In this document: in pieces, positions 1 to 64,000 of the stretch
How the letters are laid out: each line of letters begins with the position of its first letter
Position numbering within the stretch: position 1 is the first letter of the stretch
Assembly: GCA_040772005.1 (NCBI GenBank)
Contig: JAXGYZ010000002.1
Coordinates: forward strand, 101,546-165,545
Direction of reading: 5' to 3'
From: Anaerolineae bacterium
GTDB taxonomy: Bacteria > Chloroflexota > Anaerolineae > CG2-30-64-16
Length of the DNA: 64,000 bases
The notes under the pieces: model-generated
What the model saw: the letters and a program-made list of their open reading frames with translations, nothing else
Told to the model about the DNA's origin: nothing
Databases searched by the model: none
Program-made: the position numbers and the translations under genes

Positions 1-20
1 CAGCGCCGCAGTCCGGGCCG

Positions 21-710
21 ATGGCCCATGCCAACGATGCCCCGCTGCTGACGGTCGTGCTGTTGGGGCTGTGCCTCGTCGCGGTCTTTACCAGCATGAC
101 GGGCCAGCAGATGACGAGCAAGCTGGTCGCCGTGCTCGGCGTGCTGACCGCAGCCAACGCCGTGCTGCGCGCGGTGCCCGGCCCCGCCGGGTTCAACGCC
201 ATCTTCGTGTTGCCGATCCTGACCGGTTACTGCTACGGCCCGACGTTCGGCTTCCTGTTGGGCGTGCTGTCCCTCCTGGTATCCGCGCTGATCGGCGGGG
301 GCGTGGGGCCGTGGTTGCCCTACCAAATGTTCGCGACAGGCTGGATGGGGCTGCTCTCCGGCTGGCTACCCCAACTGCCTGAGCATCGCCGGTGGGAGCC
401 GGTCATGCTGGCCGTCTGGGGGGGCGTCCTGGGGCTGATTTTCGGCGCCATCATGAACATCTGGTTCTGGCCCTTCCTGGCCGGCGGCGCAGCCGGTCCT
501 GCGCTGAGTGACCCGGCGAATACCACCTGGCAGCCCGGCATGGCGATCTGGGCGACCCTGCGCAACTACCTGGTCTTCTACGTGGCAACCTCGCTGTGGT
601 GGGACATTGCGCGGGCCGCGGGCAATGCCCTGCTCATCCTCCTGTTCGGCGGCTCGATTCTGCGGGTGCTGCGGCGCTTCCGCCGCCGTTTCCGGTTCGA
701 GGTCGTGTGA
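21..710 (+). CDS. polytopic membrane protein, possibly an ECF-transporter S-component-like substrate carrier (assignment uncertain)
   Basis: 229-aa ORF with about six hydrophobic helices and Gly/Trp-rich membrane segments; no soluble catalytic motifs. High-GC third-position codon usage consistent with the host. Confidence 0.4.
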   Translation: MAHANDAPLLTVVLLGLCLVAVFTSMTGQQMTSKLVAVLGVLTAANAVLRAVPGPAGFNAIFVLPILTGYCYGPTFGFLLGVLSLLVSALIGGGVGPWLPYQMFATGWMGLLSGWLPQLPEHRRWEPVMLAVWGGVLGLIFGAIMNIWFWPFLAGGAAGPALSDPANTTWQPGMAIWATLRNYLVFYVATSLWWDIARAAGNALLILLFGGSILRVLRRFRRRFRFEVV

Positions 711-716
711 ATTGAT

Positions 717-1460
717 ATGAAGACGATGACGATCAGCCTGACCAACGAGGGTGTGACCCTCACCGCCTACCTGCTCGATGCGTCGATGGCTATGCCCAAC
801 ATGCAAATCAGGCCTGCGGTATTGGTCTGTCCGGGCGGCGGCTATCGCAACTGCTCAGACCGGGAGGCTGAGCCGATTGCGATGGCATTTCTGGCCGAAG
901 GCTATCATGCGTTCGTGCTGCGGTATTCGCTGAACGAAAACGCAGTCTTCCCGCGGCCGCTCAACGACGCGGAGGAAGCATTGGCGCTCATCCGTGCCCA
1001 GGCGCGCGAATGGGCCGTGGACGGCGACAGGATTGTCGCAGTCGGCTTCTCAGCGGGCGGGCACCTGGCTGCGGCCCTGGGAACAATGGGACGCCTCCGC
1101 CCCAACGCACTGGTGCTCGGCTATCCGTGCATCCTGGAGGAGATTTCCGCCACCCTGCCGGTCCGTATCCCTTCGCTTGAGAAGCAGGTGGATGCGCAGA
1201 CCCCGCCGGCGTTCATCTTTGCCACGGCGAACGACGCGCGCGTGCCCGTCCGGCATGCGCTGGGCTTCGCATCCGCGCTGGATGCGGCGGAGATACCTTT
1301 CGAACTGCACATCTTTCAGGACGGAGTGCATGGGTTGGCGCTCGCCACGCCCGTTACGTCGAGCGGCAATCCCGCTCTGGTGAATCCCCACGTGGCGAAA
1401 TGGCTGGGGCTATGTACGGCGTGGCTGGACCGGGTGCTGCGCGGCGTGGACAGTGCATGA
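717..1460 (+). CDS. alpha/beta-hydrolase fold esterase or lipase
   Basis: LVCPGGGY oxyanion region and GFSAGG nucleophile elbow (GxSxG) are typical of carbohydrate-esterase and lipase alpha/beta hydrolases; His near the C-terminus. Confidence 0.65.
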   Translation: MKTMTISLTNEGVTLTAYLLDASMAMPNMQIRPAVLVCPGGGYRNCSDREAEPIAMAFLAEGYHAFVLRYSLNENAVFPRPLNDAEEALALIRAQAREWAVDGDRIVAVGFSAGGHLAAALGTMGRLRPNALVLGYPCILEEISATLPVRIPSLEKQVDAQTPPAFIFATANDARVPVRHALGFASALDAAEIPFELHIFQDGVHGLALATPVTSSGNPALVNPHVAKWLGLCTAWLDRVLRGVDSA

Positions 1461-1466
1461 AGGGCC

Positions 1467-1480
1467 ATGACCTGCGTCAT
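1467..1480. promoter_or_regulatory. 14-bp palindrome ATGACctgcGTCAT in the AOR promoter region (putative operator)
   Basis: Perfect ATGAC-N4-GTCAT inverted repeat about 80 bp upstream of the AOR start. The same half-sites and spacing recur twice in the cooS operon leader (46271-46284 and 46417-46430). Confidence 0.35.
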
Positions 1481-1559
1481 GGTCAGGAAGCTTGTTTCCC
1501 TCCATAATTATCTGGTAGACCGGCATCTCTTCGAAAATTCGTAGCATAAGGAGGCGTCA

Positions 1560-3740
1560 ATGTTGACTCCTGACACAGTCATTCAGCTCCGCCAGGCCCA
1601 CCGCGTCCTGGCCGAATACACCTACACTACCCCTAAGGTGAGCCACGGCTACGCGGGACAGACCCTCTACGTCGACCTCGCCACCGGCCACATCGAGTCA
1701 CGGCCCGTCACCGAGCAGATGAAGGACATCTTCGTCGGCGGCAAGGGCTTCGGGCTGTGGCGGCTCTGGCACGCGGTGTCGGGCACGACGAAGTGGAACG
1801 ACCCCGAGAACGAGCTGGTCATCGCCTCGGGCCCGCTGGCCGGCGCGATCCTCTATCCCGGCACGGGCAAGTCGCTCGTCGTCGGCATCTCCCCGCTCAC
1901 CAACATCGTGGTGGACAGCAACGTGGGCGGCTACTTTGCGCCGCTGCTCAAGATTGCCGGCTGGGACGCGCTGGAGGTGCAGGGCAAGGCCGGTGAGGAA
2001 GTGGTCATCGTCATCGACGGCGACGAAGGCCGTGTGACCATCGAGGCTGCGCCCGCCGAGGCCGTCAACACGCACATCCTGGCCGAGCAGATGCACGCGC
2101 TGTACGCGAAGAACGATGCCGACAAGCGCAACATCTCCGTGGTCTCCGCGGGCGCGGGCAGCGAGCACACGCGCATCGGCTGCCTGAACGTGAGCTGGTA
2201 CGACCCGAAGCGCGGCAAGGTGCGCGTCAAGCAGGCAGGCCGCGGCGGGCTGGGCACTGTCCTGCGCGACAAGAAGATCAAGGCCATCGTCGTGCGCAAG
2301 ACCGGTCTCAAGGCGGAGGCCAACGACCCGGTGGACATCAAGCGCATCCGCGCGGTCGGCCAGCGCATCAACCGGGAAATCGTGGAGCTGGACGATGAGC
2401 AGAACCGGATGCGGCGCGTCGGCACGGCGCACCTGGTCGAAATCATGGACGACTACGACCTGCTGCCCGTCCACAATTTCAAGTTCGGCGCACATCCTGA
2501 CACGCCGAAGATCGATTCGAAGGTGTGGGACGGTATCTTCACGCAGACGCACCCCGATTCGTGCATCTACGGCTGCACGATGGCCTGTTCGAAGGGGGTG
2601 GACGGCTATCGCGTCCGCACTGGGCCGTACGCCGGCGATGTGGTTACGGTAGACGGGCCGGAGTACGAAACGGTCGCGGGCTGCGGGTCCAACATCGGCA
2701 TCTTCAACCCGCCGGACATCATTGAACTGAACTTCTACTGCGACACCTACGGCATCGACAGCATCTCGTTCGGCACGCTGACGGCGTTCTGCATGGAGTG
2801 TTACGAGGCAGGCATCCTGAACCTGGAGCGGACCGGCGGCCTGGACCTGCGCTTCGGCAACGCCGATGCCGCGCTGGAACTGCTGCACCAGATGGCGCGT
2901 GGCGAGGGGTTCGGCCTGGTTGCCGGCATGGGTGTGCGCGCGATGAAGGCGTACTTTGCCGAGCACTTCGGCGCGGACCCGGCTTTCGTGCAGGACATCG
3001 GCATGGAAAACAAGGGGATGGAGTACTCCGAGTACATGACGAAGGAGAGCCTGGCGCAGCAGGGCGGCTACGGCATGACCAACAAGGGCGCGCAGCACGA
3101 CGAGGCCTGGCTCATTTTCATGGATATGGTGAACAACCAGATTCCCACGTTCGAGGACAAGGCCGAAGCGCTGCACTACTTCCCGATGTGGCGGACGTGG
3201 TTCGGGCTGAACGGGCTGTGCAAGCTCCCGTGGAACGATATCGAACCGGCGGACAACGCGCTGACGGACGAGCCGGCCAAGGTGCCTGAGCATGTGGCGA
3301 ACTATGTTGCACTGTTTTCCGGCACGACCGGCCGGGAAGTGACCAAAGAGGACCTGATCACGATGTCGGAGCGGGTCTACAACTTCCAGCGCGTGTTTAA
3401 CCTGAAGATGAGCGCCAGCGTGCCGGGCGCGGGCACCCGCGCACATGACGCAATCCCCTACCGTTCCGCCGGCCCGGTCACCGTCGAGGAGTACGAGAGC
3501 CGCGCCGAGCGTTACGACAAGCAGTTGCGGGAGAAGGCGGGCATCGATCCGACGGGCATGAGCACGCGGGAGAAGGTGGCCGCGCTGCGCAAGTATCGCG
3601 AGGCGCAGTACGAGGGGCTGATCGACGCGGTGTATGCGCGCCGCGGCTGGAACAGCCAGGGCATCCCGACCGTCGCGAAGCTGCGCGAGCTGGGGATCGA
3701 CTTCCCCGATGTGGTCGCGCTGGTGGAAGCGCACAGCTAG
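1560..3740 (+). CDS. aor: aldehyde:ferredoxin oxidoreductase family enzyme (tungstopterin, AOR/FOR/GAPOR superfamily)
   Basis: 726-aa ORF with an AOR N-terminal domain (GGKGFGLWRLW) and AOR catalytic-domain motifs (MTNKGAQHDEAW; Cys ligands for a 4Fe-4S cluster). GGAGG ribosome-binding site upstream of ATG 1560. Confidence 0.75.
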   Translation: MLTPDTVIQLRQAHRVLAEYTYTTPKVSHGYAGQTLYVDLATGHIESRPVTEQMKDIFVGGKGFGLWRLWHAVSGTTKWNDPENELVIASGPLAGAILYPGTGKSLVVGISPLTNIVVDSNVGGYFAPLLKIAGWDALEVQGKAGEEVVIVIDGDEGRVTIEAAPAEAVNTHILAEQMHALYAKNDADKRNISVVSAGAGSEHTRIGCLNVSWYDPKRGKVRVKQAGRGGLGTVLRDKKIKAIVVRKTGLKAEANDPVDIKRIRAVGQRINREIVELDDEQNRMRRVGTAHLVEIMDDYDLLPVHNFKFGAHPDTPKIDSKVWDGIFTQTHPDSCIYGCTMACSKGVDGYRVRTGPYAGDVVTVDGPEYETVAGCGSNIGIFNPPDIIELNFYCDTYGIDSISFGTLTAFCMECYEAGILNLERTGGLDLRFGNADAALELLHQMARGEGFGLVAGMGVRAMKAYFAEHFGADPAFVQDIGMENKGMEYSEYMTKESLAQQGGYGMTNKGAQHDEAWLIFMDMVNNQIPTFEDKAEALHYFPMWRTWFGLNGLCKLPWNDIEPADNALTDEPAKVPEHVANYVALFSGTTGREVTKEDLITMSERVYNFQRVFNLKMSASVPGAGTRAHDAIPYRSAGPVTVEEYESRAERYDKQLREKAGIDPTGMSTREKVAALRKYREAQYEGLIDAVYARRGWNSQGIPTVAKLRELGIDFPDVVALVEAHS

Positions 3741-3756
3741 AAGAGCGTAACGAGCC

Positions 3757-3790
3757 AGATGGGGGGACAGGCATTCAGTCCCCCCATTTT
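3757..3790 (+). terminator. rho-independent terminator downstream of AOR
   Basis: GGGGGGAC-aggcattca-GTCCCCCC hairpin followed by ATTTT immediately after the AOR stop codon. Confidence 0.55.
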
Positions 3791-3835
3791 CGCGCATGCT
3801 TCATTTGTCGAATCCTTGATGCAAGGTGTACAATT

Positions 3836-4117
3836 GTGCATACAGATGAGCTTCATTTTGAATGGGACGCTGAAAAGGCCCGAACAAACTGGCAAAAGCA
3901 TGGGGTAAGCTTCGGTCAGGCACAGGAAGTTTTTTCTGATAATCTGGCGGTGTTAATCGAGGACCCCTTTCCGTTGGAAGAGAGGTTTTCCCTGATAGGG
4001 CTCGACTCATTTGGGCGGGTCTTGGTGGTTGTCTTTTCGTGGCGCGAAAACAGGCTGCGCATTATTTCCGCGCGAAAAGCCACGAACAAGGAACGACGCC
4101 AATACGAGGGTGAGTGA
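3836..4117 (+). CDS. brnT: BrnT-family toxin (DUF497 ribonuclease toxin)
   Basis: 93-aa ORF with the BrnT/DUF497 signature (FEWDxxKAxxNxxKHGVSF ... RIISAR); GTG start; overlaps the downstream antitoxin by 4 nt. Confidence 0.75.
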   Translation: MHTDELHFEWDAEKARTNWQKHGVSFGQAQEVFSDNLAVLIEDPFPLEERFSLIGLDSFGRVLVVVFSWRENRLRIISARKATNKERRQYEGE

Positions 4118-4404
4118 TGCTAGAAGAATACGACTTCAGTAAAGGTAAGCGAGGCGCGATTATCCAACCGCCGGCGGGCAAGACCCGCATTACGATCCGC
4201 GTTGATGATGATATTTTGGATTGGTTCCGCGAGCAGGTAGATGCAGCAGAGGGCAGGAAGAGCTACCAGGCGATGATGAACCAGGCCTTGCGGGAGTACA
4301 TGCAGCGCCAGCGGGAGCCCCTTGAATCGATCCTGCGCCGCGTGGTCCGGGAAGAACTGGCTGCCTATAATGTCAGCAGCCAGGGCGAAGAGGATGGCGC
4401 ATGA
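4114..4404 (+). CDS. brnA: BrnA-family antitoxin
   Basis: 96-aa ORF with the BrnA pattern (EYDFSKGKRG ... ITIRVDDDILDWFR) directly after brnT with an ATGA overlap. Confidence 0.75.
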   Translation: MMLEEYDFSKGKRGAIIQPPAGKTRITIRVDDDILDWFREQVDAAEGRKSYQAMMNQALREYMQRQREPLESILRRVVREELAAYNVSSQGEEDGA

Positions 4405-4601
4405 TCCGCGTCAACAATCAGTATGACGTCGAATACCGGCCCGGCATGACCGTGCAGGACGTACTCACCGCGCTCAAGTTCAGCTTTCGCATGATCGTCG
4501 TCAAGATTGACGGCCAGGTCGTGCTGCGCAAGGACTTCGCCACCACCGAAGTGCCCGACGGGGCCGAAATGCAGGCCATCCACCTGATCAGCGGCGGCTA
4601 G
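4401..4601 (+). CDS. ThiS/MoaD-like sulfur-carrier protein
   Basis: 66-aa beta-grasp-sized ORF ending in the diglycine motif (LISGG-stop) characteristic of ThiS/MoaD. Start overlaps the brnA stop (ATGA). Confidence 0.55.
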   Translation: MIRVNNQYDVEYRPGMTVQDVLTALKFSFRMIVVKIDGQVVLRKDFATTEVPDGAEMQAIHLISGG

Positions 4602-4603
4602 AC

Positions 4604-5380
4604 TCAGCCTATCAGTCGTCCGATCCAGTCAAACACCCCCAGCAGCTGCGCGGCGGACGCCAGCACCACGACCACCACGAACCAACGCACCCACACCACG
4701 CCCTTGCGCACGGCGAAGCGGGTGCCCAGCCACGCGCCGATCATGTTGCCTGCGCCGCACACCAGCCCCGGCAGCCACTCGATCTTGGCATTGGCCCAGA
4801 ACACAGCCAGCGCGGCGATGGTCAGCACCAACACGATGAGAACCTTGACCGCGTTGGCTCGCACGACGTCATAGCCCGCGCCGAGCACCAGCGCCACGAG
4901 CAGGAAGATGCCCACGCCTGCCTGCAAGAAGCCGCCGTAGATGCCGATGGCGAAGAACGCTAACACCTGGAGCACCGACAGCCGCCGCGTACCGGGCTGG
5001 ACCCGCTCGATGAGCCAGCGCTCTGGCTTGACCAGCATCAGGATGAGCATCACCACCATGATGACCGCCAGTACGCGGCGAAACAACTCCTCGTTGATGT
5101 CCACCGCGATCTGCGCGCCGAGCACCGAGCCGACCGTCGTGGGAATGGCAAACAGAAGCGCACTGCGCGTGTCCAGCTTGCCCCGGCGGTGAAACTCGCG
5201 CGTGCCCACGATGTTCTGCAGCGTGACCCCGACGCGGTTGGTCGCATTGGCGACGTTGGCCGGCAATCCGATGAAGATCAACGCGGGCAGCGTGATGAGC
5301 GAGCCGTTGCCCGCCAGCATGTTGACGAACCCGGCCGCGATGCCCGCCAGCACGAGCAGCGGGTAAGCATACCATTCCAT
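4604..5380 (-). CDS. TauE/SafE-family anion (sulfite/sulfoacetate) exporter
   Basis: Internal ATG at 5380 gives a 258-aa polytopic protein with the duplicated 4-TM TauE/SafE architecture (GFVNMLAGNGSLITLP ... GGFLQAGVGIFL). The longer tool ORF starting at 5518 is an upstream over-extension. Confidence 0.65.
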   Translation of the reverse strand: MEWYAYPLLVLAGIAAGFVNMLAGNGSLITLPALIFIGLPANVANATNRVGVTLQNIVGTREFHRRGKLDTRSALLFAIPTTVGSVLGAQIAVDINEELFRRVLAVIMVVMLILMLVKPERWLIERVQPGTRRLSVLQVLAFFAIGIYGGFLQAGVGIFLLVALVLGAGYDVVRANAVKVLIVLVLTIAALAVFWANAKIEWLPGLVCGAGNMIGAWLGTRFAVRKGVVWVRWFVVVVVLASAAQLLGVFDWIGRLIG

Positions 5381-5426
5381 GATGGCTCCCGATGTGAGGA
5401 TTGTGTGGATTGTAACATGGGCAAAG

Positions 5427-5454
5427 AGTAACGAGTAATGAGTAACGAGTAAGT
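5427..5454. repeat. solo arm of the GAGTAAC heptamer palindrome family
   Basis: gagtaacgagtaatgagtaacgagtaag is identical to one arm of the long palindrome at 43464-43550; it is flanked by GATTGTG-type heptamers. Confidence 0.5.
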
Positions 5455-5475
5455 GCGGGAAATCCAAGTACAGGC

Positions 5476-5545
5476 GGAGTCGAGGCTTCAGCCGGTTGGG
5501 CTGGCTGTACACGCACACTCCCTAACCGGCTGAAGCCTCGACTCC
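5476..5545. repeat. perfect 22-bp-stem hairpin in the divergent tauE / radical-SAM intergenic region
   Basis: ggagtcgaggcttcagccggtt, a 26-nt loop, then aaccggctgaagcctcgactcc (exact reverse complement). Confidence 0.6.
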
Positions 5546-5608
5546 GATCCTGATGAAAGTGCTTCATTTGAACTTGCTGGGCCGACTGAGCAGCTGGCTG
5601 CCTGTGTT

Positions 5609-6754
5609 GTGAGTTCGGAGGCCCTCAATCTTCGGTCTGTGCGCTACATGCGTTATAATGGCCCCATGTCGATGCTTTCTCTTGCACCCAGGCTCCCCCT
5701 GTATTGGAGCTTTCGGCGCTTCGGTTGGCCGAAAATGTACCCCTTCTCCGTCGTCGTGAGCGTCAGCTTCCGCTGTAACTCCAAATGCCGCACCTGCGAT
5801 GTGTGGCGCAAGCCCAACGATGATATGTCAGTGGAGGAATGGGACAAGGTCTTTGCCAACCTGGGGCGCACGCCCTTCTATATCACTTTCACCGGCGGCG
5901 AGCCTTTCCTGCGTCGCGACCTGGACGAGATGGTCATCAGCGCGTACCGCCACTGCCGCCCGTCGGTCATCACGATTCCCACGAACGGCCTGTTGACCGA
6001 CCGCGTGGTCGAGCGCGTGCGGCGCATCTGCCGGGAATGCCCGGACAGCCAGATTGGTCTCAACCTGAGCCTCGACGGCATCGGGGAAGAACATGACGAC
6101 ATTCGCGGCGTGCCGGGCAACTGGGAACGCTCGATGGCGACGTGGAATGCGCTGAAGGAGCTGCAGAAAACGCAGCGCAATCTGATCCTGACCGTCCACA
6201 CGGTCGTCAGCCGGTTCAATCAGCACCGCTTTCAGGAAATTTATCACAACTTGCAGTTTCTTCAGCCGGACAGCTACATCACCGAAGTGGCCGAAGAGCG
6301 CGTGGAGCTGGATACCATCGGCTGGGGCATCACGCCGGAGCCGGATGCCTATGCACCCATTGCCGATTTCCTGAGCGCGCAGGCGCGAGCCCAGCCGGCC
6401 AAAGGGCTGGCGCGCATCACGCAGGCGTTCCGCGCGCAGTATTACCAGCTAGCCAAGCGGGTGCTCTACGAACGCACCCAGGTCATTGACTGTTATGCGG
6501 GCTGGGCCAGCGCACACATTGCGCCCAACGGCGACATCTGGAGCTGTTGCATCCGCGCCGAGCCGGTCGGCAGCCTGCGCGAGACGGGCTACGACCTCGC
6601 GCCCATCTGGTTCGGGGAACGCATGGCTGCGCTGCGCAAGTCCATCTACGACAAGGAATGTGCCTGCCCCATGGCGAACGCCAGCTATGCCAACATGCTG
6701 CTGCATCCGCCGACCGTGGCGAAGGTCGGGCTGGAAGTGTTGAAGCGGGATTGA
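5609..6754 (+). CDS. radical SAM enzyme with a C-terminal Cys-rich (SPASM/twitch-like) region
   Basis: CNSKCRTC = CX3CX2C radical-SAM cluster motif, a glycine-rich SAM site (FTGGEPFL) and C-terminal CC...CxC cysteines. The true start may be an internal ATG (5648 or 5666). Confidence 0.6.
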
Positions 6755-6759
6755 GCGCG

Positions 6760-7188
6760 ATGCCGTTTTATCCTGATCGCGAGACGCTCTATCGCGTCGT
6801 GCGCGCGCTGTTCGAGCGGGTGCTGGCGGAGCCGGAGGTGCTGGGGCAACTGGGGCAGCGGGGCCTCACCCTGCGCATCACGATCGACGATCCGTCTGCC
6901 GTCGTGCTGCTCGATACGCGCTGCCAGCCGCCGCGCTATGTGCTGGATGGCGACCGGTCTGCTCCGGTTGACATTACCGTGCGCGTCGGGGCCGACACGC
7001 TCCACGCCATCTGGCTGGACAACATGGGCCTGCGTGAGGCGTACGGTCGCGGCCTGATCCGCCTCGAAACCAACCCCCTCAAGGCCCTCGGCCACCTCAT
7101 GCGCCTGGCGGAAGTCTTCCGCTATCTCGAAAGCATCTACCCTGACGTGCTGCGCGCCGAAGGGCTGGTCGCTGAGGGAGAGAAGTAA
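6760..7188 (+). CDS. SCP2 (sterol carrier protein 2)-like lipid-binding domain protein
   Basis: 143-aa ORF from ATG 6760 (5 nt after the radical-SAM stop) with the SCP2-fold pattern (LTLRITIDDPSAVVLLD ... YGRGLIRLETNPLKAL). Confidence 0.55.
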   Translation: MPFYPDRETLYRVVRALFERVLAEPEVLGQLGQRGLTLRITIDDPSAVVLLDTRCQPPRYVLDGDRSAPVDITVRVGADTLHAIWLDNMGLREAYGRGLIRLETNPLKALGHLMRLAEVFRYLESIYPDVLRAEGLVAEGEK

Positions 7189-7189
7189 A

Positions 7190-8385
7190 TCACGGCAGTC
7201 CCGCGACGTACGCGGTGAACATCTCCCCCACTGACGTCATGGCCCCGCTCTGTGGATCAAACAGGCTCGGCGTGGGATAGAGCGTGTCCGAGTTGCTGTA
7301 CCAGCAGAACGCCTGCACCAGCCGGTTGTCATCCGCCGGGTAGCCCAGTTCAGCATCTGCAGCCGTGAGGAAGAAGTCGAAGGTGTCGGCCATGAACCCG
7401 GCGACCGCGTCGGGCGCGAAGCCGTAGCTCTCCGGCATGAGGATGCCGTACTCGGAGACGACGAGCGGCCGGTCGCGGAAGCCCCGTTCGGCCATCCAGC
7501 GACGGAAATCGAGGATCTGCCGGCGGAAGATGGTCATATCGGCATGGTCGTCGATGTCATACAGGATCCCCTCATCCTCTGCCATCCCCGGCGGAATGCC
7601 CACCCCCCAGGAATCACGCTCTTCGCGCAGGATGAAAGCGTGGACGTTCCACACATCCACCGGCATTGCCGTCCCGAACTGCGCCTGGTAAGCGGCGAGA
7701 ACGCGGTCGAGGTAGGCCAGGCGCAGCGGGGTCGGTTGGCTGACGCCGGCGATGGCGACCAGCGCGGTCGGGTCCGCCGCCTTGATGATCGGGTAGAGCC
7801 GGCCGTAGGTGGCCGCATACTGCTCCGGCGTCGCGTCGTCCTGCCATGCGACATCCGGCTCGTTGCCCATCAGCCAGAGCGAACCCGGGTTGGCACGCGC
7901 GGCCGCGGCCAGCGCGTCCTCATCCGGGCGGAAGGTGCTGCGGTTGAAGCGCACCATCTGGACGAACCGGCTGTCGCTGATCTCCGGCGGGTGAGGCTGT
8001 ACGCGCCAGTTGAGCCACCAGCCGGGCGCGCCGTCGCCCCATTCGTAGTCATCGATCAGGCCCGTGGCAAAGCCCAGGCCGATGCGACCGCGGGCCGGTC
8101 CACCGAACGGAAAAACGCTGCCGGCCGTGCCCTCTGGGATGGGCACCGGCGCGACACTGAGCGCGGCGTCCGGTGGGGCCTCAGCACCGATCGGCTCTGG
8201 CGTCGCCCCCGCGCGGAAGGCCGGCAGCGGCGTGGGCACCAGCGGTTCAGCAGTCGGCCGCGGCCGGAGCGGTGTAGGCCGGGCCGCGGCGCTCCCTGCG
8301 CCGTCGACCAGCCAGGCGGCAGCCAGCATCGCGACAAGCAGCAGCCCGCCGGCCAACGCGGCGCGGGTTGTTTGAGCAATCCTCA
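7190..8385 (-). CDS. secreted or membrane-anchored glycoside hydrolase (TIM-barrel retaining GH clan A-like)
   Basis: N-terminal hydrophobic helix after a TTG start at 8385 with GGAGAG ribosome-binding site, a Pro-rich linker, then the catalytic acid/base motif LWLMGNEPD and nucleophile motif LVVSEYG typical of GH5-like clan GH-A enzymes. Confidence 0.5.
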
Positions 8386-8399
8386 ATCCTATCTCTCCA

Positions 8400-10127
8400 T
8401 CAGTCCAGTTTGACCGTATACCCGCTGTCCTGGAGCAGCGCCAGCACGCGGGGCACGTTGGCCTCGGGGATGATGACGGCCTGCGCGGAGATGATCTCAC
8501 CGAGCAAGGGCGCAATCGCCGGGTCGGCGCGCAGACTGCCGAGCATACTGGCATCCGGCACGCGCAGCACCGCGCCGCGGGTGACGCGCAGCGCGCCGCC
8601 GAGCTGATCGTAGCGGCCAAGCGCGGCTGCAACCCTGGCCGGAACGGGCGCGCCGCCCGCGCGCTTCAGGAAGTCGAGCACGGCCTGGGCCTGGATGCCG
8701 GAAGCACGGGCTGCGGCCAGGCTGGCGCGCGTGATACGGTGGCGGGTGTGGGTGACGCTGCCCAGGGCGGGCCGCTCGTCCGCGCCGGCTGCCTCCGGCC
8801 CTGCGGCGACCAGCGGCTCGGTGATGCGGAGGAGGCGGAACCGGTCCAGCAGGGGGCATAACAGCGGCGCGCGCACCGTAAAATCGTCGCTCACGGCGAG
8901 ACGCACGGGCCGGGGCAGCTCCGCCGGGATGCCGCCCGCCAGCCACGCCTCGCCCCAGGCAGTGAGCCGGAAGGCCGTCGCCCCCTGCTCTGCTTCGTCC
9001 AGCGTGCCGCAGGCCACCGCTCCCAGCCAGTACAACGGCCCCGTCATCAGGAAGGCCAGCAGGCGGCCCTCGACCTGCTCCCACGCCTCGAAGCCGTTGA
9101 GGTACAGGCCGGTCTCGGCGTCCTTGAGATACCAGCCTGTGTAATTGCCATCGGGGCGCAGAAAGTCGGGGTCGGACGTCTTGAAGGCCGCGACCAGGTC
9201 TGTCAGCCGGTACCAGGCGGATGAGTCGAGCCGGGTGAGCGCTTCCAGCAGGGCGCGCCGCGGCAGCAGCGGGTCGTTGCGCCATTCGCCTTCGGGGCGC
9301 AGCGCAGGCACACGGCGCAGGTCGTTCCAGGTGATGCTGTCGCGCCAGGCGGCGAAGAGCTGCGTGACCTGCTCCCAGTGGGTCCCGCGCAGCCAGCGGC
9401 TGCTGGCCTGATGGTTGACGACCAGCCGCCCACGGTCGGCGGCCAGCCACCCGCAATCGGTCAGGAGGGCCAGCAGGAAGTCCAGCCGGACGGGATCGTC
9501 GCTCAACAGCCGCTGGCGAAGCTCGCGCGCGGCGCCCTCCGCCAGCGCGCCGGTGCGTTCGAGCGGGGCCGGCGCCGCGCGGAACATGGCGAGCACGGTG
9601 CAGGCATCCACTGCCAGGGTGTTGCGTGCGCGGTGGGCCTGGGCAGGCGCGGCGCTGGGCGTCAAGGCCGGGCCATGCGGCGTTGGCGCGGCCGCGGCCA
9701 GGCCCTCAGGGATGGGCAGGTCTTCGGGGATGTAGATGTATTCGAGCGGCCCCTCACCGAATTCAGCAAAGGCGCGGTAGATGAGTCCGCGATACCACAG
9801 TTCCTCTGCGGCGTTGGCCGGCGCACGCCACGTGGCTTCCCGCTCCAGCCGGCCCGGTCCGATGGGGCGGATTTCGCCGTGCAGCCGCGCGAACGCGGCC
9901 GCCTTCATGCGCCCGCCCGCAGACACGAGGCCATGCCATGCAGCCTGGGCTTCCGGCGTGCAGCCGGACATCGCAGCGCGCGTCGCGGCCGGGTCCGCCA
10001 GCGCGGCGGCCAGTTGGCCGGCCACGTCCGCGCGCACGTTGGATGCCAGGCTCACGTCGCGCAGTTCAGCGATGGCCCGCAGCAGGGCAAGCGGATGTTC
10101 ATTCAGGCTGACCAGGAGCGTGCGCAT
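8400..10127 (-). CDS. hypothetical protein with repeated XPB-N-terminal-like (helicase-associated, winged-helix) segments
   Basis: 575-aa Ala/Leu/Arg-rich soluble ORF. Segments such as ITRASLAAARASGIQAQAVLDFLKRAGGAPVP resemble the damage-recognition domain of XPB helicases. No enzymatic motif recognised. Confidence 0.35.
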   Translation of the reverse strand: MRTLLVSLNEHPLALLRAIAELRDVSLASNVRADVAGQLAAALADPAATRAAMSGCTPEAQAAWHGLVSAGGRMKAAAFARLHGEIRPIGPGRLEREATWRAPANAAEELWYRGLIYRAFAEFGEGPLEYIYIPEDLPIPEGLAAAAPTPHGPALTPSAAPAQAHRARNTLAVDACTVLAMFRAAPAPLERTGALAEGAARELRQRLLSDDPVRLDFLLALLTDCGWLAADRGRLVVNHQASSRWLRGTHWEQVTQLFAAWRDSITWNDLRRVPALRPEGEWRNDPLLPRRALLEALTRLDSSAWYRLTDLVAAFKTSDPDFLRPDGNYTGWYLKDAETGLYLNGFEAWEQVEGRLLAFLMTGPLYWLGAVACGTLDEAEQGATAFRLTAWGEAWLAGGIPAELPRPVRLAVSDDFTVRAPLLCPLLDRFRLLRITEPLVAAGPEAAGADERPALGSVTHTRHRITRASLAAARASGIQAQAVLDFLKRAGGAPVPARVAAALGRYDQLGGALRVTRGAVLRVPDASMLGSLRADPAIAPLLGEIISAQAVIIPEANVPRVLALLQDSGYTVKLD

Positions 10128-10219
10128 GGCAAGGATTATACCACTTGAAACAAACCTGACATACACTACGTTAAGTGAGTGTATAATGAGGATACGTTAC
10201 CGGAAGGAGTTGCTATTGC

Positions 10220-10579
10220 ATGGCGAAACAGACGGAGAACATCGGAGCGCGGGCAGGTGTGTTGAGCGAACTCGTGCGCAACGGCAAATTGGCGTGGAAG
10301 TTGTTCAAGGACCCGCGCGTCGCCTGGGCCTATAAGCTGATTATCCCGGGGATTGCCGGGTTGTATCTGTTTTTCCCGGCGGACCTGCTGCCGGACTTTT
10401 TCCCGCTGCTCGGTCAGTTGGACGACCTGGCAATCATTGCGTTGGCGGTCAAGTTGTTCATTGAGTTGGCGCCGAAGGACATCGTGAGTCAGTACCGCGA
10501 CGGCCAGCGCGCGGCTGGCTCCGCCGCCGGCGCCGACCAGGGGCATGTCGTGGATGGCGAGTATCGGGTCATGGACTGA
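10220..10579 (+). CDS. DUF1232 (YkvA-like) small membrane protein
   Basis: 119-aa ORF with the DUF1232 core (DPRVAWAYKLIIPGIAGLYLFFPADLLPDFFPLLGQLDDLAIIALAV). Confidence 0.6.
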   Translation: MAKQTENIGARAGVLSELVRNGKLAWKLFKDPRVAWAYKLIIPGIAGLYLFFPADLLPDFFPLLGQLDDLAIIALAVKLFIELAPKDIVSQYRDGQRAAGSAAGADQGHVVDGEYRVMD

Positions 10580-10580
10580 G

Positions 10581-10650
10581 GGAATTAGGAATTAGAAATT
10601 AGGAATTAAGAGTTGGGCATTCCCAATTTTCAATTCGTAATTCGCAATTC
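10581..10650. repeat. AT-rich palindrome of tandem GAATTAG-type heptamers (bidirectional terminator candidate); right arm overlaps the last codons of rimO
   Basis: ggaattaggaattagaaattaggaattaag / gaattgcgaattacgaattgaaaatt (reverse complement) form a long imperfect hairpin between the convergent DUF1232 and rimO genes. The right arm encodes the rimO C-terminus ELRITN. Confidence 0.55.
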
Positions 10651-12039
10651 ACCGAGCAGGTCGTACTCCAGCGCGCCGGAGATGCGCACCTGGGCCATCT
10701 GGCCGACGGGCAGCAGGCCCGGCACAACCACCAGCCCATCCACCTCCGGCGCATCGCGGTAGCTGCGCGCCAGCGACACCGGCTGGCGTCGCGCCCGCGC
10801 CTTCGCATGTCGCCCGCGCTTCTCAGCCACGACCAGCCCCGGCTGCGCGGCCATCTCCATCTCGCCCTGCGCCTCCACCAGCACTTCCAGTTGCCTGCCG
10901 ACCTGGGCCTGGTTGCGGATCAGCGAGATGCGCTGTTGGGCGGCCATCAATCGTGCATACCGCTCGCCCTTAACTTCCTCCGCCACCTGGTCCGGCATGT
11001 CGGCCGCGGGCGTGCCCGGCTCCGGGCTGAAGGTAAACACACCGACCTTGTCGAACTGGATGGCCTCCACAAAGTCGAGCAGGCCCTGGAACTCCGCTTC
11101 CGTCTCGCCGGGGAAACCCACGATGAACGTGCTGCGGAAGGCCATGTCGGGCATGGCCGCGCGCATCTGCGCGAACGTCGCGAGGAGCCGGTCCACGTTG
11201 CTGGGCCGGAACATGCGGCGCAGCGTGGCCGGATGGCCGTGTTGCAGCGGGATGTCCAGGTAATGACAGATGCGCGGGTCGCTCGCCATGACGTCGATCA
11301 GGCGCTGCGTGACGTGGCCCGGATACGCATACATGAGCCGCAGCCAGCGCACATCCGGCGCGCCGTGGAGGATGTCCCGGAGCAGGCCGGGCAGCGTGTC
11401 GGGCTGGCCCGCGTCGCGACCGTAATCCGTGGTGTCCTGTGCAATGAGGATCAGCTCGTGTGCGCCCGCGGCGGTCAGGTTGCGGGCCTCGGCGACGATG
11501 GCCTCCGGCGGGCGGCTGCGCAGCTTGCCCTTGAAGACCGGGATGGAGCAGAACGCGCAGGGTGCGTTGCAGCCGTCGCTGACCTTGAGATACGCGCTGC
11601 CGTTGACCACCGGCGGCCGCGGAGTCGCGTCGAGGAGCGGCTGTTCCGGGTCACCCAGCAGCGCGTAGCTGCCGAACGCGCGCTGCGCCTTGCCTCCCCG
11701 GAGCGCCTGGATGAACGGCACAATCTCCATCCAGCGCCGCGTGCCCAGCAGCCCGTCAACGCCCGGCACTTCCTGGGCGATGCGCGCGCCGTTGCGCTGG
11801 GCCATGCAGCCCGCGGCAATGAGCACCTGGCCCGGCCGCTTGCGGCCGGCGAGCTCGCGCAGGTTGGCGAGGGACTCGTCTTCGGCTGCGGCCAGGAAGC
11901 CGCACGTATTAACGATCAGGACATCGGCGTCGGTGGGCACGTTGGTGCCGTCATACCCTGCCCCGCCGAGCAGCATCGCCATGCCTTCGCTGTCAACCGT
12001 GTTCTTGGGACAGCCGAGCGTCATCAGGAAGTATCTCAT
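10630..12039 (-). CDS. rimO: ribosomal protein S12 methylthiotransferase RimO (radical-SAM MTTase with TRAM domain)
   Basis: MRYFLMTLGCPKNTVDSE N-terminal MTTase domain, a radical-SAM CxxxCxxC core (SDGCNAPCAFCSIP) and a C-terminal TRAM domain; 469 aa. Confidence 0.75.
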   Translation of the reverse strand: MRYFLMTLGCPKNTVDSEGMAMLLGGAGYDGTNVPTDADVLIVNTCGFLAAAEDESLANLRELAGRKRPGQVLIAAGCMAQRNGARIAQEVPGVDGLLGTRRWMEIVPFIQALRGGKAQRAFGSYALLGDPEQPLLDATPRPPVVNGSAYLKVSDGCNAPCAFCSIPVFKGKLRSRPPEAIVAEARNLTAAGAHELILIAQDTTDYGRDAGQPDTLPGLLRDILHGAPDVRWLRLMYAYPGHVTQRLIDVMASDPRICHYLDIPLQHGHPATLRRMFRPSNVDRLLATFAQMRAAMPDMAFRSTFIVGFPGETEAEFQGLLDFVEAIQFDKVGVFTFSPEPGTPAADMPDQVAEEVKGERYARLMAAQQRISLIRNQAQVGRQLEVLVEAQGEMEMAAQPGLVVAEKRGRHAKARARRQPVSLARSYRDAPEVDGLVVVPGLLPVGQMAQVRISGALEYDLLGELRITN

Positions 12040-12043
12040 AAGC

Positions 12044-12172
12044 TCTTTAAACCAACGGTTGCAGGTTGCATGTTACAGGTTCGCCGATCGCGTTTGGCTG
12101 ATCGCAATCGTATGTTAGCCTGTAGCCGACAACCTGCAACCTGTAACTTGTAAACCTTTAAACCTGTAACCG
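12044..12172. repeat. palindrome built from tandem GGTTGCA/GGTTACA heptamers
   Basis: Left arm ctttaaaccaacggttgcaggttgcatgttacaggtt and right arm aacctgcaacctgtaacttgtaaacctttaaacctgtaaccg are reverse complements. Located between the rimO start and the rodZ-like stop. Confidence 0.55.
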
Positions 12173-12173
12173 T

Positions 12174-13109
12174 TTAGCCGGCTGGCGTCGGCGTAACGGT
12201 GGTCTGGGGCGTGTCGGTCTGGCCGGAGGTCTCGGTGACGCCTTCCGGGTTGACGACCCAGGTGCGCTCGACGACCTGTCCCACGTTGCCCATGGTGCCC
12301 AGGTCTTCGCCGTTCAGGATGAGCGTGACCCCGCCGCCGTTGCCTGTGCGGATGGTAATCGAGTCCGCGGCCTCATAGACGCGCGAGGCGTTTGCATCGA
12401 GCGTGCCTTCCTCCGCGACCTCTCCGTCCACCAGGATACGCATCCATGCGCGCTGCGTAGTCACGACCTCTAACAAGAGCGCCGATACAAATTCAGGGGT
12501 GGCGGTCGGGCGCAGTGTCGGCGTCGCAGAAGCCTGCACTGTGGGCGTCGGCAGCGGCAGCAGGTCCGAGGTCGGCTCAGGCAGAGGCGCGGTCGGCGTC
12601 TCGGAGGGCTTCGGCGTGGCAGTGACAACCCACTGGGTCGCGGTGTTGGTGGGCGTGGCGCTGGCCGCGGGGCCAAACGCCGCCAGCGGATTCCAGCCCG
12701 GATTACGGTTCAACAGCCACCAGCCGCCCAGCGCTAGAAGCAAGACGAAGGCCAACGCAGCCACCCAGGGCAGCCAGCGTGACCCGGCCATCGGGTCCAC
12801 CAGCTCGACTTCCAGGGGCCGGTAATCAATCAGGCGCGGCTTGCCTGGCTCCGCGATCGCAATCTCCGGGTTGGTATCCCCGCTCTCTATGCTGTAGAGA
12901 TCGAGAACGCCCTCGACGTCCAGGCCGAGATACGCGGCATAGGTGCGCACGAACCCGCGCGCGACTGTGCCGCGCGGCAGGCTGGCATAATCACCATTTT
13001 CCAGGGCTTCGAGATATCTCTGGCGGATGCGCGTGACCGCTTCAACGTCGGCCAGGCTGAGTTGTTTCGCCGTGCGCGCCTCGTACAAAAGGCGCCCGAG
13101 CTCACTCAT
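12174..13109 (-). CDS. rodZ: RodZ-like cytoskeleton protein (XRE-type HTH, TM helix, Pro/Thr-rich linker, C-terminal DUF4115)
   Basis: Start at ATG 13109 (MSELGRLLYEARTAKQLSLADVEAVTRIR is an HTH_XRE motif), one TM segment, PT-rich linker, conserved C-terminal domain. Confidence 0.55.
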   Translation of the reverse strand: MSELGRLLYEARTAKQLSLADVEAVTRIRQRYLEALENGDYASLPRGTVARGFVRTYAAYLGLDVEGVLDLYSIESGDTNPEIAIAEPGKPRLIDYRPLEVELVDPMAGSRWLPWVAALAFVLLLALGGWWLLNRNPGWNPLAAFGPAASATPTNTATQWVVTATPKPSETPTAPLPEPTSDLLPLPTPTVQASATPTLRPTATPEFVSALLLEVVTTQRAWMRILVDGEVAEEGTLDANASRVYEAADSITIRTGNGGGVTLILNGEDLGTMGNVGQVVERTWVVNPEGVTETSGQTDTPQTTVTPTPAG

Positions 13110-13203
13110 ACGATGTTGTGTCCTGATACGTGATAGTAGACAGAACAAATATACCCGCGGCGGGGCGAAAAGTCAAAAACTATGCTTATCCGGCCCCCAT
13201 CTC

Positions 13204-13357
13204 TCAGGAATTCCAAATGTGGATTGCCAGGCATCCTGAGCGGAGGGTGTTGCGGAGCAACGCACGCAGTCGAAGGATAGCCACTGTGCAGGCGTGCTTC
13301 GACTACGCTCCGCTCCGCTCAGCATGCCTGCACCCTCGCGCACATCTGGAATTCCTG
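13204..13357 (+). mobile_element. MITE-like insertion with 17-bp terminal inverted repeats and a 9-bp flanking direct repeat
   Basis: TIR-left caggaattccaaatgtg (13204-13220) and TIR-right cacatctggaattcctg (13341-13357) are reverse complements with one mismatch. The direct repeat cccatctct sits immediately outside both ends (13195-13203 and 13359-13367). No ORF inside. Confidence 0.5.
13228..13330 (+). ncRNA. candidate structured RNA element, copy X (homologous to 51025-51165)
   Basis: Long P1 helix (CAGGCAUCCUGAGCGGAGG ... CUCCGCUCAGCAUGCCUG), inner hairpin GUGUUGC-GGAG-CAACGCAC, and a second helix GCAGUCGAAGG ... CUUCGACUAC. The helix-forming sequences are shared with copy Y while the enclosed hairpins differ. 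Confidence 0.4.
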
Positions 13358-13416
13358 CCCCATCTCTACTGCTTATTGCGCAAACATCCGCTTACGGGTA
13401 TCATGCGGGCAACCCT

Positions 13417-14109
13417 ATGCGCCGCAAAACTGTCCACCGCGCGCGTCGCGGCCTGCTGCTCATCATCGGCCTGGCGATCATTGCTTCGGTTTGGTCGGCG
13501 GAGCAGGTTGCGCGCGCCGGCTACGGGCCGGCATGGCTGCAATTCTTGTTCGCGGCCACCGGGCCTACGGGCGGCCTGCGCGTCGGGCTCGTCGCCGGCC
13601 ACCGGGGCAATGACTCCGGCACTGTCTGCCCGGATGGACTGACGGAGGTCGAGGTCAACACGCGCATCGCGGAACTGACCGCAGACCGGCTGCGCAGCCA
13701 GGGGATGCGCGTGGATGTGCTGGACGAACTGGATGCCCGGCTGTTCTTCTATCGCGCGGACGCTTTCGTCTCCATCCACACGGACTCCTGCCAGGCCAAT
13801 CTGAGCGGCTTCAAGGTTGCCCCGCCGGACGGCGGCAGCGCAGCCTCGCGGCGGCTGGCCGAGTGCCTGTGGGACGAGTACGAGGCTGCCAGTGGCCTGC
13901 CCCGCCATCCGACCACCATCACCCGGGATATGACCGAGTATCATGCCTTCCGCAAGCTGGCGCCCGGCACGCCCGCGGCCATCATCGAGCTGGGCTTCCT
14001 GGGCACGGATCGGGCGCTCCTGGTCGATGAGCCGGAGCGGCTGGCGGACGGCGTAGCCGCCGGCATCATCTGCTTTCTGACGCCGGCGATGGCGACCCAG
14101 GAGCCGTGA
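13417..14109 (+). CDS. N-acetylmuramoyl-L-alanine amidase (Amidase_3 family, cell-wall hydrolase)
   Basis: Signal/TM segment, then the zinc-amidase core GHRGNDSGTVCPDGLTEVEVN ... FVSIHTDS. Start taken at ATG 13417 (MRRKTVHRARRGLLLIIGLAI). Confidence 0.7.
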   Translation: MRRKTVHRARRGLLLIIGLAIIASVWSAEQVARAGYGPAWLQFLFAATGPTGGLRVGLVAGHRGNDSGTVCPDGLTEVEVNTRIAELTADRLRSQGMRVDVLDELDARLFFYRADAFVSIHTDSCQANLSGFKVAPPDGGSAASRRLAECLWDEYEAASGLPRHPTTITRDMTEYHAFRKLAPGTPAAIIELGFLGTDRALLVDEPERLADGVAAGIICFLTPAMATQEP

Positions 14110-15116
14110 TGAACCCCTATGAACGCATGACCGCGCGGCTGGCCGGCCAGCCGGTTGACCGCGTGCCCAACTTCAACATCTTCATGCAGTTTGCGAGCCA
14201 CCATATCGGGCAGCCGTTGAGCCGTTACTATCAGGACTACCGTGTGCTGTGCGACGCGAACTTCGCGGTGCAGGAGGCCTTCGACCTCGACATCCTGCAG
14301 GCCATCTCCGACCCGTACCGCGAGGCCGCGGACTTCGGCCTGCAGGTGGACTTTCCCGACGACAGCCTGCCGCTTGCCACGACGCCGCTGCTGCTCGACC
14401 CGGCGGACCTCGCCGCGCTGCGGCCCGTCGCACCGGAGGTCGGCCGGCGGATGAGCGACCGGCTCGCGGCCGTGCGCCTGTTCCGCGAGCGGGCCGGCGG
14501 CCGCGTGCCCATCATGGGCTGGGTGGAGGGCGCGCTGGCCGAGGCCGCGGACCTGCGGGGTGTCAGCGCGCTCCTGACGGACCTGGTCGACCGGCCCGCA
14601 TGGGTGGAGGAACTTGTGGAGTTCTGCGCCGAGGTCGGGGTGAGCTTCGCCCGCGCGCAGGTGGCCGCGGGCGCCGATATCATCGGGCTGGGTGACGCTA
14701 TTGCGTCACAGGTCTCCCCGCGCCTCTACCGGCAGTTCGCGCTCCCCTACGAGCAGCGCATCTTCGCGGCCGTCCACGAGATGGGCGCGCTGGCCCGCCT
14801 GCACATCTGCGGCAACACGACGCGCATCCTTGCAGACATGGCCGAGAGCGGCGCGGATATCATCGACGTGGACTGGATGGTGGATATGGGCCAGGCGGCG
14901 GAGGCGTTCGGCACGCGCGCGGCCGTCTGCGGCAACCAGGACCCGGTCGCGGTCATGCTCAACGGCACGCCCGCAGAGGTCGCCGCGCAGGTGCGCGCGT
15001 GCGTGATCGCGGGTGGCCCCCGCTGCTTCAGCGCCGCGGGGTGCGAGATACCCGACGAAACGCCGGTGGAGAATCTGCACGCACAGGTGCAGGTGCTGCG
15101 CGAGTGGGGTGTGTGA
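14106..15116 (+). CDS. uroporphyrinogen decarboxylase (URO-D / MtaA-like) family protein
   Basis: 336-aa URO-D fold signature (RVPNFNIFMQFASHHIG ... DIIGLGDAIASQVSP). ATGA start overlap with the amidase gene. Confidence 0.65.
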   Translation: MMNPYERMTARLAGQPVDRVPNFNIFMQFASHHIGQPLSRYYQDYRVLCDANFAVQEAFDLDILQAISDPYREAADFGLQVDFPDDSLPLATTPLLLDPADLAALRPVAPEVGRRMSDRLAAVRLFRERAGGRVPIMGWVEGALAEAADLRGVSALLTDLVDRPAWVEELVEFCAEVGVSFARAQVAAGADIIGLGDAIASQVSPRLYRQFALPYEQRIFAAVHEMGALARLHICGNTTRILADMAESGADIIDVDWMVDMGQAAEAFGTRAAVCGNQDPVAVMLNGTPAEVAAQVRACVIAGGPRCFSAAGCEIPDETPVENLHAQVQVLREWGV

Positions 15117-15128
15117 CCCTCTCCCCGC

Positions 15129-16679
15129 CTATTCCTCGAACATATACCTCAGCACCAACCCGTGAATCACCTGCTCCACGGGCGCGCGGTCATCAGTGAA
15201 GATGGGCGTGCCGGGGGGCGGCACGGCGGGCTGCGCCTGCGGCGCGGCGCGAGACGCGACTTCCAACAGCAGCGGATGCGTGAACGCGGGCAGGTTCGCG
15301 CGCAGGTCGCTCAACGTTGTGGACTGGTTCGTGCCGACGACGAGGGTGTTGCCCAGGCCGCTCGCGCCGCTCGGCTCGTCCATCACGTAGACGCTCGGAA
15401 AGACGCGCAGCATCGTCGCGGCGATGGCGTGCACGAGGCTGTAGTCATCGCTCGTGCGTCCGACGTTGACCGCGACCACGCCCTGCGGGTTCAGCCGGTC
15501 CCGCGCCAGTTGGAAGAACTCGACGGTCGTCAGGTGGAACGGGATGTACGGCGGGCGGTACGCATCCACCGCCACCACATCGTACCGCGCAGGCGCGTTG
15601 ACCAGGAAGCGCCTCCCATCCACCGCATAGGCATTGAGGTTGGGCTGGTCCATCGCAAACCAGGCGCGGCCCGTCGCGATGATTTCCGGGTCCAGCTCTG
15701 CGCCGTCGATGGGGATGGGGCCGTAAGCCTCGGTAAATAGCTGCGCCATCGTGCCCGCGGCCAACCCCACGATCGCGACGCGGCCCACCTGCTCCGGCCC
15801 GTAACCCGCCGGATTGAAGGCGGGCGCGAGCAGGAAATAGTCCCAGATGCCGTCGGCCAGCCCGCCCGCGGGCCGGTAGACCGAGTGGATGCCCTCGCCC
15901 TCGTTCAGCCGGAGCTGGCGCTCCACGCCGAGATCAAGCACCTGGATGTAGTTGAACGCCGACTCGGTCTCGAACACCAGGCCCTCCGCCGTCTTGATGG
16001 GGCCGGTGGGCCGGAAGCCCAGCCAGGCCACGACCGCGGCGGCCAGCGTCACCGCCAGCGCGTCGCGCCACTGCCGCGCGGCCAGCAGCCCCAGCAGCAC
16101 TACGGCCAGCAGCAGGAGCGCCAGCAGCGCGAACGTCGCCCGCGTCCCAACATTGGGGATGAGCAGGAGCACCGGCAGGAAGCTGCCCAGGATGCTGCCG
16201 CCGGTGGAGATGGCGTACAGGCGGCCCGCGGCTGCGCCGCTGCTGCGGATATCGCGCAGCGCGAGCCGCACCGCGAACGGGCTGACGCAGCCCAGCAGCG
16301 TGACAGGCACGGCAAAGAGGATCAGGATCGCCGCCATGCTGCCCGCCAGCAGCCCGGCGTCGAAATCGGCCAGCCCCCGGCCTGCCAGTTGGAGCACCGG
16401 CCGCGAGATGGCCGGTACGAGGCCCACGCCGAAGGCTGCGACTGCCACGAGCCGCAGCAGCGTCAGCAGCCGCGGTGAGCGGTCCGCGATTTTGCCGCCC
16501 GCCCAGTATCCCGCGGCAAGGCAGAACAGGATGAGGCCGATGACCGCCGCCCACACGATCTGCGAGTTGCCGAACCAGGGATCGAGCAGCCGCGAGGCGG
16601 ACAGCTCGACGCCCAGAGTGGTCAATCCGGCGGTAAACACCAGGAGGTAGAGATAAGCACGGCTTGCGGTTTGCGACAT
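15129..16679 (-). CDS. fused polytopic membrane domain / spermidine-synthase-like aminopropyltransferase
   Basis: Start ATG 16679 (MSQTASRAYLYLLVFTAGL). The N-terminal half has MFS-like TM helices; the C-terminal half carries the spermidine synthase fold motif (VAIVGLAAGTMAQ ... VVAVDAYRPPYIPFHLTT). Confidence 0.6.
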   Translation of the reverse strand: MSQTASRAYLYLLVFTAGLTTLGVELSASRLLDPWFGNSQIVWAAVIGLILFCLAAGYWAGGKIADRSPRLLTLLRLVAVAAFGVGLVPAISRPVLQLAGRGLADFDAGLLAGSMAAILILFAVPVTLLGCVSPFAVRLALRDIRSSGAAAGRLYAISTGGSILGSFLPVLLLIPNVGTRATFALLALLLLAVVLLGLLAARQWRDALAVTLAAAVVAWLGFRPTGPIKTAEGLVFETESAFNYIQVLDLGVERQLRLNEGEGIHSVYRPAGGLADGIWDYFLLAPAFNPAGYGPEQVGRVAIVGLAAGTMAQLFTEAYGPIPIDGAELDPEIIATGRAWFAMDQPNLNAYAVDGRRFLVNAPARYDVVAVDAYRPPYIPFHLTTVEFFQLARDRLNPQGVVAVNVGRTSDDYSLVHAIAATMLRVFPSVYVMDEPSGASGLGNTLVVGTNQSTTLSDLRANLPAFTHPLLLEVASRAAPQAQPAVPPPGTPIFTDDRAPVEQVIHGLVLRYMFEE

Positions 16680-16847
16680 GGGCCGATTATACTTGGTCGC
16701 GGCCCCGCGGGCCAAGCCGGGGCCAGAGATTGTCTGAAAAGCTGTGGAGTGGAGCGTCCTCAGACGCGGAACGGCCCCTGCGTCGGCGTGTCCGTCCGCA
16801 TTTGAGAATGCGGACTCCACCTGCATCATAGATGAAATCGGGATGCC

Positions 16848-17426
16848 ATGCGCGAAAAGATTGTGTTTCCATCGTATCTGGGCCAGGGCGTGCTGGCCGT
16901 CATGCTGCCGGTGGAAGTGACGGGGCAGATCGCGGGCTGGCGCGGCCGGTTCGACCCCTACCATCTCACCATTCCGCCGCACGTCACGGTGATGTACCCG
17001 CCATTTGTCAGCCGGTCAGAGTGGCAGATCGAGCGCGAGGCACTGGCGCGCCGGCTGGCTGGATTCCCCGCGTTCGATGTGATTCTGGCCCGGACGAGCG
17101 CATTTTTGGCCCCGCGCCACGTCCTCTGGCTGCATCCTGAGGATGGCGGTATGATTCGCCGGCTCGAAGCGACGGTGCGCGAGCACTTCGGCCTACCGCC
17201 CGCGCCGCCGCCCTACGAGTTCACGCCTCACGTCACCATCGGCTTCTTTGACGACGAAGCGGCACTCCGGCAGGCCGAGGCCGAGGTCATGGCCGCCCTG
17301 ACGCCTATTGTCTTCCGCGTGACAGAGGCCACCTATATGTTCGGCAAGGAAGATGGCACCTGGGACGTCGGCGATGTACTGCCGCTCGGCCAGGCCGGGC
17401 CGCAACCCGGTGAGGTGATGCCCTGA
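16848..17426 (+). CDS. 2H phosphoesterase superfamily protein (LigT / 2'-5' RNA ligase-like)
   Basis: Two H-x-T-x motifs (HLTIPPH and HVTIGFF) at the typical spacing of 2H enzymes; 192 aa. Confidence 0.6.
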   Translation: MREKIVFPSYLGQGVLAVMLPVEVTGQIAGWRGRFDPYHLTIPPHVTVMYPPFVSRSEWQIEREALARRLAGFPAFDVILARTSAFLAPRHVLWLHPEDGGMIRRLEATVREHFGLPPAPPPYEFTPHVTIGFFDDEAALRQAEAEVMAALTPIVFRVTEATYMFGKEDGTWDVGDVLPLGQAGPQPGEVMP

Positions 17427-17458
17427 CCCGCCGCAATGCCGGTCCCCCGACATGGCCG

Positions 17459-18163
17459 TTGGCCGCGCGGGTGCTCCTGCTGATCGTGCTGGCGGCGGCC
17501 CTGCTCGCGCCGCTGTTGCTGTGGTGGGACGAGATCCAACACATCTTTGCGACGCGCAGCCAGGTCATTGCAGAGATTCAGGCCGCCGGCGCCTGGGGAC
17601 CGGTCGTGCTCATCGCGCTGGCGATCGCGCAGACGGTCGTTGCGCCCATCCCCGGCCAGATGGTCAACTTCGTCGCCGGCTACATCTACGGTCTGGGCGC
17701 TGGGTTCGTCTATAGCTGGCTGGGGCTGTTCCTGGGCACAGCCATCGCGATGGGGCTCGCGCGCCGGGCGGGCCGCCCGGTGGTAGAGCGGCTGGTTAGC
17801 CGGGGGCTGCTGGACCGGCTCGACCGGCTTGCCCACGAGCGCAGCCTGGGCTTCTTCTTCCTGTTCTTCCTGATCCCCGGCCTCCCGGATGACCTGTTGT
17901 GCTTTGCCGCGGGGCTAACGCGCCTGCCCCTGCGCATCCTCCTGCCGATGGCGGCGCTGGCGCGCATCCCCGGCCTGTTGGGCGCCGTCTGGCTCGGCGC
18001 GGAGGCCGAGAGCCTGCCGTGGCAGGTGTGGGTGGCCTTCAGTGTGCTGGGATTGGTCGCCGCGCTGCTGGTTTGGCGCTACGGCGAGCGGGTGCAGGAG
18101 GTGCTGCTGCGGCTGGCAGGTTCGCAAAGAAACGATACCGGGAGGCACGATGACCCAGGCTGA
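17459..18163 (+). CDS. DedA/TVP38 (SNARE-associated) family membrane protein
   Basis: Polytopic protein with the DedA core (IAQTVVAPIPGQMVNFVAGYIYGLGAGF). Confidence 0.6.
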   Translation: MAARVLLLIVLAAALLAPLLLWWDEIQHIFATRSQVIAEIQAAGAWGPVVLIALAIAQTVVAPIPGQMVNFVAGYIYGLGAGFVYSWLGLFLGTAIAMGLARRAGRPVVERLVSRGLLDRLDRLAHERSLGFFFLFFLIPGLPDDLLCFAAGLTRLPLRILLPMAALARIPGLLGAVWLGAEAESLPWQVWVAFSVLGLVAALLVWRYGERVQEVLLRLAGSQRNDTGRHDDPG

Positions 18164-18524
18164 GCGCGCTGACCGGCAAGACGAGGCCCCTGCGAAGCCT
18201 ACCGTCCGACAGCCGGCCCACGACCGCACCTCGGACCGTGCATCAGACGACGATAGTTATTGTTGGGTCTGTGGCGGGCCGGTGAGCAAGCGTCACTGCA
18301 AGATCGTCTGCCTGCGGTGTGGATTTAGGGTGCGCTTCACGTTGGGGGCGCGGCCAGCGCGGATAAACGAATGCGCTGGCGCGCCACGAATACGCGAATC
18401 GTGTGCGCCGCGGCGGGATATTCGTGTATCCGTGCCCAGCGCCATTCGCGTATTCGCGATGGCCGCGTTCGCCCCCAGTATGAAACGCGCCCGTGGATTT
18501 ATGCGCGATTGTAGTGATCCCTGA
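18150..18524 (+). CDS. small zinc-ribbon protein (CxxC ... CxxC)
   Basis: ATG with GGAGG ribosome-binding site. CWVCGGP ... CKIVCLRCG forms a four-Cys ribbon. The C-terminal half runs through a lower-GC region containing a 15-bp inverted repeat (cgaatacgcgaatcg / cgattcgcgtattcg), so the real stop may be earlier. Confidence 0.3.
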   Translation: MTQAERADRQDEAPAKPTVRQPAHDRTSDRASDDDSYCWVCGGPVSKRHCKIVCLRCGFRVRFTLGARPARINECAGAPRIRESCAPRRDIRVSVPSAIRVFAMAAFAPSMKRARGFMRDCSDP

Positions 18525-18610
18525 TTAGTGATATAGTAAACACATCAAGACCTGACAGCAGACTACTGCCTGAATGAGCCGCAGCTACCGCACGTCACGA
18601 GGAGGTGCCG

Positions 18611-19126
18611 ATGGAGCTTTCCGAACTCATCCATGCTCGCCGGTCCGTCCGGGCATACCAGGACCGTCCGGTGGAAGCCGAAAAGGTCAAGACACTGCTC
18701 GAGTTGATCAACCGGGCGCCGTCCGCCGGCAACCTGCAGGCCTACGAAATCTACCAGGTTGCCGCACCGCGCATCCGGGCAGCCCTTGCCCACGCCGCGC
18801 ATCAGCCGTTCATCGCCCAGGCGCCCCTGATTCTCGTCTTCTTCGCCAACCCCGGCCGCTCGTCGCGCAAGTACGGCACGCGCGGCAAGGAGCTCTATGC
18901 GCTCCAGGATGCCACGATCGCGGCCACCTATGCGATGCTTGTGGCACAGGACCTCGGACTGAGCACGGTCTGGATCGGTGCGTTCAACGATGCAGATGTG
19001 ACCGCCGCGGTTTCGGCGCCGGCTGATTGGGTGCCGGTCGCCGTGCTGCCGATCGGCTATGCCGCGGAGATGCCTGACGCGTCCCCGCGCCGCGGCCTGA
19101 CCGAGCTGGTGCATCATCTGGACTGA
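18611..19126 (+). CDS. nitroreductase-family flavoprotein
   Basis: Nitroreductase fold N-terminus (LIHARRSVRAYQDRPV) and the conserved AxxAPSxxNxQ motif; ATG 18611 with GGAGG ribosome-binding site. Confidence 0.7.
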   Translation: MELSELIHARRSVRAYQDRPVEAEKVKTLLELINRAPSAGNLQAYEIYQVAAPRIRAALAHAAHQPFIAQAPLILVFFANPGRSSRKYGTRGKELYALQDATIAATYAMLVAQDLGLSTVWIGAFNDADVTAAVSAPADWVPVAVLPIGYAAEMPDASPRRGLTELVHHLD

Positions 19127-19315
19127 GCGCAGAGGGATTAAAACACGAACGCCGGGGTTGACTGGTGGCCCCGACGTTCGTGCGCAAAGGAGGAGGAAGA
19201 ATCTAGGCATAAAGTACCATACGTTCCAGTGACCGCCAGTGATTCTGCTTACGATTGGTTTGGGGCTAAAGACCGGCGGACACAAGACCCGCCCCAGCAA
19301 TTCTCCGATAGATCT

Positions 19316-20383
19316 TTATATCACTTCGATGCCCGTACCCTCCACGACCTCACCGATCACCCAGGCCCCTTGCTCTGCGCGTGCGCAATCGGCCAGGAAG
19401 TCATCCAATCGCGCCTCCGGCACGGCCAGCAGCAGGCCGCCCGACGTCTGTGCATCGTGCAGCAGCATCTCCTCCCAGTCTGCCAGGGGGATCTTGTACG
19501 CGACATGCGGGTTGTAGAACGCATGGTTATTGAGTGTGCCGCCGGGAAAGATGAACTGCTGCGCATACTCGGCCGCGCCCGGCAGCCACGGCAGAGCCAG
19601 GAACCGGATGCGCAGGCAGACGCCCGCAGCCTCGGCCATCTCAAGGGCATGCCCCACCAAGCCAAAGCCGGTGATGTCCGTCGCACCTCGAACGTCCGCG
19701 ACCCTGGCCGCGCGTGAGGCGGCGCGATTGAGCCGCATCATGCTCGTAATGGCTGCGTCAAGGTGCTCCTGTGCAGCCTGCCCGCGCTTGACCGCGGTTG
19801 TGATGGTGCCCGTGCCCAGCGGTTTCGTCAGCACCAGCCGGTCACCGGCCCGCGCGCCGCCCTTCGCAAAGATGCGGTCCGGATGGACGAGACCGGTCAC
19901 GGCTAGCCCGTATTTCGGCTCCTTATCCTGGATAGTGTGGCCGCCCGCGACGGCCGCGCCCGCGGAGCGCACGACGTCCGCGCCCCCGCGCAGGATGTCT
20001 GCCAGGAGGTCGGCGGGCAGGTCGGGCGGGAACGCGGCGATGTTCAGCGCAAACAGCACCTCCCCGCCCATCGCGTAGATGTCGCTCAGCGCGTTGGCAG
20101 CCGCAATCGCGCCGTACTCGTAGGGCGTATCCACGACCGGCGTGAAGAAATCAAGCGTCTGAATGAGCGCCTGCTCGTCATTGAGCCGGTACACCGCGGC
20201 GTCATCCGGCGCGCCCAGCCCGACCAACAAGTTCGGGAATTCGGCGGGCGGAAATAGATTGTCCAGTGAGCGCAAGACCTGCGCCAGCTGCTCAGGCGGC
20301 AGCTTGGACGCTCAGCCCGCGCACGAGCTGAGGCTCGTGAGTTTGATGATTTGTTCGCGTGTCAAGAGAGGCGGCTCCTTCAT
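19316..20383 (-). CDS. selD: selenide,water dikinase SelD, selenocysteine-containing (in-frame UGA read as Sec)
   Basis: The tool ORF (319 aa) lacks the SelD N-terminus. Extending upstream in frame through TGA (plus coordinates 20312-20314) gives MKEPPLLTREQIIKLTSLSSCAG-U-ASKLPPEQ. The TGA aligns with the catalytic Cys/Sec position of the SelD glycine-rich N-terminal motif. ATG 20383 is preceded by an AAGGAG ribosome-binding site. Confidence 0.7.
20276..20311 (-). promoter_or_regulatory. putative SECIS hairpin downstream of the selD UGA
   Basis: mRNA segment GCGUCCAAGCUGCCGCCUGAGCAGCUGGCG contains the stem AGCUGC/GCAGCU with a 7-nt loop starting about 8 nt after the UGA. Confidence 0.35.
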
Positions 20384-20581
20384 ATGGTTGGCACATCCGG
20401 ACGGGGGGCTCCACCCTGCATCCTTCGACTGGCGGCCTTTCGCCCCTTGCGTTGAGCCGTTCACCCGCTCAGGATGCGTCTTTCGTCCATCGTCCATCGT
20501 CGACCGTCATTATACCCGCGCACAGAGGCCGGGGCCAATCATGCTATAATGTCGCGTATCCCAGTATGAGGTGACAGATTC

Positions 20582-22084
20582 ATGGATGTCCTCTTGATGC
20601 ACCCCAACGATAATGTGCTGCAGGCAGTGGCGCCCCTGGCAGCCGGGCATGTCGTCCATGTGGCGGGACTGCCGTTGGCGCTCGCCGCGGCCATCCCGTC
20701 CGGTCACAAGGTCGCGCGGCGCGCCATTGCGGCGGGCGACCTCATCGTTAAGTACGGCCAGCCCATCGGCCGCGCCATCGCGGATATCGCGGCGGGCGAG
20801 CATGTCCATGTACACAACGTCGAGAGCCTGCGCGGCCGCGGCGACCTGCCCGCGGACCTCGTGCCCCTGGTGAAGGGCGATGCCTCGGTCAAGGCCAAAG
20901 CCACGTTCGAGGGCGAATTGCCCGTCACCTCGTTCATGGGCTATCGGCGCCGTGACGGCCGGGTGGGCGTGCGCAACTACGTCCTGGTGATGTCCACGGT
21001 GCAGTGCGCGAACGGCGCGGTCCGGCGCATCGGCCAGGCGCTGCCCGACGTGGTGGCGATCCCGCACATCTACGGGTGCAGCCAGCTCGGGGATGACCTG
21101 GCACAGACGCGGCGTACGCTGGAGGGCTTTGCGGACCATCCCAACGTGGCCGCCGTACTCCTGGTCAGCCTGGGCTGTGAGTCGCTGGCCTCGGTCGAGA
21201 TGGCCGAGCAGCTCAAGGCGCGCGGCGTCAACTGTGAACTCATCGGCGTGCAGGAGTCCGGTGGGACTGCGCAGACCATTGCTCGCGGCACGGCCATCGC
21301 GCGGGAGATGCTCGATGCGGCGGCCCGCGTGCCGCGCGAGCCGGTCAGCCTGGCGGAGCTGACGGTGGGAGTCGAATGCGGCGGTTCCGATGCCTGGTCG
21401 GGCGTGACGGCCAACCCGGCCCTCGGCGTGGCGAGCGATATGCTCGTGCAGGCCGGCGGCACGGTTATCCTGTCGGAGACGCCGGAATTCATCGGCGCGG
21501 AGCATCTGCTCGTCGCGCGCGCAGCTTCGCCGGAGGTCGGCGCGCAGATCGACGCGGCGGTAGCGCGCTGGGAGGGTGAGGCGCGGCGCATGGGTGTGGA
21601 TATGCGCGGCGCGCAGCCGACACCGGGTAACATCGCGGGTGGGCTGACGACCATCGAGGAGAAGTCGTTGGGCGCGATTCAGAAGGGCGGCAGCACGACC
21701 GTGCAGGAGTTCACCGGTTACTCGTGCCGTCCGACGCGGCGCGGGTTGGTGCTGATGGACACCCCCGGCAACGACCCGGAGTCGGTGACCGCGATGGTCG
21801 CGGGCGGCGCGCAGGTGGTCGTCTTCACGACCGGCCGCGGCTCACCCGCAGGCTGCCCCATCGCGCCCGTCATCAAGGTGGCGACGAATACCGAGATGGC
21901 CCGGCGGATGGCCGACGACATGGACATCGACGCAGGTACGGTCATCAGCGCGGGCGAGCCGCTCACCGGCGTAGGACAGCGCATCTTCCAGGAGATTGTG
22001 ACCGTCGCGAACGGCAAGCTGACCCGCGCGGAGGAATGGGGCAACGCGGAGTTCTCGATCAACCTGATCGGACCGCGCATGTAG
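20582..22084 (+). CDS. UxaA-family (altronate / galactarate) dehydratase
   Basis: N-terminal SAF domain plus C-terminal GD_AH_C domain motifs (GCESLAS ... LMDTPGNDPESVTAMVAGGAQVVVFTTGRGS); 500 aa. Confidence 0.65.
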   Translation: MDVLLMHPNDNVLQAVAPLAAGHVVHVAGLPLALAAAIPSGHKVARRAIAAGDLIVKYGQPIGRAIADIAAGEHVHVHNVESLRGRGDLPADLVPLVKGDASVKAKATFEGELPVTSFMGYRRRDGRVGVRNYVLVMSTVQCANGAVRRIGQALPDVVAIPHIYGCSQLGDDLAQTRRTLEGFADHPNVAAVLLVSLGCESLASVEMAEQLKARGVNCELIGVQESGGTAQTIARGTAIAREMLDAAARVPREPVSLAELTVGVECGGSDAWSGVTANPALGVASDMLVQAGGTVILSETPEFIGAEHLLVARAASPEVGAQIDAAVARWEGEARRMGVDMRGAQPTPGNIAGGLTTIEEKSLGAIQKGGSTTVQEFTGYSCRPTRRGLVLMDTPGNDPESVTAMVAGGAQVVVFTTGRGSPAGCPIAPVIKVATNTEMARRMADDMDIDAGTVISAGEPLTGVGQRIFQEIVTVANGKLTRAEEWGNAEFSINLIGPRM

Positions 22085-22128
22085 CGACTCTGCCACGCAT
22101 GGCATGAAGGGCATGTGGAGGCCCTCCT

Positions 22129-22881
22129 ATGCTCACATCCAGATACACACGAGGCCGTTGCACGACTGCGTGCGCCGTCCGCCGCGCGGTGATCGTCCTG
22201 CTGCTGGCCGCGGCGCTGCTCACTGCGTGCGTCCCTGTGCCGGCCGCCGAGCCGACAGCCGCACCGCCATCCGCCAGACAGGCGAGCGCGGCGCCCGAAA
22301 TCGTATCCGATTGCGACCTGACGCCCGTCGCGCAGCCGACCATGCCTGCGGAAATCCCCGGTTACGTGCAGCAGGACCCGGCCACCGGCCTGCACATGAC
22401 GGGTCGGCCCCAACTCATAGAGCTGGCAACTTACCGGCTTCAGGTCACGGGGCTGGTGGACCGCCCGCTGAGTCTCACCTATGACGAGCTGCGCTGCATG
22501 CCGAAGGTGGTGCAGGAGTGCAAGTTGGTGTGTCCGGGGTTCTTTCAGGACATCGCGACGTGGGGCGGCGTGCCGCTCAACTATGTGCTGGGCCTGGCAG
22601 GCGTCCAGCCGGACGCGCAGTACATCCTGATGGTCAGCGCGGACGGCTATTGGACCTCGCTGCCGCTGGGCGATGCGCTGGCGCAGGAGAACTTCCTGGC
22701 CTACGAGCAGACCGGCAAGCCGTTGCCCGTGTTGCACGGGTTCCCGGTGCGTGCGGTGCTGCCCCTCCAGCCCGGAGGCAAGTGGGTCAAGTGGTTGGTA
22801 GAAATCCAGGTGCTGGAGGCCGAGCCGCGGCTGGGTCCGGATCCTTCGCTCGTATTTCCGACTGCGGAGCCTGGAAGTTAA
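22129..22881 (+). CDS. molybdopterin-binding oxidoreductase-like lipoprotein (MsrP/YedY-type Oxidored_molyb domain)
   Basis: Lipoprotein signal (LLAAALLTAC), then the domain pattern LSLTYDELRCMPKVVQECKLVCPGFFQDIATWGGVPLNYVL ... GFPVRAVLPLQPGGKWVKWLVEIQV. Confidence 0.5.
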   Translation: MLTSRYTRGRCTTACAVRRAVIVLLLAAALLTACVPVPAAEPTAAPPSARQASAAPEIVSDCDLTPVAQPTMPAEIPGYVQQDPATGLHMTGRPQLIELATYRLQVTGLVDRPLSLTYDELRCMPKVVQECKLVCPGFFQDIATWGGVPLNYVLGLAGVQPDAQYILMVSADGYWTSLPLGDALAQENFLAYEQTGKPLPVLHGFPVRAVLPLQPGGKWVKWLVEIQVLEAEPRLGPDPSLVFPTAEPGS

Positions 22882-22934
22882 TCGCGCGGAGACGCAAAGA
22901 ACGCAAAGTCTATTTTAGATTATTGAATCCGGGA

Positions 22935-22978
22935 CAAAGAAAAGACCTTCGAGGCCGCGCCAGGCTATGCCTGACCTG
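22935..22978. terminator. bidirectional hairpin terminator between convergent genes
   Basis: aaaagaccttcgagg ... cctcgaaggtcttac is a 12-bp perfect stem flanked by A/T runs on both sides. Confidence 0.5.
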
Positions 22979-23033
22979 CGACCTCGAAGGTCTTACTTTC
23001 GGATTGCGCTATGGACGTCGGCTAGTAGTGGTT

Positions 23034-23648
23034 CTATTCGTGTCCGTTATAGGCCATAGCCGGCTGCCAGACTTCCCAGACCTTGCCGACGAGCTTGGGG
23101 CCCGGGGTCAGGGTGGTCCCGCCCGGCTGCCAGCCCGAGGGCATGACTTCGCCGGTGGCGCGGGTGTGCTGGAAGGCCTTGACCTGCCGGATCAGCTCGG
23201 ATACGCTGCGGCCAACGCTCGGCGTCAGCACCTCCATCCCCTGGATGATGCCATCCGGGTCGATGATGAAGCGCCCGCGGATGTCGACGCCTGCATCCTC
23301 GTCATAGACGCCATAGGCCTGTCCGATCTTGCCGCCGCCATCGGACAGCATCGGGAACGGAATACCTTCGGGCGTCATCTTCGCGAGTTCTTCTTCGTGC
23401 CAGATCTTGTGTACGAAGCGGCTATCGGTGCTCAACGAGAGGACTTGGACGTCGAGGGCCTGGAGTTCGGGGTATTTGACGGCAACTGCCGACAACTCAG
23501 TCGGTCAGACAAACGTGAAGTCGCCGGGGTAAAAGCAGACGACTACCCAATGGCCCTTGTAGTCCGACAGTTTGACATTCTGGAATCCGCCCTTGAAATA
23601 GGCCGCGGCCTCGAAATCCGGGGCGGGTTTACCGACACGTGCAAGCAT
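23034..23648 (-). CDS. 2-Cys peroxiredoxin (AhpC/Prx1 family) with selenocysteine at the peroxidatic position
   Basis: Two adjacent tool ORFs (23505-23765 and 23034-23495) are one gene split by an in-frame TGA at 23505-23507. The joined sequence reads GDFTFV-U-PTEL, the universal Prx motif FTFVCPTE with Cys replaced by UGA. The resolving-Cys region and the rest of the thioredoxin fold follow. Start taken at ATG 23648 ([14 protein letters not shown]). Confidence 0.65.
23481..23504 (-). promoter_or_regulatory. SECIS-like hairpin immediately 3' of the peroxiredoxin UGA
   Basis: UGA-CCGACUGAGUUGUCGG-CAGUUGCC: stem CCGAC/GUCGG with a 6-nt loop right after the UGA, plus a second small stem GGCAGUUGCC. 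Confidence 0.4.
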
Positions 23649-23919
23649 TTTGGGCGCCTCCTGTGTGGGGGTGACTGGCGCGGCCGTGGGAGCACTCTCG
23701 CTTGAGATGATCCCCTTTGCCGGCTTGACGCACGAGTCCTTCGGTTCGACCTGTGGTGTGGTCACTCATGGCCTCCTTTCGTGCGATGCGATAGAACCAC
23801 TGGTGACAGAATACACGAAAGTCGACAGTGTTACTATGATATCGCGCAGGTAATCGCAAACCGTTCGCAGCAGCAGGGATCGCCCGATAAATCGTTGTAG
23901 GCGCGGAAAGCCCGCGCCT

Positions 23920-24058
23920 AAACCGATTCCAGAGTGAATGCCCCGGTCAGAACTGAGACAGGATTGACAGGATTGACGGGATTACTCTTGTAAATCCTGT
24001 CAATCCTGTCCAGAATCGCCGCTGGTTTTCACATTGGACTGAGTATAGGTGGCGCGGG
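23920..24058 (+). repeat. about 139-bp structured repeat element, copy A (family of three in this window)
   Basis: aaaccgattccagagtga...gtcagaactgag, then (GACAGGATT)x3 ... (AATCCTGTC)x3 forming a 27-bp-stem hairpin, then cagaatcgcc-CTCTGG-ttttcacattggactgagtatag. More than 90% identical to 60454-60592 and to the reverse complement of 61874-62002. Confidence 0.7.
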
Positions 24059-24084
24059 CTGTGTCATTCCGGTCGGCGCCGGGG

Positions 24085-25137
24085 CTATGCAGGCGCGCCC
24101 GCCTTCGCCGGCAACGGCTCGGCCGCACCGACTGACCCGGCTGGGGGCGCCGGCTCGATGACCGGGCGGGGGTACAGCCCCAACTGCTTGACGATTTCGG
24201 GTACGGCGGCCGGCCAGTTGACGGCCATGATGTGCAGCCCGGCCACGCCTTCGATGCCGCGCACCTGCTCGGCAACTTCCAGGCAGATGTCCATGCCGGC
24301 CTTCTGCTGATCTTCTTTCGACAGGCCGGCCATGCGCGCCACGATGGCGTCCGGCACATCCATGCCCGCGACTTCCGTCTTCATGTACTCCGCTACGCGC
24401 ACCGACTTCATCGGCCCGACGCCTGCCAGGATAGCAACCTTTTCGTGTAACCCCAGGTCCACCACGCGGCGCATGAACTCGCGGAAGCGATCCACGTTGT
24501 AGATGAGCTGCGTCTGGATGAACTGAGCGCCCGCAACAACCTTCTTCGCCAGGCGCATGGGCCGGTAGTCGTAGGGCGGCGCAAACGGATTCTCGACTGC
24601 ACCGATGAAGATGTCGGGCGCAAACTTGGGAATCTGCTTGTTGTTTTCGAACACCCGATTGTTGCGCATCATGCGCGCGATGCGAATCAGGTTGATCGAG
24701 TCGATGTCGTAGACCGGCTTGCACTGCGGGTGATCGCCCCAGATGGGATGGTCGCCGCTCAGGAACAGCATCGTGTTGATGCCGAACACCGAGGCGCCGA
24801 GGATGTCGCCCTGGATGCCCAGCCGGTTGCGGTCGCGGCAGGTGAACTGCACGACCGGCTCCATGCCCGCCTGCTTGAGCATGATGCTCACGGCCAGGCT
24901 GGAGACGTGCACCATCGCGGACTGGTTATCGGTGACGTTGTACGCATCGCCGTAGCCGCGCAGGGTCTTGATCTCGCGCTGGATGGCTTCGAGGTTGGGG
25001 CCGACGGGCGGCGAGACCTCGACGCAGACGGCGAAGTGGCCGGCCTTCAGCACCTTCGCCAGGTTGCTGCTTGCGCCGGTCAATCCGGTCTGGATCACCT
25101 CGGCGGGCGCCGGAATGGGAGGGGTCGGTGCGTTCAT
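24085..25137 (-). CDS. metF: 5,10-methylenetetrahydrofolate reductase MetF
   Basis: Start ATG 25137 (MNAPTPP). MTHFR TIM-barrel motifs (FAVCVEVSPP ... RDRNRLGIQGDILGA ... FLSGDHP). The tool's 465-aa ORF is a 5' over-extension into the metV frame region. Confidence 0.75.
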   Translation of the reverse strand: MNAPTPPIPAPAEVIQTGLTGASSNLAKVLKAGHFAVCVEVSPPVGPNLEAIQREIKTLRGYGDAYNVTDNQSAMVHVSSLAVSIMLKQAGMEPVVQFTCRDRNRLGIQGDILGASVFGINTMLFLSGDHPIWGDHPQCKPVYDIDSINLIRIARMMRNNRVFENNKQIPKFAPDIFIGAVENPFAPPYDYRPMRLAKKVVAGAQFIQTQLIYNVDRFREFMRRVVDLGLHEKVAILAGVGPMKSVRVAEYMKTEVAGMDVPDAIVARMAGLSKEDQQKAGMDICLEVAEQVRGIEGVAGLHIMAVNWPAAVPEIVKQLGLYPRPVIEPAPPAGSVGAAEPLPAKAGAPA

Positions 25138-25661
25138 CGTGATGCCTCCTGCCCACCCTGGCCGTTGCGCTTCAGTGACTCGGTGGCGTAGCGCATCTTC
25201 GTATCGCTGCCGGTCGTGACCTGGTCGCGCCCCAGCGCAAACGTCACCCACGACGCCTGGCCCTTGAGCCGCCAGTCCACCGGCGGATTCAGGCGGTAGA
25301 TTTCCTGCGCGTAGGGCGTCTTCGCCGCGCGGCGGACTGCTGCCACCCAGACGCACTCCATCTCCGGCTTGACCTCGCAGTTGCCGTTCAGCCGCACACC
25401 GCCGCACGGGCCGTTGCGCAGGTTCTTCGGGCAGTTCATGGGACAGGTCATGCCCGAATAGTGCAGGACGCACTGGGCGCAATCCTGGCAGTTGAACAGC
25501 GCGCCCTTGATCAGCTCCTCCGGCAGCTTGACGATGCGCGAGGAGCGCTCCATGCCGACGCGCTCAAACAGCGGCCGCATCAGCAGAAGCACCTTTTCGG
25601 TCAGTTTCCAGGCCCATACCAGCGGCATGGGCCGGTCCTGGATATAGCTGCGTAATGACAT
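25134..25661 (-). CDS. metV: MTHFR C-terminal-domain zinc-ribbon protein (MetV-like small subunit)
   Basis: Cys-rich pattern (CQDCAQCVLHYSGMTCPMNCPKNLRNGPCGG) of the MetV partner found beside metF in acetogen-type Wood-Ljungdahl clusters; ATGA overlap with metF. Confidence 0.65.
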   Translation of the reverse strand: MSLRSYIQDRPMPLVWAWKLTEKVLLLMRPLFERVGMERSSRIVKLPEELIKGALFNCQDCAQCVLHYSGMTCPMNCPKNLRNGPCGGVRLNGNCEVKPEMECVWVAAVRRAAKTPYAQEIYRLNPPVDWRLKGQASWVTFALGRDQVTTGSDTKMRYATESLKRNGQGGQEASR

Positions 25662-25716
25662 CTATGTGGCTCCTCGGCTCTTGGGGCTAGAATCGCCCGG
25701 CGCAGTCGTCCGGCGA

Positions 25717-26604
25717 TTACGCGTCAATGTCATGTTGTAGTTTGAACCCGCGGACCGTGTTCTGCAAGAGCATGGCAATGGTCATCGGGCCTACGCCGCC
25801 GGGCACGGGTGTAATTGCGCCCGCCACCTCGAGGGCCTCACTGTAGCAGACATCGCCGACGAGCCGGAACCCGCTCTTCTTGGAAGGGTCCTCGATGCGG
25901 TTGATGCCCACATCGATGACCGCCGCGCCGGGCTTGATCCAGTCGCCGCGCACGAATTCGGGCCGGCCGATCGCGGCCACGACGATATCCGCGCGGCGCA
26001 CGATGTCCGGCAGGTTCTTGGTGCGGCTGTGGCAGATGGTCACGGTCGCGTCTGCGTTGTTCAGCAGCGCCGCAACCGGGATGCCGACGATGTTGCTGCG
26101 GCCCACGACGACCGCATCCGCGCCCGCAATGGTGATGCCGGAGCGGATAAGCAGCTCAATGCAACCGGCGGGGGTGCAAGGGATAAACTGCGGCACGCGG
26201 CCCTTCATCACCAACTGGCCGATGTTCATGGGATGGAACCCATCCACATCTTTGTTCAGGCTGATGAGGTCCAGCACGCTCTGTTCATTCAGTCCCTTCG
26301 GCAGCGGCAACTGGACGAGGATGCCGTTGATGACCGGGTCCGCGTTGAGCGCGCGCACCAGTTCCTCGACTTCCTGTTGGGTCGCCGTCGCCGGCAGGCG
26401 ATGGGTGACGGAACCCAAGCCTGCGGCCTCACACGCCTTGCCCTTGGAGCTGACGTAGGTCTGCGAGGCCGGGTTGTCGCCCACCAGCACCGCAGCCAGC
26501 GTCGGAACCGTGCCATATTGCTGCCTCAGCACGGCGACTTCATCCGCAGCTTCCTGGCGAACGGCCTCCGCGATCGCCTTCCCGTCGATAATCTTGGCTG
26601 TCAT
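25717..26604 (-). CDS. folD: bifunctional methylene-THF dehydrogenase / methenyl-THF cyclohydrolase FolD
   Basis: MTAKIIDGKAIA ... SQTYVSSKGKACEAAGL ... GRSNIVGIPVAALL; 295 aa, canonical FolD. Confidence 0.8.
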   Translation of the reverse strand: MTAKIIDGKAIAEAVRQEAADEVAVLRQQYGTVPTLAAVLVGDNPASQTYVSSKGKACEAAGLGSVTHRLPATATQQEVEELVRALNADPVINGILVQLPLPKGLNEQSVLDLISLNKDVDGFHPMNIGQLVMKGRVPQFIPCTPAGCIELLIRSGITIAGADAVVVGRSNIVGIPVAALLNNADATVTICHSRTKNLPDIVRRADIVVAAIGRPEFVRGDWIKPGAAVIDVGINRIEDPSKKSGFRLVGDVCYSEALEVAGAITPVPGGVGPMTIAMLLQNTVRGFKLQHDIDA

Positions 26605-26621
26605 GCAAGCTCCTTCTTCTG

Positions 26622-27593
26622 TTACACGCGCAGATACGAATCCGCGTAGATGACCTTGTTCAACAAAATCTGGACGGTCTTCCAGATGGCAACCTGCTCG
26701 GGGTCGGAGAAGTCCACCTGGTCCTGCGACAGTTCTTCCTGCGCGGCCACGGCATCGTGCAGGGCCAGCAGCAGGCGGCCGATGGCCGTGCTGTCATCCC
26801 GCTCCTCGACGATGCGGATGAACTCGTTCTGTTTGGCGTCCAGCGGGTCCGCGATCATCGTATCCAGGCCCGCACCCATCAACATGACGCAGTACACGCG
26901 GTTGATGAGCGGGCGCATCTCGTTGGGCACGGCGTTCGATACATTGCTGAGCCCGACCTGCACATCTGCGCCCGTCACCTTCAGGATGCGGACCGCCTCG
27001 ATGCACTCCGGCACGTATTGCTGGCAGCCGCTCACAGTCAACACCAGGGGGTCGATAATCAGGTTCTCCAGCGGCATGCCCACTTCTTCCCAGCGCGGGA
27101 TGAGCTCCTCCAACGCGATGTTGACCCGCTCCTCCGCGCTCACCGGGATCCCTTCGCTGCGCATGGTCAGGGCAATCAGCTTGGTGTTGTACTTGGCCGC
27201 GACCAGCGGCACATTCGCCAGGCGCTCCGGTTCCGCGGAGGTGGAGTTGATGATCGGCTGCTGCTTGACGACCTCGCACGCAGCCTCGATGGCGGCCAGG
27301 TTCGTGGTGTCCAGGCACAGCGGCACGTCCACCGCCTCTTGCACGGTCTGCACCAGCCAGGGCAGCAGCCGGACGCCGTTCTTCTTCTGGGGCCCGATGT
27401 TCAGGTCCACGGCCCAGGCGCCCGCTTCAACCTGGCGCCGCGCCGAATCTTGAAAGAACGTGCGGGCACGGGTCAGCAGCTCTTCGCGTTCCGAGTCTGT
27501 TAGGTCTTCTTTGTTCCAAGCATCGACTGCGTACCCCACCGCTTCCTTGACTCTGGGGGACAGGATATGGATATTCTCGCCGATGATACGCAT
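26622..27593 (-). CDS. acsE: methyltetrahydrofolate:corrinoid iron-sulfur protein methyltransferase AcsE (pterin-binding MeTr)
   Basis: ATG 27593 with GGAGGAAG ribosome-binding site (MRIIGENIHILSPRV). Pterin-binding TIM-barrel motifs (LCLDTTN ... INSTSAE). Confidence 0.75.
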   Translation of the reverse strand: MRIIGENIHILSPRVKEAVGYAVDAWNKEDLTDSEREELLTRARTFFQDSARRQVEAGAWAVDLNIGPQKKNGVRLLPWLVQTVQEAVDVPLCLDTTNLAAIEAACEVVKQQPIINSTSAEPERLANVPLVAAKYNTKLIALTMRSEGIPVSAEERVNIALEELIPRWEEVGMPLENLIIDPLVLTVSGCQQYVPECIEAVRILKVTGADVQVGLSNVSNAVPNEMRPLINRVYCVMLMGAGLDTMIADPLDAKQNEFIRIVEERDDSTAIGRLLLALHDAVAAQEELSQDQVDFSDPEQVAIWKTVQILLNKVIYADSYLRV

Positions 27594-27619
27594 GAAACTT
27601 CCTCCTCGGTGGATGTTGA

Positions 27620-28405
27620 CTAGGTGTACTGTAGTGCTTCCTTGGCTTCCTTGCGCACGACATACGCGCGGTCCCACGCAAAATGCTCATCTTCGCCCAA
27701 CAGATGGCGGCAAGTCTCAGCCAGGGCGCCGTACTCATCCTGGGTCAGGTGGCCGTATTTTGCGAGCTTGCCGAGGCTGCGGATAGCCTTCGCTCGAATT
27801 GCGGGGCTGGCATCCGCCAGGTTCGCCTGAAGCTGCTCGACGACGCTCTGGCGCAGCCCGGCGGGGAGCTGGCCGGCCGGGATGGACTCGACGAACTTGC
27901 CCAGCGCACGGGTCGCGCTGTCGCGCAGCTCGACCTCGGGCGAGGCTGCGGCTTCCAGGGCCACGGGCACCGCGTCGATGATCTTCGGGGATTTGACCTT
28001 GCCGAGCGCGTAGAGGATGAACGCGCGGCAGGCTGCCTCCGGGCACGTCTGGTGGTACTCCGCGACCAGCGGCGCAATGGCATCTGCTCCCATCCGCCCC
28101 AACACCTGTGCCACGGCCATCTGCGCTTTCACGTCGCCGGCTTCAAGGTTCTGAATCAAGGTCGGGATGGCCCACTTCCCGAAGCTGCCGATGAGCGCGA
28201 TGGCGTTCTCCAGCGCCGGAACGAGGTCGGGCCGGTCCAGTGGGTCGATATAGAACAGCGCGGAGACCATCTCGAGAAACCGGCTGCCTTCTTCCTCGGT
28301 CATGCGGTGCATGTGCGCCCGGATGGTCTCCAGTCCGCGCTCGACATCGTCGGCGTCGGCGCTGGCGAGCAGGTTGCCGATTGAGCGGTAGAGGTCCTCT
28401 TGCAT
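27620..28405 (-). CDS. HEAT-repeat (PBS-lyase-like) protein
   Basis: Repeated HEAT-like AxxALGxxG helices (VAQVLGRMGADAIAPL ... RAFILYALGKV ... AIRSLGKL). Start chosen at ATG 28405, which has an AAGGAGG ribosome-binding site. Confidence 0.5.
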   Translation of the reverse strand: MQEDLYRSIGNLLASADADDVERGLETIRAHMHRMTEEEGSRFLEMVSALFYIDPLDRPDLVPALENAIALIGSFGKWAIPTLIQNLEAGDVKAQMAVAQVLGRMGADAIAPLVAEYHQTCPEAACRAFILYALGKVKSPKIIDAVPVALEAAASPEVELRDSATRALGKFVESIPAGQLPAGLRQSVVEQLQANLADASPAIRAKAIRSLGKLAKYGHLTQDEYGALAETCRHLLGEDEHFAWDRAYVVRKEAKEALQYT

Positions 28406-28535
28406 GGCGTCCTCCTTGAGGATCAGGTTCATCTCACGCAAAGGCGCAAAGTGCGCCAAGAAACATTTGGATCCGACATGGCTTTGCGGACTTTGCGTCT
28501 CGGCGTGAGCCTCTCCACAGGCATTCAGTTGCAGG

Positions 28536-29567
28536 TCAGTAGCTCACGCGCAGGACTTTGGCGCCCCGAATCCGGCGTGCCTTGAGTTCCACCAGGGCCT
28601 GGTTGGCTGTCTCCAGCTCGTACTCCTGCACTTCCGGCAATATCGGCGTCTCGGCGGCCAGCGCCAGGAACTCGCTTACGTCCTGGCGTGTCACATTGGC
28701 AACGCTCTTGATTTCCCGCTCCAGCCACAGATGGGCCGGATAGTCGAGCCGCAGCAGCGCGTCACGGTCACGGTCTTCCTTGCGAATCGCGTTGATGACC
28801 AGCCGGCCGCCTGGCGCCAGGTTGCGCAGCGCTGCGACGACCGGTGTCCAGGCGGGCGTCGTGTCGATGATGGCGTCCAGCGGGACCGGGCTGGTGGCGT
28901 CAGTGTGGCCTGCCCAGGCCGCCCCCAGCTCCCGCGCGAAGGCCTGCTCTGTCTCCGTGCGCGAGAAAACGTACACCGGCATGTGCGGGTAGCGGTGGCG
29001 CACCATCTTCAACACCAGGTGCGCGGAGGCGCCGAACCCCGTCAGCCCGAGTGCCTGTCCATCGTGCAGCCCGGTCAGCCGCATGGAGCGGTAGCCGATG
29101 GCCCCGGCACAGAGCAGCGGTGCAGCCTGTGCATCGGTGAACACCTCCGGGATGCGGTAGGCAAACGCCTCCGGCACAACCATATACTCCGCATACCCGC
29201 CGTGTGCATCGCGGCCCGTCGCACGGAACTGCGGACACAGGTTCTCCTGCCCGCTGAGACACCAGGGGCACGCGCCGCACGCCGAGTAAATCCACGCGAC
29301 GCCGACCCGCTCGCCCAGGTTGAATGCGCTTGCGTCTGCACCGCGTGCCGCCACGCGGCCGACGACTTGATGGCCCAACACGATGGGCAACTGTGGCGGC
29401 GGCGTGCGGCCCTCGATTTCATCCAGCTCCGTATGACACACGCCGCAGGCGGTCACGCGGAGCAGAATCTCCCCTTCGCCCGGTTCCGGCACGGGCAGGT
29501 CCACGCGCTGCAACGGCTCCGGGTTGTCCGCGAGCTGCGTGATGGCGGGAAGGATCATCGCGCGCAT
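28536..29567 (-). CDS. zinc-dependent alcohol dehydrogenase family oxidoreductase
   Basis: Catalytic-Zn motif GVCHTELDEIEG, structural-Zn cysteines (CGACPWC ... C) and a Rossmann GxGxxG (GLTGFGASAHL). Confidence 0.7.
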   Translation of the reverse strand: MRAMILPAITQLADNPEPLQRVDLPVPEPGEGEILLRVTACGVCHTELDEIEGRTPPPQLPIVLGHQVVGRVAARGADASAFNLGERVGVAWIYSACGACPWCLSGQENLCPQFRATGRDAHGGYAEYMVVPEAFAYRIPEVFTDAQAAPLLCAGAIGYRSMRLTGLHDGQALGLTGFGASAHLVLKMVRHRYPHMPVYVFSRTETEQAFARELGAAWAGHTDATSPVPLDAIIDTTPAWTPVVAALRNLAPGGRLVINAIRKEDRDRDALLRLDYPAHLWLEREIKSVANVTRQDVSEFLALAAETPILPEVQEYELETANQALVELKARRIRGAKVLRVSY

Positions 29568-29587
29568 GGGGTGGTTCAGCCCTTGGC

Positions 29588-30334
29588 CTATCCCACCAAC
29601 TGCCGCGCGACCTCTGCGACGGCCCGGCTGATAAGCGCATCGTCCGGCAGTTCGACCAGCGCGCGGCCCTGGCTGTCATATTCTGCGATGAGCGGGTCAT
29701 AGGGCAGCGCGGCGAGCAGCGGCACGCCCATGCCCTCCGCCTTTGCCCGCAGCGCCGGCGTCAGCTCTCCCTGCACCCGGTTGATAATCAGATGGGTGTT
29801 GCGGACCCGCACCTCCAGGTCCTTGCTCAGCCCGACCATCGCCTCTGCCGCGACCATGCCGCGCATGCTGGCGTCGCTGACGAGAATCAGGTGGTCGACA
29901 TCGCGCGTCGTGCGGCGGCTCAGGTGCTCCATGCCCGCCTCGTTGTCCATCACCACCCAGTCATAGCCGCGGTTGATGCCATCCATGATATTGCGCAGCA
30001 TGTGGTTCGCCGCGCAATAGCAGCCCTGGCCTTCGGGGCGGCCCATGGCCAGCAGGTCGAAGTCGTCGCCTTCCTCGACAGCCATGCGCACCGCGTAGCT
30101 CAGGAAGTCCTGGCGCGTCTGGCCGGGCGTCACCCCCGTGCGCGCCTCCTCGCGGATGTCGCCGATGGTCTGCGTCAGGTGCATGCCGAGCACGAGATGC
30201 AGGTTGCTCGACGGGTCAGCGTCAATTGCCAGAATCTTGCCGCCCTTGTGGGCCACCAGATAGCGGACCAGCAGGCCGCAGAACGTGGTCTTGCCCGTTC
30301 CGCCCTTGCCGGCGACCGCGATGGTCATCGTCAT
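29588..30334 (-). CDS. cooC: CO dehydrogenase nickel-insertion ATPase CooC (AcsF-type)
   Basis: Deviant Walker A (AVAGKGGTGKTT) and the CxC metal site (GCYCAAN) of CooC/MinD-family maturation ATPases. Confidence 0.75.
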   Translation of the reverse strand: MTMTIAVAGKGGTGKTTFCGLLVRYLVAHKGGKILAIDADPSSNLHLVLGMHLTQTIGDIREEARTGVTPGQTRQDFLSYAVRMAVEEGDDFDLLAMGRPEGQGCYCAANHMLRNIMDGINRGYDWVVMDNEAGMEHLSRRTTRDVDHLILVSDASMRGMVAAEAMVGLSKDLEVRVRNTHLIINRVQGELTPALRAKAEGMGVPLLAALPYDPLIAEYDSQGRALVELPDDALISRAVAEVARQLVG

Positions 30335-30915
30335 CAGAACAGTTCTCCCGGTCGTCTAAGATAGTTCACCAACACAACCATGTCGAGCGTCTCGCCCTCA
30401 GCCGTCATAAAGAGGTCCTTCCAGACAAACTGGCGCTCGAAGCCCAATCGCTCGAAGGCGTGGATGACCTGGGGCCGACTCTCGACGACCTCCGCAATGA
30501 CCTGATGGAGGCCCAGCTTACGGGCGATTTCGAGCTGGCCGCGAACCATGGCCGACCCGATGCCGCGACGGCGAAATTCGCGCGCCAGGAAGATGCGCGT
30601 CTCCGCGATGTGCCGCGTGAAGCCGCTGCCCAGGTGGAGCGTCGAATTGCCGACGATGCGCTCACCGACGAGCGCCACCAGTGGGAAGACGCGCGTGTAA
30701 TCCGGTTTTTCCGCCCAGCTTGCCACCAGCTCCATATTGGTGATGTTGCTGCGGAAGACCTGGGTCTCTTCGGGCGGCAGGTTGGCGAATAGAGCCACCA
30801 GCGCGTCACGATCTTTGGTAACCAAGGGCCGGAGCAGGACGCGCAGCCCATCAGGCAGCGTAACGAGGTGGCGGTAGTTCGTAAGTTGGTCTGCTGACTC
30901 CACAACCGTGGCCAT
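30334..30915 (-). CDS. GNAT-family N-acetyltransferase
   Basis: ATG 30915 with AGGAGG ribosome-binding site. Acetyl-CoA binding motif (REFRRRGIGSAMV). The upstream part of the tool ORF overlaps the RACo gene and is non-coding. Confidence 0.6.
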   Translation of the reverse strand: MATVVESADQLTNYRHLVTLPDGLRVLLRPLVTKDRDALVALFANLPPEETQVFRSNITNMELVASWAEKPDYTRVFPLVALVGERIVGNSTLHLGSGFTRHIAETRIFLAREFRRRGIGSAMVRGQLEIARKLGLHQVIAEVVESRPQVIHAFERLGFERQFVWKDLFMTAEGETLDMVVLVNYLRRPGELF

Positions 30916-30994
30916 GCGATTCCTCCTACTGGCAAGCGCTGAAGGGGGCGACGGGGTATCCAACCCCTGATATTCTACCATCCTTTGCCCTTCT

Positions 30995-33022
30995 TCAGCC
31001 CGGCAAAACGGCCTGTACGGATGGGAATTGCGATGCATCCGTATGCGGCAGGAACAGCGCGGAGGTGAATGCGTCGTAGAAGCTGTTATCCGCCGAAAGT
31101 TCAAGATATGTCATCGTCTGCGCGACCTCGGACAGATGTGCGCGCACGTCTCGGCGCAGCAGCGCCATGTACGCCCCGCGAATCGAAGTGTTACCGAGGA
31201 AGCGGAAGCGATCCCAGGGGGAGGCGCTGCCGGGCGGCGCAGGCAGGTCGGGCAGCAGGCCGATCTGGACGGCCTTTTCGACGTTGATGTACTGGCCGAA
31301 GGAGCCGCCGATGAGCATTTGTGAGACATCGGCCAGGTCTACGCCGACGCTCTGCGCCATGACGGTGAATCCGGCGTAGATGGCGGCCTTGGCGCGCATG
31401 AGGTTGTCGATGTCGATCTTGCTGATGGCGATGTCGCGGCCATGCGCGGTCTCGCGGCCCCACGCAACGACATATTCAGGCCCATGCTCGCCCTCACGGA
31501 TGCGCGGGGAGCGGCCCACCTGGAGATTGCCGGCCTTGTCCACGACGCCGGTCACAAACATCTCGGCCAGCAGCCCCAGCAGCCCGGAACCGCAGATGCC
31601 CCTGGGTTTCTCGCCCTCGCGACCGATGACACGGTAGTCCGGCTCCAGCGTGTCGTTGTTGATCCAGACTTCTTCGATCGCGCCCGCGGTGGCGCGCATG
31701 CCGTATTCGACGCCGCCGCCCTCGAAGGCGGGACCTGCGGAACAGGCGCACGTGACGAGCCAGTCGGCATTGCCCAGCACGGTCTCGCCGTTGGTGCCCA
31801 CGTCGATGAACAGCGTCAACTCGGCGGCCTCATCCATGCGCGTGCTCAGCACGCCCGCGCTGATGTCCGCGCCTACATAGCTGGCCACGCCGGGCAGACA
31901 ATCGACCAGCGCCTGCGGGTGCGCCGCCAGCCCCAACTCCGCGGCGGTCAGCGCCGGCACATGGTTGACGGCCGGGATGAAGGGCGCAAGACGAATCTGG
32001 TCGGGCGGGATGCTCAACAGCAGGTGCATCATCGTGGGATTGCCGGCGATGGTGAGCTTGAAGACCTCATCCGGCCGCGCGTTGACTTGCTTGCAGGCAG
32101 CCGCCAGGAGCCGGTTGATTGTGCCGGTCACCAGACCTTGCAGCTCTTCCAGGTTTTCCGGCTTGCGCGCATAGATGATGCGCGAGATGACGTCCTCCCC
32201 GCGCGCAATCTGGCCGTTGTAGTCGCTGGCCTGGGCCACGACCTCGCCGCTCTCCAGGTCCACAAGCCAGACGGTCACGGTGGTCGTGCCGATGTCGACG
32301 GCCGCGCCGAAGTTGCGGTCGGATTGGTCGCCGGGCAGCAGGGCCAGCACCTGCGGCGGGCCGTCCGGCTGATCCCACGTATCGAGCGCCACGACGGCGG
32401 TGACTTCCCACGGTTCATATGGCGTGGAGACAATGCCCTCCTCGCCTGAACCGTTGGTCGGCGGAGGCGCGACAGCCGTATCATCCGTGGCTGCGATCTC
32501 GCCGCGCAGGATGCCGCCCATGCTGCGCAGGACGGCCAGGCTGGTGCGCGGCGCGGCCAGGCCGAGGCGGGTCAGCTCGCGCGTGACGCGCGACCAGTCA
32601 TCGGTCTGGTCCGCGTAGTCGGGAGGTGCCAGGCGCAGGAAATAGCGCCGGATAGGTTGGTGGCGGTCAGGATCGTATTCGAAGGGTACTTCGATGCGCG
32701 CCGCGGCCTTCTGCGTGGTGAGGCGGCGTTCGATGGCCTCCTGCGGCGGGATGGTGACCCAGGCGTCGCCCTCGATGACCGTCTGGCAGGCAAGCGCATA
32801 GCCCGCCGCGACATCCTCGTCGGAGAGGCGCATGGTGGAACGGCGGCGGACTACGGAACGGCTGTCGTCTACGATGACCGCACAGCGGCCACAGCGTCCC
32901 TGCCCGCCGCAGGGCTGGTTGATGTCGAACCCGGCCTTGCGCGCCGCTTCGCCCAGCGTCGTGCCGCCGGGCATTTCGACGGCCACGCCGCCGGGTTCAA
33001 AGTAAATGGTGTAGTTAGCCAT
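30995..33022 (-). CDS. corrinoid activation/regeneration protein (RACo; 2Fe-2S ferredoxin domain plus ASKHA ATPase)
   Basis: Start ATG 33022 (MANYTIYFEPGG). N-terminal plant-type ferredoxin cysteines (CGGQGRCGRCAV ... C) and a C-terminal ASKHA fold (DIGTTTV ... IDVGTNGE). Confidence 0.7.
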   Translation of the reverse strand: MANYTIYFEPGGVAVEMPGGTTLGEAARKAGFDINQPCGGQGRCGRCAVIVDDSRSVVRRRSTMRLSDEDVAAGYALACQTVIEGDAWVTIPPQEAIERRLTTQKAAARIEVPFEYDPDRHQPIRRYFLRLAPPDYADQTDDWSRVTRELTRLGLAAPRTSLAVLRSMGGILRGEIAATDDTAVAPPPTNGSGEEGIVSTPYEPWEVTAVVALDTWDQPDGPPQVLALLPGDQSDRNFGAAVDIGTTTVTVWLVDLESGEVVAQASDYNGQIARGEDVISRIIYARKPENLEELQGLVTGTINRLLAAACKQVNARPDEVFKLTIAGNPTMMHLLLSIPPDQIRLAPFIPAVNHVPALTAAELGLAAHPQALVDCLPGVASYVGADISAGVLSTRMDEAAELTLFIDVGTNGETVLGNADWLVTCACSAGPAFEGGGVEYGMRATAGAIEEVWINNDTLEPDYRVIGREGEKPRGICGSGLLGLLAEMFVTGVVDKAGNLQVGRSPRIREGEHGPEYVVAWGRETAHGRDIAISKIDIDNLMRAKAAIYAGFTVMAQSVGVDLADVSQMLIGGSFGQYINVEKAVQIGLLPDLPAPPGSASPWDRFRFLGNTSIRGAYMALLRRDVRAHLSEVAQTMTYLELSADNSFYDAFTSALFLPHTDASQFPSVQAVLPG

Positions 33023-33025
33023 GAC

Positions 33026-33118
33026 GATTTCGATTGAAGATTGAAGATTGAAGATTACCGATTGAAGCATTTGTTCGAAAGCCGCAAATCTTCAGTCCGC
33101 AATCTTCAATCTGTAATC
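33026..33118. repeat. palindrome of tandem GATTGAA heptamers
   Basis: gatttcgattgaagattgaagattgaagattaccgattgaag / gattacagattgaagattgcggactgaagattt (reverse complement of the right arm). Lies between the RACo start and the nfnB stop. Confidence 0.55.
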
Positions 33119-33123
33119 CAACG

Positions 33124-34602
33124 TTATCCGATATCCCACATCGCCGGGTCGCTCAGGAACTCGTGCATGTCCGCCGCGGCCCGCTTGCCTGCGCCCATTG
33201 CGCTGATGACCGTCGCCGCGCCCGTAACGACATCGCCGCCCGCCCAGACGCCGGGCTTGTTGGTGCGGCCCGTCTCCGGGTCAGCGACCACCGTGCCGTG
33301 CCGCGTGCGTTCCAGGCCCTTTGCATCCGTGAAGACGATGGGGTTGGGGCTGGTGCCCAGGGCGAAGATGACGGTGTCGACCGGCATGTCGAACTCGGAG
33401 CCGTCGATCGGCACCGGCGAGCGCCGTCCCGATGCATCCGGCTCGCCCAGCTCCATGCGGATGCAGCGCATGGCCCGCGCGTTGCCCTGCTCGTCGCCCA
33501 GGATGGCGATCGGGTTGGTCAGGAAGTCGAAGATGACGCCTTCCTCCTCCGCATGGTGGAACTCCTCCTCACGAGCCGGCACTTCCGCGCGCGAGCGGCG
33601 GTAGACGACATGCACCTCCCCGCGCGCGCTGTGGCCGTTCCCGCCGGCCAGCCGCTGCCGCTCCGCCTGGAGCGTCTGCAGGCGCAGCGCGCTGCGCGCG
33701 GCGTCCATTGCCACGTTGCCCGCGCCGATGACGGCCACATGCTTGCCGACCTTGACGGGCGTGTCGTATTCGGGGAAGCGGTAGCCCTTCATCAGGTTGA
33801 CGCGCGTCAGGAACTCGTTGGCCGACATGACGCCGTTCAGGTTGATGCCGGGGATGCGCATGAAGCTCGGCAGGCCCGCGCCGGTGCCCATGAACACGGC
33901 ATCGTATTCTTCGAGCAGCTCGTCGATCGTGTAGGTGTTGCCGATGACGTGGTCGGTGCGCAGCTCGATGCCCAGGTAATCCACGGCCTTCTTCAGCTCG
34001 GCCTGGATGATGCTCTTGGGCAGGCGGAACTCCGGGATGCCATAAATGAGCACGCCGCCGGGCAGGTGCAGCGATTCGAAGATGGTCACCTTGTGGCCCA
34101 GCTTCGCCAGGTCCATCGCGCACGTCAGGCCCGCAGGACCGGAGCCAACGACGGCGACCTTGCGGCCGGTGGGCGGCGCGGGCACGGGTGGATGGCTGTT
34201 CTCGCGGATGCTGTAGTCGCCCACGAACCGCTCCAGCCGGCCGATGGCGACCGGCTGGCCCTTCTTTGCCAGGATGCAGTACGCCTCGCACTGCGATTCC
34301 TGCGGGCAGACGCGGCCACAGATGGCGGGCAGGTTGTTCTTCTGCTGCATCGCGGCCACTGCGCCCTCGAAGTCGCCCTCGCGCAGCGCCTTGATGAACT
34401 GCGGGATGGTCACGCCGACCGGACAGCCTTCCACACAATGCGGCTTGGCGCACTGCAGGCAGCGTTCGGCTTCCAGCCGCGCCAGCTCCCAGGTCAGGCC
34501 GAGCGCCACTTCCTCGAAGTTGCCGGCGCGCACTTCCGGTTCCTGCGTCGGCATGTCCTGCCGCTTGATCTGCATCCGCTCGCGATTAGTTAGCTCTGCC
34601 AT
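33124..34602 (-). CDS. nfnB: NfnB-like NADPH-dependent glutamate-synthase-small-subunit-type oxidoreductase (Fd:NADP oxidoreductase beta subunit)
   Basis: Start ATG 34602 (MAELTNRERM). Two 4Fe-4S motifs (CLQCAKPHCVEGCP and CGRVCPQESQCEAYC) plus FAD and NADPH Rossmann motifs (VAVVGSGPAGL; VAVIGAGNVAMD). Confidence 0.65.
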   Translation of the reverse strand: MAELTNRERMQIKRQDMPTQEPEVRAGNFEEVALGLTWELARLEAERCLQCAKPHCVEGCPVGVTIPQFIKALREGDFEGAVAAMQQKNNLPAICGRVCPQESQCEAYCILAKKGQPVAIGRLERFVGDYSIRENSHPPVPAPPTGRKVAVVGSGPAGLTCAMDLAKLGHKVTIFESLHLPGGVLIYGIPEFRLPKSIIQAELKKAVDYLGIELRTDHVIGNTYTIDELLEEYDAVFMGTGAGLPSFMRIPGINLNGVMSANEFLTRVNLMKGYRFPEYDTPVKVGKHVAVIGAGNVAMDAARSALRLQTLQAERQRLAGGNGHSARGEVHVVYRRSRAEVPAREEEFHHAEEEGVIFDFLTNPIAILGDEQGNARAMRCIRMELGEPDASGRRSPVPIDGSEFDMPVDTVIFALGTSPNPIVFTDAKGLERTRHGTVVADPETGRTNKPGVWAGGDVVTGAATVISAMGAGKRAAADMHEFLSDPAMWDIG

Positions 34603-34603
34603 C

Positions 34604-35500
34604 TTAGTTCTCCCCGGATGCAGCCAGTTCGCGCGCTGCAACATCCAGATTGCACTCACTGCCGTCCGCGTGCTCATGGTGCTGCCAGTGCTCGACGGCG
34701 AGCTGTTCTTCGGCCTTGTAGAACTGGATGCGTGAGAGCAGGTTGTTCCAGTCCACCTTATGGCCGTCGAACTCCGGGCCGTCCACGCAGACGAATTTCG
34801 CGCCGTCGGTCATCGCGACGCGGCAGCCGCCGCACATGCCCGTGCCGTCGATCATAATCGTGTTCAGGCTGACGATGGTCGGTACGTCGAACGGCGCGGT
34901 GGTGGCCGAGACAAACTTCATCATGATCGTCGGCCCAATGGCCCACACCTTCTTGACCTCATCGCCGCGCACTGTAAGAATCTCCTTGAGCGGCTCGGTG
35001 ACGAGCGCCTTGCGGCCATAGGACCCGTCGTCGGTGCAGACGATCAGCTCATCCGAGACGGCCCGCATCTTGTCTTCCCAGAACAGCAAGCTCTGGTTGC
35101 GCGCACCCATGATGGTGATAACGTGATTGCCGGCGGCCTTCAGGTCCCGTGCAATGGGATACATAGGCGCGATGCCGACGCCGCCCGCCACGCAGATGAT
35201 GGTTCCATAGGGTTCGATTTCAGTCGGGTGGCCGAGCGGCCCCGCGACCGAATAGAACCCATCACCGACGTTGAGCTCGCCCATCTGCTGCGTGGACTTG
35301 CCGACTTCCTGGAAGATGAGCGTGATCGTCCCGACCGCGCGGTCATGGTCGGCGATGGTCAGCGGGATGCGCTCGCCCTGCTCATCCACGATGACGATCA
35401 CGAATTGGCCGGCGCGCGCCTTGCGTGCCACGTGCGGGGCCTCCACGACCATCAGCTTCGTGACATCGCTGAGCACCTGTTTTTCGAGGATCTTGTACAT
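34604..35500 (-). CDS. nfnA: NfnA-like ferredoxin-NADP reductase subunit (PyrK/SudB-type FAD and 2Fe-2S protein)
   Basis: ATG with GAGAGG ribosome-binding site (MYKILEKQVL). FAD-binding barrel and the C-terminal 2Fe-2S cysteines (MCGGCRV ... C). Confidence 0.65.
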   Translation of the reverse strand: MYKILEKQVLSDVTKLMVVEAPHVARKARAGQFVIVIVDEQGERIPLTIADHDRAVGTITLIFQEVGKSTQQMGELNVGDGFYSVAGPLGHPTEIEPYGTIICVAGGVGIAPMYPIARDLKAAGNHVITIMGARNQSLLFWEDKMRAVSDELIVCTDDGSYGRKALVTEPLKEILTVRGDEVKKVWAIGPTIMMKFVSATTAPFDVPTIVSLNTIMIDGTGMCGGCRVAMTDGAKFVCVDGPEFDGHKVDWNNLLSRIQFYKAEEQLAVEHWQHHEHADGSECNLDVAARELAASGEN

Positions 35501-35632
35501 TTTGCCTCTCAATATAACGGGAGACGCCCGGATCAGCGTCTGCCGTAAGCGGTAAGACACCAGTCCTTAGCGTACTCCTGTTGATGCTCAAAAGGAATGA
35601 TTAGCGTCAGGATATCAAGCTCGAATGCGCGG

Positions 35633-36043
35633 CTAACTGGCTTGTACAAAACCGGCCATTTGGAAATGCCTGTCGAATGTGAAGGCATCCGTGATTTCAC
35701 GCTGGCGCATGACTGCAAAGCTCATGGCATCTGCCAGGCTCAATTCCTGGTCTTTGAACTGGCGCAGGATTCTCGCTGCGAGCAGGTCGCTGTCGGGATC
35801 GGCATAAATCATCTGTAGACGATGGGTCTGACGGATGGATTCCAGAAACCGGATGGCGGGGTCAAAGCCGCTGACACGCCGGATGGCAATATGCGCCTCT
35901 GCGATGACCAGATTCGTGGTTACCAGTTCCCACCGTTCGCTCACCAACCGTTTGTAGATCGGTGTCGCAACCGAGTGAAACTGATCTCGCTGGCTGACCA
36001 CCGCAATCCAGGCGCTCGCGTCTACGAAGACTTCTCGCGCCAT
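35633..36043 (-). CDS. vapC: PIN-domain ribonuclease toxin VapC
   Basis: VFVDASAWIA (first PIN acidic residue) ... LVTTNLVIAEA ... TDAFTFDRHF (PIN catalytic D/E residues); 136 aa. Confidence 0.75.
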   Translation of the reverse strand: MAREVFVDASAWIAVVSQRDQFHSVATPIYKRLVSERWELVTTNLVIAEAHIAIRRVSGFDPAIRFLESIRQTHRLQMIYADPDSDLLAARILRQFKDQELSLADAMSFAVMRQREITDAFTFDRHFQMAGFVQAS

Positions 36044-36300
36044 TCCCTGCTTTCCTCTCGGATAGCTTGCACGATGTACTCGTCGTGTTTCTCGGCCAGG
36101 TCAGGGGGCGCGTTCTCCACAATGCCGATGATATTCCAAAGGGGGTCTTCCTCCAGCGGCACTTCGCTCAGGATATGATTGACGCCCTGGCGAATCAACT
36201 CGCCCATCGAGACCCCGCGCCGCTCCGCCAGCGCGCGCAGCGCGCGCAGTTGCTCTGGCTCCAGGTAGACCTGAATCGGCTTTTTATTGATAACCACCAT
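36022..36300 (-). CDS. vapB: ribbon-helix-helix antitoxin VapB (CopG/Arc family)
   Basis: 92-aa ORF overlapping the vapC start by 22 nt. RHH motif (IQVYLEPEQLRALRALAERRGVSMGELIRQG); GGAGG ribosome-binding site. Confidence 0.65.
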   Translation of the reverse strand: MVVINKKPIQVYLEPEQLRALRALAERRGVSMGELIRQGVNHILSEVPLEEDPLWNIIGIVENAPPDLAEKHDEYIVQAIREESREWREKSS

Positions 36301-36380
36301 GGTATTAACCTCCGGTGATATAGGTCATTCTACATCACTTTTGGGTGTCTTGCAAAGGTGGTCCGGCGACTGAAGGCACG

Positions 36381-36447
36381 GGCCACCGAGTTGCGTAGCA
36401 ACCCGGTGGCCACAACCTTCAACCTGTAACCTTTAGACCTGCAAACG
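36381..36447. repeat. 8-bp-stem hairpin plus a solo arm of the GGTTRCA heptamer palindrome family
   Basis: ggccaccg-agttgcgtagcaacc-cggtggcc followed by aaccttcaacctgtaacctttagacctgcaaacg, which resembles the right arms at 12131-12172 and 53041-53079. Confidence 0.4.
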
Positions 36448-36452
36448 CGTCC

Positions 36453-37823
36453 CTACCACGCCGTCTTCAGGAACCGCGGCAGGTCCACGGCCTCGCGCGG
36501 GCCGACCTTGATTTGCCAGTCGGGCAGCTCTTCTTCCAGCTCGCCCATCAGCACCGCCACGTGACCGGGGATGACGACCTTGCGGTGCGAGACTTTCTCG
36601 GCAATGCCGGTCGTCTTGACGGTCTTGGCGATCTTTTCCGCGTCGAACTTGCCGGCCGCCCAGGCCGTCAGCACGCTCATGCCCTCTGCATCCGCCACCA
36701 GCAGCCACGCGGGCTGCCCGCTCGACTCCATCTCGTTGGCGACGGCGAAGTAGGTGATGGAGAAGTTCGTGGTGACGAGCACCGGCGCATCCGCCGTCGG
36801 CTTGTTGATGGGGTAGACGCCCGGCTCCACCTGGATGGGCTTCTGCGGGTCGGTGAACAGGTTCGCGCGCAGCACGAGCAGCGGATAGACCTCAGCGGGT
36901 TCGAAGCGGCTGAGGACGACGAAGCCCGCGTACTTGGCAATCTGCTGGCCGGCCAGGAGCATCTCCATGTCCGCGTCAGCCTGCCCCAGGTAGGGGAAGG
37001 CGATGGTCGGGTAGCCGAGCGGGCGGAAGTTCTTCTTCAGCGCGAGCCGGCGGACCTGCGTCAGGGCGGTCAGTGAACCGGCGAAGCTGCGCGCAGCCGG
37101 GTCCAGCACCAGGTCCTCGACGCCCGCCGCGCCCAGTTTTTCGGTCAGCTCGGCCAGACCGGCCAAGGTGTCTGCCCGGACGACGAGCGGGGCCTTCGCG
37201 GACTTGGCGAGCTGCGCCATGGCTTCCCAGTTGTCCGCGGTGGCTGCACAGAGCAACGGCGTGATGCCGCCGGTCTGTGCCAACCCCTCGGCCATGATCG
37301 CCGGGTCCTCGGTCACAAGGATAAGCGGAACCATGGCGGCGCTGGCCGCGGCCACGGCCGCGCCGAACTGCGCGGCATTGCCGGAGGCAGCCTCCACAGC
37401 CACGCCATCCAACCGGAGAGCCAGGCCGACGTAATCGACCTTGTAGTCCGCAACGGCCTGCACCTGGCGCTGGATTTCGTCGGCGGGCAGGGTGTCTGCC
37501 ATGCGTACGAAGATGCCTGCCGGGTTGTAGAACGTCTTCTCATGGCGGAACAGCACGGTCTCATTGCCGGCCTTGCTGTTGCGCCCGTCTGCCGCCAGGG
37601 TGATGAGGCGGATGGGCGGTTGCGCGGCTGCGGAGAGCTTGGCCTTCGATTCCTCGCTGATGTACTTGCACGAGGACAGGTCAGCCTGCTTGGCGGCCAG
37701 TTTCATGGCAAAGGCAAGACAGGTCGGATAGCCGCATTCTTTACAGTTGCCGTGTGCTTTCTCCGCCGGGTCCTTGCTGCTGCCGGGGAGCAGCTTGTAG
37801 ATTTCAAGACCACTCAGGGCCAT
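36453..37823 (-). CDS. acsC: corrinoid iron-sulfur protein large subunit AcsC (CdhE/gamma)
   Basis: N-terminal 4Fe-4S motif (CKECGYPTCLAFAMKLA ... C), a TIM-barrel and a C-terminal corrinoid-binding domain; 456 aa. Confidence 0.75.
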   Translation of the reverse strand: MALSGLEIYKLLPGSSKDPAEKAHGNCKECGYPTCLAFAMKLAAKQADLSSCKYISEESKAKLSAAAQPPIRLITLAADGRNSKAGNETVLFRHEKTFYNPAGIFVRMADTLPADEIQRQVQAVADYKVDYVGLALRLDGVAVEAASGNAAQFGAAVAAASAAMVPLILVTEDPAIMAEGLAQTGGITPLLCAATADNWEAMAQLAKSAKAPLVVRADTLAGLAELTEKLGAAGVEDLVLDPAARSFAGSLTALTQVRRLALKKNFRPLGYPTIAFPYLGQADADMEMLLAGQQIAKYAGFVVLSRFEPAEVYPLLVLRANLFTDPQKPIQVEPGVYPINKPTADAPVLVTTNFSITYFAVANEMESSGQPAWLLVADAEGMSVLTAWAAGKFDAEKIAKTVKTTGIAEKVSHRKVVIPGHVAVLMGELEEELPDWQIKVGPREAVDLPRFLKTAW

Positions 37824-37835
37824 GGATGTACCTCC

Positions 37836-38807
37836 CTATGCTTGCTGCAGCTCTGCAATCATGTGCTTGATGCGCCGCACCGTCTCGGGATGGCGGAGCA
37901 CGACGATATCTGCGGCCGACTCGACCAGCGCGGCGGCGGTCATCGTTTCCCAGTTGAGTGCGCGCGTCGCCCACTCACCCCAGGCCGCCGGCACGCCTTC
38001 TGCCGCACGGGCTTCCTTGGTGCGCCAGGCCTCTTCGCCAGGGGTGACCATCATCGGCTGCTGGGTCATCGCGTCGCCCTGGAGCGCGGCCAGCCGCAGA
38101 CGTTCCATGACGCTGTAGCCGTACTCGATGCCGTAGCCGAGCGCGCCGGTCGTCGGGTCGGTGATGATCCGCTCCATGGGCATGCCCATGTCGTGAATCA
38201 GAATGGTCAACTGCTTGGACAGGTTCACATCCATCGGCGTCTTGGCAGTGACGAGATGGCCGTTGGCCAGTGCGGCCGCGACGATCGTGCGGTAGTTCTT
38301 GTCCTCGCAGGCGCCGAGCAGCAGGCGCTCGCCCGCGCCCTCTTCCGCGACCGCGACCAGGATCTCGTTGTCGAGTTCGGCCTGGCCCGGGCCCAGCACG
38401 ATGAGCGGCAGGCCGGTTGCTTTGAGCACGGCCTTGAGGACCGCGCGGGCCTTCGCGCCGGTTATCCGCGCGCCGGTTTCATCGACGGTCGCGAAGCGGA
38501 GCGCGACGAGGTCAGCGCCGGCGGCCTCTGCGGCCTGCGCCCAGGCTGCCGGGTCATCGAGCACCGCGCCCCATGCGCCTGTCAGCGGCTCCGGCCATTC
38601 GTCGCCGGGGTTGCGATTCCACACCTCGACCGCCACGCAGGGCGGATGCGGAGCCTTCGCTTCGAAGCTCAGGAATGGGAGCGTCGCCTGGCCGCCCAGG
38701 GTCAGGCTGTGGTGGCGCGTGCCCCCTTCTGCGGCGGTCGCGCCCAACACGACGGGGCGAACCGTGCCCGCCCACTTTTCGACGGGGAGTTCGACGGTTA
38801 CGGGCAT
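37836..38807 (-). CDS. acsD: corrinoid iron-sulfur protein small subunit AcsD (CdhD/delta)
   Basis: 323-aa pterin-binding-like TIM barrel lacking pterin residues, as is typical of AcsD. Immediately downstream of acsC in the same operon. Confidence 0.7.
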   Translation of the reverse strand: MPVTVELPVEKWAGTVRPVVLGATAAEGGTRHHSLTLGGQATLPFLSFEAKAPHPPCVAVEVWNRNPGDEWPEPLTGAWGAVLDDPAAWAQAAEAAGADLVALRFATVDETGARITGAKARAVLKAVLKATGLPLIVLGPGQAELDNEILVAVAEEGAGERLLLGACEDKNYRTIVAAALANGHLVTAKTPMDVNLSKQLTILIHDMGMPMERIITDPTTGALGYGIEYGYSVMERLRLAALQGDAMTQQPMMVTPGEEAWRTKEARAAEGVPAAWGEWATRALNWETMTAAALVESAADIVVLRHPETVRRIKHMIAELQQA

Positions 38808-38846
38808 GAGGAATACCTCCTTGTTTGTGCTATCACGGTGGGTTGG

Positions 38847-39662
38847 TTACCAGTAACGTTCGACGTGAATCTGGCCGGGCTGGCGCTTGCTGTGTTCGAT
38901 GAAGCCATCCTGGCCGAGCGTTTCGATTGCGCTGTCAATCATCGCCGGGCTGCCGCACAGAAAAACGTGGGTGTTGTCGGGCGCCGGTGCGAACCCCCAG
39001 GCCTTTGCGATGATGCCGCTGTGCCAGAGGTCCTGTACATAGCCCGTCGCGCCCTGCCAGGGCACCGGCTCGTTCTGCGGCCGGCTGATGACCGGGCTGT
39101 AGAGCAGGTTCTTGCACAGGTGCTGGAGCGTCAGCAGCTCCGAGCGGTAGCCCAGGTCCCAGGAGTGGCGTGCGCCGTGCAGCACGGCGAAGCGCCGCGT
39201 GCCGCCGCAAACCAGGTGCGTCGTCAACATGCTCATGTACGGGGCCAGGCCGGTGCCGGTCGCAATCAACACCACGTTCTGCTCCTCGGGCACCTGGTCC
39301 AGCGTGAACATGCCGGTGATGCGCGGCGAGAGCCACAGTCGGTCCCCGATGTTGAGCGCAAATAACCGTGGAGTCAGTGCGCCGGATGTGACGAGCGCGA
39401 TATAGAACTCTATATACTCGCGCGTCAGGGATGACGACGCAATCGAGTAGGCCCGGCGGATGACTTTGCCGGGGTCCGACGGCGGCTCTTCCGGCTCAGA
39501 CATGGCGCCGCGCGGGGCTGAGCCCGGCAGGCCCAGCACCGCAAACTGGCCGGGTGCGAAATCGGGCAGCTGCCACCCGTCCGGCACGACCCGCAGGACG
39601 ATCAGCCAGGGCGATATCTCGGTGCGCAGGGCCACGACGGCGTTCAGGGTCGGTTCAGGCAC
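38847..39662 (-). CDS. ferredoxin-NADP reductase-type FAD/NAD(P)-binding oxidoreductase
   Basis: FNR-family motifs RRAYSIAS (FAD), LIATGTGLAPYMS (NADP) and a C-terminal aromatic residue; 271 aa. Confidence 0.6.
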   Translation of the reverse strand: MPEPTLNAVVALRTEISPWLIVLRVVPDGWQLPDFAPGQFAVLGLPGSAPRGAMSEPEEPPSDPGKVIRRAYSIASSSLTREYIEFYIALVTSGALTPRLFALNIGDRLWLSPRITGMFTLDQVPEEQNVVLIATGTGLAPYMSMLTTHLVCGGTRRFAVLHGARHSWDLGYRSELLTLQHLCKNLLYSPVISRPQNEPVPWQGATGYVQDLWHSGIIAKAWGFAPAPDNTHVFLCGSPAMIDSAIETLGQDGFIEHSKRQPGQIHVERYW

Positions 39663-39720
39663 ACTGATACTCCTTCGTATTCTGTCAATCGACCCATTAT
39701 ACCGCCGTCCATGGCCGTTG

Positions 39721-40212
39721 TTAAGCGGTTCGATTAGGCGGCAGGTTGTAACGCTGCCGGAATAAATCCATCGGTGACGGCCGCGCCGCGTGCATTCCCT
39801 GGTCGCGGATATATTCCGGCCCGGCCAGCGCCTTGACCACGTCGCGCAGATTCAGGACTGAGGCAGGCCACATCTTGCCGCCCGCGTGGTGCATGAAGAA
39901 AAGGTGGTCGACGCCGAGATCGGCCATCAACTGCACGGTCGCAGCCAGCGGAATGTCTGCCGGCGCTTCCGGGATGTCCTCGTCCATGACATCCGCGGCG
40001 ACCAGCTCGCCGGCCCGGTCGCCCGTAGTATAAACCAGCGCCAGCATCCGCTCGTTGAGCCACCCGCGCGCGTCGCCGTCCTCATCCATCACGACGGTCG
40101 CGGTCCAGCCCTGCTCGACCATCTGCCGGGCAAGTTGAATGACTTTGTCATCCGACTTGCACGTGGGCACGCCGATGCGCATCACGTCGCGGACGAGAAG
40201 CGGTTCAGTCAT
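39721..40212 (-). CDS. CBS-domain pair protein
   Basis: Start ATG 40212 (MTEPLLVRDVMRIGVPT). Two CBS repeats (VRDVM ... and LVAADVM ...). Confidence 0.6.
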   Translation of the reverse strand: MTEPLLVRDVMRIGVPTCKSDDKVIQLARQMVEQGWTATVVMDEDGDARGWLNERMLALVYTTGDRAGELVAADVMDEDIPEAPADIPLAATVQLMADLGVDHLFFMHHAGGKMWPASVLNLRDVVKALAGPEYIRDQGMHAARPSPMDLFRQRYNLPPNRTA

Positions 40213-40576
40213 CGCCTTCGCTCTCGGCGTTGTACTCGGCCTGCTCCTCTGCCACGGCCAGCGCATCCGCCTCCACAGCAGACGGTGCGGCCGGGTGGAT
40301 CGCGAGGCGCAGGCCCAGGCTCCGCAGCAGCGCGGTCAGGCTGGAGAGCTGAGGGTTGCCGTTGGGCGACAACATGCGATACAGGTTCTCACGATTGAGC
40401 TGGGCCTCGCGTGCCAGTTGGCTCACACCCCGGGCTTCGGCCACGTCGCGCAATGCTAACAGGAAGACCTCCTGGTCTCCGTCCTCCAGTGCTGCATTGA
40501 GATAACCGAGAGCATACTCTGGATCGGCAAGCCGCTTCAGCAACCCGCTCTTGTATTCAACCGCCGGCTCTCTCAT
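40205..40576 (-). CDS. addiction-module antidote protein (HigA-like HTH, TIGR02684 type)
   Basis: REPAVEYKSGLLKRLADPEYALGYLNAALEDGD ... LALRDVAEARGVSQLAREAQLNRENLYRML is the characteristic antidote HTH. The start ATG overlaps the upstream killer-gene stop (TGATG). Confidence 0.6.
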   Translation of the reverse strand: MREPAVEYKSGLLKRLADPEYALGYLNAALEDGDQEVFLLALRDVAEARGVSQLAREAQLNRENLYRMLSPNGNPQLSSLTALLRSLGLRLAIHPAAPSAVEADALAVAEEQAEYNAESEGDD

Positions 40577-40577
40577 C

Positions 40578-41035
40578 ACAGTCCTCCGCAGAAGTCCGCC
40601 CAGTAAAGCTGCGCCAGCTCGATATCATCCCTTTGTGAGTCTTTGTCGCCGCCACAGAGCAGTACAACAACTCGATCACCATGTCGGGCGAAGTAGATGC
40701 GGTAGCCGGGGGGCGCGTTTCATACTGGGGGCGAATTCGTAGCGCACTTACGCTGCGGCGTGGGCACGGACAATATCCCGCCCTCGCATCACCGAGATTC
40801 GTGGCCGCAGACGCATTCGTTTATCCGCGCTGCCAACGTGACATCGATGCGATAGGCGGGCCTCTAGTCGATCCTCAGTTCACTGACTCCTCCTAATAAT
40901 CGCAGTCACTGAACGTGCAAGTCTGGCGCGAATCCGCACAGCAGCTTCCATATCCCGTAGTTTGGCAACCCATTGCCTGAACGGGTTCCTACCTTCTTCA
41001 GTTGAATAATCAACAATGATGATGGTTTCTGCCAC
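40578..41035 (-). pseudogene. disrupted addiction-module killer (RelE/HigB-like) gene: frameshifted and with an internal insertion
   Basis: N-terminal fragment (GTG 41035: ...IVDYSTEEGRNPFRQWVAKLRDMEAAVRIRARLARS) in one frame; GVSELRID in a second frame ending in TAG; about 150 nt of unrelated GC-rich sequence; then the C-terminal fragment (PPGYRIYFARHGDRVVVLLCGGDKDSQRDDIELAQLYWADF) in a third frame ending at the coupled TGATG. The N-terminal part is AT-rich, unlike the host. Confidence 0.45.
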
Positions 41036-41079
41036 GAGTGTAGTATAAAAGCTACAGATTGTAAAGTCGCGACGATCAA

Positions 41080-41139
41080 CCGCGGAAGACACGGAGCACA
41101 CAGAATGATAATTTTCCGCGTGCTCCGTGTCTTCCGCGG
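41080..41139. terminator. 20-bp perfect palindrome with an AT-rich loop 3' of acsB (terminator candidate; related to 53980-54049)
   Basis: ccgcggaagacacggagcac, a 20-nt loop (acagaatgataattttccgc), then gtgctccgtgtcttccgcgg. The right arm and loop resemble the palindrome at 53980-54049 (ttccgcgtg.tccg.gt; gatgat.ttt). Confidence 0.5.
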
Positions 41140-41148
41140 TTCACATCG

Positions 41149-43437
41149 TTAGAACATCGGCTCCATCATCAGCGACGGGTGGCCGGTCGCTTCGAGGTGC
41201 GCGAGCAGGCCGTCCACGTCGGTGCAGATGGTCTCATCGGCAATCTTGCTCAACAGGTCGGGGTCGCCCTCGCGCTCGCACACGGCCTGGAGTTCCGCGG
41301 CCATCGTCTGCTTGAGCACGCTGGACATCCACACGACGCGGCTGAAGCCGCCGTCTGCGGAGATGAACTTCGGGCTGGTCAGGTAGTACTTGCCGACGCC
41401 CATTACGCCTGGCGTCTGCAACCCGCCGCCGGCCATGCCGGCCAGGGTCGAAAACGTCATGCCCGCGGGCGTCATGCTCGTGTCCTCGCGGGAGACGACC
41501 ATCACGCCGTTCGCCTCCGGGATGAGCATGACGATGCACTCGAAGCAGCCGCACGCAGTCATGGGTGCGTTCATGATCGAGTACATCGCGACTTCCTGCA
41601 CCGTGCCGTTCGACTTCTGCTGTGCGATTTCGTTCAGGCCCGCGTAGATACCCTTCTCGCGGTCGATCATCATGCCCTTACGGATGGGCTGATTCGGGCC
41701 GGTCGGGTTAATCTGGTAGGAGGCCGCGCAGTCCAGGTAGTTGTATGCGCCGCACAGGCCGAGACGCTGCGGGCTGACCAGGCACAGGTGGGTCGGCGCA
41801 AACGACTGGCAGAGCGTGCAGGTGTAGAACTCCTCCACTGACTCGTCGGTCATATCCGCGAGGCGGTTGTTGCGATAATCGTAGGCATCACGGGCCTTTT
41901 GCAGCCATGTGGCGTGCAGCGTCGGGTCCGTGATGATTTTGACCTGCACCTTGTCCACGATAGCGCCGAAGTCGGCCATCAGGCGGGCATGCACGATGTC
42001 ACCGAAGTGCTTGAGCGAGAACCCCTTGTCCGCCGCGGCCTTGCTGATGCGAATCCAGGTGATATCGCGCTGGCCGATGTGCTGGATGCCGCTCGCGCCG
42101 TTGACGAAGTAGTGAATCTGGCGTTCGAGCACCGGCTCGAAGTCCCGCTGCATCTTGCGGCCCGCAACCTCGACCAGGATGCCCATGTCCATCGAGCCTG
42201 CTTCCGGCACGTCTGCGAAGTCCGGCCCGATGACCTCAATCTTGCCGTCCTCCACCTGGTCCATGTCGACCATGCGCAGATATTCGAAGGCCCGGCTGTA
42301 CTTGCCGCCGAATTCGACGCGCATGTCCTTCTTGCGGACGACCTCACCCTCGAACGCGGAGCCGTAGGGCACCGGGATCGGGACCTCGGTCAGCTTGATC
42401 TTGACGCCGCGCGTCTCGATGCACTTCTGGACCAGCTTCTCTGCGCGTTCCAGGTCATCCTTGCCTTCGATTTCGTTGAAGGGCATGGAGATGACGTGCT
42501 CATAGGTCGTCACGCCGGTGGGCAGGATCTGGGGGATGCGCGTGTCTGCGATGACCGGAAAGCCGTAGTTGATGGCGCCCGCGGCTGCCGCGTACTTCAG
42601 GTCGTCGACCTCGCCCAGCGCCAGCACAAACGCAAAGACGCGCTGCCGGTTGTATTGCAGGATGTCCTTCGCCTGCCCGCCCTTCATGCCGCCGAAGGTC
42701 AGCGCGGAACGGGTCGCGAACCCGATGGGATAGATGGCGGAGAGTGTGTCCAGGCCAAACGGCACGATGTAGGTGTCGTAGCCCATCTCCACGCCCTCTT
42801 CCTGCAACTGGTGGATGACCGAGCGGCCGTTGACGTTGCCGCAGAGGAAGATCAGGATGTTGCGTTTCTGCAGCTCACGCACGATCTTGACCGCGACCTC
42901 GTTGCTCTTGGCGCAGCCGACAATCGCGGCGAAGCCGGGCATACGCCCGTCGACCAACTGGATGCCCCAGGCGCGGAGCTGAACGTCGTCGATCGGACCG
43001 TTCAACCGTCCGTTGCCGTCAGAGCCGCCGGAGGTCCCGCCATCCGGGCTGGTGAAGCTGCCGCCGGTCCCGTGGAAGCCTTCCAGGCGACCCGGTTCCT
43101 CGCCATAGACGAAGCGGATGGCCTCGATGATCTCCGCGGCCAGCAGCGTGGACATGCCGGAGTCCAGCGTCTCGCCGAGGTAGGGTGTCCAGCACTGGAC
43201 CGTCGGGACGGGATGCAGCAACTCCTTTGCATGCTCCAGCACCGGCGTCAGCTCGCCCAGCTTGGTGATCTCGCGACCGGTCATGCCGAAGATGGTCGGC
43301 AGGTAGTAAGCAGTATTGGGGAAGGCGACAGGGCAGTCAGCGCCCTTCTCCTGCAAGGCTTTGCTGAGGAGCTCGTCGGCCTCTTGCACAATCAGGTTGG
43401 CGCCGCGGATGGCGCGAGTAGCGATGTATCGCGACAT
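41149..43437 (-). CDS. acsB: acetyl-CoA synthase catalytic subunit AcsB (CODH/ACS beta; A-cluster)
   Basis: 762 aa with near-diagnostic ACS segments: AFPNTAYYLPTI, IEVIGPDF, FYTCTLCQSFAPTHLCLVSPQRLGLCGA, MTACGCFECIVMLIPEANGVMVV (A-cluster Cys-Gly-Cys), MTFSTLAGMAGGGLQTPG. Confidence 0.85.
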   Translation of the reverse strand: MSRYIATRAIRGANLIVQEADELLSKALQEKGADCPVAFPNTAYYLPTIFGMTGREITKLGELTPVLEHAKELLHPVPTVQCWTPYLGETLDSGMSTLLAAEIIEAIRFVYGEEPGRLEGFHGTGGSFTSPDGGTSGGSDGNGRLNGPIDDVQLRAWGIQLVDGRMPGFAAIVGCAKSNEVAVKIVRELQKRNILIFLCGNVNGRSVIHQLQEEGVEMGYDTYIVPFGLDTLSAIYPIGFATRSALTFGGMKGGQAKDILQYNRQRVFAFVLALGEVDDLKYAAAAGAINYGFPVIADTRIPQILPTGVTTYEHVISMPFNEIEGKDDLERAEKLVQKCIETRGVKIKLTEVPIPVPYGSAFEGEVVRKKDMRVEFGGKYSRAFEYLRMVDMDQVEDGKIEVIGPDFADVPEAGSMDMGILVEVAGRKMQRDFEPVLERQIHYFVNGASGIQHIGQRDITWIRISKAAADKGFSLKHFGDIVHARLMADFGAIVDKVQVKIITDPTLHATWLQKARDAYDYRNNRLADMTDESVEEFYTCTLCQSFAPTHLCLVSPQRLGLCGAYNYLDCAASYQINPTGPNQPIRKGMMIDREKGIYAGLNEIAQQKSNGTVQEVAMYSIMNAPMTACGCFECIVMLIPEANGVMVVSREDTSMTPAGMTFSTLAGMAGGGLQTPGVMGVGKYYLTSPKFISADGGFSRVVWMSSVLKQTMAAELQAVCEREGDPDLLSKIADETICTDVDGLLAHLEATGHPSLMMEPMF

Positions 43438-43463
43438 GGTTAGTTCCTCCGTGAACCGGAATG

Positions 43464-43550
43464 AGAGACGAGTAACGAGTAACGAGTAAGGAGAAATGAG
43501 TAAGCGTCACTTCTTACTCGTTACTCATTACTCGTTACTGATTTCTCATC
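43464..43550. repeat. long palindrome of tandem GAGTAAC heptamers between acsB and cooS
   Basis: gagagacgagtaacgagtaacgagtaaggagaaatgagtaag, loop cgtcac, then ttcttactcgttactcattactcgttactgatttctcatc. The right arm reaches the cooS stop codon. Confidence 0.6.
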
Positions 43551-45540
43551 ACCCGTAAATCTCTGCCATCTGCTCTTCGACCGGCAGTTCGCTGTATGAC
43601 TCCATCGCCGCATCCCCGGATGCGCCAAAGCGGGCCGGATCGTAGGCAGGCAGCTTCAGCGCCGCGCGCTTCTTGTCGATGTGCTCGAGTGTCTTCTGGA
43701 CGATGTCTCCGGCCTCGATAACGAACTCCAGCTTGCCGCCGTAGCGGTCTTCCCACTCACTTAACAGGATGTCGGAAACCGCATCGGAGAACTCAACCGG
43801 GTTGCGCACGCCCATGATGACGTACGCGCCAGAGCCGACACAGTAAGTGGCGATGGATAAAGCTTTCTCGCTCATCCATTCGGGTGCCAGGCCGACCGCC
43901 GGGATATCGCTGATGTCGTCGCCCAGGCCGCCCTCGGTCGCCATCTGGCTCAACACAGTGAGGATGCGGCTGTTATCCACGCAGGAACCGAGGTGCAGGA
44001 CCGGCGGGATGCCGATCGCTTCGCAGACCTCGCGCAGGCCGGGGCCGACCTTTTCCGGATCGAGGCCCGCAGAGCCCTTCATATAGCCATACTTGCCGGC
44101 TGCAATCGCGCCGCACCCCGTGCTCACCACCAGAACATCATTCTTCAGCAGTTCGGTGACCACATCCATGTGGACCTGGTCGTGGGTGAAGGCGGGGTTG
44201 TTGCAACCGACATTCGCCGCCACGCCGCGGATGCGCCCGCTGGCGATGGCGTCGTTGAGCGGCCGGAAGGAGGCCCGATAGTTGCCGCCCTGCATGTAGG
44301 CCAGATACTCATGGCTGAAGCCCGGCACCATTTGTTCGGACATGCCATGGGGGATGTGCGTCTCGGCGGCCCGGTTGGCATAGTTGTCGATTGCGCGGCG
44401 CACGATATTCTTGGCGATGTCCATCGCGTGATGCTCGTCGAACTCGATGTGTGTGGCGCCGGTAATCTTGACTTTGGGGCTGGTGGTGATGATTTCGGTG
44501 TGGAAGTGCTCGGCAACGCCCACCAGGGATTGCATGATGCACTGCACATCCACCACCATTGCCTCGACCGCGCCGGTCAGGATGGCGAGTTCCTGCGTCA
44601 GGAAGTTGCCGGCGGAAGGAATGCCCTGGCGCATCATGACCTCATTGGCCGTGCAGCAGATGCCCGCCAGGTTGATGCCGTCCGCGCCCTTGCTCTTGGC
44701 ATACTCGATCAGATCGGGGTCCTGAACGGCCGTGACGATCATCTCAGAGAGCGTGGGTTCGTGGCCGTGGACGATGATGTTGACCTGCTTCTCTTCCAGG
44801 CAGCCGAGATTGACTCCGCCAACCTTCGGGCTGGGGGTGCCGAAGAGGATGTCGGAGATGTCGGTGGCCCACATCGAGCCGCCCCAGCCGTCGGATAGGG
44901 CCGTGCGCACAGCGGCGCTCAAGATGTGGCTGGCATCCTGGTCGTCGCCAATGTGCGTGCGATGCAAGATCTCCACCACTTCGCGGTCGATGCCCCGCGG
45001 CACCACACCCTGGTCGCGCCAGAGCTTCTGGCGCTTGGGCGGTGCGGTATTGATGTAACTGAGCGTCCCGCGCTGTTGCCCGAATTCGCTGATGGCTTTG
45101 TTGGCCACGTCCAGCGCGACCTCTATGACAGTCTTGCCTTTCGTGGGGATGCCATGTTTGGCCGCGACGGCATACAGCTTGGCCTCATCGCGAATCTGGT
45201 AACCCTGGGCCTCGCCGGTCGCCACTGCATGGAGGGTAAACGCCAGGTCACGGCCATGGTCGGAGTGAGCCGCCGCGCCAGCCGCAATCGCCCGCGCCAG
45301 ATTGCGGGCCGCGATGGTTTCCAGCGTCGCACCGCAGATGCCGACTTGCCCTTCTTTGGTGATGCGGCAGGGCCCCATATAGCAATTTTTGCAGCAGACG
45401 CCCGATTGCCCGCTGCCCACGGTGCAGGGCTTATGGTCTGCCGCCCGGCTAAATGAGGTCGAGATGCCCATCAGTTCGGCAACGTCCAGCACGTAGCATG
45501 CGGCTGGATCGATGCTGGGCGTGATTTTCTGTTTTGCCAT
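43549..45540 (-). CDS. cooS: anaerobic carbon-monoxide dehydrogenase catalytic subunit CooS/AcsA (Ni-Fe C-cluster)
   Basis: Start ATG 45540 with GAGGAG ribosome-binding site (MAKQKITPSIDPA). D/B-cluster N-terminal cysteines (CTVGSGQSGVCCKNCYMGPCRI), C-cluster ligands (HGHEP; GICCTANE; GCNNP; HLGSCVDN); 663 aa. Confidence 0.8.
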   Translation of the reverse strand: MAKQKITPSIDPAACYVLDVAELMGISTSFSRAADHKPCTVGSGQSGVCCKNCYMGPCRITKEGQVGICGATLETIAARNLARAIAAGAAAHSDHGRDLAFTLHAVATGEAQGYQIRDEAKLYAVAAKHGIPTKGKTVIEVALDVANKAISEFGQQRGTLSYINTAPPKRQKLWRDQGVVPRGIDREVVEILHRTHIGDDQDASHILSAAVRTALSDGWGGSMWATDISDILFGTPSPKVGGVNLGCLEEKQVNIIVHGHEPTLSEMIVTAVQDPDLIEYAKSKGADGINLAGICCTANEVMMRQGIPSAGNFLTQELAILTGAVEAMVVDVQCIMQSLVGVAEHFHTEIITTSPKVKITGATHIEFDEHHAMDIAKNIVRRAIDNYANRAAETHIPHGMSEQMVPGFSHEYLAYMQGGNYRASFRPLNDAIASGRIRGVAANVGCNNPAFTHDQVHMDVVTELLKNDVLVVSTGCGAIAAGKYGYMKGSAGLDPEKVGPGLREVCEAIGIPPVLHLGSCVDNSRILTVLSQMATEGGLGDDISDIPAVGLAPEWMSEKALSIATYCVGSGAYVIMGVRNPVEFSDAVSDILLSEWEDRYGGKLEFVIEAGDIVQKTLEHIDKKRAALKLPAYDPARFGASGDAAMESYSELPVEEQMAEIYG

Positions 45541-45554
45541 GAGATGTATCTCCT

Positions 45555-45881
45555 CTACTTCTTGGCATCCCGCAGGTCGGTGCGGGTCTGGCGTAGGCCG
45601 AGGCGATCCCATGCGGGATCTTTGCGGCCATCCTGTACGGGAACGGGTTGCGTCATGACGCTCGCGCCGTCGGTGGCAACGGGGTAGCCGGCCTCATCCA
45701 GCATGGCCATAATGGCGCCCGGCGTGACCAGCGCCGGGTCGTAAGATACGATGACCATGCGGAAGGCGGAGCTGGCAAGAACATCCTGCACACCGGTCAA
45801 CTGCGACAGGGCTTCCCGCACCTTCAGCGTGTGATGATCGGCCCAGAGATTGGGCACGCCGAACTGGATTTTCTCCATGGG
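45555..45881 (-). CDS. conserved hypothetical small protein co-operonic with cooS
   Basis: 108-aa ORF with a GAAGGAGG ribosome-binding site 10 nt upstream of ATG 45881; it ends 14 nt before the cooS start. No recognisable motif. Confidence 0.4.
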   Translation of the reverse strand, partial: PMEKIQFGVPNLWADHHTLKVREALSQLTGVQDVLASSAFRMVIVSYDPALVTPGAIMAMLDEAGYPVATDGASVMTQPVPVQDGRKDPAWDRLGLRQTRTDLRDAKK

Positions 45882-45899
45882 TGGCTGACCTCCTTCAAG

Positions 45900-46184
45900 G
45901 GGGCTGTTCAAAGGCTTTTTCGGCTCCAGGCGGGGACCTGCTGTGGCGTTGGCTTTTTCAGCGTAGAGCAGGTCCGCGATTTCGCGCCGGTGTTCGATAT
46001 AGATTTCGCAGAAGTCGCAGGTGACAGAGAGGGGTGCGCAGCAACAGGAACTCCCCGCGCATTCTTCCCAGCAGGTTTGTGTTCCCGCATAGATGGCGCA
46101 ATCGGCGCACGCCACCACCCAGCCGTTCTTGCCGGATGCGTGCCTGGCCTGAAGTTCACGCCGGATTTCCCAACATCTGCGCAT
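45900..46184 (-). CDS. cysteine-rich small protein (11 Cys; possible metal or Fe-S binding) leading the cooS operon
   Basis: ACADCAIYAGTQTCWEECAGSSCCCAPLSVTCDFCEIY; weak ribosome-binding site. First gene after the leader and terminator downstream of the ANTAR regulator. Confidence 0.4.
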
Positions 46185-46270
46185 GTCTGTCTCACCACCT
46201 GCGGATGGCTCTCGCCGCCGTGCGTATAAGCTGATATCGTGTAGTTTTGCACGATGTGGTCGGTTTGGCT

Positions 46271-46284
46271 ATGACGTTCGTCAT
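46271..46284. promoter_or_regulatory. ATGACgttcGTCAT palindrome in the cooS-operon leader (putative operator; extended form ggctATGACgttcGTCATagcc)
   Basis: Perfect ATGAC-N4-GTCAT with the same half-sites and spacing as 1467-1480 and 46417-46430. Confidence 0.35.
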
Positions 46285-46288
46285 AGCC

Positions 46289-46326
46289 AAACACAAAAGC
46301 CTGCCCCGCGCAGAAGCGGAGCAGGC
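46289..46326 (-). terminator. intrinsic terminator (or ANTAR-controlled attenuator) in the leader between the ANTAR regulator gene and the cooS operon
   Basis: On the minus-strand RNA: GCCUGCUCCGC-uucugc-GCGGGGCAGGC followed by UUUUGUGUUU. Confidence 0.45.
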
Positions 46327-46416
46327 TTTCATCACCTGGGAAGGTTGCAAACCATCGTCAGTCTGCAAGATATGACACAATGGTCAATAGCTTACGTTAC
46401 ACTTATCGCGCGCAAT

Positions 46417-46430
46417 ATGACGCGCGTCAT
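46417..46430. promoter_or_regulatory. ATGACgcgcGTCAT palindrome in the cooS-operon leader (putative operator)
   Basis: Third perfect ATGAC-N4-GTCAT site, 146 bp from the second. Confidence 0.35.
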
Positions 46431-46480
46431 GTACGAATTAGAAGGTATTTTCACAAAACGCCCTGGCATGGAGCGCAGGC

Positions 46481-47059
46481 CTACAGGAGTTGGTCTGCTG
46501 TCACCAGGGCCTGGGCGACCTCGGAGAGCCTGCGGTTAGTGTCCTGGCTCTGCTTCTGCAGCCGGCGAAAGGCTTCCTCTTCAGTCAGGTCCAGGCGCCG
46601 CATGAGGATGCCCTTGGCGCGCTCGATTAGCTTGCGGGCTTCAAGGGCCTCGCGCAGGTCTGCCACTTCCTGGTGCAGCGCCTTGAATTCGCGGAAGCGC
46701 GCCAGCGCAAGGGCAATCGCAGGCAGCAGGTCTTCCTCGGCCACCGGCTTCATCAGATAGGCGGAGATATTGGCCTGGGCCGCGCGCTCGACCAACTGGG
46801 TTTCGTTGTATGCGGTCAGGAGGATGATCGGGATGGGCCGCGTGCGGGTGATGCGCTCGGCCGCCTCGATGCCGTCCATGACCGGCATCTTGATGTCCAT
46901 GATGGCCAGGTCCGGTTCGGTGGCTGCGGCGAGCGTGACCGCATCCGCTCCGGTGGAGGCTTCGGCCACGACGTGATGTCCCAGCGCGTTGAGCTGCACC
47001 CGCAAGCTTAGCAGGCGGATGCTCTCATCGTCGGCAATGAGGATGCGCAGCGGGTCCAC
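46481..47059 (-). CDS. response regulator with ANTAR RNA-binding output domain (AmiR/NasT-type antiterminator)
   Basis: REC domain (ILIADDE ... D54-equivalent in AIMDIKMP ... K) followed by an ANTAR helix bundle (LEARKLIERAKGILMRRLDLTEEEAFRRLQKQSQDTNRRL). Confidence 0.75.
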   Translation of the reverse strand: MDPLRILIADDESIRLLSLRVQLNALGHHVVAEASTGADAVTLAAATEPDLAIMDIKMPVMDGIEAAERITRTRPIPIILLTAYNETQLVERAAQANISAYLMKPVAEEDLLPAIALALARFREFKALHQEVADLREALEARKLIERAKGILMRRLDLTEEEAFRRLQKQSQDTNRRLSEVAQALVTADQLL

Positions 47060-47068
47060 GACACCTCG

Positions 47069-48250
47069 TTATTTATAGAATATCAGTTGCGCCTCGCTGC
47101 CGCCCTGCGGCAGATTGTGCAGGCGCAGCGTGCCGGCGAGATCCTTCTCGGCGAGGGTGCGGGCGATGCGCAGACCCAGCCCGCGTGCGCGTTCGATGTC
47201 GAAGTCAGGCGGCAGCCCGCGACCGTTGTCGCGCACCACCACCGTGACCTGGGGACCTTCCTGCGCGAGGTCGATGCGCAACTGCCCGCCGCGCGCGCTG
47301 AGGCTGAACGCGTGCTCCAGCGCGTTGGCAATCAGCTCATTCATCACCAGTGCAAAGGCCGTGGCCTGCTTCGAAGGCAGATAAATCGCCTCGCCGGTCA
47401 CTTCGGCCTGCACCGGGCGGTCGGGGCGCACCAGGTGACGCAGCGAGATATCGCATACTTGCCGCGCCAGTTCGGTGATATCGGTCAGCCGCACCTGGTC
47501 CGCGGACAGCAGTTCGTGGACGGCCGCGATGCTCTTGATGCGCGTCACGCTGTCGCGCAGGCTGCGTCGCGCGGCTGGGCTGGGGCTGGAGGACATCTCC
47601 AGGCTGAGCAGGTCTGCGACCGTTTGCAGGTTGTTCTTGATGCGGTGGTGCATCTCCTGCACCAGCGTCGCCAGGGCTTCGGCGCGCCGCGCTTCCTCCC
47701 GCAGCCGCATGTTGTCGACCGCCGTGCCAATCTGTGTGGCAATCGAGCGGAGGAGGGCCATGTCGGTATCGGAGAAGGTGACGAGCCGCCGCGCTGCAAT
47801 GTGCAAGACGCCGAGGGGCTGCTCTTTGGCGTGCAGCGGGACGACCGCGCACGCGTGCGCGCCATGACACCGGCAGCCCTCGCGCACGATGCGCGCATCG
47901 TTGACGACGTCGGCTGCCTGCAGTTCTTCCCCGCGCAGCAGCGCCTGGCCGCACAGGCACTCACCGGGCGTGATCGTCGTTTCGGCAGGGTCGAACAGGG
48001 AGAGGTCGCCTTCGGCTGCGGCCAGGGCAAGCTGGCCGGTCAGACGATCCAACAGGTAGATTTTGCCGCTGTCGAGGGCCAGGACGGCGAGGGTTTCTTG
48101 CAGCGCCTCAGAGAGCGCGGCTTGTTCGTTCAGCGCCCGGTTCATCGCCGCGGAGACAGCATAGAGCGCGGCCAACTCCTGCACGCGCCGCTGTTCTTCG
48201 GGAGCTTGCCATGATAGGGACACGGGCTGTGGGGAGGCAGGAGGATCCAT
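47069..48250 (-). CDS. GAF-domain sensor histidine kinase (HisKA_2/HWE-like H-box HHRIKNNLQ)
   Basis: Two GAF-like regions, an H-box VQEMHHRIKNNLQTV and a C-terminal HATPase_c (VVVRDNGRGLP ... GLGLRIARTLA). Confidence 0.65.
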   Translation of the reverse strand: MDPPASPQPVSLSWQAPEEQRRVQELAALYAVSAAMNRALNEQAALSEALQETLAVLALDSGKIYLLDRLTGQLALAAAEGDLSLFDPAETTITPGECLCGQALLRGEELQAADVVNDARIVREGCRCHGAHACAVVPLHAKEQPLGVLHIAARRLVTFSDTDMALLRSIATQIGTAVDNMRLREEARRAEALATLVQEMHHRIKNNLQTVADLLSLEMSSSPSPAARRSLRDSVTRIKSIAAVHELLSADQVRLTDITELARQVCDISLRHLVRPDRPVQAEVTGEAIYLPSKQATAFALVMNELIANALEHAFSLSARGGQLRIDLAQEGPQVTVVVRDNGRGLPPDFDIERARGLGLRIARTLAEKDLAGTLRLHNLPQGGSEAQLIFYK

Positions 48251-48346
48251 CGCAGTTGGTAGCTATGGCCGCTTCCGGATATGAGGCGTACGGTGCAACA
48301 GCGCGTCTGCGGGGCTGTTCACACCGCACGCCTCACTTGGCCCGGA

Positions 48347-48535
48347 TCAGGAGACTTTTTCGTCCGTGGGCTTGTCCGCCGGCTTTTCGGGCGCCGTTTC
48401 GTCCCTGGACGCCTGGCGGAATTCACGGATGCTCTTACCGATCGCGCCGCCGATTTCCGGCAGCCGGCCCACGCCGAACACGATGAGCACAATGACCAGG
48501 AGGATGACCCACTCCCAACCACCTAGGTTGAACAT
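48347..48535 (-). CDS. tatA: twin-arginine translocase subunit TatA/E
   Basis: 62-aa ORF with an N-terminal TM helix and the TatA hinge motif (GGWEWVILLVIVLIVFG ... GRLPEIGGAIGKSIREFRQA). Confidence 0.7.
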   Translation of the reverse strand: MFNLGGWEWVILLVIVLIVFGVGRLPEIGGAIGKSIREFRQASRDETAPEKPADKPTDEKVS

Positions 48536-48584
48536 TGAACACTCCTTGACAGTATTGGTACTGCGCCTGCCAGAACGTCAGGCG

Positions 48585-50213
48585 TCATGAATTGTCAGAT
48601 TCAGGCGCCGGCGCACGTCGTGCGCGCCGGGCACGTTTCGGTAACGTTCGTTTGCCATGCGCCGCCCGGCTGGCGAACAACATCTGCCGCGCCAGCGCCA
48701 GATCGAGCCCGGTGCCGATCAGGCGCCGCAGAAAGATGGATTCCTCCGCGGGCTGCGTCTGTACATCGTGGGCCGCAGCCTGGGCCACTGCTGCTGCCTC
48801 AACATCTCCCGCCAGGAGCAGCCAGCGCGCCATCTTCTGCAGGCTCTTAGCATACCTTGCTTTTAGCTCGGGGCCAAACTGCGTGCGCGCGATATTGGTG
48901 ATCCGCTCCGCGCGCGCCGCCGGCCCGTCAATCTGGCCGGGAGACAGCTCGGCCAGGGACCAGGGCCAGGTCGCGAAGGCCGGATGGTCCAGCAGCCCGG
49001 CGATAGCGGCGTGATCCGGCGCCGGCTCGATCTCCGATACACCGGTGTCTGTCGCGTCGAGGTCGGCTCCCCGTGGCAGCGGTTCAGCCAGCCAGATGAG
49101 CGGGTTGAACAGGCGGTATTCGACCGGCGGCAGCGTGCCCTGGGCCCAGTGTAGCGCCAGGGCCTCCCGGATGAGCTGACGCCCCACCGGCAATGCGACT
49201 TCGAGCAACAGTAGGTTGCCGTCCGCCAGCTTGACACGGTGCAGGGTCCCGCTGTCCGCGGCGGGCGGGATTTCGAGCAAGTCCGTATGCTGCCCCGGCG
49301 CAACGAAGCCCAGTCCGCTCGTCGCATCGGTAACGACCGAGAGAGATACCCCCGGCGCAGCATCTGCGGCCTGGCCGACGAACCAGACGAGCTGCGTGCC
49401 CGCGGCTTCGACCGGCGACACCAGCACCCGCCAGGTGTGACCCGGCGCGTGCCACGGTGCAGGGTCAGGCTCCGGCTCGGCGCGGCCCGTCCCGATGCTC
49501 ATCTGTACTTTGCGCCGCCCCCGCTCGGCCAGGACGGCAAGCAGCGGCGGCAGGGTGGCGGCCAGGCTGGTCAAGGCCTGGGCAGCCGCCACCGACCGGA
49601 TGCGGCTCAACTGGTCCAGTGCGCCGCGCGCCAGTGCGGGATCGTGCTCCTGGGCGAACATGCGGAGGAGGGCGATCATCTGCCAGCCGTTGCCGCTGCC
49701 GGGGATGGCCTTGAGCAGGAGGTGCGGCACATCGGGCGGCTGCTGGGCAAGCTGGGCCAGGTATTCCAGAAGCGCGACCGGCTCCTGCTGCATGGCCCGC
49801 ATGAGTTCCTGCAATGACTGATGGGCCACCTGATCCGGGTCGCCCGCGCCGGCCGCGACCAGGTCATCGACCGGCTCAGCGAGAAAGCGATCGAGGAGGA
49901 TGACGGCGCTGATGCGCACCCGATCGACATCCGTGTGGGGCCGCGCCCCTGCACCGCCGGCCGCGCCGCGCAGCGCGGCCACCAGTTGTTCACGGGGCAG
50001 GTGCAAAGCCACCAGGCCCAGCCGGCCGCGCACGAGCGGATCATCAGTGTCCAGCAGGGACAGGAGAAACGTCAGTGCCGTGTGCCCGTGTGCCGCAATC
50101 GTGGCTGCCTGCTGTTCCTGCTCGGCCGGGTCTGTCATCGCCAGCAGGCGTGCAAATTCGGCTTCCAGCGTCCGGCGCTCCATCAGCCCGGTGAGCACTT
50201 TCGATTCCGCAGT
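48585..50213 (-). CDS. hypothetical Ala/Leu-rich protein (possible HEAT/ARM-like scaffold)
   Basis: Roughly 540-aa ORF with host-like codon usage and no recognisable catalytic motif. Start uncertain (ATG 50213, MTAESKVL). Confidence 0.35.
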   Translation of the reverse strand, partial: TAESKVLTGLMERRTLEAEFARLLAMTDPAEQEQQAATIAAHGHTALTFLLSLLDTDDPLVRGRLGLVALHLPREQLVAALRGAAGGAGARPHTDVDRVRISAVILLDRFLAEPVDDLVAAGAGDPDQVAHQSLQELMRAMQQEPVALLEYLAQLAQQPPDVPHLLLKAIPGSGNGWQMIALLRMFAQEHDPALARGALDQLSRIRSVAAAQALTSLAATLPPLLAVLAERGRRKVQMSIGTGRAEPEPDPAPWHAPGHTWRVLVSPVEAAGTQLVWFVGQAADAAPGVSLSVVTDATSGLGFVAPGQHTDLLEIPPAADSGTLHRVKLADGNLLLLEVALPVGRQLIREALALHWAQGTLPPVEYRLFNPLIWLAEPLPRGADLDATDTGVSEIEPAPDHAAIAGLLDHPAFATWPWSLAELSPGQIDGPAARAERITNIARTQFGPELKARYAKSLQKMARWLLLAGDVEAAAVAQAAAHDVQTQPAEESIFLRRLIGTGLDLALARQMLFASRAAHGKRTLPKRARRARRAPAPESDNS

Positions 50214-50314
50214 CATAAACCCCATTATATCACACGGCACGCATTTGTCACACTGGCCGCGACCGGCGTATACTGTTCATGCACGCACATTGCTGACACA
50301 TCGAGAGGTTCACC

Positions 50315-50977
50315 ATGAAGGCCCCTAACCGCGTGGCGCCGTGGCTGGGCTATATTGGGCTTTCGCTTGTCTGGCTGATCATCCTGGCTGCGGTTGTCTC
50401 GCTGGGCCGCAGACCGGCAACGAAGCCGATCGAGATCCTGCCACCTCCCACACTGACACTCACCCCCGTTCCGTCACCCACGCCGACCCCCGGCCTGCTG
50501 CACGTCGATGTGGCCGGCGCAGTGCGGCGTCCGGCTGTCTATCAACTCGCGCCGGGCAGCCTGGTTGCCGATGCGATTGCGGCTGCGGGCGGGCCCGCTG
50601 AGGACGCGGACCTGGACCGCATCAATAAGGCCGTGCCCCTGGATGACCATATGCAGGTCTATGTGCCGCGGCGCGCCGCTCCCGGTGCAACCGTCGCGCC
50701 GGGCGGTGCAGAGGAACCCCCGCCTGTCTCGACCGCGCCGCTCCGCATGATGGGCGGCGTCGCCTCCCCTGCCACACCCTCCGCCGATTCACCTGGGCTG
50801 ATCAACCTGAACACTGCATCGCTGGCCGAGCTGGACAGCCTGCCGGGCATCGGTGAGGTCACCGCGCAGAAGATTGTGGCCGGCCGGCCCTATGCCAGCG
50901 TCGAGGACCTGCTGCGCGTGGACGGCATCGGGGAGGCCAAGCTCGCCACGCTGCGCCCCCTGGTCACGGTGGAATAA
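50315..50977 (+). CDS. comEA: ComEA-family DNA-binding competence protein (SLBB domain plus tandem helix-hairpin-helix)
   Basis: N-terminal TM segment, SLBB region (LLHVDVAGAVRRPAVYQLAPGSLVADAIAAAGG) and a C-terminal HhH pair (LINLNTASLAELDSLPGIGEVTAQKIV ... VDGIGEAKLATL). Confidence 0.65.
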   Translation: MKAPNRVAPWLGYIGLSLVWLIILAAVVSLGRRPATKPIEILPPPTLTLTPVPSPTPTPGLLHVDVAGAVRRPAVYQLAPGSLVADAIAAAGGPAEDADLDRINKAVPLDDHMQVYVPRRAAPGATVAPGGAEEPPPVSTAPLRMMGGVASPATPSADSPGLINLNTASLAELDSLPGIGEVTAQKIVAGRPYASVEDLLRVDGIGEAKLATLRPLVTVE

Positions 50978-51024
50978 ACGACGGTCCTTCACCGGAGGAT
51001 GTGTCCTGCTCTCCGGACACCGGG

Positions 51025-51165
51025 CATCCTGAGCGGAGGCCCGCCATAGGCGGGGCGCAGTCGAAGGGTGCGGCCATTTTGCGACCGCTCCGCCCCTTCG
51101 ACTACGTGCGTTGCTGTGCCAGGCGTAGCCTGGCCCTAACGCCCTCCGCTCAGGGTGCTCCGCTC
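51025..51165 (+). ncRNA. candidate structured RNA element, copy Y (homologous to 13228-13330), in the 5' leader of the ABC-transporter substrate-binding-protein gene
   Basis: Shares with copy X the P1 strands (GGGCAUCCUGAGCGGAGG ... CCCUCCGCUCAGGGUGC) and the GCAGUCGAAGG ... CCUUCGACUACG helix, while the enclosed hairpins differ in sequence (CCCGCC-AUA-GGCGGGG; GCCAGGC-GUA-GCCUGGC). Confidence 0.4.
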
Positions 51166-51264
51166 GTTTCTGCCCAGGTGAAGATTCGCTCCCGCCGAAA
51201 TCCCTTTTGACGATGACCGTTAACGGCGGTACAATTCACCTGCGAAACGAACAGGAGGTGAAGC

Positions 51265-52971
51265 ATGAGAAAAGGTCTGCCATTCGTTGCTTTGCTGGTT
51301 CTGGTCAGCCTGGTCATGTCCGCGTGTATGCCGTTGGCGCCGGTGCCGACGCCGGTGGCTGCCGAACCGACGCCGGTCGCGGAGCCGACCGTAGCTGCGG
51401 AGCCGACCATCGCGGCGGAGCCGGCGCCAGCGGCGGAACCCACCGCAGCCGCCGAACCTGCCGCGCCGGAACCTGAGGCGCCTGTGGACGCGGCCAAGAC
51501 GCTGCGCCTGCCGGATCTCGGCGGCCAGGCCGTGCGGGCGGTGACGGAGAATGCGTATCCGCCGTTGAACTTTGTGGACCCGGTGACGGGGGAAGCGGTG
51601 GGGTGGGAATACGAGGCGGTGAACGAGATCTGCCGGCGGCTGAACTGTGCGGTGGCGTGGAGCACGGTGTCGTGGGACGCCATGATCCAGGCGGTGCAGG
51701 ACGGGCAGTTCGACGTGGGGATGGACGGCATCACGATCACGGCGGAGCGGGCGACGCAGGTGGCCTTCTCGGCGCCGTACCTGGTGTCGCAGCAGTACAT
51801 GCTGGTGCGGGCGGACGAGACGCGCTTCACGGATGCGGCGACGTTTGCGGCGGACGAGGGGCTGCTGATCGGGTCGCAGGCGGGGACGACGAACTTCTAC
51901 GTGGCCGTGTACGAGGTGCTGGACGGGGACGAGCAGAACCCGCGCATCAAGCTGTTCGAGACGTTCGGGGCGGCGGTGCAGGCGCTCTTGGCGGGGGATG
52001 TGGACCTGGTGCTGATGGATGCGGCGTCGTCGCGCGGCTACATCGGGGCCAACCCGGACCGGCTCAAGCTCGTCGGTGAGCCGCTCGGCACGGAGGAGTT
52101 CGGCTTCATCTTCACCCCCGGTTCCGCGTTGGTGGAACCCTTCAATGCGGCCCTCGCGCAGATGCGCGCAGACGGCTATCTCGACTACCTGAACAACAAA
52201 TGGTTCTTCCTGACCGACCCGAACGCCCAGGACCAGTATGACCAGTTGCCCGACTTGCAGGGTCAGCCGGTGCGGGCGGTGACGGAGAATGCGTATCCGC
52301 CGTTGAACTTTGTGGACCCGGTGACGGGGGAAGCGGTGGGGTGGGAATACGAGGCGGTGAACGAGATCTGCCGGCGGCTGAACTGTGCGGTGGCGTGGAG
52401 CACGGTGTCGTGGGACGCCATGATCCAGGCGGTGCAGGACGGGCAGTTCGACGTGGGGATGGACGGCATCACGATCACGGCGGAGCGGGCGACGCAGGTG
52501 GCCTTCTCGACGCCGTACCTGGTGTCGCAGCAGTACATGCTGGTGCGGGCGGACGAGACGCGCTTCACGGATGCGGCGACGTTTGCGGCGGACGAGGGGC
52601 TGCTGATCGGGTCGCAGGCGGGGACGACGAACTTCTACGTGGCCGTGTACGAGGTGCTGGACGGGGACGAGCAGAACCCGCGCATCAAGCTGTTCGAGAC
52701 GTTCGGGGCGGCGGTGCAGGCGCTCTTGGCGGGGGATGTGGACCTGGTGCTGATGGATGCGGCGTCGTCGCGCGGCTACATCGGGGCCAACCCGGACCGG
52801 CTCAAGCTCGTCGGTGAGCCGCTCGGCACGGAGGAGTTCGGCTTCATCTTCACCCCGAACTCGCCCCTGGTCGAGCCTTTCAACGCGGCCTTGGCGACGA
52901 TGAAGGCCGATGGGTTCATCGACCACCTGAACACGCGCTGGTTCTTCATGTACGATCCGGCCGCGGAATAG
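51265..52971 (+). CDS. polar-amino-acid ABC transporter substrate-binding lipoprotein with an internal tandem duplication giving two type-3 SBP domains
   Basis: Lipobox (LVMSAC) and an (AEPTxA)n low-complexity linker. Two consecutive roughly 246-aa SBP_bac_3 domains whose core nucleotide sequences (51532-52118 and 52270-52856) are identical except for one substitution (Ala/Thr in FSxPYLV). Confidence 0.7.
51532..52856 (+). repeat. 738-bp-period direct tandem duplication inside the SBP gene (587-bp cores more than 99.8% identical)
   Basis: 51532-52118 matches 52270-52856 base for base apart from one substitution; the flanking roughly 150 bp of each copy are clearly diverged. Confidence 0.8.
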
Positions 52972-53079
52972 GTTGCAAGTTGGCGGGTTGCAGGTTGCAG
53001 GTTACGGGCCGCAGGACCTTGCACGATTCTGTGCTCTCATCCTGTAACTTGCAACTTGCAACGTCAGAACTTGTAACGG
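52971..53079. repeat. palindrome of tandem GGTTGCA/GGTTACA heptamers between the SBP and permease genes
   Basis: ggttgcaagttggcgggttgcaggttgcaggttacggg ... cctgtaacttgcaacttgcaacgtcagaacttgtaacgg (the arms are reverse complements with a few mismatches). Confidence 0.55.
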
Positions 53080-53080
53080 T

Positions 53081-53956
53081 TTGCCCACTGCCATGATATC
53101 CGGCTTTCGCACCGCCCCGCGCGAATCGCGCCTCATGCCCGTCACCAACTGGCTGGCGCGGCTGCCCTATTGGCTGCTGGCCGCGCTGCTGCTGGCGCTG
53201 GTCTTCCTCTTCGTGATGTTGAGTCGGGCCGATTACCGCGTGATCCTCAGCGCAGCGGCCAAGGGCATTGGCACGACGGTGTATGTGACCCTCATCGCAT
53301 ACCTGCTGGCCATGCTGGCGGGGCTGCTGATCGGGTTGATGCGCGTATCGAAGAACCGGCTGGCACGCGAGGTCTCATCGTTCTACGTCGAAATCGTGCG
53401 CGGCGTCCCCATGCTGGTCATCCTGTATTATATCGCCTTCGTGGGCGCGCCTGCGCTCGCAGCCGCACTGAGCTGGGCCGGCTCGACGCTGGTCGCGCTC
53501 ACCGGGTTGCCGGGCATCTTCGGACCCCTCGCCGGCATCCAGACGCGCGACCTGGATTTCACGTTCCGCGCGATCCTGGCGCTGACGCTGGGCTACAGCG
53601 CGTTCGTGGCCGAAATCTTCCGGGCGGGCATCGAGTCGATCGGCCGGGGACAGATGGAGGCGGCGCGCTCGGTGGGGATGAGCTACGGTCAGGCGATGCG
53701 TTATGTCATTCTGCCCCAGGCCGTGCGCAACGTCCTGCCGCCGCTGGGCAATGATTTCATCGCAATGCTGAAGGATTCGTCGCTCGTCTCCGTGCTGGGC
53801 GTGCAGGACATCACGCAGATCGGCAAGGTCTACTCCTCCAGCACCTTCCGCTTCTTTGAGACCTACAATGTCGTCGCGTTCCTCTACCTGATTATGACCG
53901 TGGGACTGGCGCTGCTCGTCCGCTGGCTCGAACGCCGGATGCCGGGGCGGGCCTGA
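53081..53956 (+). CDS. polar-amino-acid ABC transporter permease (HisM/GlnP-type)
   Basis: EAA-loop region typical of type-I importer permeases ([29 protein letters not shown]). The start may be the internal ATG at 53093. Confidence 0.7.
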
Positions 53957-53979
53957 GAGCTAGCGCGGGCGGCAAATAC

Positions 53980-54049
53980 AACCACGCAATACGCGGACCA
54001 CGCGGAAAGATGATTTTTGTCTTCCGCGTGGTCCGCGTATTGCGTGGTT
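53980..54049. terminator. 28-bp perfect palindrome with an AT-rich loop between convergent genes (bidirectional terminator candidate)
   Basis: aaccacgcaatacgcggaccacgcggaa, loop agatgatttttgtc, then ttccgcgtggtccgcgtattgcgtggtt (exact reverse complement). Confidence 0.55.
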
Positions 54050-54053
54050 ATGC

Positions 54054-55868
54054 TTATAGCCACGTGCGCAATTGTGCGGTGGAACTCAAGGCCAGGTCTG
54101 CGTCCTCAAAGTCGCTCTCCGCGCCGAACCCGCACAACACCCCCACGGCCAGCGCACCGGCCAGCTTGGCCGCCTGCGTGACCGGCCTCGTATCAGCCAC
54201 CACGACGCACTGGTTCACCGGGATGCCCAACCGGTTGGCAGCCACCACCACCGCGGGCTGCGGGGGCCGTGTCCGCCGCTGGTCCTCGCGCGTGACAATT
54301 GCGCTGAACAACCCGCTCAACCCGCAGCGCGCCAGGAACGCGGCCACATCCTCCCGGCCGCGCGCAGTCACGATGCCCAGCCGGTAACTGCGCGCCAGGA
54401 TGCGCAGGGCATCGGGCGTGCCTGGCGTCACCGCAAAACTGGCGCGCAGTCGCGTGCCTGTGAAACGCCGCAAGGCCGGCTCCCATTGCTTTACGTAGGC
54501 CTCCAATTTGAGGTGGAACAGCAGGCTCAGGAAGCGGTTGACCCACCGCTCGCCGGCCATCATGCCCCGCCGCGCCAGCCGCCGGCGCTGCGGTTCGGAC
54601 AGGAAGTTCGACAGGAAGGCCAACCGGTGCGCCAATTCGCGTTCGCGCTCGTGGTCGATTTCCAGCAGCGTGCCGTCCAGGTCGAAGAGGATGCCGCGCA
54701 CCGGCGTCTGCTGCACGAGCGCAGGCCACTGCGCCGCGCGATTGCGCGTCGGGATCTCCGGCGGGAACGGCTCCATATCGAACAGCTTGCGGAAGATGTA
54801 ACCGATCAGCACGCGCAAGGCGGCTATCGTCGGCGCAGCCAGCAGAATGCCCAGCACGCCGCCCAGCTCGTTGCCCGCCAGCACGCCCAGGATAATCACC
54901 GCAGGATGCAGCCGCACGCGGCGCCCGACGATACGCGGCAGCAGATAGAGGTTTTCGACCTGCTGGATGGCGATATAGACGCCCATCACCAGGATGGCGA
55001 ACCAAAGACTCGGGATGGGCAGCCAGGTGGACCCGAGGAAGAGGGCAATCGCGACGCCGGGAATGGCCGCGAGGAATGGCCCGATTGCGGGCACGAACTC
55101 CATCAGGCCGGAGATCAGCCCCAGCACCGGCGCGTTGCGGACGCCCAGGATGGTCATGGCCAGCCAGACGACAATCCCGACGATGAAGCCGAGGATCAAC
55201 TGGCCGCGCACGAACGCGTCCCAGATATGGCACAGCTCGCGCCACAGCCGGCCCAATTCGGGCCGCCAGGGCGCCGGTACCTGCTCCGCAACGGCTTTGC
55301 CGATGACCGGCCCGTCACGGACGATATAGAAGGCCACGACGAGGATCAGGAAGGCCCAGAAAACGCCGTTGATGGCCCCGCGGACGACGCCGGCCGCGCC
55401 CGTTGCCACCGAGCCCAGGATGCTTTGCAGGCTTACGATGTTCGTGAACTCCGGGCCGATCAGCCCACGCAGCCATTCGTTGATCGGCTCGTAATAAGGC
55501 CCCAGGTCGATGCTCCACGACGGTGTAATCGTGATCGGCTTGGGGGTGGCCTCCAACAGTTCCTGGACGATGTTGACCAGGGTGTTGCCGAAGGCGGTCA
55601 GGGCGTTGACGAGCCAGGGTGTGATCGTCGCCGGCACGGTCAGCAGCAGGAGGACCACGATCAGCTCGGTGATGAAGACGACCGGTGTGCGGGGCCAGCC
55701 GCTGTTGCGAATGAAACGGTCAACCGGCAGCGACACGAGATACGCCAGCAGCAGCGTCAGGATGACAGGCGCGAGAATCACGCTCGTCCTGGTCAGCAGC
55801 CAGACTGCGGCAACGAGGACCAAGATGATGACGAGTTGCTTGAAGAAGGGATTCCAGCGCGTATTCAT
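54054..55868 (-). CDS. AI-2E (PerM/UPF0118) family transporter fused to a C-terminal HAD-superfamily hydrolase domain
   Basis: Start ATG 55868 (MNTRWNPFF). Eight-TM AI-2E core, then HAD motif I (ILFDLDGTLL) and later HAD motifs (GIVTARGRED ... VVVADT). Confidence 0.6.
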   Translation of the reverse strand: MNTRWNPFFKQLVIILVLVAAVWLLTRTSVILAPVILTLLLAYLVSLPVDRFIRNSGWPRTPVVFITELIVVLLLLTVPATITPWLVNALTAFGNTLVNIVQELLEATPKPITITPSWSIDLGPYYEPINEWLRGLIGPEFTNIVSLQSILGSVATGAAGVVRGAINGVFWAFLILVVAFYIVRDGPVIGKAVAEQVPAPWRPELGRLWRELCHIWDAFVRGQLILGFIVGIVVWLAMTILGVRNAPVLGLISGLMEFVPAIGPFLAAIPGVAIALFLGSTWLPIPSLWFAILVMGVYIAIQQVENLYLLPRIVGRRVRLHPAVIILGVLAGNELGGVLGILLAAPTIAALRVLIGYIFRKLFDMEPFPPEIPTRNRAAQWPALVQQTPVRGILFDLDGTLLEIDHERERELAHRLAFLSNFLSEPQRRRLARRGMMAGERWVNRFLSLLFHLKLEAYVKQWEPALRRFTGTRLRASFAVTPGTPDALRILARSYRLGIVTARGREDVAAFLARCGLSGLFSAIVTREDQRRTRPPQPAVVVAANRLGIPVNQCVVVADTRPVTQAAKLAGALAVGVLCGFGAESDFEDADLALSSTAQLRTWL

Positions 55869-56018
55869 CGGTATTGGCTCCGCCCGAAGTCCCATCTTAC
55901 CATATCTGGCCGCGCGTATTCAAAGAAATCGGTGACGGCTATTAAAGACCAGACCGCCGTGACAAGCATGTGTTGTCACGGCGGTCCCGAAGCAGTGCTA
56001 CAGCGCGACCGACCGTCA

Positions 56019-56642
56019 CTAGCGCAGCAAGCCGACCTCGTCCAGGGGCCAATAGCGCACCAGCGCGCGCCCGATGATCTGATCCAGCGACACCGGGCCG
56101 AACGTGCGCGAGTCCCGGCTGGCCGACCGGTTGTCGCCCATCACGAACACGGTCAGCGGCGGCACGACCCATGAACGGCCCCCGCCGAGCGTATCCTGGT
56201 CGAGGTACGGCTCGTCGAGCGGCACGCCGTCGATGAACACGCGGCCATCTGCGACAGTCACGCGCTCACCGGGGAGGCCCACGACGCGTTTAATAAGCAG
56301 CTCCGGGCTGCCGCCAGGGTCATGGAGCACCACGACATCCCCGCGCCGCGGCCCGTGGAAGTGATAGGACAGCTTCTCGATGACGAGCCGCTCGTTCGTG
56401 TGCAGGTTGGGCTCCATGCTCTGGCCGTAGACGCGTGTGGCCTGGGCCAGGAATACATGGATGAGCAGCGCAATGATGATAGCGGGCACGATTGTGCCCA
56501 TCACATCGCGCAGCATCGCTTTGAACCAGCCGTCGCCTGCCGGGCGGGCCGGCCCAGGGGCCGGTCCGTCCACGACAGGGGCAGTGGTCGTCGCCGCCTC
56601 CGGAGCGTTGGGCTCCGGCGCTTGAGACGTCGCTTGATCCAT
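56019..56642 (-). CDS. lepB: signal peptidase I (LepB)
   Basis: Catalytic Ser box (IPSGSMEPNL-like: GQSMEPNL), Lys box (RGDVVV) and the C-terminal GDNRSASRDSR motif. Confidence 0.7.
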   Translation of the reverse strand: MDQATSQAPEPNAPEAATTTAPVVDGPAPGPARPAGDGWFKAMLRDVMGTIVPAIIIALLIHVFLAQATRVYGQSMEPNLHTNERLVIEKLSYHFHGPRRGDVVVLHDPGGSPELLIKRVVGLPGERVTVADGRVFIDGVPLDEPYLDQDTLGGGRSWVVPPLTVFVMGDNRSASRDSRTFGPVSLDQIIGRALVRYWPLDEVGLLR

Positions 56643-56665
56643 TGCCTTTTCCCGAAAGTCAGGTT

Positions 56666-58900
56666 TTACCGCCGCGGTCTGCCGCGATCCCCGCTCCGGT
56701 CGTTGAACCGGCTGCCGCCGCGGTCGCCGCCGCTGCGTGGGCCGCGATCGCCGCTCGGCCGGCCGCCGCTGGAGCCGCGGTCACGCTCGCGCGCTTCTTC
56801 GACGCTCCAGCCTTCCATGACTGCCTGGCGGCTCAACCGGATCTTGCCGGACGGATCGATGTCCGTCACCATCACCGTGATTTCGTCGCCCAACTGCACG
56901 ACTTCCTCGACGCTCGGCACGCGGTAGTCGGCCAACTGGGAGATGTGCACCATACCGTCCTGGCCGGGCGCGATCTCGACGAACGCGCCGTAGGACTCGA
57001 TGCGCACGACCTTGCCCGTGTAGATGCGGCCGAGCTTGATTTCCTCGGTCATCTTCTCGATCTCGGTCAGGGCCTGCTCGGCACCGATGCCCTCGGCACC
57101 GGAGACGAACACGGAGCCGTCATCCTCGATGTCGATCTTGACGCCGTACTGCTCCTGCAGGCTGCGAATCATTTTGCCGCCGGGGCCGATGACCTTGCCG
57201 ATCTTCTCCGGATCGATGTGGGTCGTCAGGATGCGCGGGGCATGGACGGACAGGCTGCGGCGCGCCTCAGGCAGCACGGCCAGCATCTTGTCCAGGATGA
57301 ACAGGCGGCCCTGGAGCGCCTGGGCCAGCGCCTCTTCGAGAATCTGGAAGGTCAGGCCGTGGATCTTGATGTCCATCTGCAGCGCGGTAATGCCGTGCGC
57401 CGTGCCCGCCACCTTGAAGTCCATGTCGCCGAGGTGGTCCTCGATGCCCTGGATGTCGCTCAGGATGGCGTAGCGCAGGCTTGCGCTGGTTACGTCACCA
57501 TCCGTCACAAGGCCCATCGCGATGCCGGCGACCGGCGCCTTGATCGGCACGCCCGCATCCATGAGCGCCAGCGTGCTGCCGCAGACGGAGGCCATCGAGG
57601 TCGAGCCGTTGGAGGACAGCGCCTCAGACACGAGCCGCAGCGTGTACGGGAAGGATTCCTGCGCCGGGATCATCGGTTCGAGCGCGCGTTCGGCCAGCGC
57701 GCCGTGGCCGATTTCGCGGCGCCGCGGGCCGCGGTTGGGCGCCACTTCGCCCGTCGAGAAGGGCGGGAAGTTGTAGTGGTGCATGTAGCGCTTGGATTCT
57801 TCGGGGCTGAGCGTGTCCAGCGATTGCGCATCGCCCGGCGTGCCGAGCGTCGCCACGGTCAGGACCTGGGTTTCGCCGCGGGTGAACAGGCCGCTGCCAT
57901 GCACGCGCGGGAGGACCCCCACCTCGACCGTGATGGGCCGGATTTCCGTGTATGCGCGCTCGTCCGGGCGCACCTTGTCGCCGAGGATGCGGTCGCGCAC
58001 GACCTTCTTCTCGATGCTGTCGAACGCCGATGCCAGTGCCTTCGGGTCGTAGGTCTCGCCCAGCGCGGCGACCAGTTCGGTGTGCAGCGCCTTCATCGCG
58101 GCGGACTGCGCCTGCTTGGCGAGCGGCTGCGAGAAGATGTCGCGCATGCGGCTGCCGATCCAGGTCGAGACCGCTTCCTCGACGACCGGGTCGCTGGCGA
58201 ACGCGGTGTACTCGAACTTGGGCTTGCCGATTTCGGCGCGCATGCGGTTCTGCAGCTCGATGATCGGCTGCATGGCCTCATGGCCCAGCCGCAGCGCCTC
58301 GAGCATCATGTCCTCGGGCAGCTCGTCTGCGCCCGCTTCGACCATCAGGATGGCATCGGCGGTGCCGGCCATGCGCAGGTCGAGCGTGCTCGCGGCCATC
58401 TGCGGGACGGTCGGGTTGATGATGAACTCGCCATCCACAAAGCCTACGCGCACTGCGCCGATGGGCCCGTCCCACGGGATATCGGAGATGGTGACCGCGG
58501 CGCTGGCCGCGATGATGCCGAGGATGTCCAGGTGGAGCTCAGGATCGCGGGCCATCGCGGTGACGATGACCTGCACCTCATTGCGCATGTCCTTCGGGAA
58601 GAGCGGGCGCAACGGACGGTCGATCAGCCGGGAAACCAGGATGGCCTGGTCGCTGGGGCGGCCTTCGCGGCGCATGAAGCTGCCAGGGATGCGGCCCGCG
58701 GCGTAGAGGCGTTCCTCGAAGTCCACGCTGAGCGGGAAGAAGTCGATGCCCTCGCGGGGCGCTGCACCACACACCGTGCCCAGCACGAGCGAGTCGCCGG
58801 AGCGCACCGTGACGGCGCCCCCGGCCAGCTTCGCCAGGCTGCCGCTCTCGATGATAATCTCGCGGCCGCCGACGGTGACGCTGTAAGAATGTTTCTGCAT
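56666..58900 (-). CDS. pnp: polyribonucleotide nucleotidyltransferase (PNPase), with a C-terminal Arg/Gly-rich tail
   Basis: Two RNase PH domains, KH and S1 domains (canonical motifs FPPFSTGE; [11 protein letters not shown]). C-terminal [24 protein letters not shown] tail. Confidence 0.9.
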
Positions 58901-59149
58901 GTTAACCCTTTACCTCTCTGTGATATTGTGCCGGAGAGGTTCAGGGACTGGGGAGTGCTGTCGAAGTCGTTGCTGCGGAGCTTACGCGCTACGCGCCGGC
59001 GTGTAAGCTCCGCAGGAGCGACGCCCTCGACCCCACTCCCCAATTCCTGCGCCTCTCAACGGCGGTGCCCTCACTTTGTTCGAGTCTATGCGCTGTAGCT
59101 TCGCTACAGCCTGTAGAACCAGAGCTCAGTTAAGGCTTGACACTAAATG

Positions 59150-59186
59150 CCAAACGAGTAGATACGACAGATCGTATCTACTCGTC
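59150..59186 (-). terminator. rpsO terminator / pnp-leader attenuator hairpin
   Basis: cgagtagatacga-cagat-cgtatctactcg (12-13-bp stem) followed on the minus strand by UUUGGCAUUU. The pnp leader also contains the hairpin ctgtagc-ttcg-ctacag at 59094-59110 and a long imperfect inverted repeat at 58950-59045. Confidence 0.5.
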
Positions 59187-59231
59187 CATAGTACGGCTTA
59201 CGATGTGCGCTTATGCGATGCAATCTGAGCG

Positions 59232-59501
59232 TTATTTCCGCAAGCCCAGCCGCACAATCAGTTCCTTGTAGCGATCGGGGTCCTTTGCGCTGAGGTACGC
59301 CAGATGGCGGCGGCGCTGGCCGACCAGCTTGAGCAAGCCGCGGCGAGAAGATTGATCCTGCTTGTGCGTCTTCAGATGATCAATCAGCGAGTTGATGCGA
59401 GTCGTGAGAATCGCAACCTGCACCTCAGGCGACCCCGTATCACTGTCGTGTACGTGGTATTCCTGAATGATGGCATCCTTTTCGTTCTTCGACAGAGCCA
59501 T
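59232..59501 (-). CDS. rpsO: 30S ribosomal protein S15
   Basis: [15 protein letters not shown] ... [17 protein letters not shown] ... [29 protein letters not shown]; 89 aa from ATG 59501. Confidence 0.85.
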
Positions 59502-59642
59502 GGAACACACTCCTTAATGGATGTGACCGAGACACCGCTGGAATACCGAGGCGCATGTCCCAGTCGGGCATTACGGGTTGGAGTATATCACGGGAGACGG
59601 AATGGAGCAAGTTAGGGCTGCGCTTCTGCCGCAGGGCCGGTT

Positions 59643-60452
59643 TCAGAGCCGGGCATAGCGGTCGAAGCCGCCCTCGCTGGCAATGGTCTGGCCGGTAATC
59701 CAGCGCGCGTGGTCGCTGTGGAGGAACTGTACGAGCCGCGCCGCGTCATCCGGCAGCCCCCAGCGGCCGGCGGGGAACAGCCGTGTGACCTCGTCGTAGA
59801 CCGGGCCGGTCAGGTAGCCGGTGTCCGTGGGCCCCGGATTAATACAGTTCACCCGGATCTGCCGGGGCGCCAGCGCCGCGGCGGCCTGGCTGCACAACCC
59901 CCGGATGGCTTCCTTCGACACGGCATACGCAATCTCCGAGATCATCGGCCCGAGATACTGCCCGCTGGTGAACAGGGTGATGGCCCCGCCCGCCGCGGCG
60001 ATCTGCCCGGCAAAGGCCTGGATCATCAGCATGGCCGCGCGCACGTTGACAGCCAGGTGCGCATCGATGTGTTCGGCGGTCCAATCACCCAGCGGCGCAT
60101 GGGTGGAATAGGCGTGGTTGAGCACCAGGCCGTCCAGGCTGCCCAACCGGGCAGCGGCTTCGGCCACCACCCGCGCGGGTGCGTCGGGCTGTGCCAGGTC
60201 GGAAGGCGTCAGTGCGACGACCGTCAGCCCCGCCGCCGCCAGCTCCGCAACGAAGTCGTGCGTCCAGTCCTGTGCCGCATCGGGGTACTGCAATGCGGCA
60301 TCGTAGTCTGCATGGCCGTGGACCGCAACCGCTGCCCCGGCCGCTGCGCAGCGCCGGGCGATGGCCGCACCGATGCCCAGCGACCGGCTCACACCGGTGA
60401 CGAGGATGTGCCGGCCCTGCAACGACAGGGAAGTATTCGTATCGTGTTCCAC
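59643..60452 (-). CDS. short-chain dehydrogenase/reductase (SDR) family oxidoreductase
   Basis: TGVSRSLGIGAAIA (TGxxxGIG cofactor motif) and the Ser-Tyr-Lys catalytic triad region (YAVSKEA). Confidence 0.7.
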   Translation of the reverse strand: MEHDTNTSLSLQGRHILVTGVSRSLGIGAAIARRCAAAGAAVAVHGHADYDAALQYPDAAQDWTHDFVAELAAAGLTVVALTPSDLAQPDAPARVVAEAAARLGSLDGLVLNHAYSTHAPLGDWTAEHIDAHLAVNVRAAMLMIQAFAGQIAAAGGAITLFTSGQYLGPMISEIAYAVSKEAIRGLCSQAAAALAPRQIRVNCINPGPTDTGYLTGPVYDEVTRLFPAGRWGLPDDAARLVQFLHSDHARWITGQTIASEGGFDRYARL

Positions 60453-60453
60453 T

Positions 60454-60592
60454 AAACCGACTCCAGAGTGAGTACCGCAGTCAGAACTGAGACAGGATTA
60501 ACAGGATTGACGGGATTACTCCTGTAAATCCTGTCAATCCTGTCCAGAATCGCCTCTGGTTTTCACATTGGACTGAGTATAGAACGTTGCCA
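60454..60592 (+). repeat. about 139-bp structured repeat element, copy B (direct orientation), 15 nt 3' of the rlmD-like gene
   Basis: More than 90% identical to 23920-24058, including the (GACAGGATT)3/(AATCCTGTC)3 hairpin and the CCAGAG ... CTCTGG-TTTT outer stem. Confidence 0.7.
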
Positions 60593-60606
60593 TTCTTAAA
60601 CGATTT

Positions 60607-61860
60607 CTAGACCCGTTCGATTTTGACGACGCACTCGACGTGAAATGTCTGCGGGAACAGGTCCACCGGCTGCACCTCGACGATGCGATAGCCGGCCGCG
60701 TGCAGATGCTCGACATCGCGGGCCAGGCTGGCCGGGTCACACGAGATGTAGACCATGCGCCGCGGGCCGAGCGCAGCGAGGTCGCGCAGCACCGCCGGCC
60801 CGGCCCCCGCGCGCGGCGGGTCCAGGATCACCAGGTCGGCGCGCTGCCCCCCGGCCAGCAGTGCGGGCAGCACCTCTTCGACCGCGCCCTCGTGGAGGCT
60901 GGCGTTGAGCAGCTTACCTGCATTGAAGGCGAAATCCTCGCATGCGGAGGGAGATCCCTCGATGCCGATGACCTCTGCCACTTGCCCGGCCAGCGCCAGC
61001 GCAAACAGGCCCGCGCCGCAGTATGCATCCAGCAGGATGTCGCCCGGCTGCGGGTCCGCGTAGGCGGTCACGATATCTACGAGCGCGGCCGCCGCGGCCG
61101 TGTTGACCTGGAAGAAGCTCTCCGCGGAGACGCGATAGTGCCGCCCGTTGACTTCTTCCGTGATGAACGGCTCGCCAATCAGCGGGCGCAGGCCGGCCGG
61201 CGTCTTGAGCGCGCAGGCCGCGGGCAGGTCCAGCTCCAGTTCCAGCGCCTCATCGCCCGCAGTCTCGAACAGGATCAGCGCATCGCCGGTGTTCAGCCCC
61301 GCGCGCAGGCTCACGCCCGTCAGTGCGGGTTCAGCCAGGTCGAGCGCCGCGTGCAGCTCGTCCAGCCGGTCTGCCAGGAGCAGGCAGCGGTCCACCGCGA
61401 TGAGGTCGTGCGAGGCCGTGCGGCGGAAGCTCAACCGGCCCTCTGCATCCAGCGCGAACTGCGCATGGTTACGGTAGCCGTAGTCGAGGAAACGACTCTC
61501 GTCGGCAGGGTCGGCCATCACTACGATGTCCGCCACCGGCGGGTCGGCGAGGCGACCCAGGCGGCGGAGCTGGTCGGTGACGATGGCCTGCTTGAGCTCG
61601 GCCTGGCGCTCGTACCGGATGTGCTGCCACTGGCAGCCGCCACACTGGCCGGGGCCGAAATAGGGGCAGGGCGGCTCGATGCGGTCGGGGCTGGCCGCCA
61701 GCACTTCGACCAGGCGGCCGCGCGCCCAACGCTCCTTCTCCTCGACGACCTCGACGCGCACGCGCTCGCCGGGGACAGTGTAGGGGACAAACACGGCCTT
61801 GCCCTGGTGGCGGCCGATGCCTTCGCCGCCGTGCGCCATCGCGTCAATCAAAATGTCCAC
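60607..61860 (-). CDS. rlmD: TRAM-domain RNA (uracil-5)-methyltransferase, RlmD/RumA family
   Basis: N-terminal TRAM domain, a 4Fe-4S cysteine cluster (CPYFGPGQCGGCQWQH) and a SAM-MTase core (LLDAYCGAGLFAL ... ILDPPRAG) with the catalytic Cys near the C-terminus (VYISCDP). Confidence 0.7.
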   Translation of the reverse strand: MDILIDAMAHGGEGIGRHQGKAVFVPYTVPGERVRVEVVEEKERWARGRLVEVLAASPDRIEPPCPYFGPGQCGGCQWQHIRYERQAELKQAIVTDQLRRLGRLADPPVADIVVMADPADESRFLDYGYRNHAQFALDAEGRLSFRRTASHDLIAVDRCLLLADRLDELHAALDLAEPALTGVSLRAGLNTGDALILFETAGDEALELELDLPAACALKTPAGLRPLIGEPFITEEVNGRHYRVSAESFFQVNTAAAAALVDIVTAYADPQPGDILLDAYCGAGLFALALAGQVAEVIGIEGSPSACEDFAFNAGKLLNASLHEGAVEEVLPALLAGGQRADLVILDPPRAGAGPAVLRDLAALGPRRMVYISCDPASLARDVEHLHAAGYRIVEVQPVDLFPQTFHVECVVKIERV

Positions 61861-61873
61861 GTTATTGGGCCCT

Positions 61874-62002
61874 CTATACTCAGTCCAATGTGAAAACCAG
61901 AGACGATTCTGGACAGGATTGACAGGATTTACAGGAGTAATCCCGTCAATCCTGTCAATCCTGTCTCAGTTCTGACCGCGGTACTCACTCTGGAATCGGT
62001 TT
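61874..62002 (-). repeat. about 139-bp structured repeat element, copy C (inverted orientation), 14 nt 5' of the rlmD-like gene
   Basis: The reverse complement matches copies A and B. Together with copy B it brackets the rlmD-like gene as an inverted pair. Confidence 0.7.
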
Positions 62003-62004
62003 TC

Positions 62005-64000
62005 TCATGCGTTGCGCGGTCGCGTCAGGAAGGCCACGGCCCGCCCTTCGTCGCCGCTCATCACCAGTTCCAGCACGCGGCCGCCGGTGGTTGCGGGTAC
62101 GTCAATGACCTTCACGAATTCCGCGAATCCGGCATCCCTGGGCAGCAGCGCGGGCAGCGCGTTCACCGCAGTCTCGAAGAACTTGTGGTTGAATGGGTTG
62201 CCTGGATCGCCGGGGAAGATTGCCAGCGGGTAGATGCGGGCCTCGACGAGGTCCTGGAAAAAGTGCGTGCCATATGACAGGGCGGGCCGGTTGCGGCCCT
62301 GGCTCCAACTGATTTCGACCAGGGCGCGTGTGTTGTAGAAATCGGCATAGCCCACCTTCAGCCCCAGGTCCGGGCTGGAACTGCCCCATCGCCCCGGCCC
62401 CATCATGATGAAGGTCTGCCCTTCGAGCCGCTGGTTCAACCGGCTCATCAGCCGGCCCAGCTCCAGCTTCTGGCTCGGTGAGGCGCGGTTATACTGCTCC
62501 GGGGCCACGTAGATGATGTTGGTGATATTCTCGACGCGGCCGGTGGGCACGAGCTTCTCCGTTCCGAAGATGATATCCGCCTCCGGCAGGCGGTCGGGAA
62601 AGTGGATTTGCTCCGTGTCGACCTCACCAGCATAGGGGCGACACTGCAAGAGGTGGAGGGTCACGCCGGGTCGCGGATACTCAGAACCGATTTCTGCCGT
62701 GAACTCGATATCCACCGGGCGGTTGTAACTGACTTCGAGCGCCTTCAGCACATTGCGCAGGTGCGTCGCAAAGGCAGTTTGCTTCAGCAGCCCGTCCAGC
62801 GTGATGACGAGCGAACGGCTGTCCAGCCCGGCCGTCATGGCGACCAGCGGGCCGATGAAGTCGTCCTTGTATTGCGATGCCAGCAAGCGCAGGGTCGGAT
62901 AATCCGCGGCCAGCACCTCGCTCACGGGCCGGGTGACGAGCTGGTTCTCCTTCAGGTCGATGACATCCATGTAGTATTGCGAGTAGTGCTTGACCTCGCG
63001 CGCGCCGGCCTCCGGCCGCAGCGTGGGATGGCTGAGGGCCACCATGCGCGGATAGTCTTCCCCGACGCGCTCCACCGCGCGCGTGCCCAGCCCCACGACC
63101 AGCCGCGTGAAGCCCTCTTCGCGGCGCAGCTTGGGGCTCCACACGAACGGGTTCCGGCTGTAGGCGACCCCGGCGACTGGCGGGAAATACATATCCCGGT
63201 AGCGGCTGCCCTGCACCACCTGGATGAGCACTGCCATGCGCTCGTCGTAATCCAGGACATTGTGCTGCTTGCGATAGAGCAGCACATGGGGATTGTAGAT
63301 GCTGGCATACACCCGGCGGATGGCGTTACAGAGCTCCTCCAGGTTCTCCTCGGGTGTACCCTGGTTCGGGCAGAACACGCTTTCGTACATGCCGGCAAAC
63401 GAAACGTCGAAGTTATCTTCGAGCAGGCTGGAGGAACGGACGATCAAGGGCTGACCGTGAACCGCATCCAGCAGGTCGCGGAAGTCATCCAGGGTGCTGC
63501 TGGGGAAGCGGCCGCGAGCATAGGCCTCTTGCAACACAGGATATTCGCGCTCGATCTGGTCGAGCGGCTTGTACTTCTGGTTGAGATAGTTCGTCAGTTC
63601 GTTGAGCTCCATGAAGTCATAGCTCACGTCTGCGCCGACGAAGTAGGTTTCGGGGATCACAAACCGGATTTGCTCGCACGTTTCGCAGAAGCGATCCAGG
63701 CTGGCTTGCAGGATCTTCCACGCCAGCACGAGGCCCGCAGCCTTACCGCCGATCTTGCCCCGGCCTGCACGGTGATTGCGAATCCACTTCAGGTCCTCGA
63801 AAGTGAGGTACTCCTTCGCTACCCGCACAAACCCCAGTTCATCGCTGATGAGTGCCTTGATCAGGACGACCTTCGTCTCCTGCATGTGGTGGTGGACCTG
63901 GGCCAGTTCTTCCGGCGGCAGCGCGGCGAAGCCCTCCATCTGCTGGAAGAGGACTTCCATGGAGGCCATTTCCGGGTTGAAGCTGAGCACCTGCTCGGCA
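62005..64000 (-). CDS. PEP-utilising enzyme family protein (pyruvate phosphate/water dikinase-like), possibly 5'-truncated by the window edge
   Basis: ATP-grasp/PEP-synthase-like N-terminal motifs (GGKAAGLVLAWKIL). The reading frame remains open to the window end, so the true start may lie beyond 64000. Confidence 0.55.
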   Translation of the reverse strand, partial: AEQVLSFNPEMASMEVLFQQMEGFAALPPEELAQVHHHMQETKVVLIKALISDELGFVRVAKEYLTFEDLKWIRNHRAGRGKIGGKAAGLVLAWKILQASLDRFCETCEQIRFVIPETYFVGADVSYDFMELNELTNYLNQKYKPLDQIEREYPVLQEAYARGRFPSSTLDDFRDLLDAVHGQPLIVRSSSLLEDNFDVSFAGMYESVFCPNQGTPEENLEELCNAIRRVYASIYNPHVLLYRKQHNVLDYDERMAVLIQVVQGSRYRDMYFPPVAGVAYSRNPFVWSPKLRREEGFTRLVVGLGTRAVERVGEDYPRMVALSHPTLRPEAGAREVKHYSQYYMDVIDLKENQLVTRPVSEVLAADYPTLRLLASQYKDDFIGPLVAMTAGLDSRSLVITLDGLLKQTAFATHLRNVLKALEVSYNRPVDIEFTAEIGSEYPRPGVTLHLLQCRPYAGEVDTEQIHFPDRLPEADIIFGTEKLVPTGRVENITNIIYVAPEQYNRASPSQKLELGRLMSRLNQRLEGQTFIMMGPGRWGSSSPDLGLKVGYADFYNTRALVEISWSQGRNRPALSYGTHFFQDLVEARIYPLAIFPGDPGNPFNHKFFETAVNALPALLPRDAGFAEFVKVIDVPATTGGRVLELVMSGDEGRAVAFLTRPRNA

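Follow-up and report, generated by a model that had tools for sequence, protein, structure and literature searches.

Hairpins built from tandem heptamer arrays are common behind genes in a clade of Anaerolineae (Chloroflexota)

Several intergenic spacers in a 64,000-nucleotide stretch of DNA from an Anaerolineae bacterium (the window) hold palindromes made of tandem seven-nucleotide units, which raises the question of what these elements are, how they arise and whether they are of any use to the genes they separate. An earlier note, made from the sequence alone, had listed seven sites and all seven are present where it had placed them, five being built as an array followed by a reverse-complement array and the remaining two being solo arrays, as claimed (Table 1). 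Arrays were called with Tandem Repeats Finder over the 64-kb window, and stability was taken as RNA fold energy relative to 200 dinucleotide shuffles per site. The in-silico folding proposed in the note bears out the palindromes, all five paired sites (B-F) beating shuffled sequence with z of -3.9 to -8.0 and 0/200 shuffles being as stable at any of them. The elements are AT-rich as described, with a GC content of 33-54% against ~65% for the window, and the gene pairs named as flanking them (rodZ/rimO, nfnB-like/RACo, cooS/acsB and SBP/permease) are supported by Pfam. One placement has to be amended, the element at 10581-10650 does overlap the last codons of rimO, but it lies between convergent gene ends rather than inside a rimO-rodZ operon. 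Hairpin E fills the cooS to acsB spacer, its first unit is overlapped by the cooS stop and the SD (GGAGGA) comes after the 3' arm.

The window also contains six hairpins that are built alike but from units of 8-9 nt, none of which was in the earlier note. The one behind acsB has 28-nt arms that are 26/28 complementary, and has orthologues in the related loci L001, L002 and L018. A 9-mer palindrome accounts for three of the six, alignment showing it to be the core of a ~120-nt dispersed repeat with three copies in the window, of which copy 3 is inverted relative to copy 2.

Table 1. Arrays and hairpins of the window, with their flanking genes (those assigned by Pfam are marked) and folds (folded interval in brackets)
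Feature	Position	Strand	Units and build	Flanks	Fold (kcal/mol)	z
Solo array A	5426..5452	.	GAGTAAC x3.9; no inverted partner (best partner score 10)	divergent TauE/radical-SAM spacer	no fold	+0.6 and +1.4
Hairpin B	10581..10650	.	GGAATTA x4 (10581-10608) + degenerate xxxAATT array (10619-10650), imperfect pairing	convergent ends, DUF1232 gene (10220-10579, +) and rimO (-) (Pfam)	-20.8 (10575-10655)	-3.9
Hairpin C	12044..12172	-	GGTTGCA/GGTTACA x3.6 (12057-12081) paired with AACCTGT x5.6 (12131-12171); small GC-rich inner hairpin in loop	rodZ (12174-13148) / rimO (10630-12039) (Pfam)	-45.8 (12040-12175)	-4.3
Hairpin D	33026..33118	-	GATTGAA x5.1 (33032-33067) + AATCTTC x3.7 (33087-33112)	nfnB-like gene (33124-34677) / RACo (30995-33022) (Pfam)	-34.1 (33023-33123)	-5.6
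Solo/partial array G	36413..36447	-	~4 GGTTRMA-type units (- strand); 6-nt partner only; abuts separate GC-rich hairpin (36371-36421)	directly after cdhD stop (36453)		
Hairpin E	43463..43550	-	GAGTAAC-type x5 (43463-43504) + TTACTCG x3.7 (43514-43547); ~5-6 units per arm, 8-nt loop	cooS (43549-45612) / acsB (41149-43437) (Pfam)	-48.0 (43455-43555)	-8.0
Hairpin F	52970..53079	+	GGTTGCA units: AGGTTGC x4.7 (52970-53003) + AACTTGC (53046-53062); loop ~40 nt	solute-binding protein gene (51265-52971) / permease gene (53081-53956) (Pfam)	-56.0 (52968-53082)	-6.7
9-mer palindrome, copy 1	23957..24010	.	GACAGGATT x3 / AATCCTGTC	after MTHFR gene	-36.3	-8.9
Related hairpin	28433..28509	-	GCGCAAAG-type 8-9-nt units	after ADH-like gene 28536-29567 (Pfam)	-33.8	-3.4
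Related hairpin	41078..41141	-	8-9-nt units CCGCGGAAG / ACACGGAG / CACGCGGAA	directly after acsB stop	-57.7	-11.4
Related hairpin	53980..54049	.	perfect 28-bp stem; ACGCGGA-type 9-nt units	convergent ends, permease gene (+) and AI-2E transporter/HAD gene (54054-55895, -) (Pfam)	-60.1	-13.1
9-mer palindrome, copy 2	60491..60544	.		downstream of tRNA(U5)-methyltransferase-like gene 60607-61860		
9-mer palindrome, copy 3	61912..61965	.		between PPDK-like gene (62005-63990) and methyltransferase gene		

The note gave confinement of the patterns to this window as what would refute it, and they are not so confined. A comparison set of the window and 80 related loci (81 sequences, 1.49 Mb) contains 106 hairpins of this build, spread over 47 of the 81 sequences (the window and independently assembled relatives), and such hairpins are also found in at least 120 metagenome contigs. 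The same detector of arrays with inverted partners returned 168 paired arrays from the real 1.49 Mb and 1 from a Markov-1 shuffle. It is apparent that heptamer hairpins are a common feature of a clade of Anaerolineae (Chloroflexota), and that what makes them a family, as the note had proposed, is their architecture and not their sequence, with one build of array plus inverted array and many units. The period of the hairpins is mostly 7 (65), with periods of 8 (24) and 9 (10) also found. Intergenic arrays are mainly of period 7, coding arrays of periods 6 and 9, and at the threshold used 225 intergenic arrays are solo and 156 paired.

By crude GC3-based gene calls, and with orthologous junctions counted repeatedly in a set of loci centred on one operon, 75 of 84 elements lie between co-directional genes, 6 between convergent and 3 between divergent genes, at a median of 5 nt past the upstream stop and 22 nt ahead of the next start. 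The description of the elements as sitting right after genes, mostly within operons, thus stands, and what they fill is the gap from a stop codon to the ribosome-binding site of the following gene. Divergent spacers are depleted, as they make up ~20% of intergenic length, and convergent junctions (~11% of junctions) are not enriched. The elements have a GC content of 47% against 62% for the loci, only 3/75 are followed by a T-rich tract (at least 7 T among the next 12 nt), and the units hold no more stop codons than their composition would lead one to expect. The copy number of the two arms correlates (r = 0.44, p = 0.0015). Among transition-type mismatches in the stems 81 are G:U-compatible in sense and 79 in antisense, which is no sense excess, and the folds of the two strands do not differ in stability, so that the stems bear no mark of selection acting on the transcript as such. 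The G-rich arm comes first in a ratio of 88:17 (33:7 in a separate count), and the same heptamers recur in metagenome contigs of 38-72% GC at ~9x the composition-matched expectation, neither of which is predicted by slippage and template switching alone.

Comparison of orthologous junctions, a further check that the note had suggested, finds the hairpin retained and the units differing among relatives. Between cooS and acsB a hairpin is present in 24 of the 29 closest relatives, with many different units and with folds of z -5.4 to -9.3, and the spacer is bimodal, being either 9-35 nt long with the SD only or 77-245 nt long with a hairpin. The element is missing in the close relatives L003, L007 and L027 and is thus dispensable; the occupied spacer of L004 and the empty one of L003 differ throughout. 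In L025 the unit at this junction, GATTTTA, is the same as the last 7 nt of cooS. At site D the window has GATTG/CAATC where L002 has GGTTG/CAACC (GGTTGCA units, fold z -6.0), the flanking DNA being ~88% identical, hairpin F in L002 has kept the GGTTGCA unit with a diverged loop, and at array G the window has ~2 units more than L002. One orthologous pair (L113/L130) has an inverted loop. Judged by eye, a hairpin follows acsB directly in most of the 81 sequences, either plain and GC-rich or built of tandem units (an ungapped stem detector flagged 28/81), which suggests that the two kinds are interchangeable at this position. At a given junction the hairpin persists, with unit number and sequence changing fast, sometimes through compensatory changes made in concert by the two arms. 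An origin by slippage, as put forward in the note, fits both the variation of unit number between close relatives and the predominance of period 7 in intergenic arrays.

Copies of an arm can also turn up far from each other in the same genome. The identity that the note had seen between the array at 5427 and one arm of hairpin E is exact, 5427-5453(+) matching 43513-43539(-) at 27/27 nt, against a chance expectation of 0 such matches. The two copies are 38 kb apart in one genome, and the 27-mer has no match in any of 200 fetched loci. An odd variant motif is common to array G and the right arm of hairpin C, and units are shared by 16.7% of within-genome pairs versus 5.3% between genomes (p = 0.006).

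Similar elements are known from other bacteria. In filamentous cyanobacteria, STRR (short tandemly repeated repetitive) hairpins of 7-bp tandem repeats lie between co-transcribed genes, e.g. hupS-hupL, and the roles suggested for them there are stabilisation of the transcript or coupling of translation (Mazel et al.; PMC2670836). The hairpins described here are like them in having hairpin-capable tandem 7-bp units between co-transcribed genes, or near where the gene before them ends, at many loci. They differ in their host lineage, which is Anaerolineae/Chloroflexota, and in the coexistence of many unit types, together with units of 8 and 9 nt; none of the published STRR units CCCCAGT, TTGGTCA, CAACAGT, GGGGAYT, TTTTGAA and GACYAAT is in tandem in the window. 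Heptameric SSRs occur in Xanthomonas campestris/X. axonopodis (GGGAATC) and Nostoc (GGGGA(C/T)T), as arrays of typically ~4 units that are ~90% intergenic, follow the ORF before them at a mean distance of 28 nt, separate mostly co-directional genes and are under-represented between divergent ones, form 70-75 convergent inverted, stem-loop-capable pairs per genome and occupy the same junctions in related species with varied length and sequence (Rehm et al. 2015, PMC4692102). Inverted arrays behind ORFs, mostly co-directional with few divergent, are found in both cases, but the Xanthomonas and Nostoc repeats have one dominant G-tract unit per genome and were studied as G-quadruplex formers, whereas the window units are diverse and mostly without G-runs. 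That study does not follow the turnover of units across lineages, and it notes arm orientation only briefly (PMC4692102). A filamentous member of the marine Beggiatoaceae has TAACTGA arrays of 2-6 units at ~170 intergenic sites, with related heptamers in cyanobacteria, these are direct repeats just upstream of start codons with only one inverted set (MacGregor 2015, PMC4679880). In the elements described here, by contrast, arrays as a rule come in inverted pairs, and these lie immediately behind stop codons. The REP/BIME and REPIN palindromes of Enterobacteria and Pseudomonas also follow stop codons, often within operons, and by folding in mRNA they can shield the cistron ahead of them. REPs, which are linked to RAYT transposases, measure 20-40 nt, and all copies in a genome follow one consensus that carries a GTAG/CGTC tag. 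We favour REP/BIME as the analogy for function. The note was nonetheless right to separate its family from CRISPR and from classical REP sequences. The heptamer hairpins differ from REPs in having no shared consensus, no consistent GTAG/CGTC tag, an internal 7-nt periodicity and a length of 60-130 nt.

The explanation that we favour, and to which we give about an even chance, is that these are hairpins of the STRR kind that are generated by slippage and copying of DNA and may serve, or be tolerated, as intercistronic stem-loops of mRNA. Arrays of 7-nt units (less often 8-9 nt) would arise and grow by replication slippage, and the partner arm would be made, and kept complementary, by templated copying between arms, whether through template switching or gene conversion. 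Transcribed within polycistronic mRNAs, the elements could then form stem-loops of ~20-35 bp where the upstream cistron ends, and these may act like REP/BIME, either by blocking 3'-5' exonucleases or by marking places where the mRNA is processed. They might thereby set the relative stability and expression of adjacent cistrons without acting as intrinsic terminators. Such a role in RNA is one that we infer from sequence. In E. coli a REP lies between malE and malF, a position that is paralleled by the SBP-permease site of hairpin F.

It is possible, if rather unlikely, that the hairpins have no function and are by-products of heptamer slippage and quasi-palindrome correction that pile up where a compact genome would have its only unconstrained DNA, in the few bases between stop and RBS. 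The equal stability of sense and antisense folds with no G:U excess would be expected from this, as would the varying presence among close relatives, the rapid turnover of units and loops, the many solo arrays and the unremarkable stop-codon content, yet the same junctions (cooS-acsB and, by inspection at most loci, post-acsB) are repeatedly occupied in divergent lineages, divergent spacers are depleted and the 88:17 asymmetry needs selection or a directional mechanism. Spread in trans as miniature non-autonomous mobile elements (MITE/REPIN-like), using a transposase encoded elsewhere in the genome, seems improbable. The exact 27-nt arm copy absent from relatives, the sharing of unit types and of the odd motif within the genome and the true ~120-nt dispersed repeat would all suit it, but the heptamer hairpins share no sequence outside their arrays, no target-site duplication was seen, occupied L004 and empty L003 differ throughout the spacer, there is no consistent tag and orthologous sites show gradual concerted change of units, not replacement by one family. 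Moreover, none of the 40 proteins scanned with Pfam in the 64-kb window, a stretch too short to speak for the rest of the genome, is a transposase and there were no matches in 2.9 million viral contigs.

The terminators or attenuators that the note had offered, which might be of a kind that needs a hairpin but no U-tract, are likewise doubtful. The position directly after stop codons agrees with termination, two window elements (10581-10650 and 53980-54049) lie between convergent gene ends, and the plain GC-rich post-acsB hairpins of relatives are also without U-tracts, so that hairpin-only termination is possible in this lineage. Against this, T-rich tracts are scarce, the stems are long and rich in AT where short, GC-rich ones would be looked for, convergent junctions are not enriched, and many elements stand between genes whose products belong to or partner in one complex (cooS-acsB, SBP-permease), so that stopping transcription completely would do harm. 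We think it very improbable that the elements act as DNA, as protein-binding arrays (iterons) or as G-quadruplex, i-motif or cruciform elements, although the two strands of the stems are symmetric, contigs draw repeatedly on a limited set of heptamers, GGGAATC-type repeats of Xanthomonas and Nostoc form G4 in vitro (PMC4692102) and a protein partner has been speculated for the Nostoc heptamer repeats (bioRxiv 10.1101/2022.06.06.494920). At least four unrelated heptamers plus 8-9-mers within 64 kb argue against a single sequence-specific binder, the lack of G-runs in most units means that G4 is not general, and the elements are rare in the divergent spacers that contain promoters. Artefacts of assembly or sequencing have next to no credibility: a run of N in an L053 hairpin shows that such repeats can trouble assemblers, but that reading is refuted by the same architecture in the metagenome contigs and at orthologous sites of dozens of genomes that were assembled independently and by different assemblers, and the flanking reading frames are intact.

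The novel miniature repeat class that the note had entertained is not supported, as the same kind of hairpin was already described in filamentous cyanobacteria (PMC2670836) and Xanthomonas (PMC4692102). What the present data add is that a fast-evolving repeat type known from cyanobacteria and Xanthomonas is also common in Anaerolineae (Chloroflexota).

Arrays of period 7 were found by TRF and by reading of the sequence at all seven sites for which the earlier note had claimed heptamer repeats, and at five of the seven a mirrored array lies shortly downstream, in keeping with its claim of reverse-complement arms. As RNA each of the five paired sites gives a single long stem-loop (-20.8 to -56.0 kcal/mol, z -3.9 to -8.0), with a fold energy that 0 of 200 dinucleotide shuffles matched at any of them. 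The array at 5426-5452 has neither a partner array nor any fold structure, and the array at 36413-36447 has a partner of only 6 nt and adjoins an unrelated GC-rich hairpin. The solo arm was said to be identical to one arm of the cooS-acsB palindrome, which it is over 27 nt without a mismatch (5427-5453 and 43513-43539). Element length in the window runs from 70 to 129 nt, and sequence varies from one element to the next, with nothing in common outside the arrays; TRF detects at least four different heptamers, and 8-9-mers besides, within 64 kb. The neighbouring genes that had been named were recovered with Pfam, but the placing of 10581-10650 inside an operon was mistaken, as this element sits between the convergent ends of a DUF1232 gene and rimO. 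The features of the window and of other loci (numbered L001 onwards) are collected in the table.

Arrays, hairpins and neighbouring features of the window, with long arrays and cooS-acsB units in other loci
Feature	Location	Detail
GAGTAAC array	5426-5452	TRF, period 7
GAGTAAC array	43463-43504	TRF, period 7
GGAATTA array	10581-10608	TRF, period 7
GGTTGCA array	12057-12081	TRF, period 7
GGTTGCA array	52970-53003	TRF, period 7
GATTGAA array	33032-33067	TRF, period 7
Hairpin of like build, 8-9-nt units	28433-28509	missed in the earlier note
Hairpin of like build, 8-9-nt units	41078-41141	missed in the earlier note; after acsB; 26/28 bp, -57.7 kcal/mol
Hairpin of like build, 8-9-nt units	53980-54049	missed in the earlier note; between convergent gene ends; 28/28 bp, -60.1 kcal/mol
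GACAGGATT palindrome, three copies	23957-24010, 60491-60544, 61912-61965	missed in the earlier note
Dispersed repeat of ~120 nt, three copies	23932-24048 (+), 60466-60583 (+), 61872-61988 (-)	~95% identical over the shared stretch
Non-periodic hairpin	5475-5546	26-nt arms, 96% complementary; divergent TauE/radical-SAM spacer, adjoining the solo array at 5426-5452
Long imperfect hairpin	58934-59057	41-nt arms, 78% complementary, inner hairpin with 24-nt arms; fills the spacer from rpsO (59232-59510) to pnp (56666-58900)
AhpC/TSA peroxiredoxin gene	23034-23765 (-)	single in-frame TGA (23505-23507) at the peroxidatic cysteine (DFTFV*PTE); small hairpin CCGAC..GTCGG directly after the TGA
PIN-domain toxin and RHH antitoxin pair	35633-36300 (-)	inside the acs cluster, immediately downstream of the array at 36413-36447
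BrnA-like antitoxin gene	4114-4404	
TGCGTAC x9	L008, 302-363	very long solo or near-solo array
GTAGGGA x11	L027, 740-817	very long solo or near-solo array
TAATCTC x10	L027, 13443-13515	very long solo or near-solo array
TTGGTAAG	L185, 1037-1360	very long solo or near-solo array, ~320 nt
cooS-acsB unit GAGTAAY	window, L001, L018	
cooS-acsB unit GAGGAAC	L002	decayed
cooS-acsB unit GATTGMA	L004, L005, L015	
cooS-acsB unit GCGTAYT	L008	
cooS-acsB unit GGGATTA	L010	
cooS-acsB unit ATTGGTAN	L011, L017	
cooS-acsB unit GGTATTA	L013, L016	
cooS-acsB unit GACGAAG	L014	
cooS-acsB units CAGTAAT and CGGTAAT	L022, L023, L026	
cooS-acsB unit GATTTTA	L025	

Relatives were obtained by searching with the AcsB of the window in one-genome-per-species contigs, giving 80 loci with 75-96% protein identity, nearly all of them labelled Anaerolineae, Anaerolineales or Chloroflexota MAGs. 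In these and the window (81 sequences, 1.49 Mb) the reverse complement of TRF arrays with 5-12-nt units was aligned locally within 130 nt, at a score of at least 24, which detected 168 paired arrays; a Markov-1 shuffle of these sequences gave 1. Merging left 106 hairpins spread over 47 of the 81 sequences, mainly with periods of 7 (65), 8 (24) and 9 (10), a median total length of 72 nt and a median loop of 16 nt; at 47% GC they are poorer in GC than the loci (62%). The window and its 29 closest loci together carry 1.17 of them per 10 kb, and the remaining loci 0.42. About 20 of the 106 hairpins were classed as coding, nearly all of which are by inspection intergenic elements overrun by crude ORF calls, with two or three genuine GC-rich coding repeats amongst them. 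Period 7 accounts for 213 of 381 intergenic tandem arrays, and arrays within genes have periods of 6 and 9. A pattern search for the GAGTAAY hairpin matched at least 120 JGI metagenome contigs, ranging from 38% to 72% GC among the matches listed, and among those matches the contigs carry 43 more tandem-unit hairpins with other units, mostly of period 7; the same hairpin had no match in viral contigs in either order of its arms. Confinement to the window, on which the earlier note had let the family stand or fall, is not what these sequences and contigs display, and the pattern is neither chance, an assembly artefact nor a peculiarity of the window.

In the folds the stems are typically 6-bp helices with one mismatch between them where the unit varies, at its seventh base, and both arms tend to contain similar numbers of units (median difference 0.65 units; r = 0.44, p = 0.0015). 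Very long arrays are found in a few loci, and arrays are evidently able to grow far past the usual 4-6 units.

The comparison of orthologous sites is the most informative evidence. Across the 81 sequences the cooS-acsB spacer is bimodal, being either 9-35 nt long with a Shine-Dalgarno sequence only or 77-245 nt long with a hairpin. The hairpin is kept in 24 of the 29 closest relatives with differing units, five of the six that were folded giving z of -5.4 to -9.3, and it is wholly absent from the close relatives L003, L007 and L027. At this junction of L053 a run of N, a masked stretch or assembly gap, falls within a hairpin of GATTTAC-type heptamers. Locus L002 is collinear with 31-54 kb of the window at ~87-89% DNA identity; between the two the hairpin at 52970-53079 retains its unit with a different loop, and the array at 36413-36447 is about two units shorter in L002. 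The hairpin at 33026-33118 is built of GATTGAA/..CAATC.. in the window and of GGTTGCA/..CAACC.. in L002: an A-to-G change recurs through several units of one arm and is mirrored by T-to-C in several of the other, which is concerted, compensatory evolution. The GATTTTA unit of L025 equals the final seven bases of its cooS gene (GGATTTTAG), and L028 and L029 have the same cooS end without a GATTTTA array, which suggests that the array of L025 was seeded locally by duplication of the cooS end. On inspection a hairpin also stands straight after the acsB stop codon in most of the 81 sequences, as either a plain GC-rich or a tandem-unit stem, with 28 of 81 formally called by an ungapped stem detector that under-calls gapped stems. 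Since both types of stem occupy this position, tandem-unit hairpins appear to share the niche of ordinary post-gene stem-loops.

Replication slippage fits the gain and loss of units between close relatives, and it fits the dominance, in non-coding DNA only, of a period not divisible by three. In the copy at 5427-5453 the variants of the unit follow one another as in the arm at 43513-43539 (C, T, C, G); it is a recent copy made within the genome, because the 27-mer was found in 0 of 200 loci, the closest relatives included. Units are shared with at most one mismatch in 16.7% of pairs within a genome against 5.3% between genomes (permutation p = 0.006), and an unusual stretch of variants is common to the array at 36413-36447 and the right arm of the hairpin at 12044-12172. 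The loop is reversed between orthologous GAGTAAC hairpins of two related metagenome contigs (L113 824-875 and L130 451-523), whose unit numbers differ in both arms. Recombination or template switching from arm to arm would be expected to cause such inversion, whose incidence is anecdotal, with this one clear case and one weak case among 83 orthologous hairpin pairs. The arm copy, the sharing of units within genomes, the common variant stretch and the inverted loop point to sequence exchange at the DNA level.

Point-by-point selection on the stems as RNA left no signal, with 81 transition-type mismatches that are G:U-compatible in sense RNA and 79 that are so only in antisense, and with mean folds that are equally stable in the two senses (-37.2 and -37.1 kcal/mol). 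Because of this lack of a G:U excess and the equal stability, the complementarity seems to be made and renewed by a DNA process that is symmetric between strands, rather than by point-by-point RNA selection. An RNA function may nevertheless be compatible with the absent G:U signal, because stems this long tolerate single mismatches. The idea that units are chosen to close the three reading frames was rejected, since 55% of units contain a stop codon and 50% do so once their letters are permuted, a non-significant difference; in the units of the 3' arm stop codons are slightly fewer (15% against 23%).

With regard to genes, hairpins lie at 75 co-directional, 6 convergent and 3 divergent junctions, counts that rest on a simple, crude GC3-based gene caller and on loci that are all centred on the acs operon, so that orthologous junctions are counted repeatedly and the effective sample is below these numbers. 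The background of junctions is 77% co-directional, 11% convergent and 12% divergent, with divergent spacers making up 20% of intergenic length. At co-directional junctions the 5' arm starts at a median of 5 nt past the upstream stop codon, often overlapping it, and the 3' arm ends at a median of 22 nt ahead of the next start codon, leaving space for little beyond a Shine-Dalgarno sequence. The suggestion that the elements are terminators fares poorly, as the stems are long and AT-rich and at least 7 T within 12 nt downstream of the stem occur in only 3 of 75; no U-tract is visible at the elements of the window, and the short GC-rich stem with U-tract of an intrinsic terminator is not what is found. 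The very stable hairpins at 53980-54049 and 41078-41141 are related in sequence (..ACGCGGAA / TTCCGCGT.., 8-9-nt units), both without a U-tract.

REP elements in E. coli operons have an established role in impeding 3'-5' exonucleases or serving as processing sites. As intercistronic or 3'-end stem-loops of mRNA, the heptamer hairpins would likewise impede 3'-5' exonucleases or act as processing sites, and this putative role fits best with their position just 3' of stop codons and inside operons, the lack of U-tracts, the sites between cooS and acsB and between binding-protein and permease genes, and their apparent interchangeability with plain hairpins after acsB. A stem that runs from about 5 nt past the stop codon to about 10 nt before the Shine-Dalgarno sequence would draw the stop codon and the next ribosome-binding site together, and might in this way, as a speculation, maintain coupling over a spacer of 100 nt. 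For the 7-bp STRR hairpins (short tandemly repeated repetitive sequences) between hupS and hupL of cyanobacteria, a transcript-stabilising or processing-type role and translational coupling have been proposed (PMC2670836). The main rival to a stem-loop role sees the elements as slippage products without function, occupying the only DNA that is free; the absent G:U signal and the presence or absence of the hairpin among relatives speak for it, whereas the repeated occupation of particular junctions, the depletion from divergent spacers and the bias in arm orientation are at odds with it. Separately, the long hairpin between rpsO and pnp resembles in position the E. coli pnp leader, which is processed by RNase III.

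The bias in arm orientation shows as an excess of G over C in the 5' arm of 88 hairpins in the census of window and loci, with the reverse in 17; in the independent metagenome set the corresponding counts are, among the matches listed, 33 and 7. Neither the direction of transcription nor that of replication can cause the order of the arms, because a palindrome reads alike on both strands. It is possible that the order avoids transient exposure of C-rich, G-poor (Rho-loading-like) RNA right after the stop codon, and possible too that it keeps start codons and Shine-Dalgarno-like words containing G away from the arm beside the downstream ribosome-binding site. The pairs described in Xanthomonas are 'convergent' G-rich arrays, in the same order as in the Anaerolineae hairpins (Rehm et al. 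2015, PMC4692102). Identical heptamers make up 0.99% of pairs between the Anaerolineae set and other metagenome hairpins among the matches listed, against 0.11% expected when letters are permuted within units. Those that recur (GATTGAA, GGAATTA, GACGAAG, ACGCAAY) do so in contigs of very different GC content, with GAGTAAY and ATTGGTAR also among the units recurring in contigs of 38-72% GC among the matches listed; the low-GC contigs encode housekeeping functions according to NCBIfam. The shared vocabulary may come from shared descent, convergence or transfer. The G-rich 5' arms (88:17 and 33:7), the recurring units and the distant arm copies within a genome lead to a wider reading, which is considered improbable, that heptamer hairpins are a widespread, self-renewing post-stop class made or selected by a conserved, directional, sequence-biased process. 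The cyanobacterial STRR, the GGGAATC pairs of Xanthomonas and the Anaerolineae elements would, if this were true, share a single mechanism, for which the candidates are a polymerase or a repair route able to write heptamer arrays in inverted form, and a rule of selection, for example that C-rich, G-poor untranslated RNA is never exposed until its partner arm is there.

It is decades since heptamer repeats were first recognised in bacteria. The structural features of STRR and heptameric SSR are all present here: a 7-nt period, an inverted partner, an intergenic position close behind ORFs, junctions conserved in relatives with variable length and sequence, dispersal over many loci and rarity between divergent genes (compare Rehm et al. 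2015, PMC4692102). The difference lies in the genome-wide consensus heptamers of STRR/SSR (STRR1-3, GGGAATC, GGGGAYT), which are lacking here and concern the sequence of the unit rather than the architecture, none of ten published heptamers occurring even twice in tandem in the window; the host lineage (Anaerolineae/Chloroflexota) is also new. The proposal of a novel miniature repeat class is therefore not supported, since the architecture is that of known heptameric SSR/STRR hairpins and the novelty is in the units and the lineage. The separation from CRISPR was sound, the units being 7-9 nt long, contiguous and mirrored as reverse complements where CRISPR has direct repeats of 24-48 nt with unique spacers of like length. 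So was that from classical REP sequences, given that there is no consensus palindrome of 20-40 nt and no consistent GTAG/CGTC tag within 8-10 nt of the ends, which tells equally against BIME and REPIN; no transposase, RAYT included, was found in the 40 window proteins scanned against Pfam. For the heptamer hairpins a MITE was rejected, as neither conserved flanks nor target-site duplications were seen. Rfam gave 0 matches at gathering thresholds and, with relaxed E-values, only spurious, far-sub-threshold eukaryotic miRNA precursor hairpins. Searching the literature for the exact repeat sequences returned nothing relevant, and no paper on elements of this kind in Chloroflexota was found in an incomplete coverage that has the older STRR work outside it.

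The dispersed repeat of ~120 nt is a separate matter. Its core is a palindrome of GACAGGATT x3 / AATCCTGTC x3; two copies, inverted, flank a tRNA(U5)-methyltransferase-like gene (60607-61860), and the third follows an MTHFR gene (24085-25482). It resembles either a MITE or a shared 3'/5' regulatory module, with no transposase near its copies. The interrupted peroxiredoxin gene is, more probably than a pseudogene, one that encodes a selenocysteine-containing protein.

The functional role of heptamer repeats in bacteria 'still remains to be elucidated' (Rehm et al. 2015, PMC4692102), and the feature described here is genuine, plentiful and present across the lineage, and belongs to a kind that is known yet little understood. 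Beside STRR the phenomenon is unsurprising; what appears not to have been described yet is the comparative picture, in which hairpins persist with turnover of units, concerted compensatory change, copying of arms within the genome, a bias in orientation and a shared vocabulary. The elements mislead the calling of start codons, and assemblies may be broken or masked at them, as in L053. The Anaerolineae are a third, unrelated lineage with heptamer hairpins, and comparison of their many related genomes lets the history of a single junction be traced, with persistence of the hairpin under turnover of units, joint change of the arms and strongly biased orientation as testable constraints on models of origin and function. 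The elements lie within Wood-Ljungdahl (cooS/acsB) operons and others of uncultured Chloroflexota, where subunit expression ratios may be set by them.

Follow-up and report, generated by a model that had tools for sequence, protein, structure and literature searches.

The 153-bp segment at positions 13205-13357 of the window, by which we mean the whole 64-kb stretch of DNA that was analysed, is a real MITE. Very probably this element was mobilised in trans by the Tn5-like transposase of an IS family, landed between two promoters and has no present role. Its ends and the repeats that flank it are as follows:

13195-13204, no strand: left direct-repeat copy (target-site duplication, TSD), CCCCATCTCT
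13205-13221, plus strand: left TIR (TIR-L), CAGGAATTCCAAATGTG
13341-13357, minus strand: right TIR (TIR-R), CACATCTGGAATTCCTG as read, reverse complement CAGGAATTCCAGATGTG
13358-13367, no strand: right direct-repeat copy (target-site duplication), CCCCATCTCT
Search word for the TIR family: CAGGAATTCCAAAT

In a repeat search of the window, TIR-L and the inverted TIR-R, with arms of 17 nt, were identical at 16 of 17 positions. The direct repeat CCCCATCTCT consists of 10 identical bases and adjoins both TIRs without a spacer. Within it lies the 9-bp duplication of family length (CCCATCTCT, 13196-13204), and the tenth identical base, an extra C, is probably a coincidence. The original prediction had described a MITE-like insertion with 17-bp TIRs differing at one position, a 9-bp duplication and an interior of 154 bp without an ORF. 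The arm length and the single mismatch held, but the left part of the element had been placed one base off (TIR-L occupies 13205-13221). Likewise, 9 bp is the correct length for the family, but the repeat in the window runs to 10 identical bases (13195-13204 and 13358-13367); and the lack of an ORF was right, but the element measures 153 bp from TIR to TIR. Both the ORF list and the sequence showed that no ORF is contained inside the element, and the predicted ORFs that cross it are read-through frames in GC-rich DNA. The element folds into a single long hairpin, with a predicted energy of -82.3 kcal/mol as RNA (z = -6.0) and -47.2 kcal/mol as DNA (z = -6.5).

A second TIR copy was not found elsewhere in the 64-kb window, nor was an autonomous IS copy, and the chance expectation of the TIR 17-mer is 0.16 per window when up to 3 mismatches are allowed. 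We scanned for the complete structure, defined as 14-nt inverted repeats with at most 1 mismatch, 40-600 bp apart and abutting direct repeats of 7-12 bp. The element at 13205-13357 was the sole match in the real window, and 200 Markov-simulated windows yielded none. Short repeats are common in general, which is the one point in favour of an inverted and a direct repeat that met by chance in GC-rich intergenic DNA; set against the simulated windows, such a coincidence has practically no probability left, and it is already refuted by the other members of the family, by the empty site and by an IS that shares its ends, all described below.

The element lies within 307 bp of DNA that separate two divergent genes:

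12174-13109, minus strand: RodZ-like HTH gene (HTH_25 / RodZ_C in orthologues)
13148-13176, minus strand: sigma-70-like promoter of the RodZ-like gene, TTGACT-17-TATATT, from the promoter scan
13376-13404, plus strand: promoter-like block on the amidase side, TTGCGC-N17-TATCAT, from conservation among orthologues
13417-14109, plus strand: N-acetylmuramoyl-L-alanine amidase gene (Amidase_3 in 2035 homologues)

Orthologues of the amidase begin at the ATG at 13417. An exact look-up of the RodZ-like protein and of the amidase returned no identical entry. Both putative promoters are outside the element: the -35 hexamer of the RodZ-like gene is 28 bp from TIR-L, and the amidase block is 18 bp from TIR-R and ends 12 nt 5' of the ATG. 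The promoter scan detected no site inside the element or directed into it. In the form TTGCRC-N17-TATSAT the amidase block is kept in all six orthologous regions, with conservation collapsing just upstream; since it scores below the threshold of the promoter scan, we treat it as an inferred promoter. If the conserved block is the promoter, this suggests that the amidase mRNA is leaderless or nearly so, and the element would therefore lie between the promoters and outside the leader. Its location in the amidase leader, as first proposed, is thus probably wrong, and the element probably sits 5' of the amidase promoter, in the gap that separates it from the divergent promoter of the RodZ-like gene. 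With the element removed, the two promoters would stand back-to-back about 36 bp apart.

Orthologous loci were found through amidase homologues. The most informative was L129 (92% protein identity in the amidase, approximately 90% in DNA), which aligns with the window on both flanks and is short of exactly 163 columns, corresponding to the 153-bp element plus one copy of the 10-bp repeat. A single target copy remains, and the empty site reads ...tccggcccccatgtccccggcttattgcg...; the few base differences between this target and that of the window are expected, because the DNA is only about 90% identical. The element is absent as well from L122-125 (84% amidase identity) and from the syntenic L121 (80%). 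L126-128 (positions 1-48; 89%) carry a different member of the family, the end of which abuts ttattgcgc, 15 bp nearer the gene, and L120 (positions 60-105; 93%) has a TIR-like end, matching at 14 of 17 positions, to the left of ctcatccggcccc. Related elements have therefore entered this spacer at least three times independently, and the insertions, at least three within about 40 bp, are every one upstream of the conserved -35 block. One further locus, L119:1490-2203 (GCA_040770385.1, JAXGJG010000078.1), is 97.5% identical to the window over the right half of the MITE, the TSD and the first part of the amidase gene. The left half of the MITE differs, as do both neighbouring genes, and the match stops within the amidase gene; L119 is probably an assembly chimera joined at repeat copies. 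In L121 (5047-6720) the amidase gene is followed downstream by a URO-D gene and then by genes for a Mu-type DDE_2 transposase and a MuB-like AAA protein.

The position of the element, exactly between two promoters, could indicate that it has been domesticated and serves to insulate the RodZ-like and amidase genes or to adjust how strongly they are expressed, through the 163-bp shift, the A/T-rich TIR or a cruciform. Its strong hairpin potential is consistent with such a role, as is the fact that two other lineages independently carry related elements in this spacer. We nevertheless regard domestication as unlikely, since the element is missing from the relatives at 92%, 84% and 80% identity, which keep the same promoter blocks, and repeated insertion is equally expected in a permissive, non-essential spacer. 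A neutral insertion, presumably flanked by two working promoters, is the reading we prefer. The presence/absence polymorphism and the three independent insertions in one 36-bp spacer are usable for a study of target choice.

Further copies of the TIR were sought by scanning CAGGAATTCCARATGTG across 185,579 species-representative genomes. This returned at least 118 loci, a number of the same order as the chance expectation. Among the matches listed, those outside Chloroflexota were scattered singletons, and at least 47 of the 118 listed loci came from about 10 Anaerolineae/Chloroflexota genomes, including NJ_NJASGE3bin.1, binchicken_co16_159, R69_164, Prado092, H66_683, CG2_30_64_16 and Ca. Amarolinea aalborgensis. 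At these 47 listed loci, short non-coding elements terminate in the 17-mer, and at least four unrelated interiors can be told apart among them. An inverted partner was present 120-330 bp away for 24 matches among the listed loci. Exact TSDs flank 13 of these 24 pairs (9 bp, but 10 bp in two), another four are flanked by repeats identical at 8 of 9 positions, and the TSD length of the family is 9 bp. In the remaining matches the partner end has degenerated or the element is truncated by the end of a contig, where many family copies are found. Unpaired matches in the genome loci belonged to short MITEs throughout, with no transposase. The layout of the window, with the TIR enclosing a doublet of the repeat unit X described below, recurs at L006, L028, L109 and L119 (genomes R69_164, H66_683, Prado092 and GCA_040770385.1). 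The subterminal sequence of TIR-R, GCATGCCTGCACCCTCGCG, is common to copies in L006, L076 and L119, and the right subterminal sequence of the element in the window is also present in R69_164 and GCA_040770385.1. Viral contigs scanned for the TIR gave 8 scattered single matches. Words from the TIR sequence had no match in the literature searched, and searches on MITEs in Chloroflexi and on ISNCY returned REP and MITE background only.

In one MITE of NJ_NJASGE3bin.1 (L015:1352-1420), GAAGACATCTGGA, a partial inverted copy of the inner half of the TIR, is present in tandem triplicate just inside the TIR. One candidate IS was rejected: in L073, two TIRs separated by 2128 bp have an ATPase gene and no transposase between them, and represent two MITEs. 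When ORFs were clustered across the loci to look for recurrent proteins, ABC ATPases and two-component paralogues were all that emerged.

No autonomous IS was present in the genome loci from the TIR scan; it was a metagenome scan for the TIR that led to one, in contig L345. Here a 1695-bp element with one 448-aa ORF runs from an exact TIR (64-80) to an inverted copy whose last position is 1758, and the left end of this IS is identical to TIR-L of the window. The ORF has two compensating frameshifts near residues 355-395, near the C-terminus. IS with matching TIRs were also identified in L378 (1659 bp) and L379-385 (1634 bp), giving an overall size of 1.63-1.70 kb, and contigs with two transposase homologues hold elements of 1634-1659 bp whose ends read CAGGAATTCCAAATGTA or differ from it slightly. 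Exact 9-bp TSDs flank the copies in L378 (acgacaggc), L380 (caaggtgac) and L383 (cgcgcaaag). Several other IS-bearing metagenome contigs had mismatched flanks, mixed from different copies, most simply explained as assembly chimeras between copies. The sequence common to IS and MITE is limited to approximately the first 20 nt. With TIR copies in Chloroflexota genomes (13 pairs with exact 9-10 bp TSDs), an orthologous site in L129 that is 163 bp shorter and retains a single target copy, and autonomous elements of 1.63-1.70 kb sharing the TIR and flanked by exact 9-bp TSDs all found, the idea of a MITE-like insertion at this position was borne out.

The IS transposase has 7134 homologues at E <= 1e-5, typically of 447 aa. 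Many of them are on contigs of 1.6-2 kb, and none has a Pfam domain; one was named 'ISNCY family transposase' by NCBI. Searches of Pfam and NCBIfam gave no match at their thresholds for the transposase family. Below threshold, DDE_Tnp_1_assoc was recorded for 24 of 38 aligned members (best E 1.9e-4) and DDE_Tnp_1 for 6 of 38 (best E 1.3e-3), and no member reached the Pfam gathering score for IS4/Tn5-like (DDE_Tnp_1) membership. A profile search of PDB sequences returned no match to the transposase. An AlphaFold model of the protein was obtained with a pLDDT of 79.6 and a pTM of 0.83, and the top five Foldseek matches were all Tn5 transposase (E 7e-10 to 3e-9, probability 1.0, about 430 aligned columns), with a moderate TM-score of about 0.45. 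The next matches were piggyBac transposases. Acidic residues are invariant at D127, D215/D216 and E340/E342, and may form the catalytic DDE triad. The partner transposase is accordingly predicted to have a Tn5-like DDE fold.

Tn5/IS50 cleaves its target in a staggered manner that creates 9-bp TSDs, and this length matches the 9-bp TSDs of both the IS and the MITEs. IS50/Tn5 (IS4 family) and ISAs1 resemble the partner IS in having one transposase gene between short TIRs and 9-bp TSDs, and the weak matches to DDE_Tnp_1_assoc and DDE_Tnp_1 correspond to an ISAs1-type architecture. In ISfinder, ISAs1 ends begin with CAGGG and its TSDs are 8-10 bp. Unlike IS50/Tn5 and ISAs1, the partner family remains below the Pfam and NCBIfam cut-offs and has no PDB sequence match, and ISNCY is the sole name it has been given.

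From the ends, the TSD length and the predicted fold we infer that this copy was mobilised by this transposase family, with cut-and-paste DDE chemistry. The transposase of the approximately 1.65-kb, ISNCY-labelled IS, a single protein of about 447 aa, would recognise CAGGAATTCCAAATGTG in trans and cut the target with a 9-bp stagger, and subsequent gap repair would leave the flanking duplication CCCATCTCT. The element would have inserted in the spacer of about 36 bp between the divergent RodZ-like and amidase promoters, leaving both intact. Its interior is an inverted pair of X units supplying the hairpin, not a deleted IS, and its present role is most likely none, that of a selfish, tolerated insertion.

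Known bacterial MITEs include Nezha in cyanobacteria, RUP in S. pneumoniae and Correia/NEMIS in Neisseria (PMC3733652). Like these, which are 70-300 bp long with 15-30 bp TIRs and a TSD, the element is non-coding and forms a robust hairpin (PMC3733652); it is also MITE-like in its intergenic position beside genes and in being presumably moved in trans by the transposase of an IS, through recognition of its TIRs. It is unlike known MITEs in that its partner IS is an unclassified Tn5-like family and its TIR is absent from the literature searched, and also in that its interior is a doublet of a separate palindromic repeat and one TIR bounds at least four unrelated interiors. For annotation, this means that the region is to be labelled as mobile DNA and not as amidase leader RNA or a regulatory element. 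Short repeats that fragment Anaerolineae/Chloroflexota metagenome assemblies are now linked to a likely driver, a transposase family with more than 7000 homologues that the Pfam and NCBIfam models do not recognise and that has a predicted Tn5-like fold.

The interior of the element consists of two units of the repeat X:

13228-13283, plus strand: X unit 1, CAGGCATCC-TGAGCGGAGG-(hairpin GTGTTGC GGA GCAACGC)-ACGCAGTCGAAGGAT
13289-13330, minus strand: X unit 2, inverted, CAGGCATGC-TGAGCGGAGCGGAGCGTAGTCGAAGCACGCCTG, forming a long hairpin with unit 1

Each unit is laid out as a short stem, TGAGCGGAG, a variable hairpin, GYAGTCGAA and a short stem, and the consensus reads ..AT CCTGAGCGGAG (variable hairpin) GYAGTCGAAGG AT... 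In many units GYAG precedes TCGAAGG, and several have GTAG beside the 3' arm. The window contains X at two other sites, both without TIRs or a duplication. At about 51020-51160 (plus strand) an inverted doublet lies between two plus-strand genes and folds at -105.9 kcal/mol (z = -7.8), and at about 20415-20480 (minus strand) a single unit lies between divergent genes. Doublets without TIRs were also present in L006 and L119.

These TIR-less doublets, the inverted palindromic arrangement of the interior and the GTAG beside the 3' arm in several units are what would be seen if the insertion were a REP/REPIN-type doublet moved by a RAYT (IS200/IS605-like) tyrosine transposase, with the TIRs and the direct repeat incidental. 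Transposition of the IS200/IS605 type leaves no TSD, however, and the gap at the empty site extends exactly from TIR to TIR plus one TSD copy. Since, in addition, elements with unrelated interiors and a DDE-type IS have these TIRs and 9-bp TSDs as well, movement by a RAYT is very unlikely, and we retain the MITE mobilised by the Tn5-like transposase. X was delivered by this transposon, since neither the TIRs nor X are present at the empty site.

The original prediction had raised the possibility that a structured RNA module was delivered into the leader by a non-autonomous transposon. Delivery by a transposon stands, but the cargo is a repeat unit that belongs to no Rfam family. At the gathering threshold no Rfam family was found in the window, where only chance-level matches appeared at E up to 10, and none matched in 12 contigs rich in X units. 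Nothing suggests that the element is transcribed or shows that X acts as RNA at this locus, no promoter-like site being directed into it. The same evidence bears on a native structured cis-regulatory RNA (riboswitch- or attenuator-like) in the amidase 5' leader, of which the repeats would be by-products. The very stable predicted fold and the retention of the inner hairpin of X despite sequence variation would suit such an RNA, but the element is missing from orthologous loci and lies upstream of a promoter-like block that is only 12 nt from the ATG. Given also that Rfam offered no match, that no promoter-like site points into the element and that the TIR bounds unrelated interiors elsewhere, a native leader RNA is highly improbable, and the transposon insertion again accounts for the sequence better.

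Outside the window, the pattern CCTGAGCGG-N(8-38)-AGTCGAAGG was found in more than 120 contigs of the viral collection (L138-L257; e.g. L186, L183, L246 and L142). The commonest form is 28 nt long. Several contigs are multi-copy, usually with the copies within one contig on the same strand, and inverted pairs occur again among some of them. When the inner segment was at least 16 nt, 86 distinct inner sequences were counted among 88 X units, and 87.5% of the 88 folded better than their own shuffles. The flanks seldom pair beyond AT/CC..GG/AT. A long covarying outer helix around X was rejected, as pairing of the flanks was no better than in mismatched controls in most copies. So was a hammerhead or K-turn reading of the arms, in which the hammerhead core CUGAUGA/GAAA was unmatched (judged by eye) and which had no Rfam support.

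Words from X had no match in the literature searched; with neither an Rfam nor a literature match, X is therefore, by its behaviour, placed as a REP/REPIN-type repeat of wide distribution (background on REP/REPIN and MITEs in PMC3733652). Like REP, BIME and REPIN sequences, the X units are short imperfect palindromes in many copies, intergenic and often arranged as inverted doublets that form long hairpins. Unlike in these, the hairpin of X, which differs in sequence in almost every copy, is enclosed by loop-like arms that are conserved (TGAGCGGAG / GYAGTCGAA), and X is spread across many unrelated contigs instead of being confined to one genome. That X is an unclassified structured element acting as RNA or single-stranded DNA, with the MITEs of the Tn5-like IS family as one of its vehicles, is an improbable reading; if true, a non-autonomous transposon would be spreading a functional module through promoter-proximal DNA in Chloroflexota. 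As a widespread, unclassified palindromic unit, X is the sole part of the element that may lead somewhere new.

Follow-up and report, generated by a model that had tools for sequence, protein, structure and literature searches.

The question raised by this locus was whether an open reading frame for selenide,water dikinase (SelD), called without the N-terminal catalytic segment of its family, is the downstream part of a longer gene that runs through an in-frame TGA read as selenocysteine (Sec), and where such a gene would begin. The window, that is, the whole 64,000-nucleotide stretch of DNA from an Anaerolineae bacterium that was analysed, carries this reading frame on the minus strand, ending at TAA 19318..19316. 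The gene-caller start was TTG 20275, which lies downstream of TGA 20314..20312, in frame with the rest, and also downstream of AAG (20303..20305, minus strand), the codon of the catalytic lysine. Translation across the TGA gave ...LTSLSSCAG-U-ASKLPPEQ..., or MKEPPLLTREQIIKLTSLSSCAG-U-ASKLPPEQLAQVLRSLD. The corrected coding sequence (19316..20365, minus strand) has a TTG start, one Sec codon, and the TAA stop, and was delimited from profile matches, alignments to PDB chains, and in-frame stops in relatives. Its product would be a protein of 349 amino acids, MTREQIIKLTSLSSCAG-U-ASKL..., with Sec18 and Lys21.

Identification of the protein as SelD was unambiguous when Cys was substituted for the TGA. 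The NCBIfam equivalog model for selD, TIGR00476, was matched with 384 bits against a cut-off of 125, and a second selD equivalog, NF002098, with 356 bits against a cut-off of 299; the selD profile match spanned positions 1-309 of 311. The PurM-like AIRS (PF00586) and AIRS_C (PF02769) domains were present on all close homologues. The E. coli enzyme (PDB 3u0o) aligned over residues 10-351 (E 7e-76); its Cys17 was matched by the TGA and its Lys20 by the lysine three residues further, so that the numbering of Sec18 and Lys21 is close to that of E. coli. Both Cys17 and Lys20 are required for catalysis by E. coli SelD. In the Aquifex aeolicus SelD chain, ...SSGCAAK... lay over ...CAGUASK... of the window and the TGA fell on the corresponding Cys, a residue that is Sec in the native protein. 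The motifs DDAAVY, DFFxPxVD, SDxxAMGG, and TDxTGFGL were all conserved relative to E. coli SelD, and the Asp motifs that bind ATP and metal (DDAAV, DFFxPxVD, SDxxAMGG, and TDxTGFG) were invariant in 16 homologues. The sequence-only reading of this DNA had proposed that the gene is SelD with TGA at the catalytic Sec/Cys position, and that readthrough restores the catalytic N-terminus; the profile scores and the position of the TGA on Cys17 bore out the first proposal, and the alignment of the extended protein with the E. coli and A. aeolicus N-termini the second. It is very probable, judging from these comparisons, that the gene at 19316..20365 encodes SelD with a UGA-encoded selenocysteine as residue 18. 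Selenophosphate synthetase activity is predicted from family membership.

Conservation of the TGA was examined in at least 80 loci, one genome per species, with 46-67% identity to the window SelD. Most were metagenome-assembled genomes (MAGs) of Chloroflexota (Anaerolineae, Caldilineae, Chloroflexia, and Dehalococcoidia), with some Firmicutes, Photobacterium, and others. Among the matches listed, the column of the TGA contained TGA in 72 of 80 loci and TGT or TGC in the remaining eight; in other words, the catalytic column was Sec or Cys in 80 of 80, and Lys at +3 was likewise present in all 80. The peptide upstream of this column, (I/V)(R/K)LTxLxx(C/A)AG, was in frame in all 80 of the listed loci. 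The 17 codons before the TGA and the 12 codons from the TGA to TTG 20275 were conserved in frame in 72 of the listed loci, which belong to several phyla. The identical TGA was also found in four independent assemblies of close relatives (L081, L082, L083, and L084). An in-frame UGA aligned with the Cys of homologues and protein-level conservation on both sides of it are two marks of a selenoprotein gene, and each was found at this locus.

The residues near the catalytic position differed between the two types of SelD. Cys at -3, giving C-x-x-U, was found in 45 of 72 Sec-type and none of the eight Cys-type proteins among the matches listed, while Cys at +2, giving C-G-C-K, was found in six of eight Cys-type and eight of 72 Sec-type proteins in the same list. 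The second thiol therefore precedes the catalytic residue in the Sec type and follows it in the Cys type. The C-x-x-U pair might act as a gate on SelD activity by forming a selenenylsulfide.

A second selenoprotein gene, for a peroxiredoxin (AhpC/TSA), was found 3 kb from selD on the same strand (23034..23647, minus strand). It runs from ATG 23647, which is preceded by a GGAGG ribosome-binding site, to TAG 23034, and its TGA (23507..23505) lies at the position of the peroxidatic Cys (FTFV-U-PTE). With Cys substituted, the product matched Pfam AhpC-TSA with 134 bits. L081 and L082 have the same TGA, and in their records the gene is split into two AhpC-TSA fragments. In the window a hairpin (CGGC/AGUU/GCCG) starts 17 nt downstream of the UGA. 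The window protein resembles the Prx selenoprotein family in placing U where the T/SxxU/C motif has its peroxidatic Cys, and Prx is listed among the bacterial selenoproteins (PMC1794560). When the window was scanned systematically for in-frame TGAs flanked on each side by coding signal, those of selD and the peroxiredoxin were the only candidates. The presence of a Sec-peroxiredoxin in the same window is independent support for Sec decoding, and its conservation in relatives strengthened the earlier proposal that the organism is a selenocysteine decoder.

The machinery for Sec decoding was sought nearby and in relatives. The window contained no tRNA genes at all, and hence no tRNA-Sec, and a tblastn search with E. 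coli SelA and SelB found neither selA nor selB in the window or in L081 and L082. Likewise, the two closest relatives had no selA, selB, or tRNA-Sec at distances of up to 10 kb from selD. Absence of the machinery from the organism is nevertheless very unlikely, because the window contains two conserved selenoprotein genes. In at least 10 related loci, selA and selB were found beside a UGA-type selD, and tRNA-Sec was also present in eight of these 10. For example, a Chloroflexia MAG (L071) has a compact cluster at 10013..14459 of selD with UGA, selB on the opposite strand, tRNA-Sec, and selA, and similar clusters were found in at least nine other related loci. Three overlapping ARAGORN calls of tRNA-Arg(tct), 40 nt apart, in a Dehalococcoidia MAG (L064, 19373-19530) are probably a repeat or an artefact. 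The organism of the window is, on the strength of its genes, a probable selenocysteine user.

Several other features of the window were recorded. The neighbourhood of selD and the peroxiredoxin gene adjoins genes of the acetyl-CoA (Wood-Ljungdahl) pathway at approximately 24-46 kb: translations of window ORFs resemble CooC, subunits of the CFeSP, and acetyl-CoA synthase, and the syntenic relatives (in L081, 1-5400) encode CooC, a pterin-binding methyltransferase, FolD, and MTHFR. The window showed no formate dehydrogenase. A repeat of approximately 130 nt is present in three copies with 94-97% identity (23918-24048 and 60452-60583 on the plus strand, and 61873-62002 inverted), of which the second and third flank a gene at approximately 60.6-61.9 kb in inverted orientation. 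This repeat holds tandem GACAGGATT(G/A) units and forms a single long hairpin with almost perfect pairing (-63.4 kcal/mol, z -8.9). Rfam gave no match to it, and it resembles intergenic elements of the MITE or REP kind. Inside an ORF of 569 amino acids (51262..52971) lies a direct repeat of 669 nt whose copies (51529-52195 and 52266-52933) are 96% identical, and the encoded protein therefore has a large internal duplication.

Three other explanations of the TGA were considered. The first is that the UGA is read as an amino acid other than Sec, either because the code has been reassigned (to Trp or Gly) or through near-cognate readthrough (inserting Cys or Trp). Sec insertion is itself predicted from the genes, which leaves some room for this explanation, yet it is very improbable. 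TGA ends 17 of the 42 long ORFs with high GC3 in the window; it is therefore a normal stop there and the code has not been globally reassigned. Moreover, both of the plausible in-frame TGAs in the window stand at the catalytic Cys of known selenoprotein families, homologues among the matches listed switch only between TGA and Cys codons at this position, and the UGA-type selD adjoins selA and selB, and mostly tRNA-Sec, in the relatives described above.

The second explanation, that the TGA is a genuine stop and that the gene encodes a truncated SelD from TTG 20275 or is a decaying pseudogene, is scarcely credible. The truncated form is what gene callers have produced for the whole clade, and Sec machinery is not visible within the 64-kb window. 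A product from TTG 20275 would, however, lack the equivalents of both Sec/Cys17 and Lys20, and neither the in-frame conservation of the codons before and after the TGA nor the invariant Lys at +3, both among the matches listed, fits with termination at this codon. The third, a sequencing or assembly error converting TGC or TGT to TGA, would need only one base change and has a negligible chance of being right: the occurrence of the identical TGA in four independent assemblies excludes it, and the same TGA stands in the 72 of 80 more distant loci among the matches listed.

The start was placed by comparison with the closest relatives fetched, which are syntenic with the window: L081 (GCA_964614645.1), with a SelD 90% identical, L082 (GCA_034429055.1), 92% identical, and L083, a further contig with the same SelD protein as L082 (92%). 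The sequence-only reading had described an AAGGAG ribosome-binding site preceding an ATG at 20383. The start region reads CAT-ATG-AAG-GAG-CCG-CCT-CTC-TTG-ACA, so AAGGAG (20375..20380, minus strand) supplies codons 2-3 after that ATG and follows it; as a Shine-Dalgarno sequence it lies 9 nt upstream of TTG 20365..20363, and this part of the reading was given up. AAGGAG or GGAAGGAG was kept at the same spacing in L081 and L082. The ATG itself (20381..20383, minus strand) has no purine-rich tract upstream and is probably not the start. The candidate starts in L081-L083 have a 1-nt indel between them, which leaves the upstream ATG or TTG out of frame; specifically, the counterpart of ATG 20383 is out of frame in L081 and is both replaced and out of frame in L082. 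An in-frame TGA stop lies 5-6 codons before the conserved TTG in L081-L083, with no start codon between. Since an in-frame stop precedes the TTG in the closest relatives, TTG 20365 was taken as the start; the out-of-frame ATG and the in-frame stop together place the gene at 19316..20365 and not at 19316..20383. ATG 20383 was rejected as the start, being out of frame in relatives and followed by AAGGAG, and ATG 20497 was also rejected on comparison with relatives. More distant relatives have MTREQIKLT, MTRDEIIRLT, or MTYEQIRLT at the N-terminus. From these comparisons the most likely start of selD is TTG 20365, which AAGGAG would serve. A promoter-like sequence, TTGGCC-18-TATAAT, was noted upstream of selD (20509..20538, minus strand) as a consensus match only; its TATAAT is common to the window and L081 and is not present in L082.

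Bacterial Sec insertion elements (bSECIS) lie within the coding sequence, and the RNA downstream of the UGA was examined for hairpins. Two are present after the UGA, and both are specific to the UGA forms of the gene. The proximal hairpin, H1 (20286..20304, minus strand), pairs AGCUGC with GCAGCU around the loop CGCCUGA, has a predicted energy of -9.1 kcal/mol, and has a loop that starts 13 nt after the UGA. The distal hairpin, H2 (20269..20285, minus strand), pairs GGCGCA with UGCGCU around the loop GGUCU, has an energy of -8.2 kcal/mol, and has a loop that starts 32 nt after the UGA. The hairpin named in the sequence-only reading is H1, which is indeed there at 20304..20286; H2, which that reading had missed, is the stronger SECIS candidate.

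The window taken alone gave little indication of structure. Against shuffled sequences the downstream fold had z from -1.05 to +0.28, which is unremarkable for G+C-rich sequence, and against synonymous recoding the hairpin z of -1.2 to -1.4 was not significant. Rfam returned no match for the whole window at gathering thresholds, nor for 20150..20450 at E ≤ 10, though a curated bacterial SECIS model may not exist. No consensus structure emerged when RNAalifold was applied to 73 UGA-type sequences; for this reason the named structures were tested individually and compared with synonymous recodings, in which synonymous codons were resampled for each locus from the gene's own codon usage and the RNA was refolded.

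This comparison covered 73 Sec-type genes, which are phylogenetically related, and a small control group of eight Cys-type genes from the matches listed. In the 16 codons that follow the UGA, the Sec-type genes were more stable than their recoded versions, with a mean z of -1.42. Among the same matches, the signal was stronger in the region of H1 (nt 10-30 after the UGA), where the Sec-type genes had a mean z of -2.25 and 82% folded at -4 kcal/mol or lower, and in the region of H2 (nt 28-48), where the mean z was -2.18 and 86% reached that energy. The eight Cys-type genes listed had mean z of -0.23 and +0.13 in the two regions, respectively.

The two hairpins differed in how their pairing was conserved. 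The register of H1 varies among lineages: the window's register was paired in 49% of cells, with weak covariation, and the majority register in 54%, among the matches listed. H1 in its exact register was rejected as a column-conserved helix on the 49% pairing and the weak covariation. H2 kept one register throughout the set: among the matches listed, 81% of cells were paired, and each of the seven pairs had changed in both partners; for example, GCG...CGC (Ala...Arg) is replaced by ACU...AGU (Thr...Ser). The G and U of the H2 loop were at least 90% conserved in the listed matches. For the two-helix structure as a whole, none of 500 shuffles reached the observed score, and pairing was 69.7%, falling to 50% or less once the partners were slid. 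A competing long-range stem of 7 bp, UGAGCGU with GCGCUCA (20267..20314, minus strand), includes the UGA and competes with H2. It appears in the 51-nt minimum free energy fold of the window, and its pairing is possible in close relatives as well; the majority of distant relatives have CGC-CCN there and do not form it.

In the bSECIS model, as quoted in PMC13188914, the loop is 3-9 nt and has G within its first two positions (mostly G[G/U]), the stem is at least 4 bp, the minimum free energy is -7.5 kcal/mol or lower, and the spacing from UGA to loop is 16-37 nt. H2, with its 5-nt loop GGUCU, 6-bp stem, spacing of 32 nt, and energy of -8.2 kcal/mol, lies within all of the limits quoted there, and H1, at 13 nt, falls outside the quoted spacing. 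Because H2 is compatible with the model and the spacing of H1 is only 13 nt, H2 is the likely SelB-binding element and H1 would be an accessory. A broader suggestion is that the UGA-type selD of Chloroflexota and allies has a distinct two-hairpin recoding element, consisting of a register-variable proximal hairpin and a conserved distal one whose G-U loop lies approximately 32 nt after the UGA, maybe combined with C-x-x-U; this is offered as a doubtful possibility.

The following sequence of events is proposed by analogy with the established bacterial Sec pathway, from which SelB binding, Sec insertion, and the identity of the functional hairpin are all drawn. With AAGGAG 9 nt upstream to position it, the ribosome would begin translation at TTG 20365. 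Once it arrived at UGA 20314..20312, a stem-loop just downstream in the coding sequence would recruit SelB-GTP-Sec-tRNA(Sec). This stem-loop would most likely be H2, with H1 perhaps an accessory or a lower part of the structure. Sec would then be inserted in place of termination. In the finished protein, the flexible N-terminal loop C-A-G-U-A-S-K would bind selenium and, together with Lys21, make selenophosphate from selenide and ATP.

Comparison with known systems showed few differences. E. coli SelD (3U0O) belongs to the same family and shares the fold-defining motifs, the N-terminal loop, the Lys20 equivalent, and the Asp motifs. It has Cys17 (G-A-G-C-G-C-K), and therefore needs no SECIS, whereas the window SelD has Sec and a Cys at -3 (C-A-G-U-A-S-K). 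The apical loop of the E. coli fdhF element is GGUC, which the GGUCU loop of H2 resembles, though in H2 the distance from UGA to loop exceeds that of fdhF by approximately 14 nt. H1 is at an fdhF-like distance from the UGA, but with a spacing of only 13 nt, and SelB binding is a prediction from the RNA sequence. Sec-containing SelD is found in other bacteria, including A. aeolicus (PDB 2YYE/2ZOD), Haemophilus influenzae, Clostridia, and Deltaproteobacteria, and these share with the window the catalytic UGA, a SECIS within the coding sequence, and truncation by annotators; the window SelD differs from them only in lineage, probably that of an uncultured Chloroflexota organism, and in details of sequence, namely the TTG start, the CxxU, and the two hairpins. 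SelD was the second largest bacterial selenoprotein family in 2006, with 38 of 285 selenoproteins (PMC1794560, Table 1), and has been called the 'second most expansive' selenoprotein family (PMC13188914). Selenoproteins of Chloroflexi were counted already in 2006 (PMC1794560, Table 2), and neither Sec-containing SelD, known for decades, nor its misannotation is new to the literature (PMC1794560, PMC13188914, PMC13326102). A Sec-SelD with an in-frame TGA is a well-documented arrangement, so the finding is correct and already known; the only elements of mild novelty are the pair of hairpins downstream of the UGA and the C-x-x-U, which is typical of SelD in this Sec form.

The truncation of this gene by automated annotation, also anticipated in the sequence-only reading, extends well beyond the window. 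The best 120 SelD homologues in a collection of 5.8 billion proteins were nearly all approximately 300-328 amino acids long, mostly 319-320, and start after the TGA. Proper annotation of the window gene would be 19316..20365 with a transl_except for Sec at 20314..20312, and the split peroxiredoxin gene nearby needs to be annotated as one reading frame through its TGA. Essentially every close relative in the database is stored in N-terminally truncated form and calls for the same repair. The two-hairpin element with C-x-x-U, if true, would be a sub-class of bSECIS and of the active-site loop and not a new system. The finding opens no new biological question, and its meaning is that of an annotation fix and of a marker for an organism that probably uses selenocysteine.

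Follow-up and report, generated by a model that had tools for sequence, protein, structure and literature searches.

Two minus-strand open reading frames that share one reading frame, 23505-23765 (86 aa, GTG start) and 23034-23495 (153 aa), follow one another in the window, which is the whole 64-kb stretch of DNA analysed, and the sole interruption between them is an in-frame TGA at 23505-23507. The joined translation reads through this codon as GDFTFV-U-PTE. Both the frame and the joined translation agree with the preliminary description of this DNA, in which the two frames had been taken for one peroxiredoxin (Prx) gene split by TGA. The gene, prxU, is laid out as follows.

23772..23779, minus strand: Shine-Dalgarno (SD) sequence AAAGGAGG, 6 nt upstream of the long-form GTG
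23034..23765, minus strand: prxU coding sequence, long form, 243 aa including the predicted Sec87, from GTG 23763-23765 to TAG 23034-23036
23730..23732, minus strand: codon of Cys12 in the N-terminal arm motif S-C-V-K-P-A-K-G, a candidate resolving Cys
23535..23537, minus strand: codon of Cys77, ten residues before Sec (-10)
23505..23507, minus strand: UGA codon of the predicted Sec87, the peroxidatic residue of P80-x3-T84-x2-U87, with Arg163 completing the site
23142..23144, minus strand: codon of Met208, at the canonical resolving-Cys position (GEV-C-P changed to GEV-M-P)
22942..22994, minus strand: intrinsic terminator 3' of prxU, a long G+C-rich hairpin followed by UUUUCUUUG

The gene is located at the end of an oxygen-sensitive Wood-Ljungdahl cluster in an anaerobic Chloroflexota lineage. 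Each of the 15 relatives examined, as well as loci L089 and L093, has an equivalent SD sequence ahead of its long-form start, the N-terminal 39 residues are kept in homologues, and the insertions and deletions of close relatives stay in frame. The terminator hairpin folds with -45.9 kcal/mol, and a terminator scan detected the distal part of its stem together with the T-tract. A sigma-70 promoter scan of 22850-24120 returned no site.

The joined protein, with Sec written as Cys for the profile scan, matched the NCBIfam model NF040737 "peroxi_PrxU" over residues 10-236, which correspond to profile positions 2-232 of 233; its score of 381.6 bits exceeds the cutoff of 270. With the AhpC equivalog TIGR03137 it scored 190.7 bits, under the cutoff of 272. 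The Pfam domains AhpC-TSA (3.9e-39) and 1-cysPrx_C were also found. The best sequence and fold matches in the PDB are typical 2-Cys Prxs such as human Prx2 (E about 1e-48 to 1e-50), and the AlphaFold2 model of a Cys-type homologue, for which a 54-sequence alignment was used, has the Prx2/AhpC fold (TM about 0.88) with a confident Prx core. The alignment with human Prx2 spans residues 42-222 and shows the active-site residues P80, T84 and R163, with Sec for Cys. All PrxU signature residues recognized in this study are found, namely Cys77 at -10, Met208 (no Cys in GEVxP) and Cys12 in SCVKPAKG. Thus both Prx1/AhpC relatives and the PrxU family model, with which a comparison had been suggested as a check, match the joined protein.

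The gene is therefore a member of the curated, widespread and already known PrxU family. The earlier label of a 2-Cys peroxiredoxin holds for the Prx1/AhpC subfamily and fails at the canonical resolving Cys, which is Met in GEVMPSGW. The earlier view that such enzymes are rare and known from a few anaerobes is outdated, as a curated NCBI model exists and the family occurs in many phyla. A metagenome scan gave at least 600 pattern matches, and 590 of the 600 matches listed encode a relative. Prx is also listed as an experimentally founded prokaryotic selenoprotein family (PMC13188914), and PMC1088965 likewise treats it as a known one. The find is thus correct but ordinary, a known family with some features that look undescribed (the arm Cys, the Cys at -10 and the putative isoforms).

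The TGA occurs at the aligned codon in 24 out of 24 close genome and assembly loci, comprising eight same-species metagenome assemblies (L001-L008), two Anaerolineae metagenome-assembled genomes (MAGs) with 95-98% identity (L009 and L010) and 14 further genome loci, and in 79 out of 79 metagenome loci. The recurrence of the same TGA in eight independent assemblies of the species, both MAGs, the 14 genome loci and all the metagenome loci answers the concern about a sequencing error raised in the preliminary description. TGC or TGT is present at the peroxidatic codon in Aggregatilinea, Acidobacteriota and more distant homologues.

A non-standard genetic code, with the UGA read as Trp or Gly, might be suggested by public gene calls, which print FTFVWPTE, and of the 120 best homologues in the databases, 73 show W as the peroxidatic residue. 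The codon behind this W proved to be TGA in all five such loci checked, however, and TGA is the normal stop of nine of the 23 domain-supported genes in the window. Moreover, catalysis would be lost with Trp as the peroxidatic residue, Cys is the only alternative seen in homologues, and a selenocysteine insertion element is present, which makes this reading extremely improbable.

The selenium pathway is represented in the same window by a gene 3 kb downstream of prxU.

19316..20383, minus strand: selD (selenophosphate synthetase), itself encoding a selenoprotein, with UGA 20312-20314 in SSCAG-U-ASK

SelD scored 384.2 bits with TIGR00476 against a cutoff of 125 and contains the Pfam domains AIRS and AIRS_C, in line with the Sec-SelD already named in the preliminary description. 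A GC-rich hairpin with GGUCU in its apical region follows the selD UGA. A screen for further in-frame TGA candidates left only selD and prxU credible, and two genes are too small a basis for the expanded selenoproteome suggested in the preliminary description. Among 20 other ORFs of the window scanned with Pfam, none was a SelA or SelB, and ARAGORN found no tRNA gene in the 64-kb window, hence no tRNA-Sec there.

Two overlapping, and therefore mutually exclusive, hairpins can be drawn downstream of the prxU UGA.

23476..23495, minus strand: SECIS-type hairpin UUGUCGGC-AGUU-GCCGUCAA, with the core CGGC-AGUU-GCCG
23489..23504, minus strand: hairpin CCGAC-UGAGUU-GUCGG of the preliminary description, sharing its 3' arm with the SECIS hairpin and not a conserved element

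In the SECIS hairpin, 23488-23491 pair with 23480-23483 to form the core stem, the apical loop AGUU occupies 23484-23487, and the lower stem contains one U-U mismatch in the window sequence. The stem covers nucleotides +10 to +29 after the UGA, placing the apical loop 17-20 nt after it. The 4-bp core and the xGUx loop are intact in 14 out of 14 distinct Sec loci, versus 2 out of 62 Cys loci. Across 94 distinct sequences, 83.6% of the cells of the stem are paired, loop positions 2 and 3 are G and U without exception (94/94), and pair 24-33 is realized as GC in 68, AU in 22 and GU in 3 sequences. The covariation amounts to 62 double-change cells, and the observed value was reached by none of 500 shuffles. 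Thus, the 23476-23495 hairpin is a well-supported SECIS-type element, selected, as judged from the alignments, specifically in UGA-bearing family members, and is the predicted SelB site. Rfam searches of the whole window at gathering thresholds and of 23380-23600 at permissive E-values gave no match. The sequence of the element is peculiar to PrxU mRNA, being composed of codons for (L/V)-(S/T/A)-A-V-A.

The preliminary description had placed the SECIS in the hairpin that starts directly after the UGA. This hairpin does exist, forms in the closest relatives too and is the minimum free energy (MFE) structure of the isolated window sequence, with -8.1 kcal/mol. Single-sequence MFE folding favours it over the competing SECIS hairpin, for which a similar energy, -8.9 kcal/mol, was evaluated; such folding does not discriminate, and the SECIS is told from chance by comparative analysis only. 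As a conserved structure, the earlier hairpin was examined in sets of 17 and of 94 sequences and rejected: no compensatory change was seen, every variant breaks a pair, it is broken in most relatives, and its A-U pair (13-22) is unpaired in 66 of the 94. Its stability does not exceed that of shuffled sequences (z = 0.06 and -1.09). The ribosome covers the first ~12 nt after the A-site codon, and the spacing in fdhF is 11 nt. A stem starting directly after the UGA would accordingly lie inside the ribosome, where it is not presentable to SelB, and it would compete with the covarying hairpin. It is thus very unlikely that 23489-23504 is the functional SECIS. The expectation that a SECIS would be predicted at this gene was borne out, at 23476-23495 rather than at the hairpin originally named.

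These results also bear on the possibility that the TGA is a TGC/TGT-to-TGA nonsense change, by pseudogene formation or a sequencing or assembly error, so that the two ORFs would be unrelated and a full-length protein would not be made. Standard gene callers do split near-identical copies into "AhpC-TSA" fragments of 86 and 133 aa, and no tRNA-Sec, selA or selB was seen in the window. Against this, the TGA is shared by independent assemblies and by metagenome relatives of many lineages, both halves of the gene are intact and conserved, the hairpin is selected at synonymous sites and only in TGA-bearing genes, the curated PrxU model is matched, and a Sec-SelD is encoded nearby. The probability left for this explanation is negligible, and neither a sequencing error nor a pseudogene nor a reassigned code accounts for the TGA. 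The claim that the UGA at the peroxidatic Cys position stands for Sec is instead upheld by the family HMM, the Sec/Cys pairing with homologues, the conserved SECIS and the Sec-SelD. Sec87 at the peroxidatic position of one Prx gene is supported, with selenium incorporation and peroxidase activity as predictions from sequence. The best overall explanation of the locus, which we hold with high confidence, is a monocistronic prxU of an uncultured member of the Anaerolineales (Chloroflexota), with a peroxidatic Sec87 and SECIS-directed UGA decoding.

In bacterial Sec decoding, as modelled on Escherichia coli fdhF, SelB-GTP-Sec-tRNA(Sec) and an mRNA hairpin insert Sec at UGA. By analogy, the complex would bind the prxU hairpin while the ribosome holds the UGA in its A site, resulting in the insertion of Sec, and translation would end after 86 residues when selenium is lacking. 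In the enzyme, the selenolate would attack the peroxide with the help of Pro80, Thr84 and Arg163 and be converted to a selenenic acid. This acid may then form a selenenylsulfide with Cys12 or Cys77, which a thioredoxin-type reductant would reduce.

The canonical resolving Cys is missing, as Met208 stands opposite it in the alignments to both AcePrx-1 and human Prx2 (GEV-M-PSGW versus GEV-C-PAGW), and the position is taken by T, M, A or L among PrxU family members. With this C-terminal Cys lost, recycling would most likely proceed via a selenenylsulfide with a family-specific Cys. Cys at -10 is present in 24 out of 24 TGA loci and 79 out of 79 metagenome loci and is an invariant column in the 54-sequence long-form alignment; F or Y occupies the position in most Cys-type relatives outside the clade. 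In the same 54 long-form homologues, the arm Cys is invariant and Pro at +3 nearly so. The arm Cys was further found in 67 of 70 database hits extended by 20 aa or more and in 75 of 79 metagenome loci, two of the other four being visibly cut at a contig end. Cys12, on a flexible N-terminal arm, is tentatively proposed as the resolving residue, an assignment slightly short of an even chance, and Cys77 is a rather unlikely candidate for this role. In the AlphaFold model of the Cys-type homologue, the confidence is moderate for the arm (pLDDT about 69) and low for the linker (below 50).

A 1-Sec mechanism, in which thioredoxin, glutaredoxin or a low-molecular-weight thiol directly reduces Sec87 with no resolving Cys, is a possibility to be taken seriously, although we do not consider it probable. 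Cys12 and Cys77 would then serve structure, regulation or oligomer contacts, and the N-terminal extension and the internal SD described below would be incidental. Such a mechanism would fit the absence of the canonical resolving Cys, the Pfam 1-cysPrx_C match and the existence of a short-only Sec-Prx clade (L174) without the arm; as this clade works without it, the arm is not generally essential for catalysis. No reductant gene is consistently adjacent to PrxU either, since a motif screen of 77 loci for adjoining thioredoxin, glutaredoxin or TrxR genes revealed no consistent neighbour. A glutaredoxin-family gene called beside the L089-L092 copies is the single exception. The invariance of Cys12 and Cys77 across phyla in the clade, together with their absence from most Cys-type neighbours, argues against the 1-Sec mechanism, and so does mammalian MsrB1, whose selenenic acid thioredoxin is unable to reduce unless a dedicated resolving Cys is present (PMC1278935). 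In MsrB1, the resolving Cys4 lies in the flexible N-terminus, and thioredoxin reduces its selenenylsulfide with Sec95 (PMC1278935).

A second translation start may lie within prxU, behind the arm of about 35-40 residues.

23657..23662, minus strand: internal SD-like AGGAGG, 8 nt upstream of the in-frame ATG 23646-23648 (Met40)

GGAGG or AGGAG occurs 4-17 nt upstream of the internal start in 86 of 92 distinct long-form loci, versus 4% of core-CDS windows, and its nucleotides are conserved despite variation in the adjoining amino acids. In L174, a short-only relative, the gene begins at the counterpart of this SD and ATG, and exported Cys-type homologues retain the arm after their signal peptide and lack the internal Met. 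As the motif lies in one codon frame in 80 out of 81 cases, a conserved Glu is another possible reason for its conservation. With the SD and ATG, which may be ancestral, kept inside the ORF, one mRNA would give arm-bearing and arm-less products, and two isoforms are probably made, judging from these sequence patterns: one of 243 aa with the arm and one of 204 aa from the internal SD and ATG. The broader proposal, that PrxU replaced the C-terminal resolving Cys by the arm Cys (C-x-x-P-x-x-G-P) or by the Cys at -10 and added two co-assembling isoforms, is speculative but deserves consideration. No description of the N-terminal Cys arrangement or of a two-isoform design of PrxU was found in the literature searched.

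Public calls split the gene of this species into two "AhpC" fragments and print a false active-site Trp in many homologues, which the PrxU annotation corrects. Reading the gene as PrxU restores a full-length predicted antioxidant selenoenzyme and indicates that an anaerobic Chloroflexota lineage probably uses Sec. The comparative data provide a well-supported SECIS model for PrxU mRNA, and the family-specific cysteines bear on how a Sec peroxidatic centre may be recycled once the normal resolving Cys is lost.

Compared with the SECIS of E. coli fdhF, the prxU element is likewise a short stem-loop inside the coding sequence that starts ~10-13 nt past the UGA, with an invariant G-U in a four-base apical loop and an imperfect lower stem. 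The apical loop of the fdhF element is GGUC, which is also found in many PrxU relatives, and AGUU is found here. The prxU element differs in its sequence, which is specific to PrxU mRNA and has no Rfam match, and SelB binding is putative here.

Human Prx2 (1QMV/7KJ1) and Salmonella AhpC share with PrxU the active-site Pro/Thr/Arg and the C-terminal 1-cysPrx_C region, whereas PrxU has a peroxidatic Sec, Met for the Cys of GEVCP, Cys for Phe at -10 and an extra N-terminal arm. The likeness to mammalian MsrB1 is a functional analogy only, in that the usual resolving Cys of the Cys-homologues is absent and a Cys is found in a flexible N-terminal segment; fold and reaction are unrelated, and the role of Cys12 in PrxU is hypothesised from conservation. 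Other Prx-related selenoproteins are the Prx-like UxxC thiol:disulfide oxidoreductases and Prx-SUH with CxxU (PMC13188914, PMC1088965). They have an AhpC/TSA-type thioredoxin fold and Sec in the redox centre as well, in contrast to the genuine peroxiredoxin TxxU site here.

The closest counterpart is PrxU, the Sec-containing peroxiredoxin of Eubacterium (Peptoclostridium) acidaminophilum (Sohling et al. 2001, Biol Chem 382:979, via PMC13188914). This protein and the NF040737 family have in common with the gene described here the UGA in PxxxTxxU, the Prx1-type fold and the lack of a canonical resolving Cys, and the NF040737 profile itself spans the N-terminal arm (profile positions 2-34). The host differs, being an uncultured member of the Anaerolineales with a Wood-Ljungdahl gene cluster. 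The characterised E. acidaminophilum enzyme is reportedly 203 aa long with Sec at position 47, a length that matches the short form from the internal Met, to which the gene here adds a Cys-bearing arm of 39 residues.

The minus-strand gene prxU encodes a selenocysteine (Sec) peroxiredoxin, and the features of the window that bear on it are located as follows.

23034-23765, minus strand: prxU, with ORFs 23505-23765 and 23034-23495 in one common frame, interrupted only by TGA 23505-23507.
23476-23495, minus strand: SECIS hairpin UUGUCGGC-AGUU-GCCGUCAA, identified by comparative conservation in TGA-bearing relatives.
23657-23662, minus strand: internal Shine-Dalgarno (SD) motif AGGAGG, 8 nt upstream of an in-frame ATG (Met40) at 23646-23648.
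19316-20383, minus strand: selD, 3 kb downstream of prxU on the same strand, with UGA 20312-20314 in SSCAG-U-ASK.
About 24085-45612, minus strand: Wood-Ljungdahl/acetyl-CoA cluster, contiguous and immediately upstream of prxU on the same strand.
23957-24010, 60491-60544 and 61912-61965: palindromic intergenic element, inverted tandem copies of the 9-mer GACAGGATT.

The read-through product contains 243 residues and ends in GHE. With Cys put in place of U, it matched the Pfam domains AhpC-TSA (3.9e-39), Redoxin and 1-cysPrx_C, residues 42-224 aligned with solved typical 2-Cys peroxiredoxins at E-values of ~1e-48 to 1e-50, and the predicted model of a close Cys-type homologue superposed on human Prx2 and AhpC with a TM of ~0.88. 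The UGA falls exactly on the peroxidatic residue in the motif P80-x3-T84-x2-U87, the catalytic Arg is present as R163, and the NCBIfam equivalog NF040737 'peroxi_PrxU' scored 381.6 bits over residues 10-236 (cutoff 270), while the score of the AhpC equivalog stayed below its cutoff (190.7 vs 272). The preliminary description was thus right in joining the two ORFs into one Sec peroxiredoxin, and its interval 23034-23765 is exactly that of the long form. The rarity that it assigned to such enzymes does not hold, since prxU matches a curated family model and a 2026 review (PMC13188914) counts peroxiredoxin as one of the prokaryotic selenoprotein families with an experimental basis, citing Sohling et al. 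2001 for PrxU of Eubacterium acidaminophilum; prxU is a further member of a known and widespread family.

A sequencing or assembly error at the UGA is contradicted by its recurrence. TGA occupies the peroxidatic codon in eight independent metagenome assemblies with a common gene order, in two Anaerolineae/Anaerolineales MAGs of the genome collection with 98% and 95% protein identity, and in 79/79 parsed metagenome loci (80 were kept among the matches listed). The match to the two MAGs places the source organism as an uncultured Anaerolineales bacterium. The metagenome loci came from a scan with the peptide patterns CFYPGDFT and DSxF[VST]HK[IVM]W, both excluding the Sec codon, which returned at least 600 matching stretches, at least 590 of them encoding a relative. 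A pseudogene is likewise contradicted by the retention of TGA across many lineages, with Cys only in some relatives: 14 distinct TGA-bearing sequences cover Anaerolineae, Chloroflexia, Dehalococcoidales, Ignavibacteria, Desulfobaccales, Zixibacteria, Synergistota, Calditrichaceae and Planctomycetota, and the nearest Cys forms belong to Aggregatilinea and an Acidobacteriota MAG. Reassignment of the codon is excluded by the TGA stops of 9/23 domain-supported window genes, and therefore the standard code applies and the recoding is site-specific. The 3-kb contig of a MAG labelled Candidatus Paceibacterota may be a binning contaminant, because its prxU N-terminus and active-site region are identical to those of a Dehalococcoidales locus.

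The family is systematically misannotated in public data. Trp is printed at the peroxidatic position in 73 of the best 120 database proteins because gene callers that had switched genetic code took TGA for Trp, and the printed 'W' was TGA in 5/5 loci checked. In the eight assemblies, which carry near-identical orthologues and were reached via a 133-aa fragment called from an internal start, prxU is split into 86-aa and 133-aa 'AhpC-TSA' fragments.

Single-sequence folding near the UGA gave no discrimination (z = 0.06 and -1.09), so the SECIS question was decided by comparison. In every TGA-bearing relative the hairpin is built by codons for (L/V)-(S/T/A)-A-V-A, and all 14 distinct Sec loci keep its 4-bp core and xGUx tetraloop intact, vs only 2/62 Cys-type loci, several of the failing loci still encoding the same T/S-A-V-A peptide. 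Across 94 distinct sequences 83.6% of cells are paired, the G and U of the loop are invariant, pair 24-33 is G-C in 68, A-U in 22 and G-U in 3 with one failure, and pairs 21-36 and 22-35 each show four or five pair types; 62 cells changed on both sides, a covariation reached by 0/500 shuffles. With its apical loop 17-20 nt past the UGA, the hairpin appears to agree in position and G-U loop with the fdhF-type bacterial SECIS, for which both features are established. One of the two Cys-type exceptions is the Acidobacteriota form closest to the Sec clade (L016, JBMFRA010000021.1), in which TGC is accompanied by an intact SECIS-like hairpin, GGCGGC-GGUC-GCCGCC, suggesting a recent Sec-to-Cys conversion.

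Another hairpin, CCGAC-UGAGUU-GUCGG at 23489-23504, had been proposed as the SECIS. It exists in the sequence, sharing its 3' arm with the conserved element, and its evaluated energy in the window is similar (-8.1 vs -8.9 kcal/mol). This assignment is ruled out by the lack of any compensatory change and by variation that always breaks pairs, the A-U pair being broken in 66/94 sequences; starting directly past the UGA, this hairpin would also be covered by the ribosome.

By the established bacterial pathway, SelB and Sec-tRNA(Sec) would dock on the SECIS at 23476-23495 so that UGA is read as Sec87, and a lack of selenium would end translation after 86 residues. No tRNA, SelA or SelB was found within the 64-kb window. 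The selD product, confirmed by a score of 384 bits on TIGR00476 (cutoff 125), is itself a selenoprotein; the in-frame UGA of selD is followed by a GC-rich hairpin with GGUCU in the apical region.

prxU appears monocistronic, being flanked upstream by a REP-like palindrome and a hairpin before the MTHFR gene and downstream by a terminator (-45.9 kcal/mol, U-tract). The 9-mer of the palindromes has 12 matches at the three window sites vs 0.01 expected by chance, one site lying between the MTHFR stop and the prxU promoter region, and the element looks REP/MITE-like. The Wood-Ljungdahl cluster (MTHFR, DUF5981, FolD, pterin-binding methyltransferase, CooC-like ATPase, RACo, NfnAB-like pair, CdhD, ACS and CODH) dominates the window and marks the host as an anaerobe, to which a fast peroxidase would be useful. 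In one clade of low-GC metagenome contigs (L089-L092), the gene called beside prxU on the opposite strand is an 87-aa member of the glutaredoxin family; neither the window nor most of the other loci have such a neighbour.

Of 92 distinct long-form loci, 86 have an SD core 4-17 nt ahead of an internal start codon, vs 4% of equivalent core-CDS windows. A conserved Glu, rather than the SD, is a less likely reason for the retention of this motif, which stands in one codon frame in 80/81 cases. The residues encoded on either side differ among loci (K/Q/P/E/A before it, V/E/A/G/D after it), yet G-GAG-G persists at the nucleotide level; at least 81/93 loci have GAG, whereas GAA and GAG occur at equal frequency in the rest of these genes. 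L016 carries the motif in another codon frame encoding K-G-G, and neither the Glu nor the Met is present in exported homologues. In a short-only clade the gene begins at the homologous SD and ATG. The pattern points to retention of an ancestral start, and so to two probable isoforms of 243 and 204 aa.

In the catalytic cycle, the selenolate would reduce peroxide, turning into selenenic acid. The '2-Cys' label given earlier fits the subfamily only, as GEV-M-PSGW aligns with GEV-C-PAGW and the usual resolving Cys is therefore absent; family members carry T, M, A or L there. A Calditrichaceae MAG (L024) and database protein P0120 combine Sec, the N-arm Cys and the Cys at -10 with a canonical resolving Cys (AEACPAGW/AEVCPAGW), and could be evolutionary intermediates. 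Two other cysteines are, by alignment, clade-specific: all 24 + 79 TGA loci have Cys77, ten residues ahead of Sec, where neighbouring Cys-type clades mostly carry F or Y, and Cys12, in the arm motif C-x-x-P-x-x-G-P, does not vary among 54 aligned long forms, an arm Cys occurring in 67/70 extended database proteins. The arm genuinely belongs to the protein, because the NCBIfam PrxU profile covers it, close relatives differ in it only by in-frame indels, a strong SD precedes the long-form start in every locus examined, and exported Cys-type homologues carry it directly after the signal peptide. An arm-less Sec clade on two low-GC metagenome contigs (L174/L175; stop 16 codons upstream of the start, SECIS UAGCAGC-AGUU-GCUGCUA) counts against an essential role; the sole Cys of L174, which scored 357.9 bits on the PrxU model, is that at -10.

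Cys12 may tentatively be taken as the resolving residue, at somewhat below an even chance; the absence of any resolving Cys is only slightly less likely, and Cys77 is the least likely of the three. A resolving cysteine (or cysteines) at a new site and a double translation start, both family-wide proposals drawn from sequence comparison, are the only potentially new biology here. The three options are weighed in this way because of the clade-specific Cys12 and Cys77, the arm-less clade and a published precedent: in the selenoprotein MsrB1, Cys4 in the flexible N-terminus is needed for a selenenylsulfide reducible by thioredoxin (PMC1278935), an arrangement to which that proposed for PrxU would be analogous.
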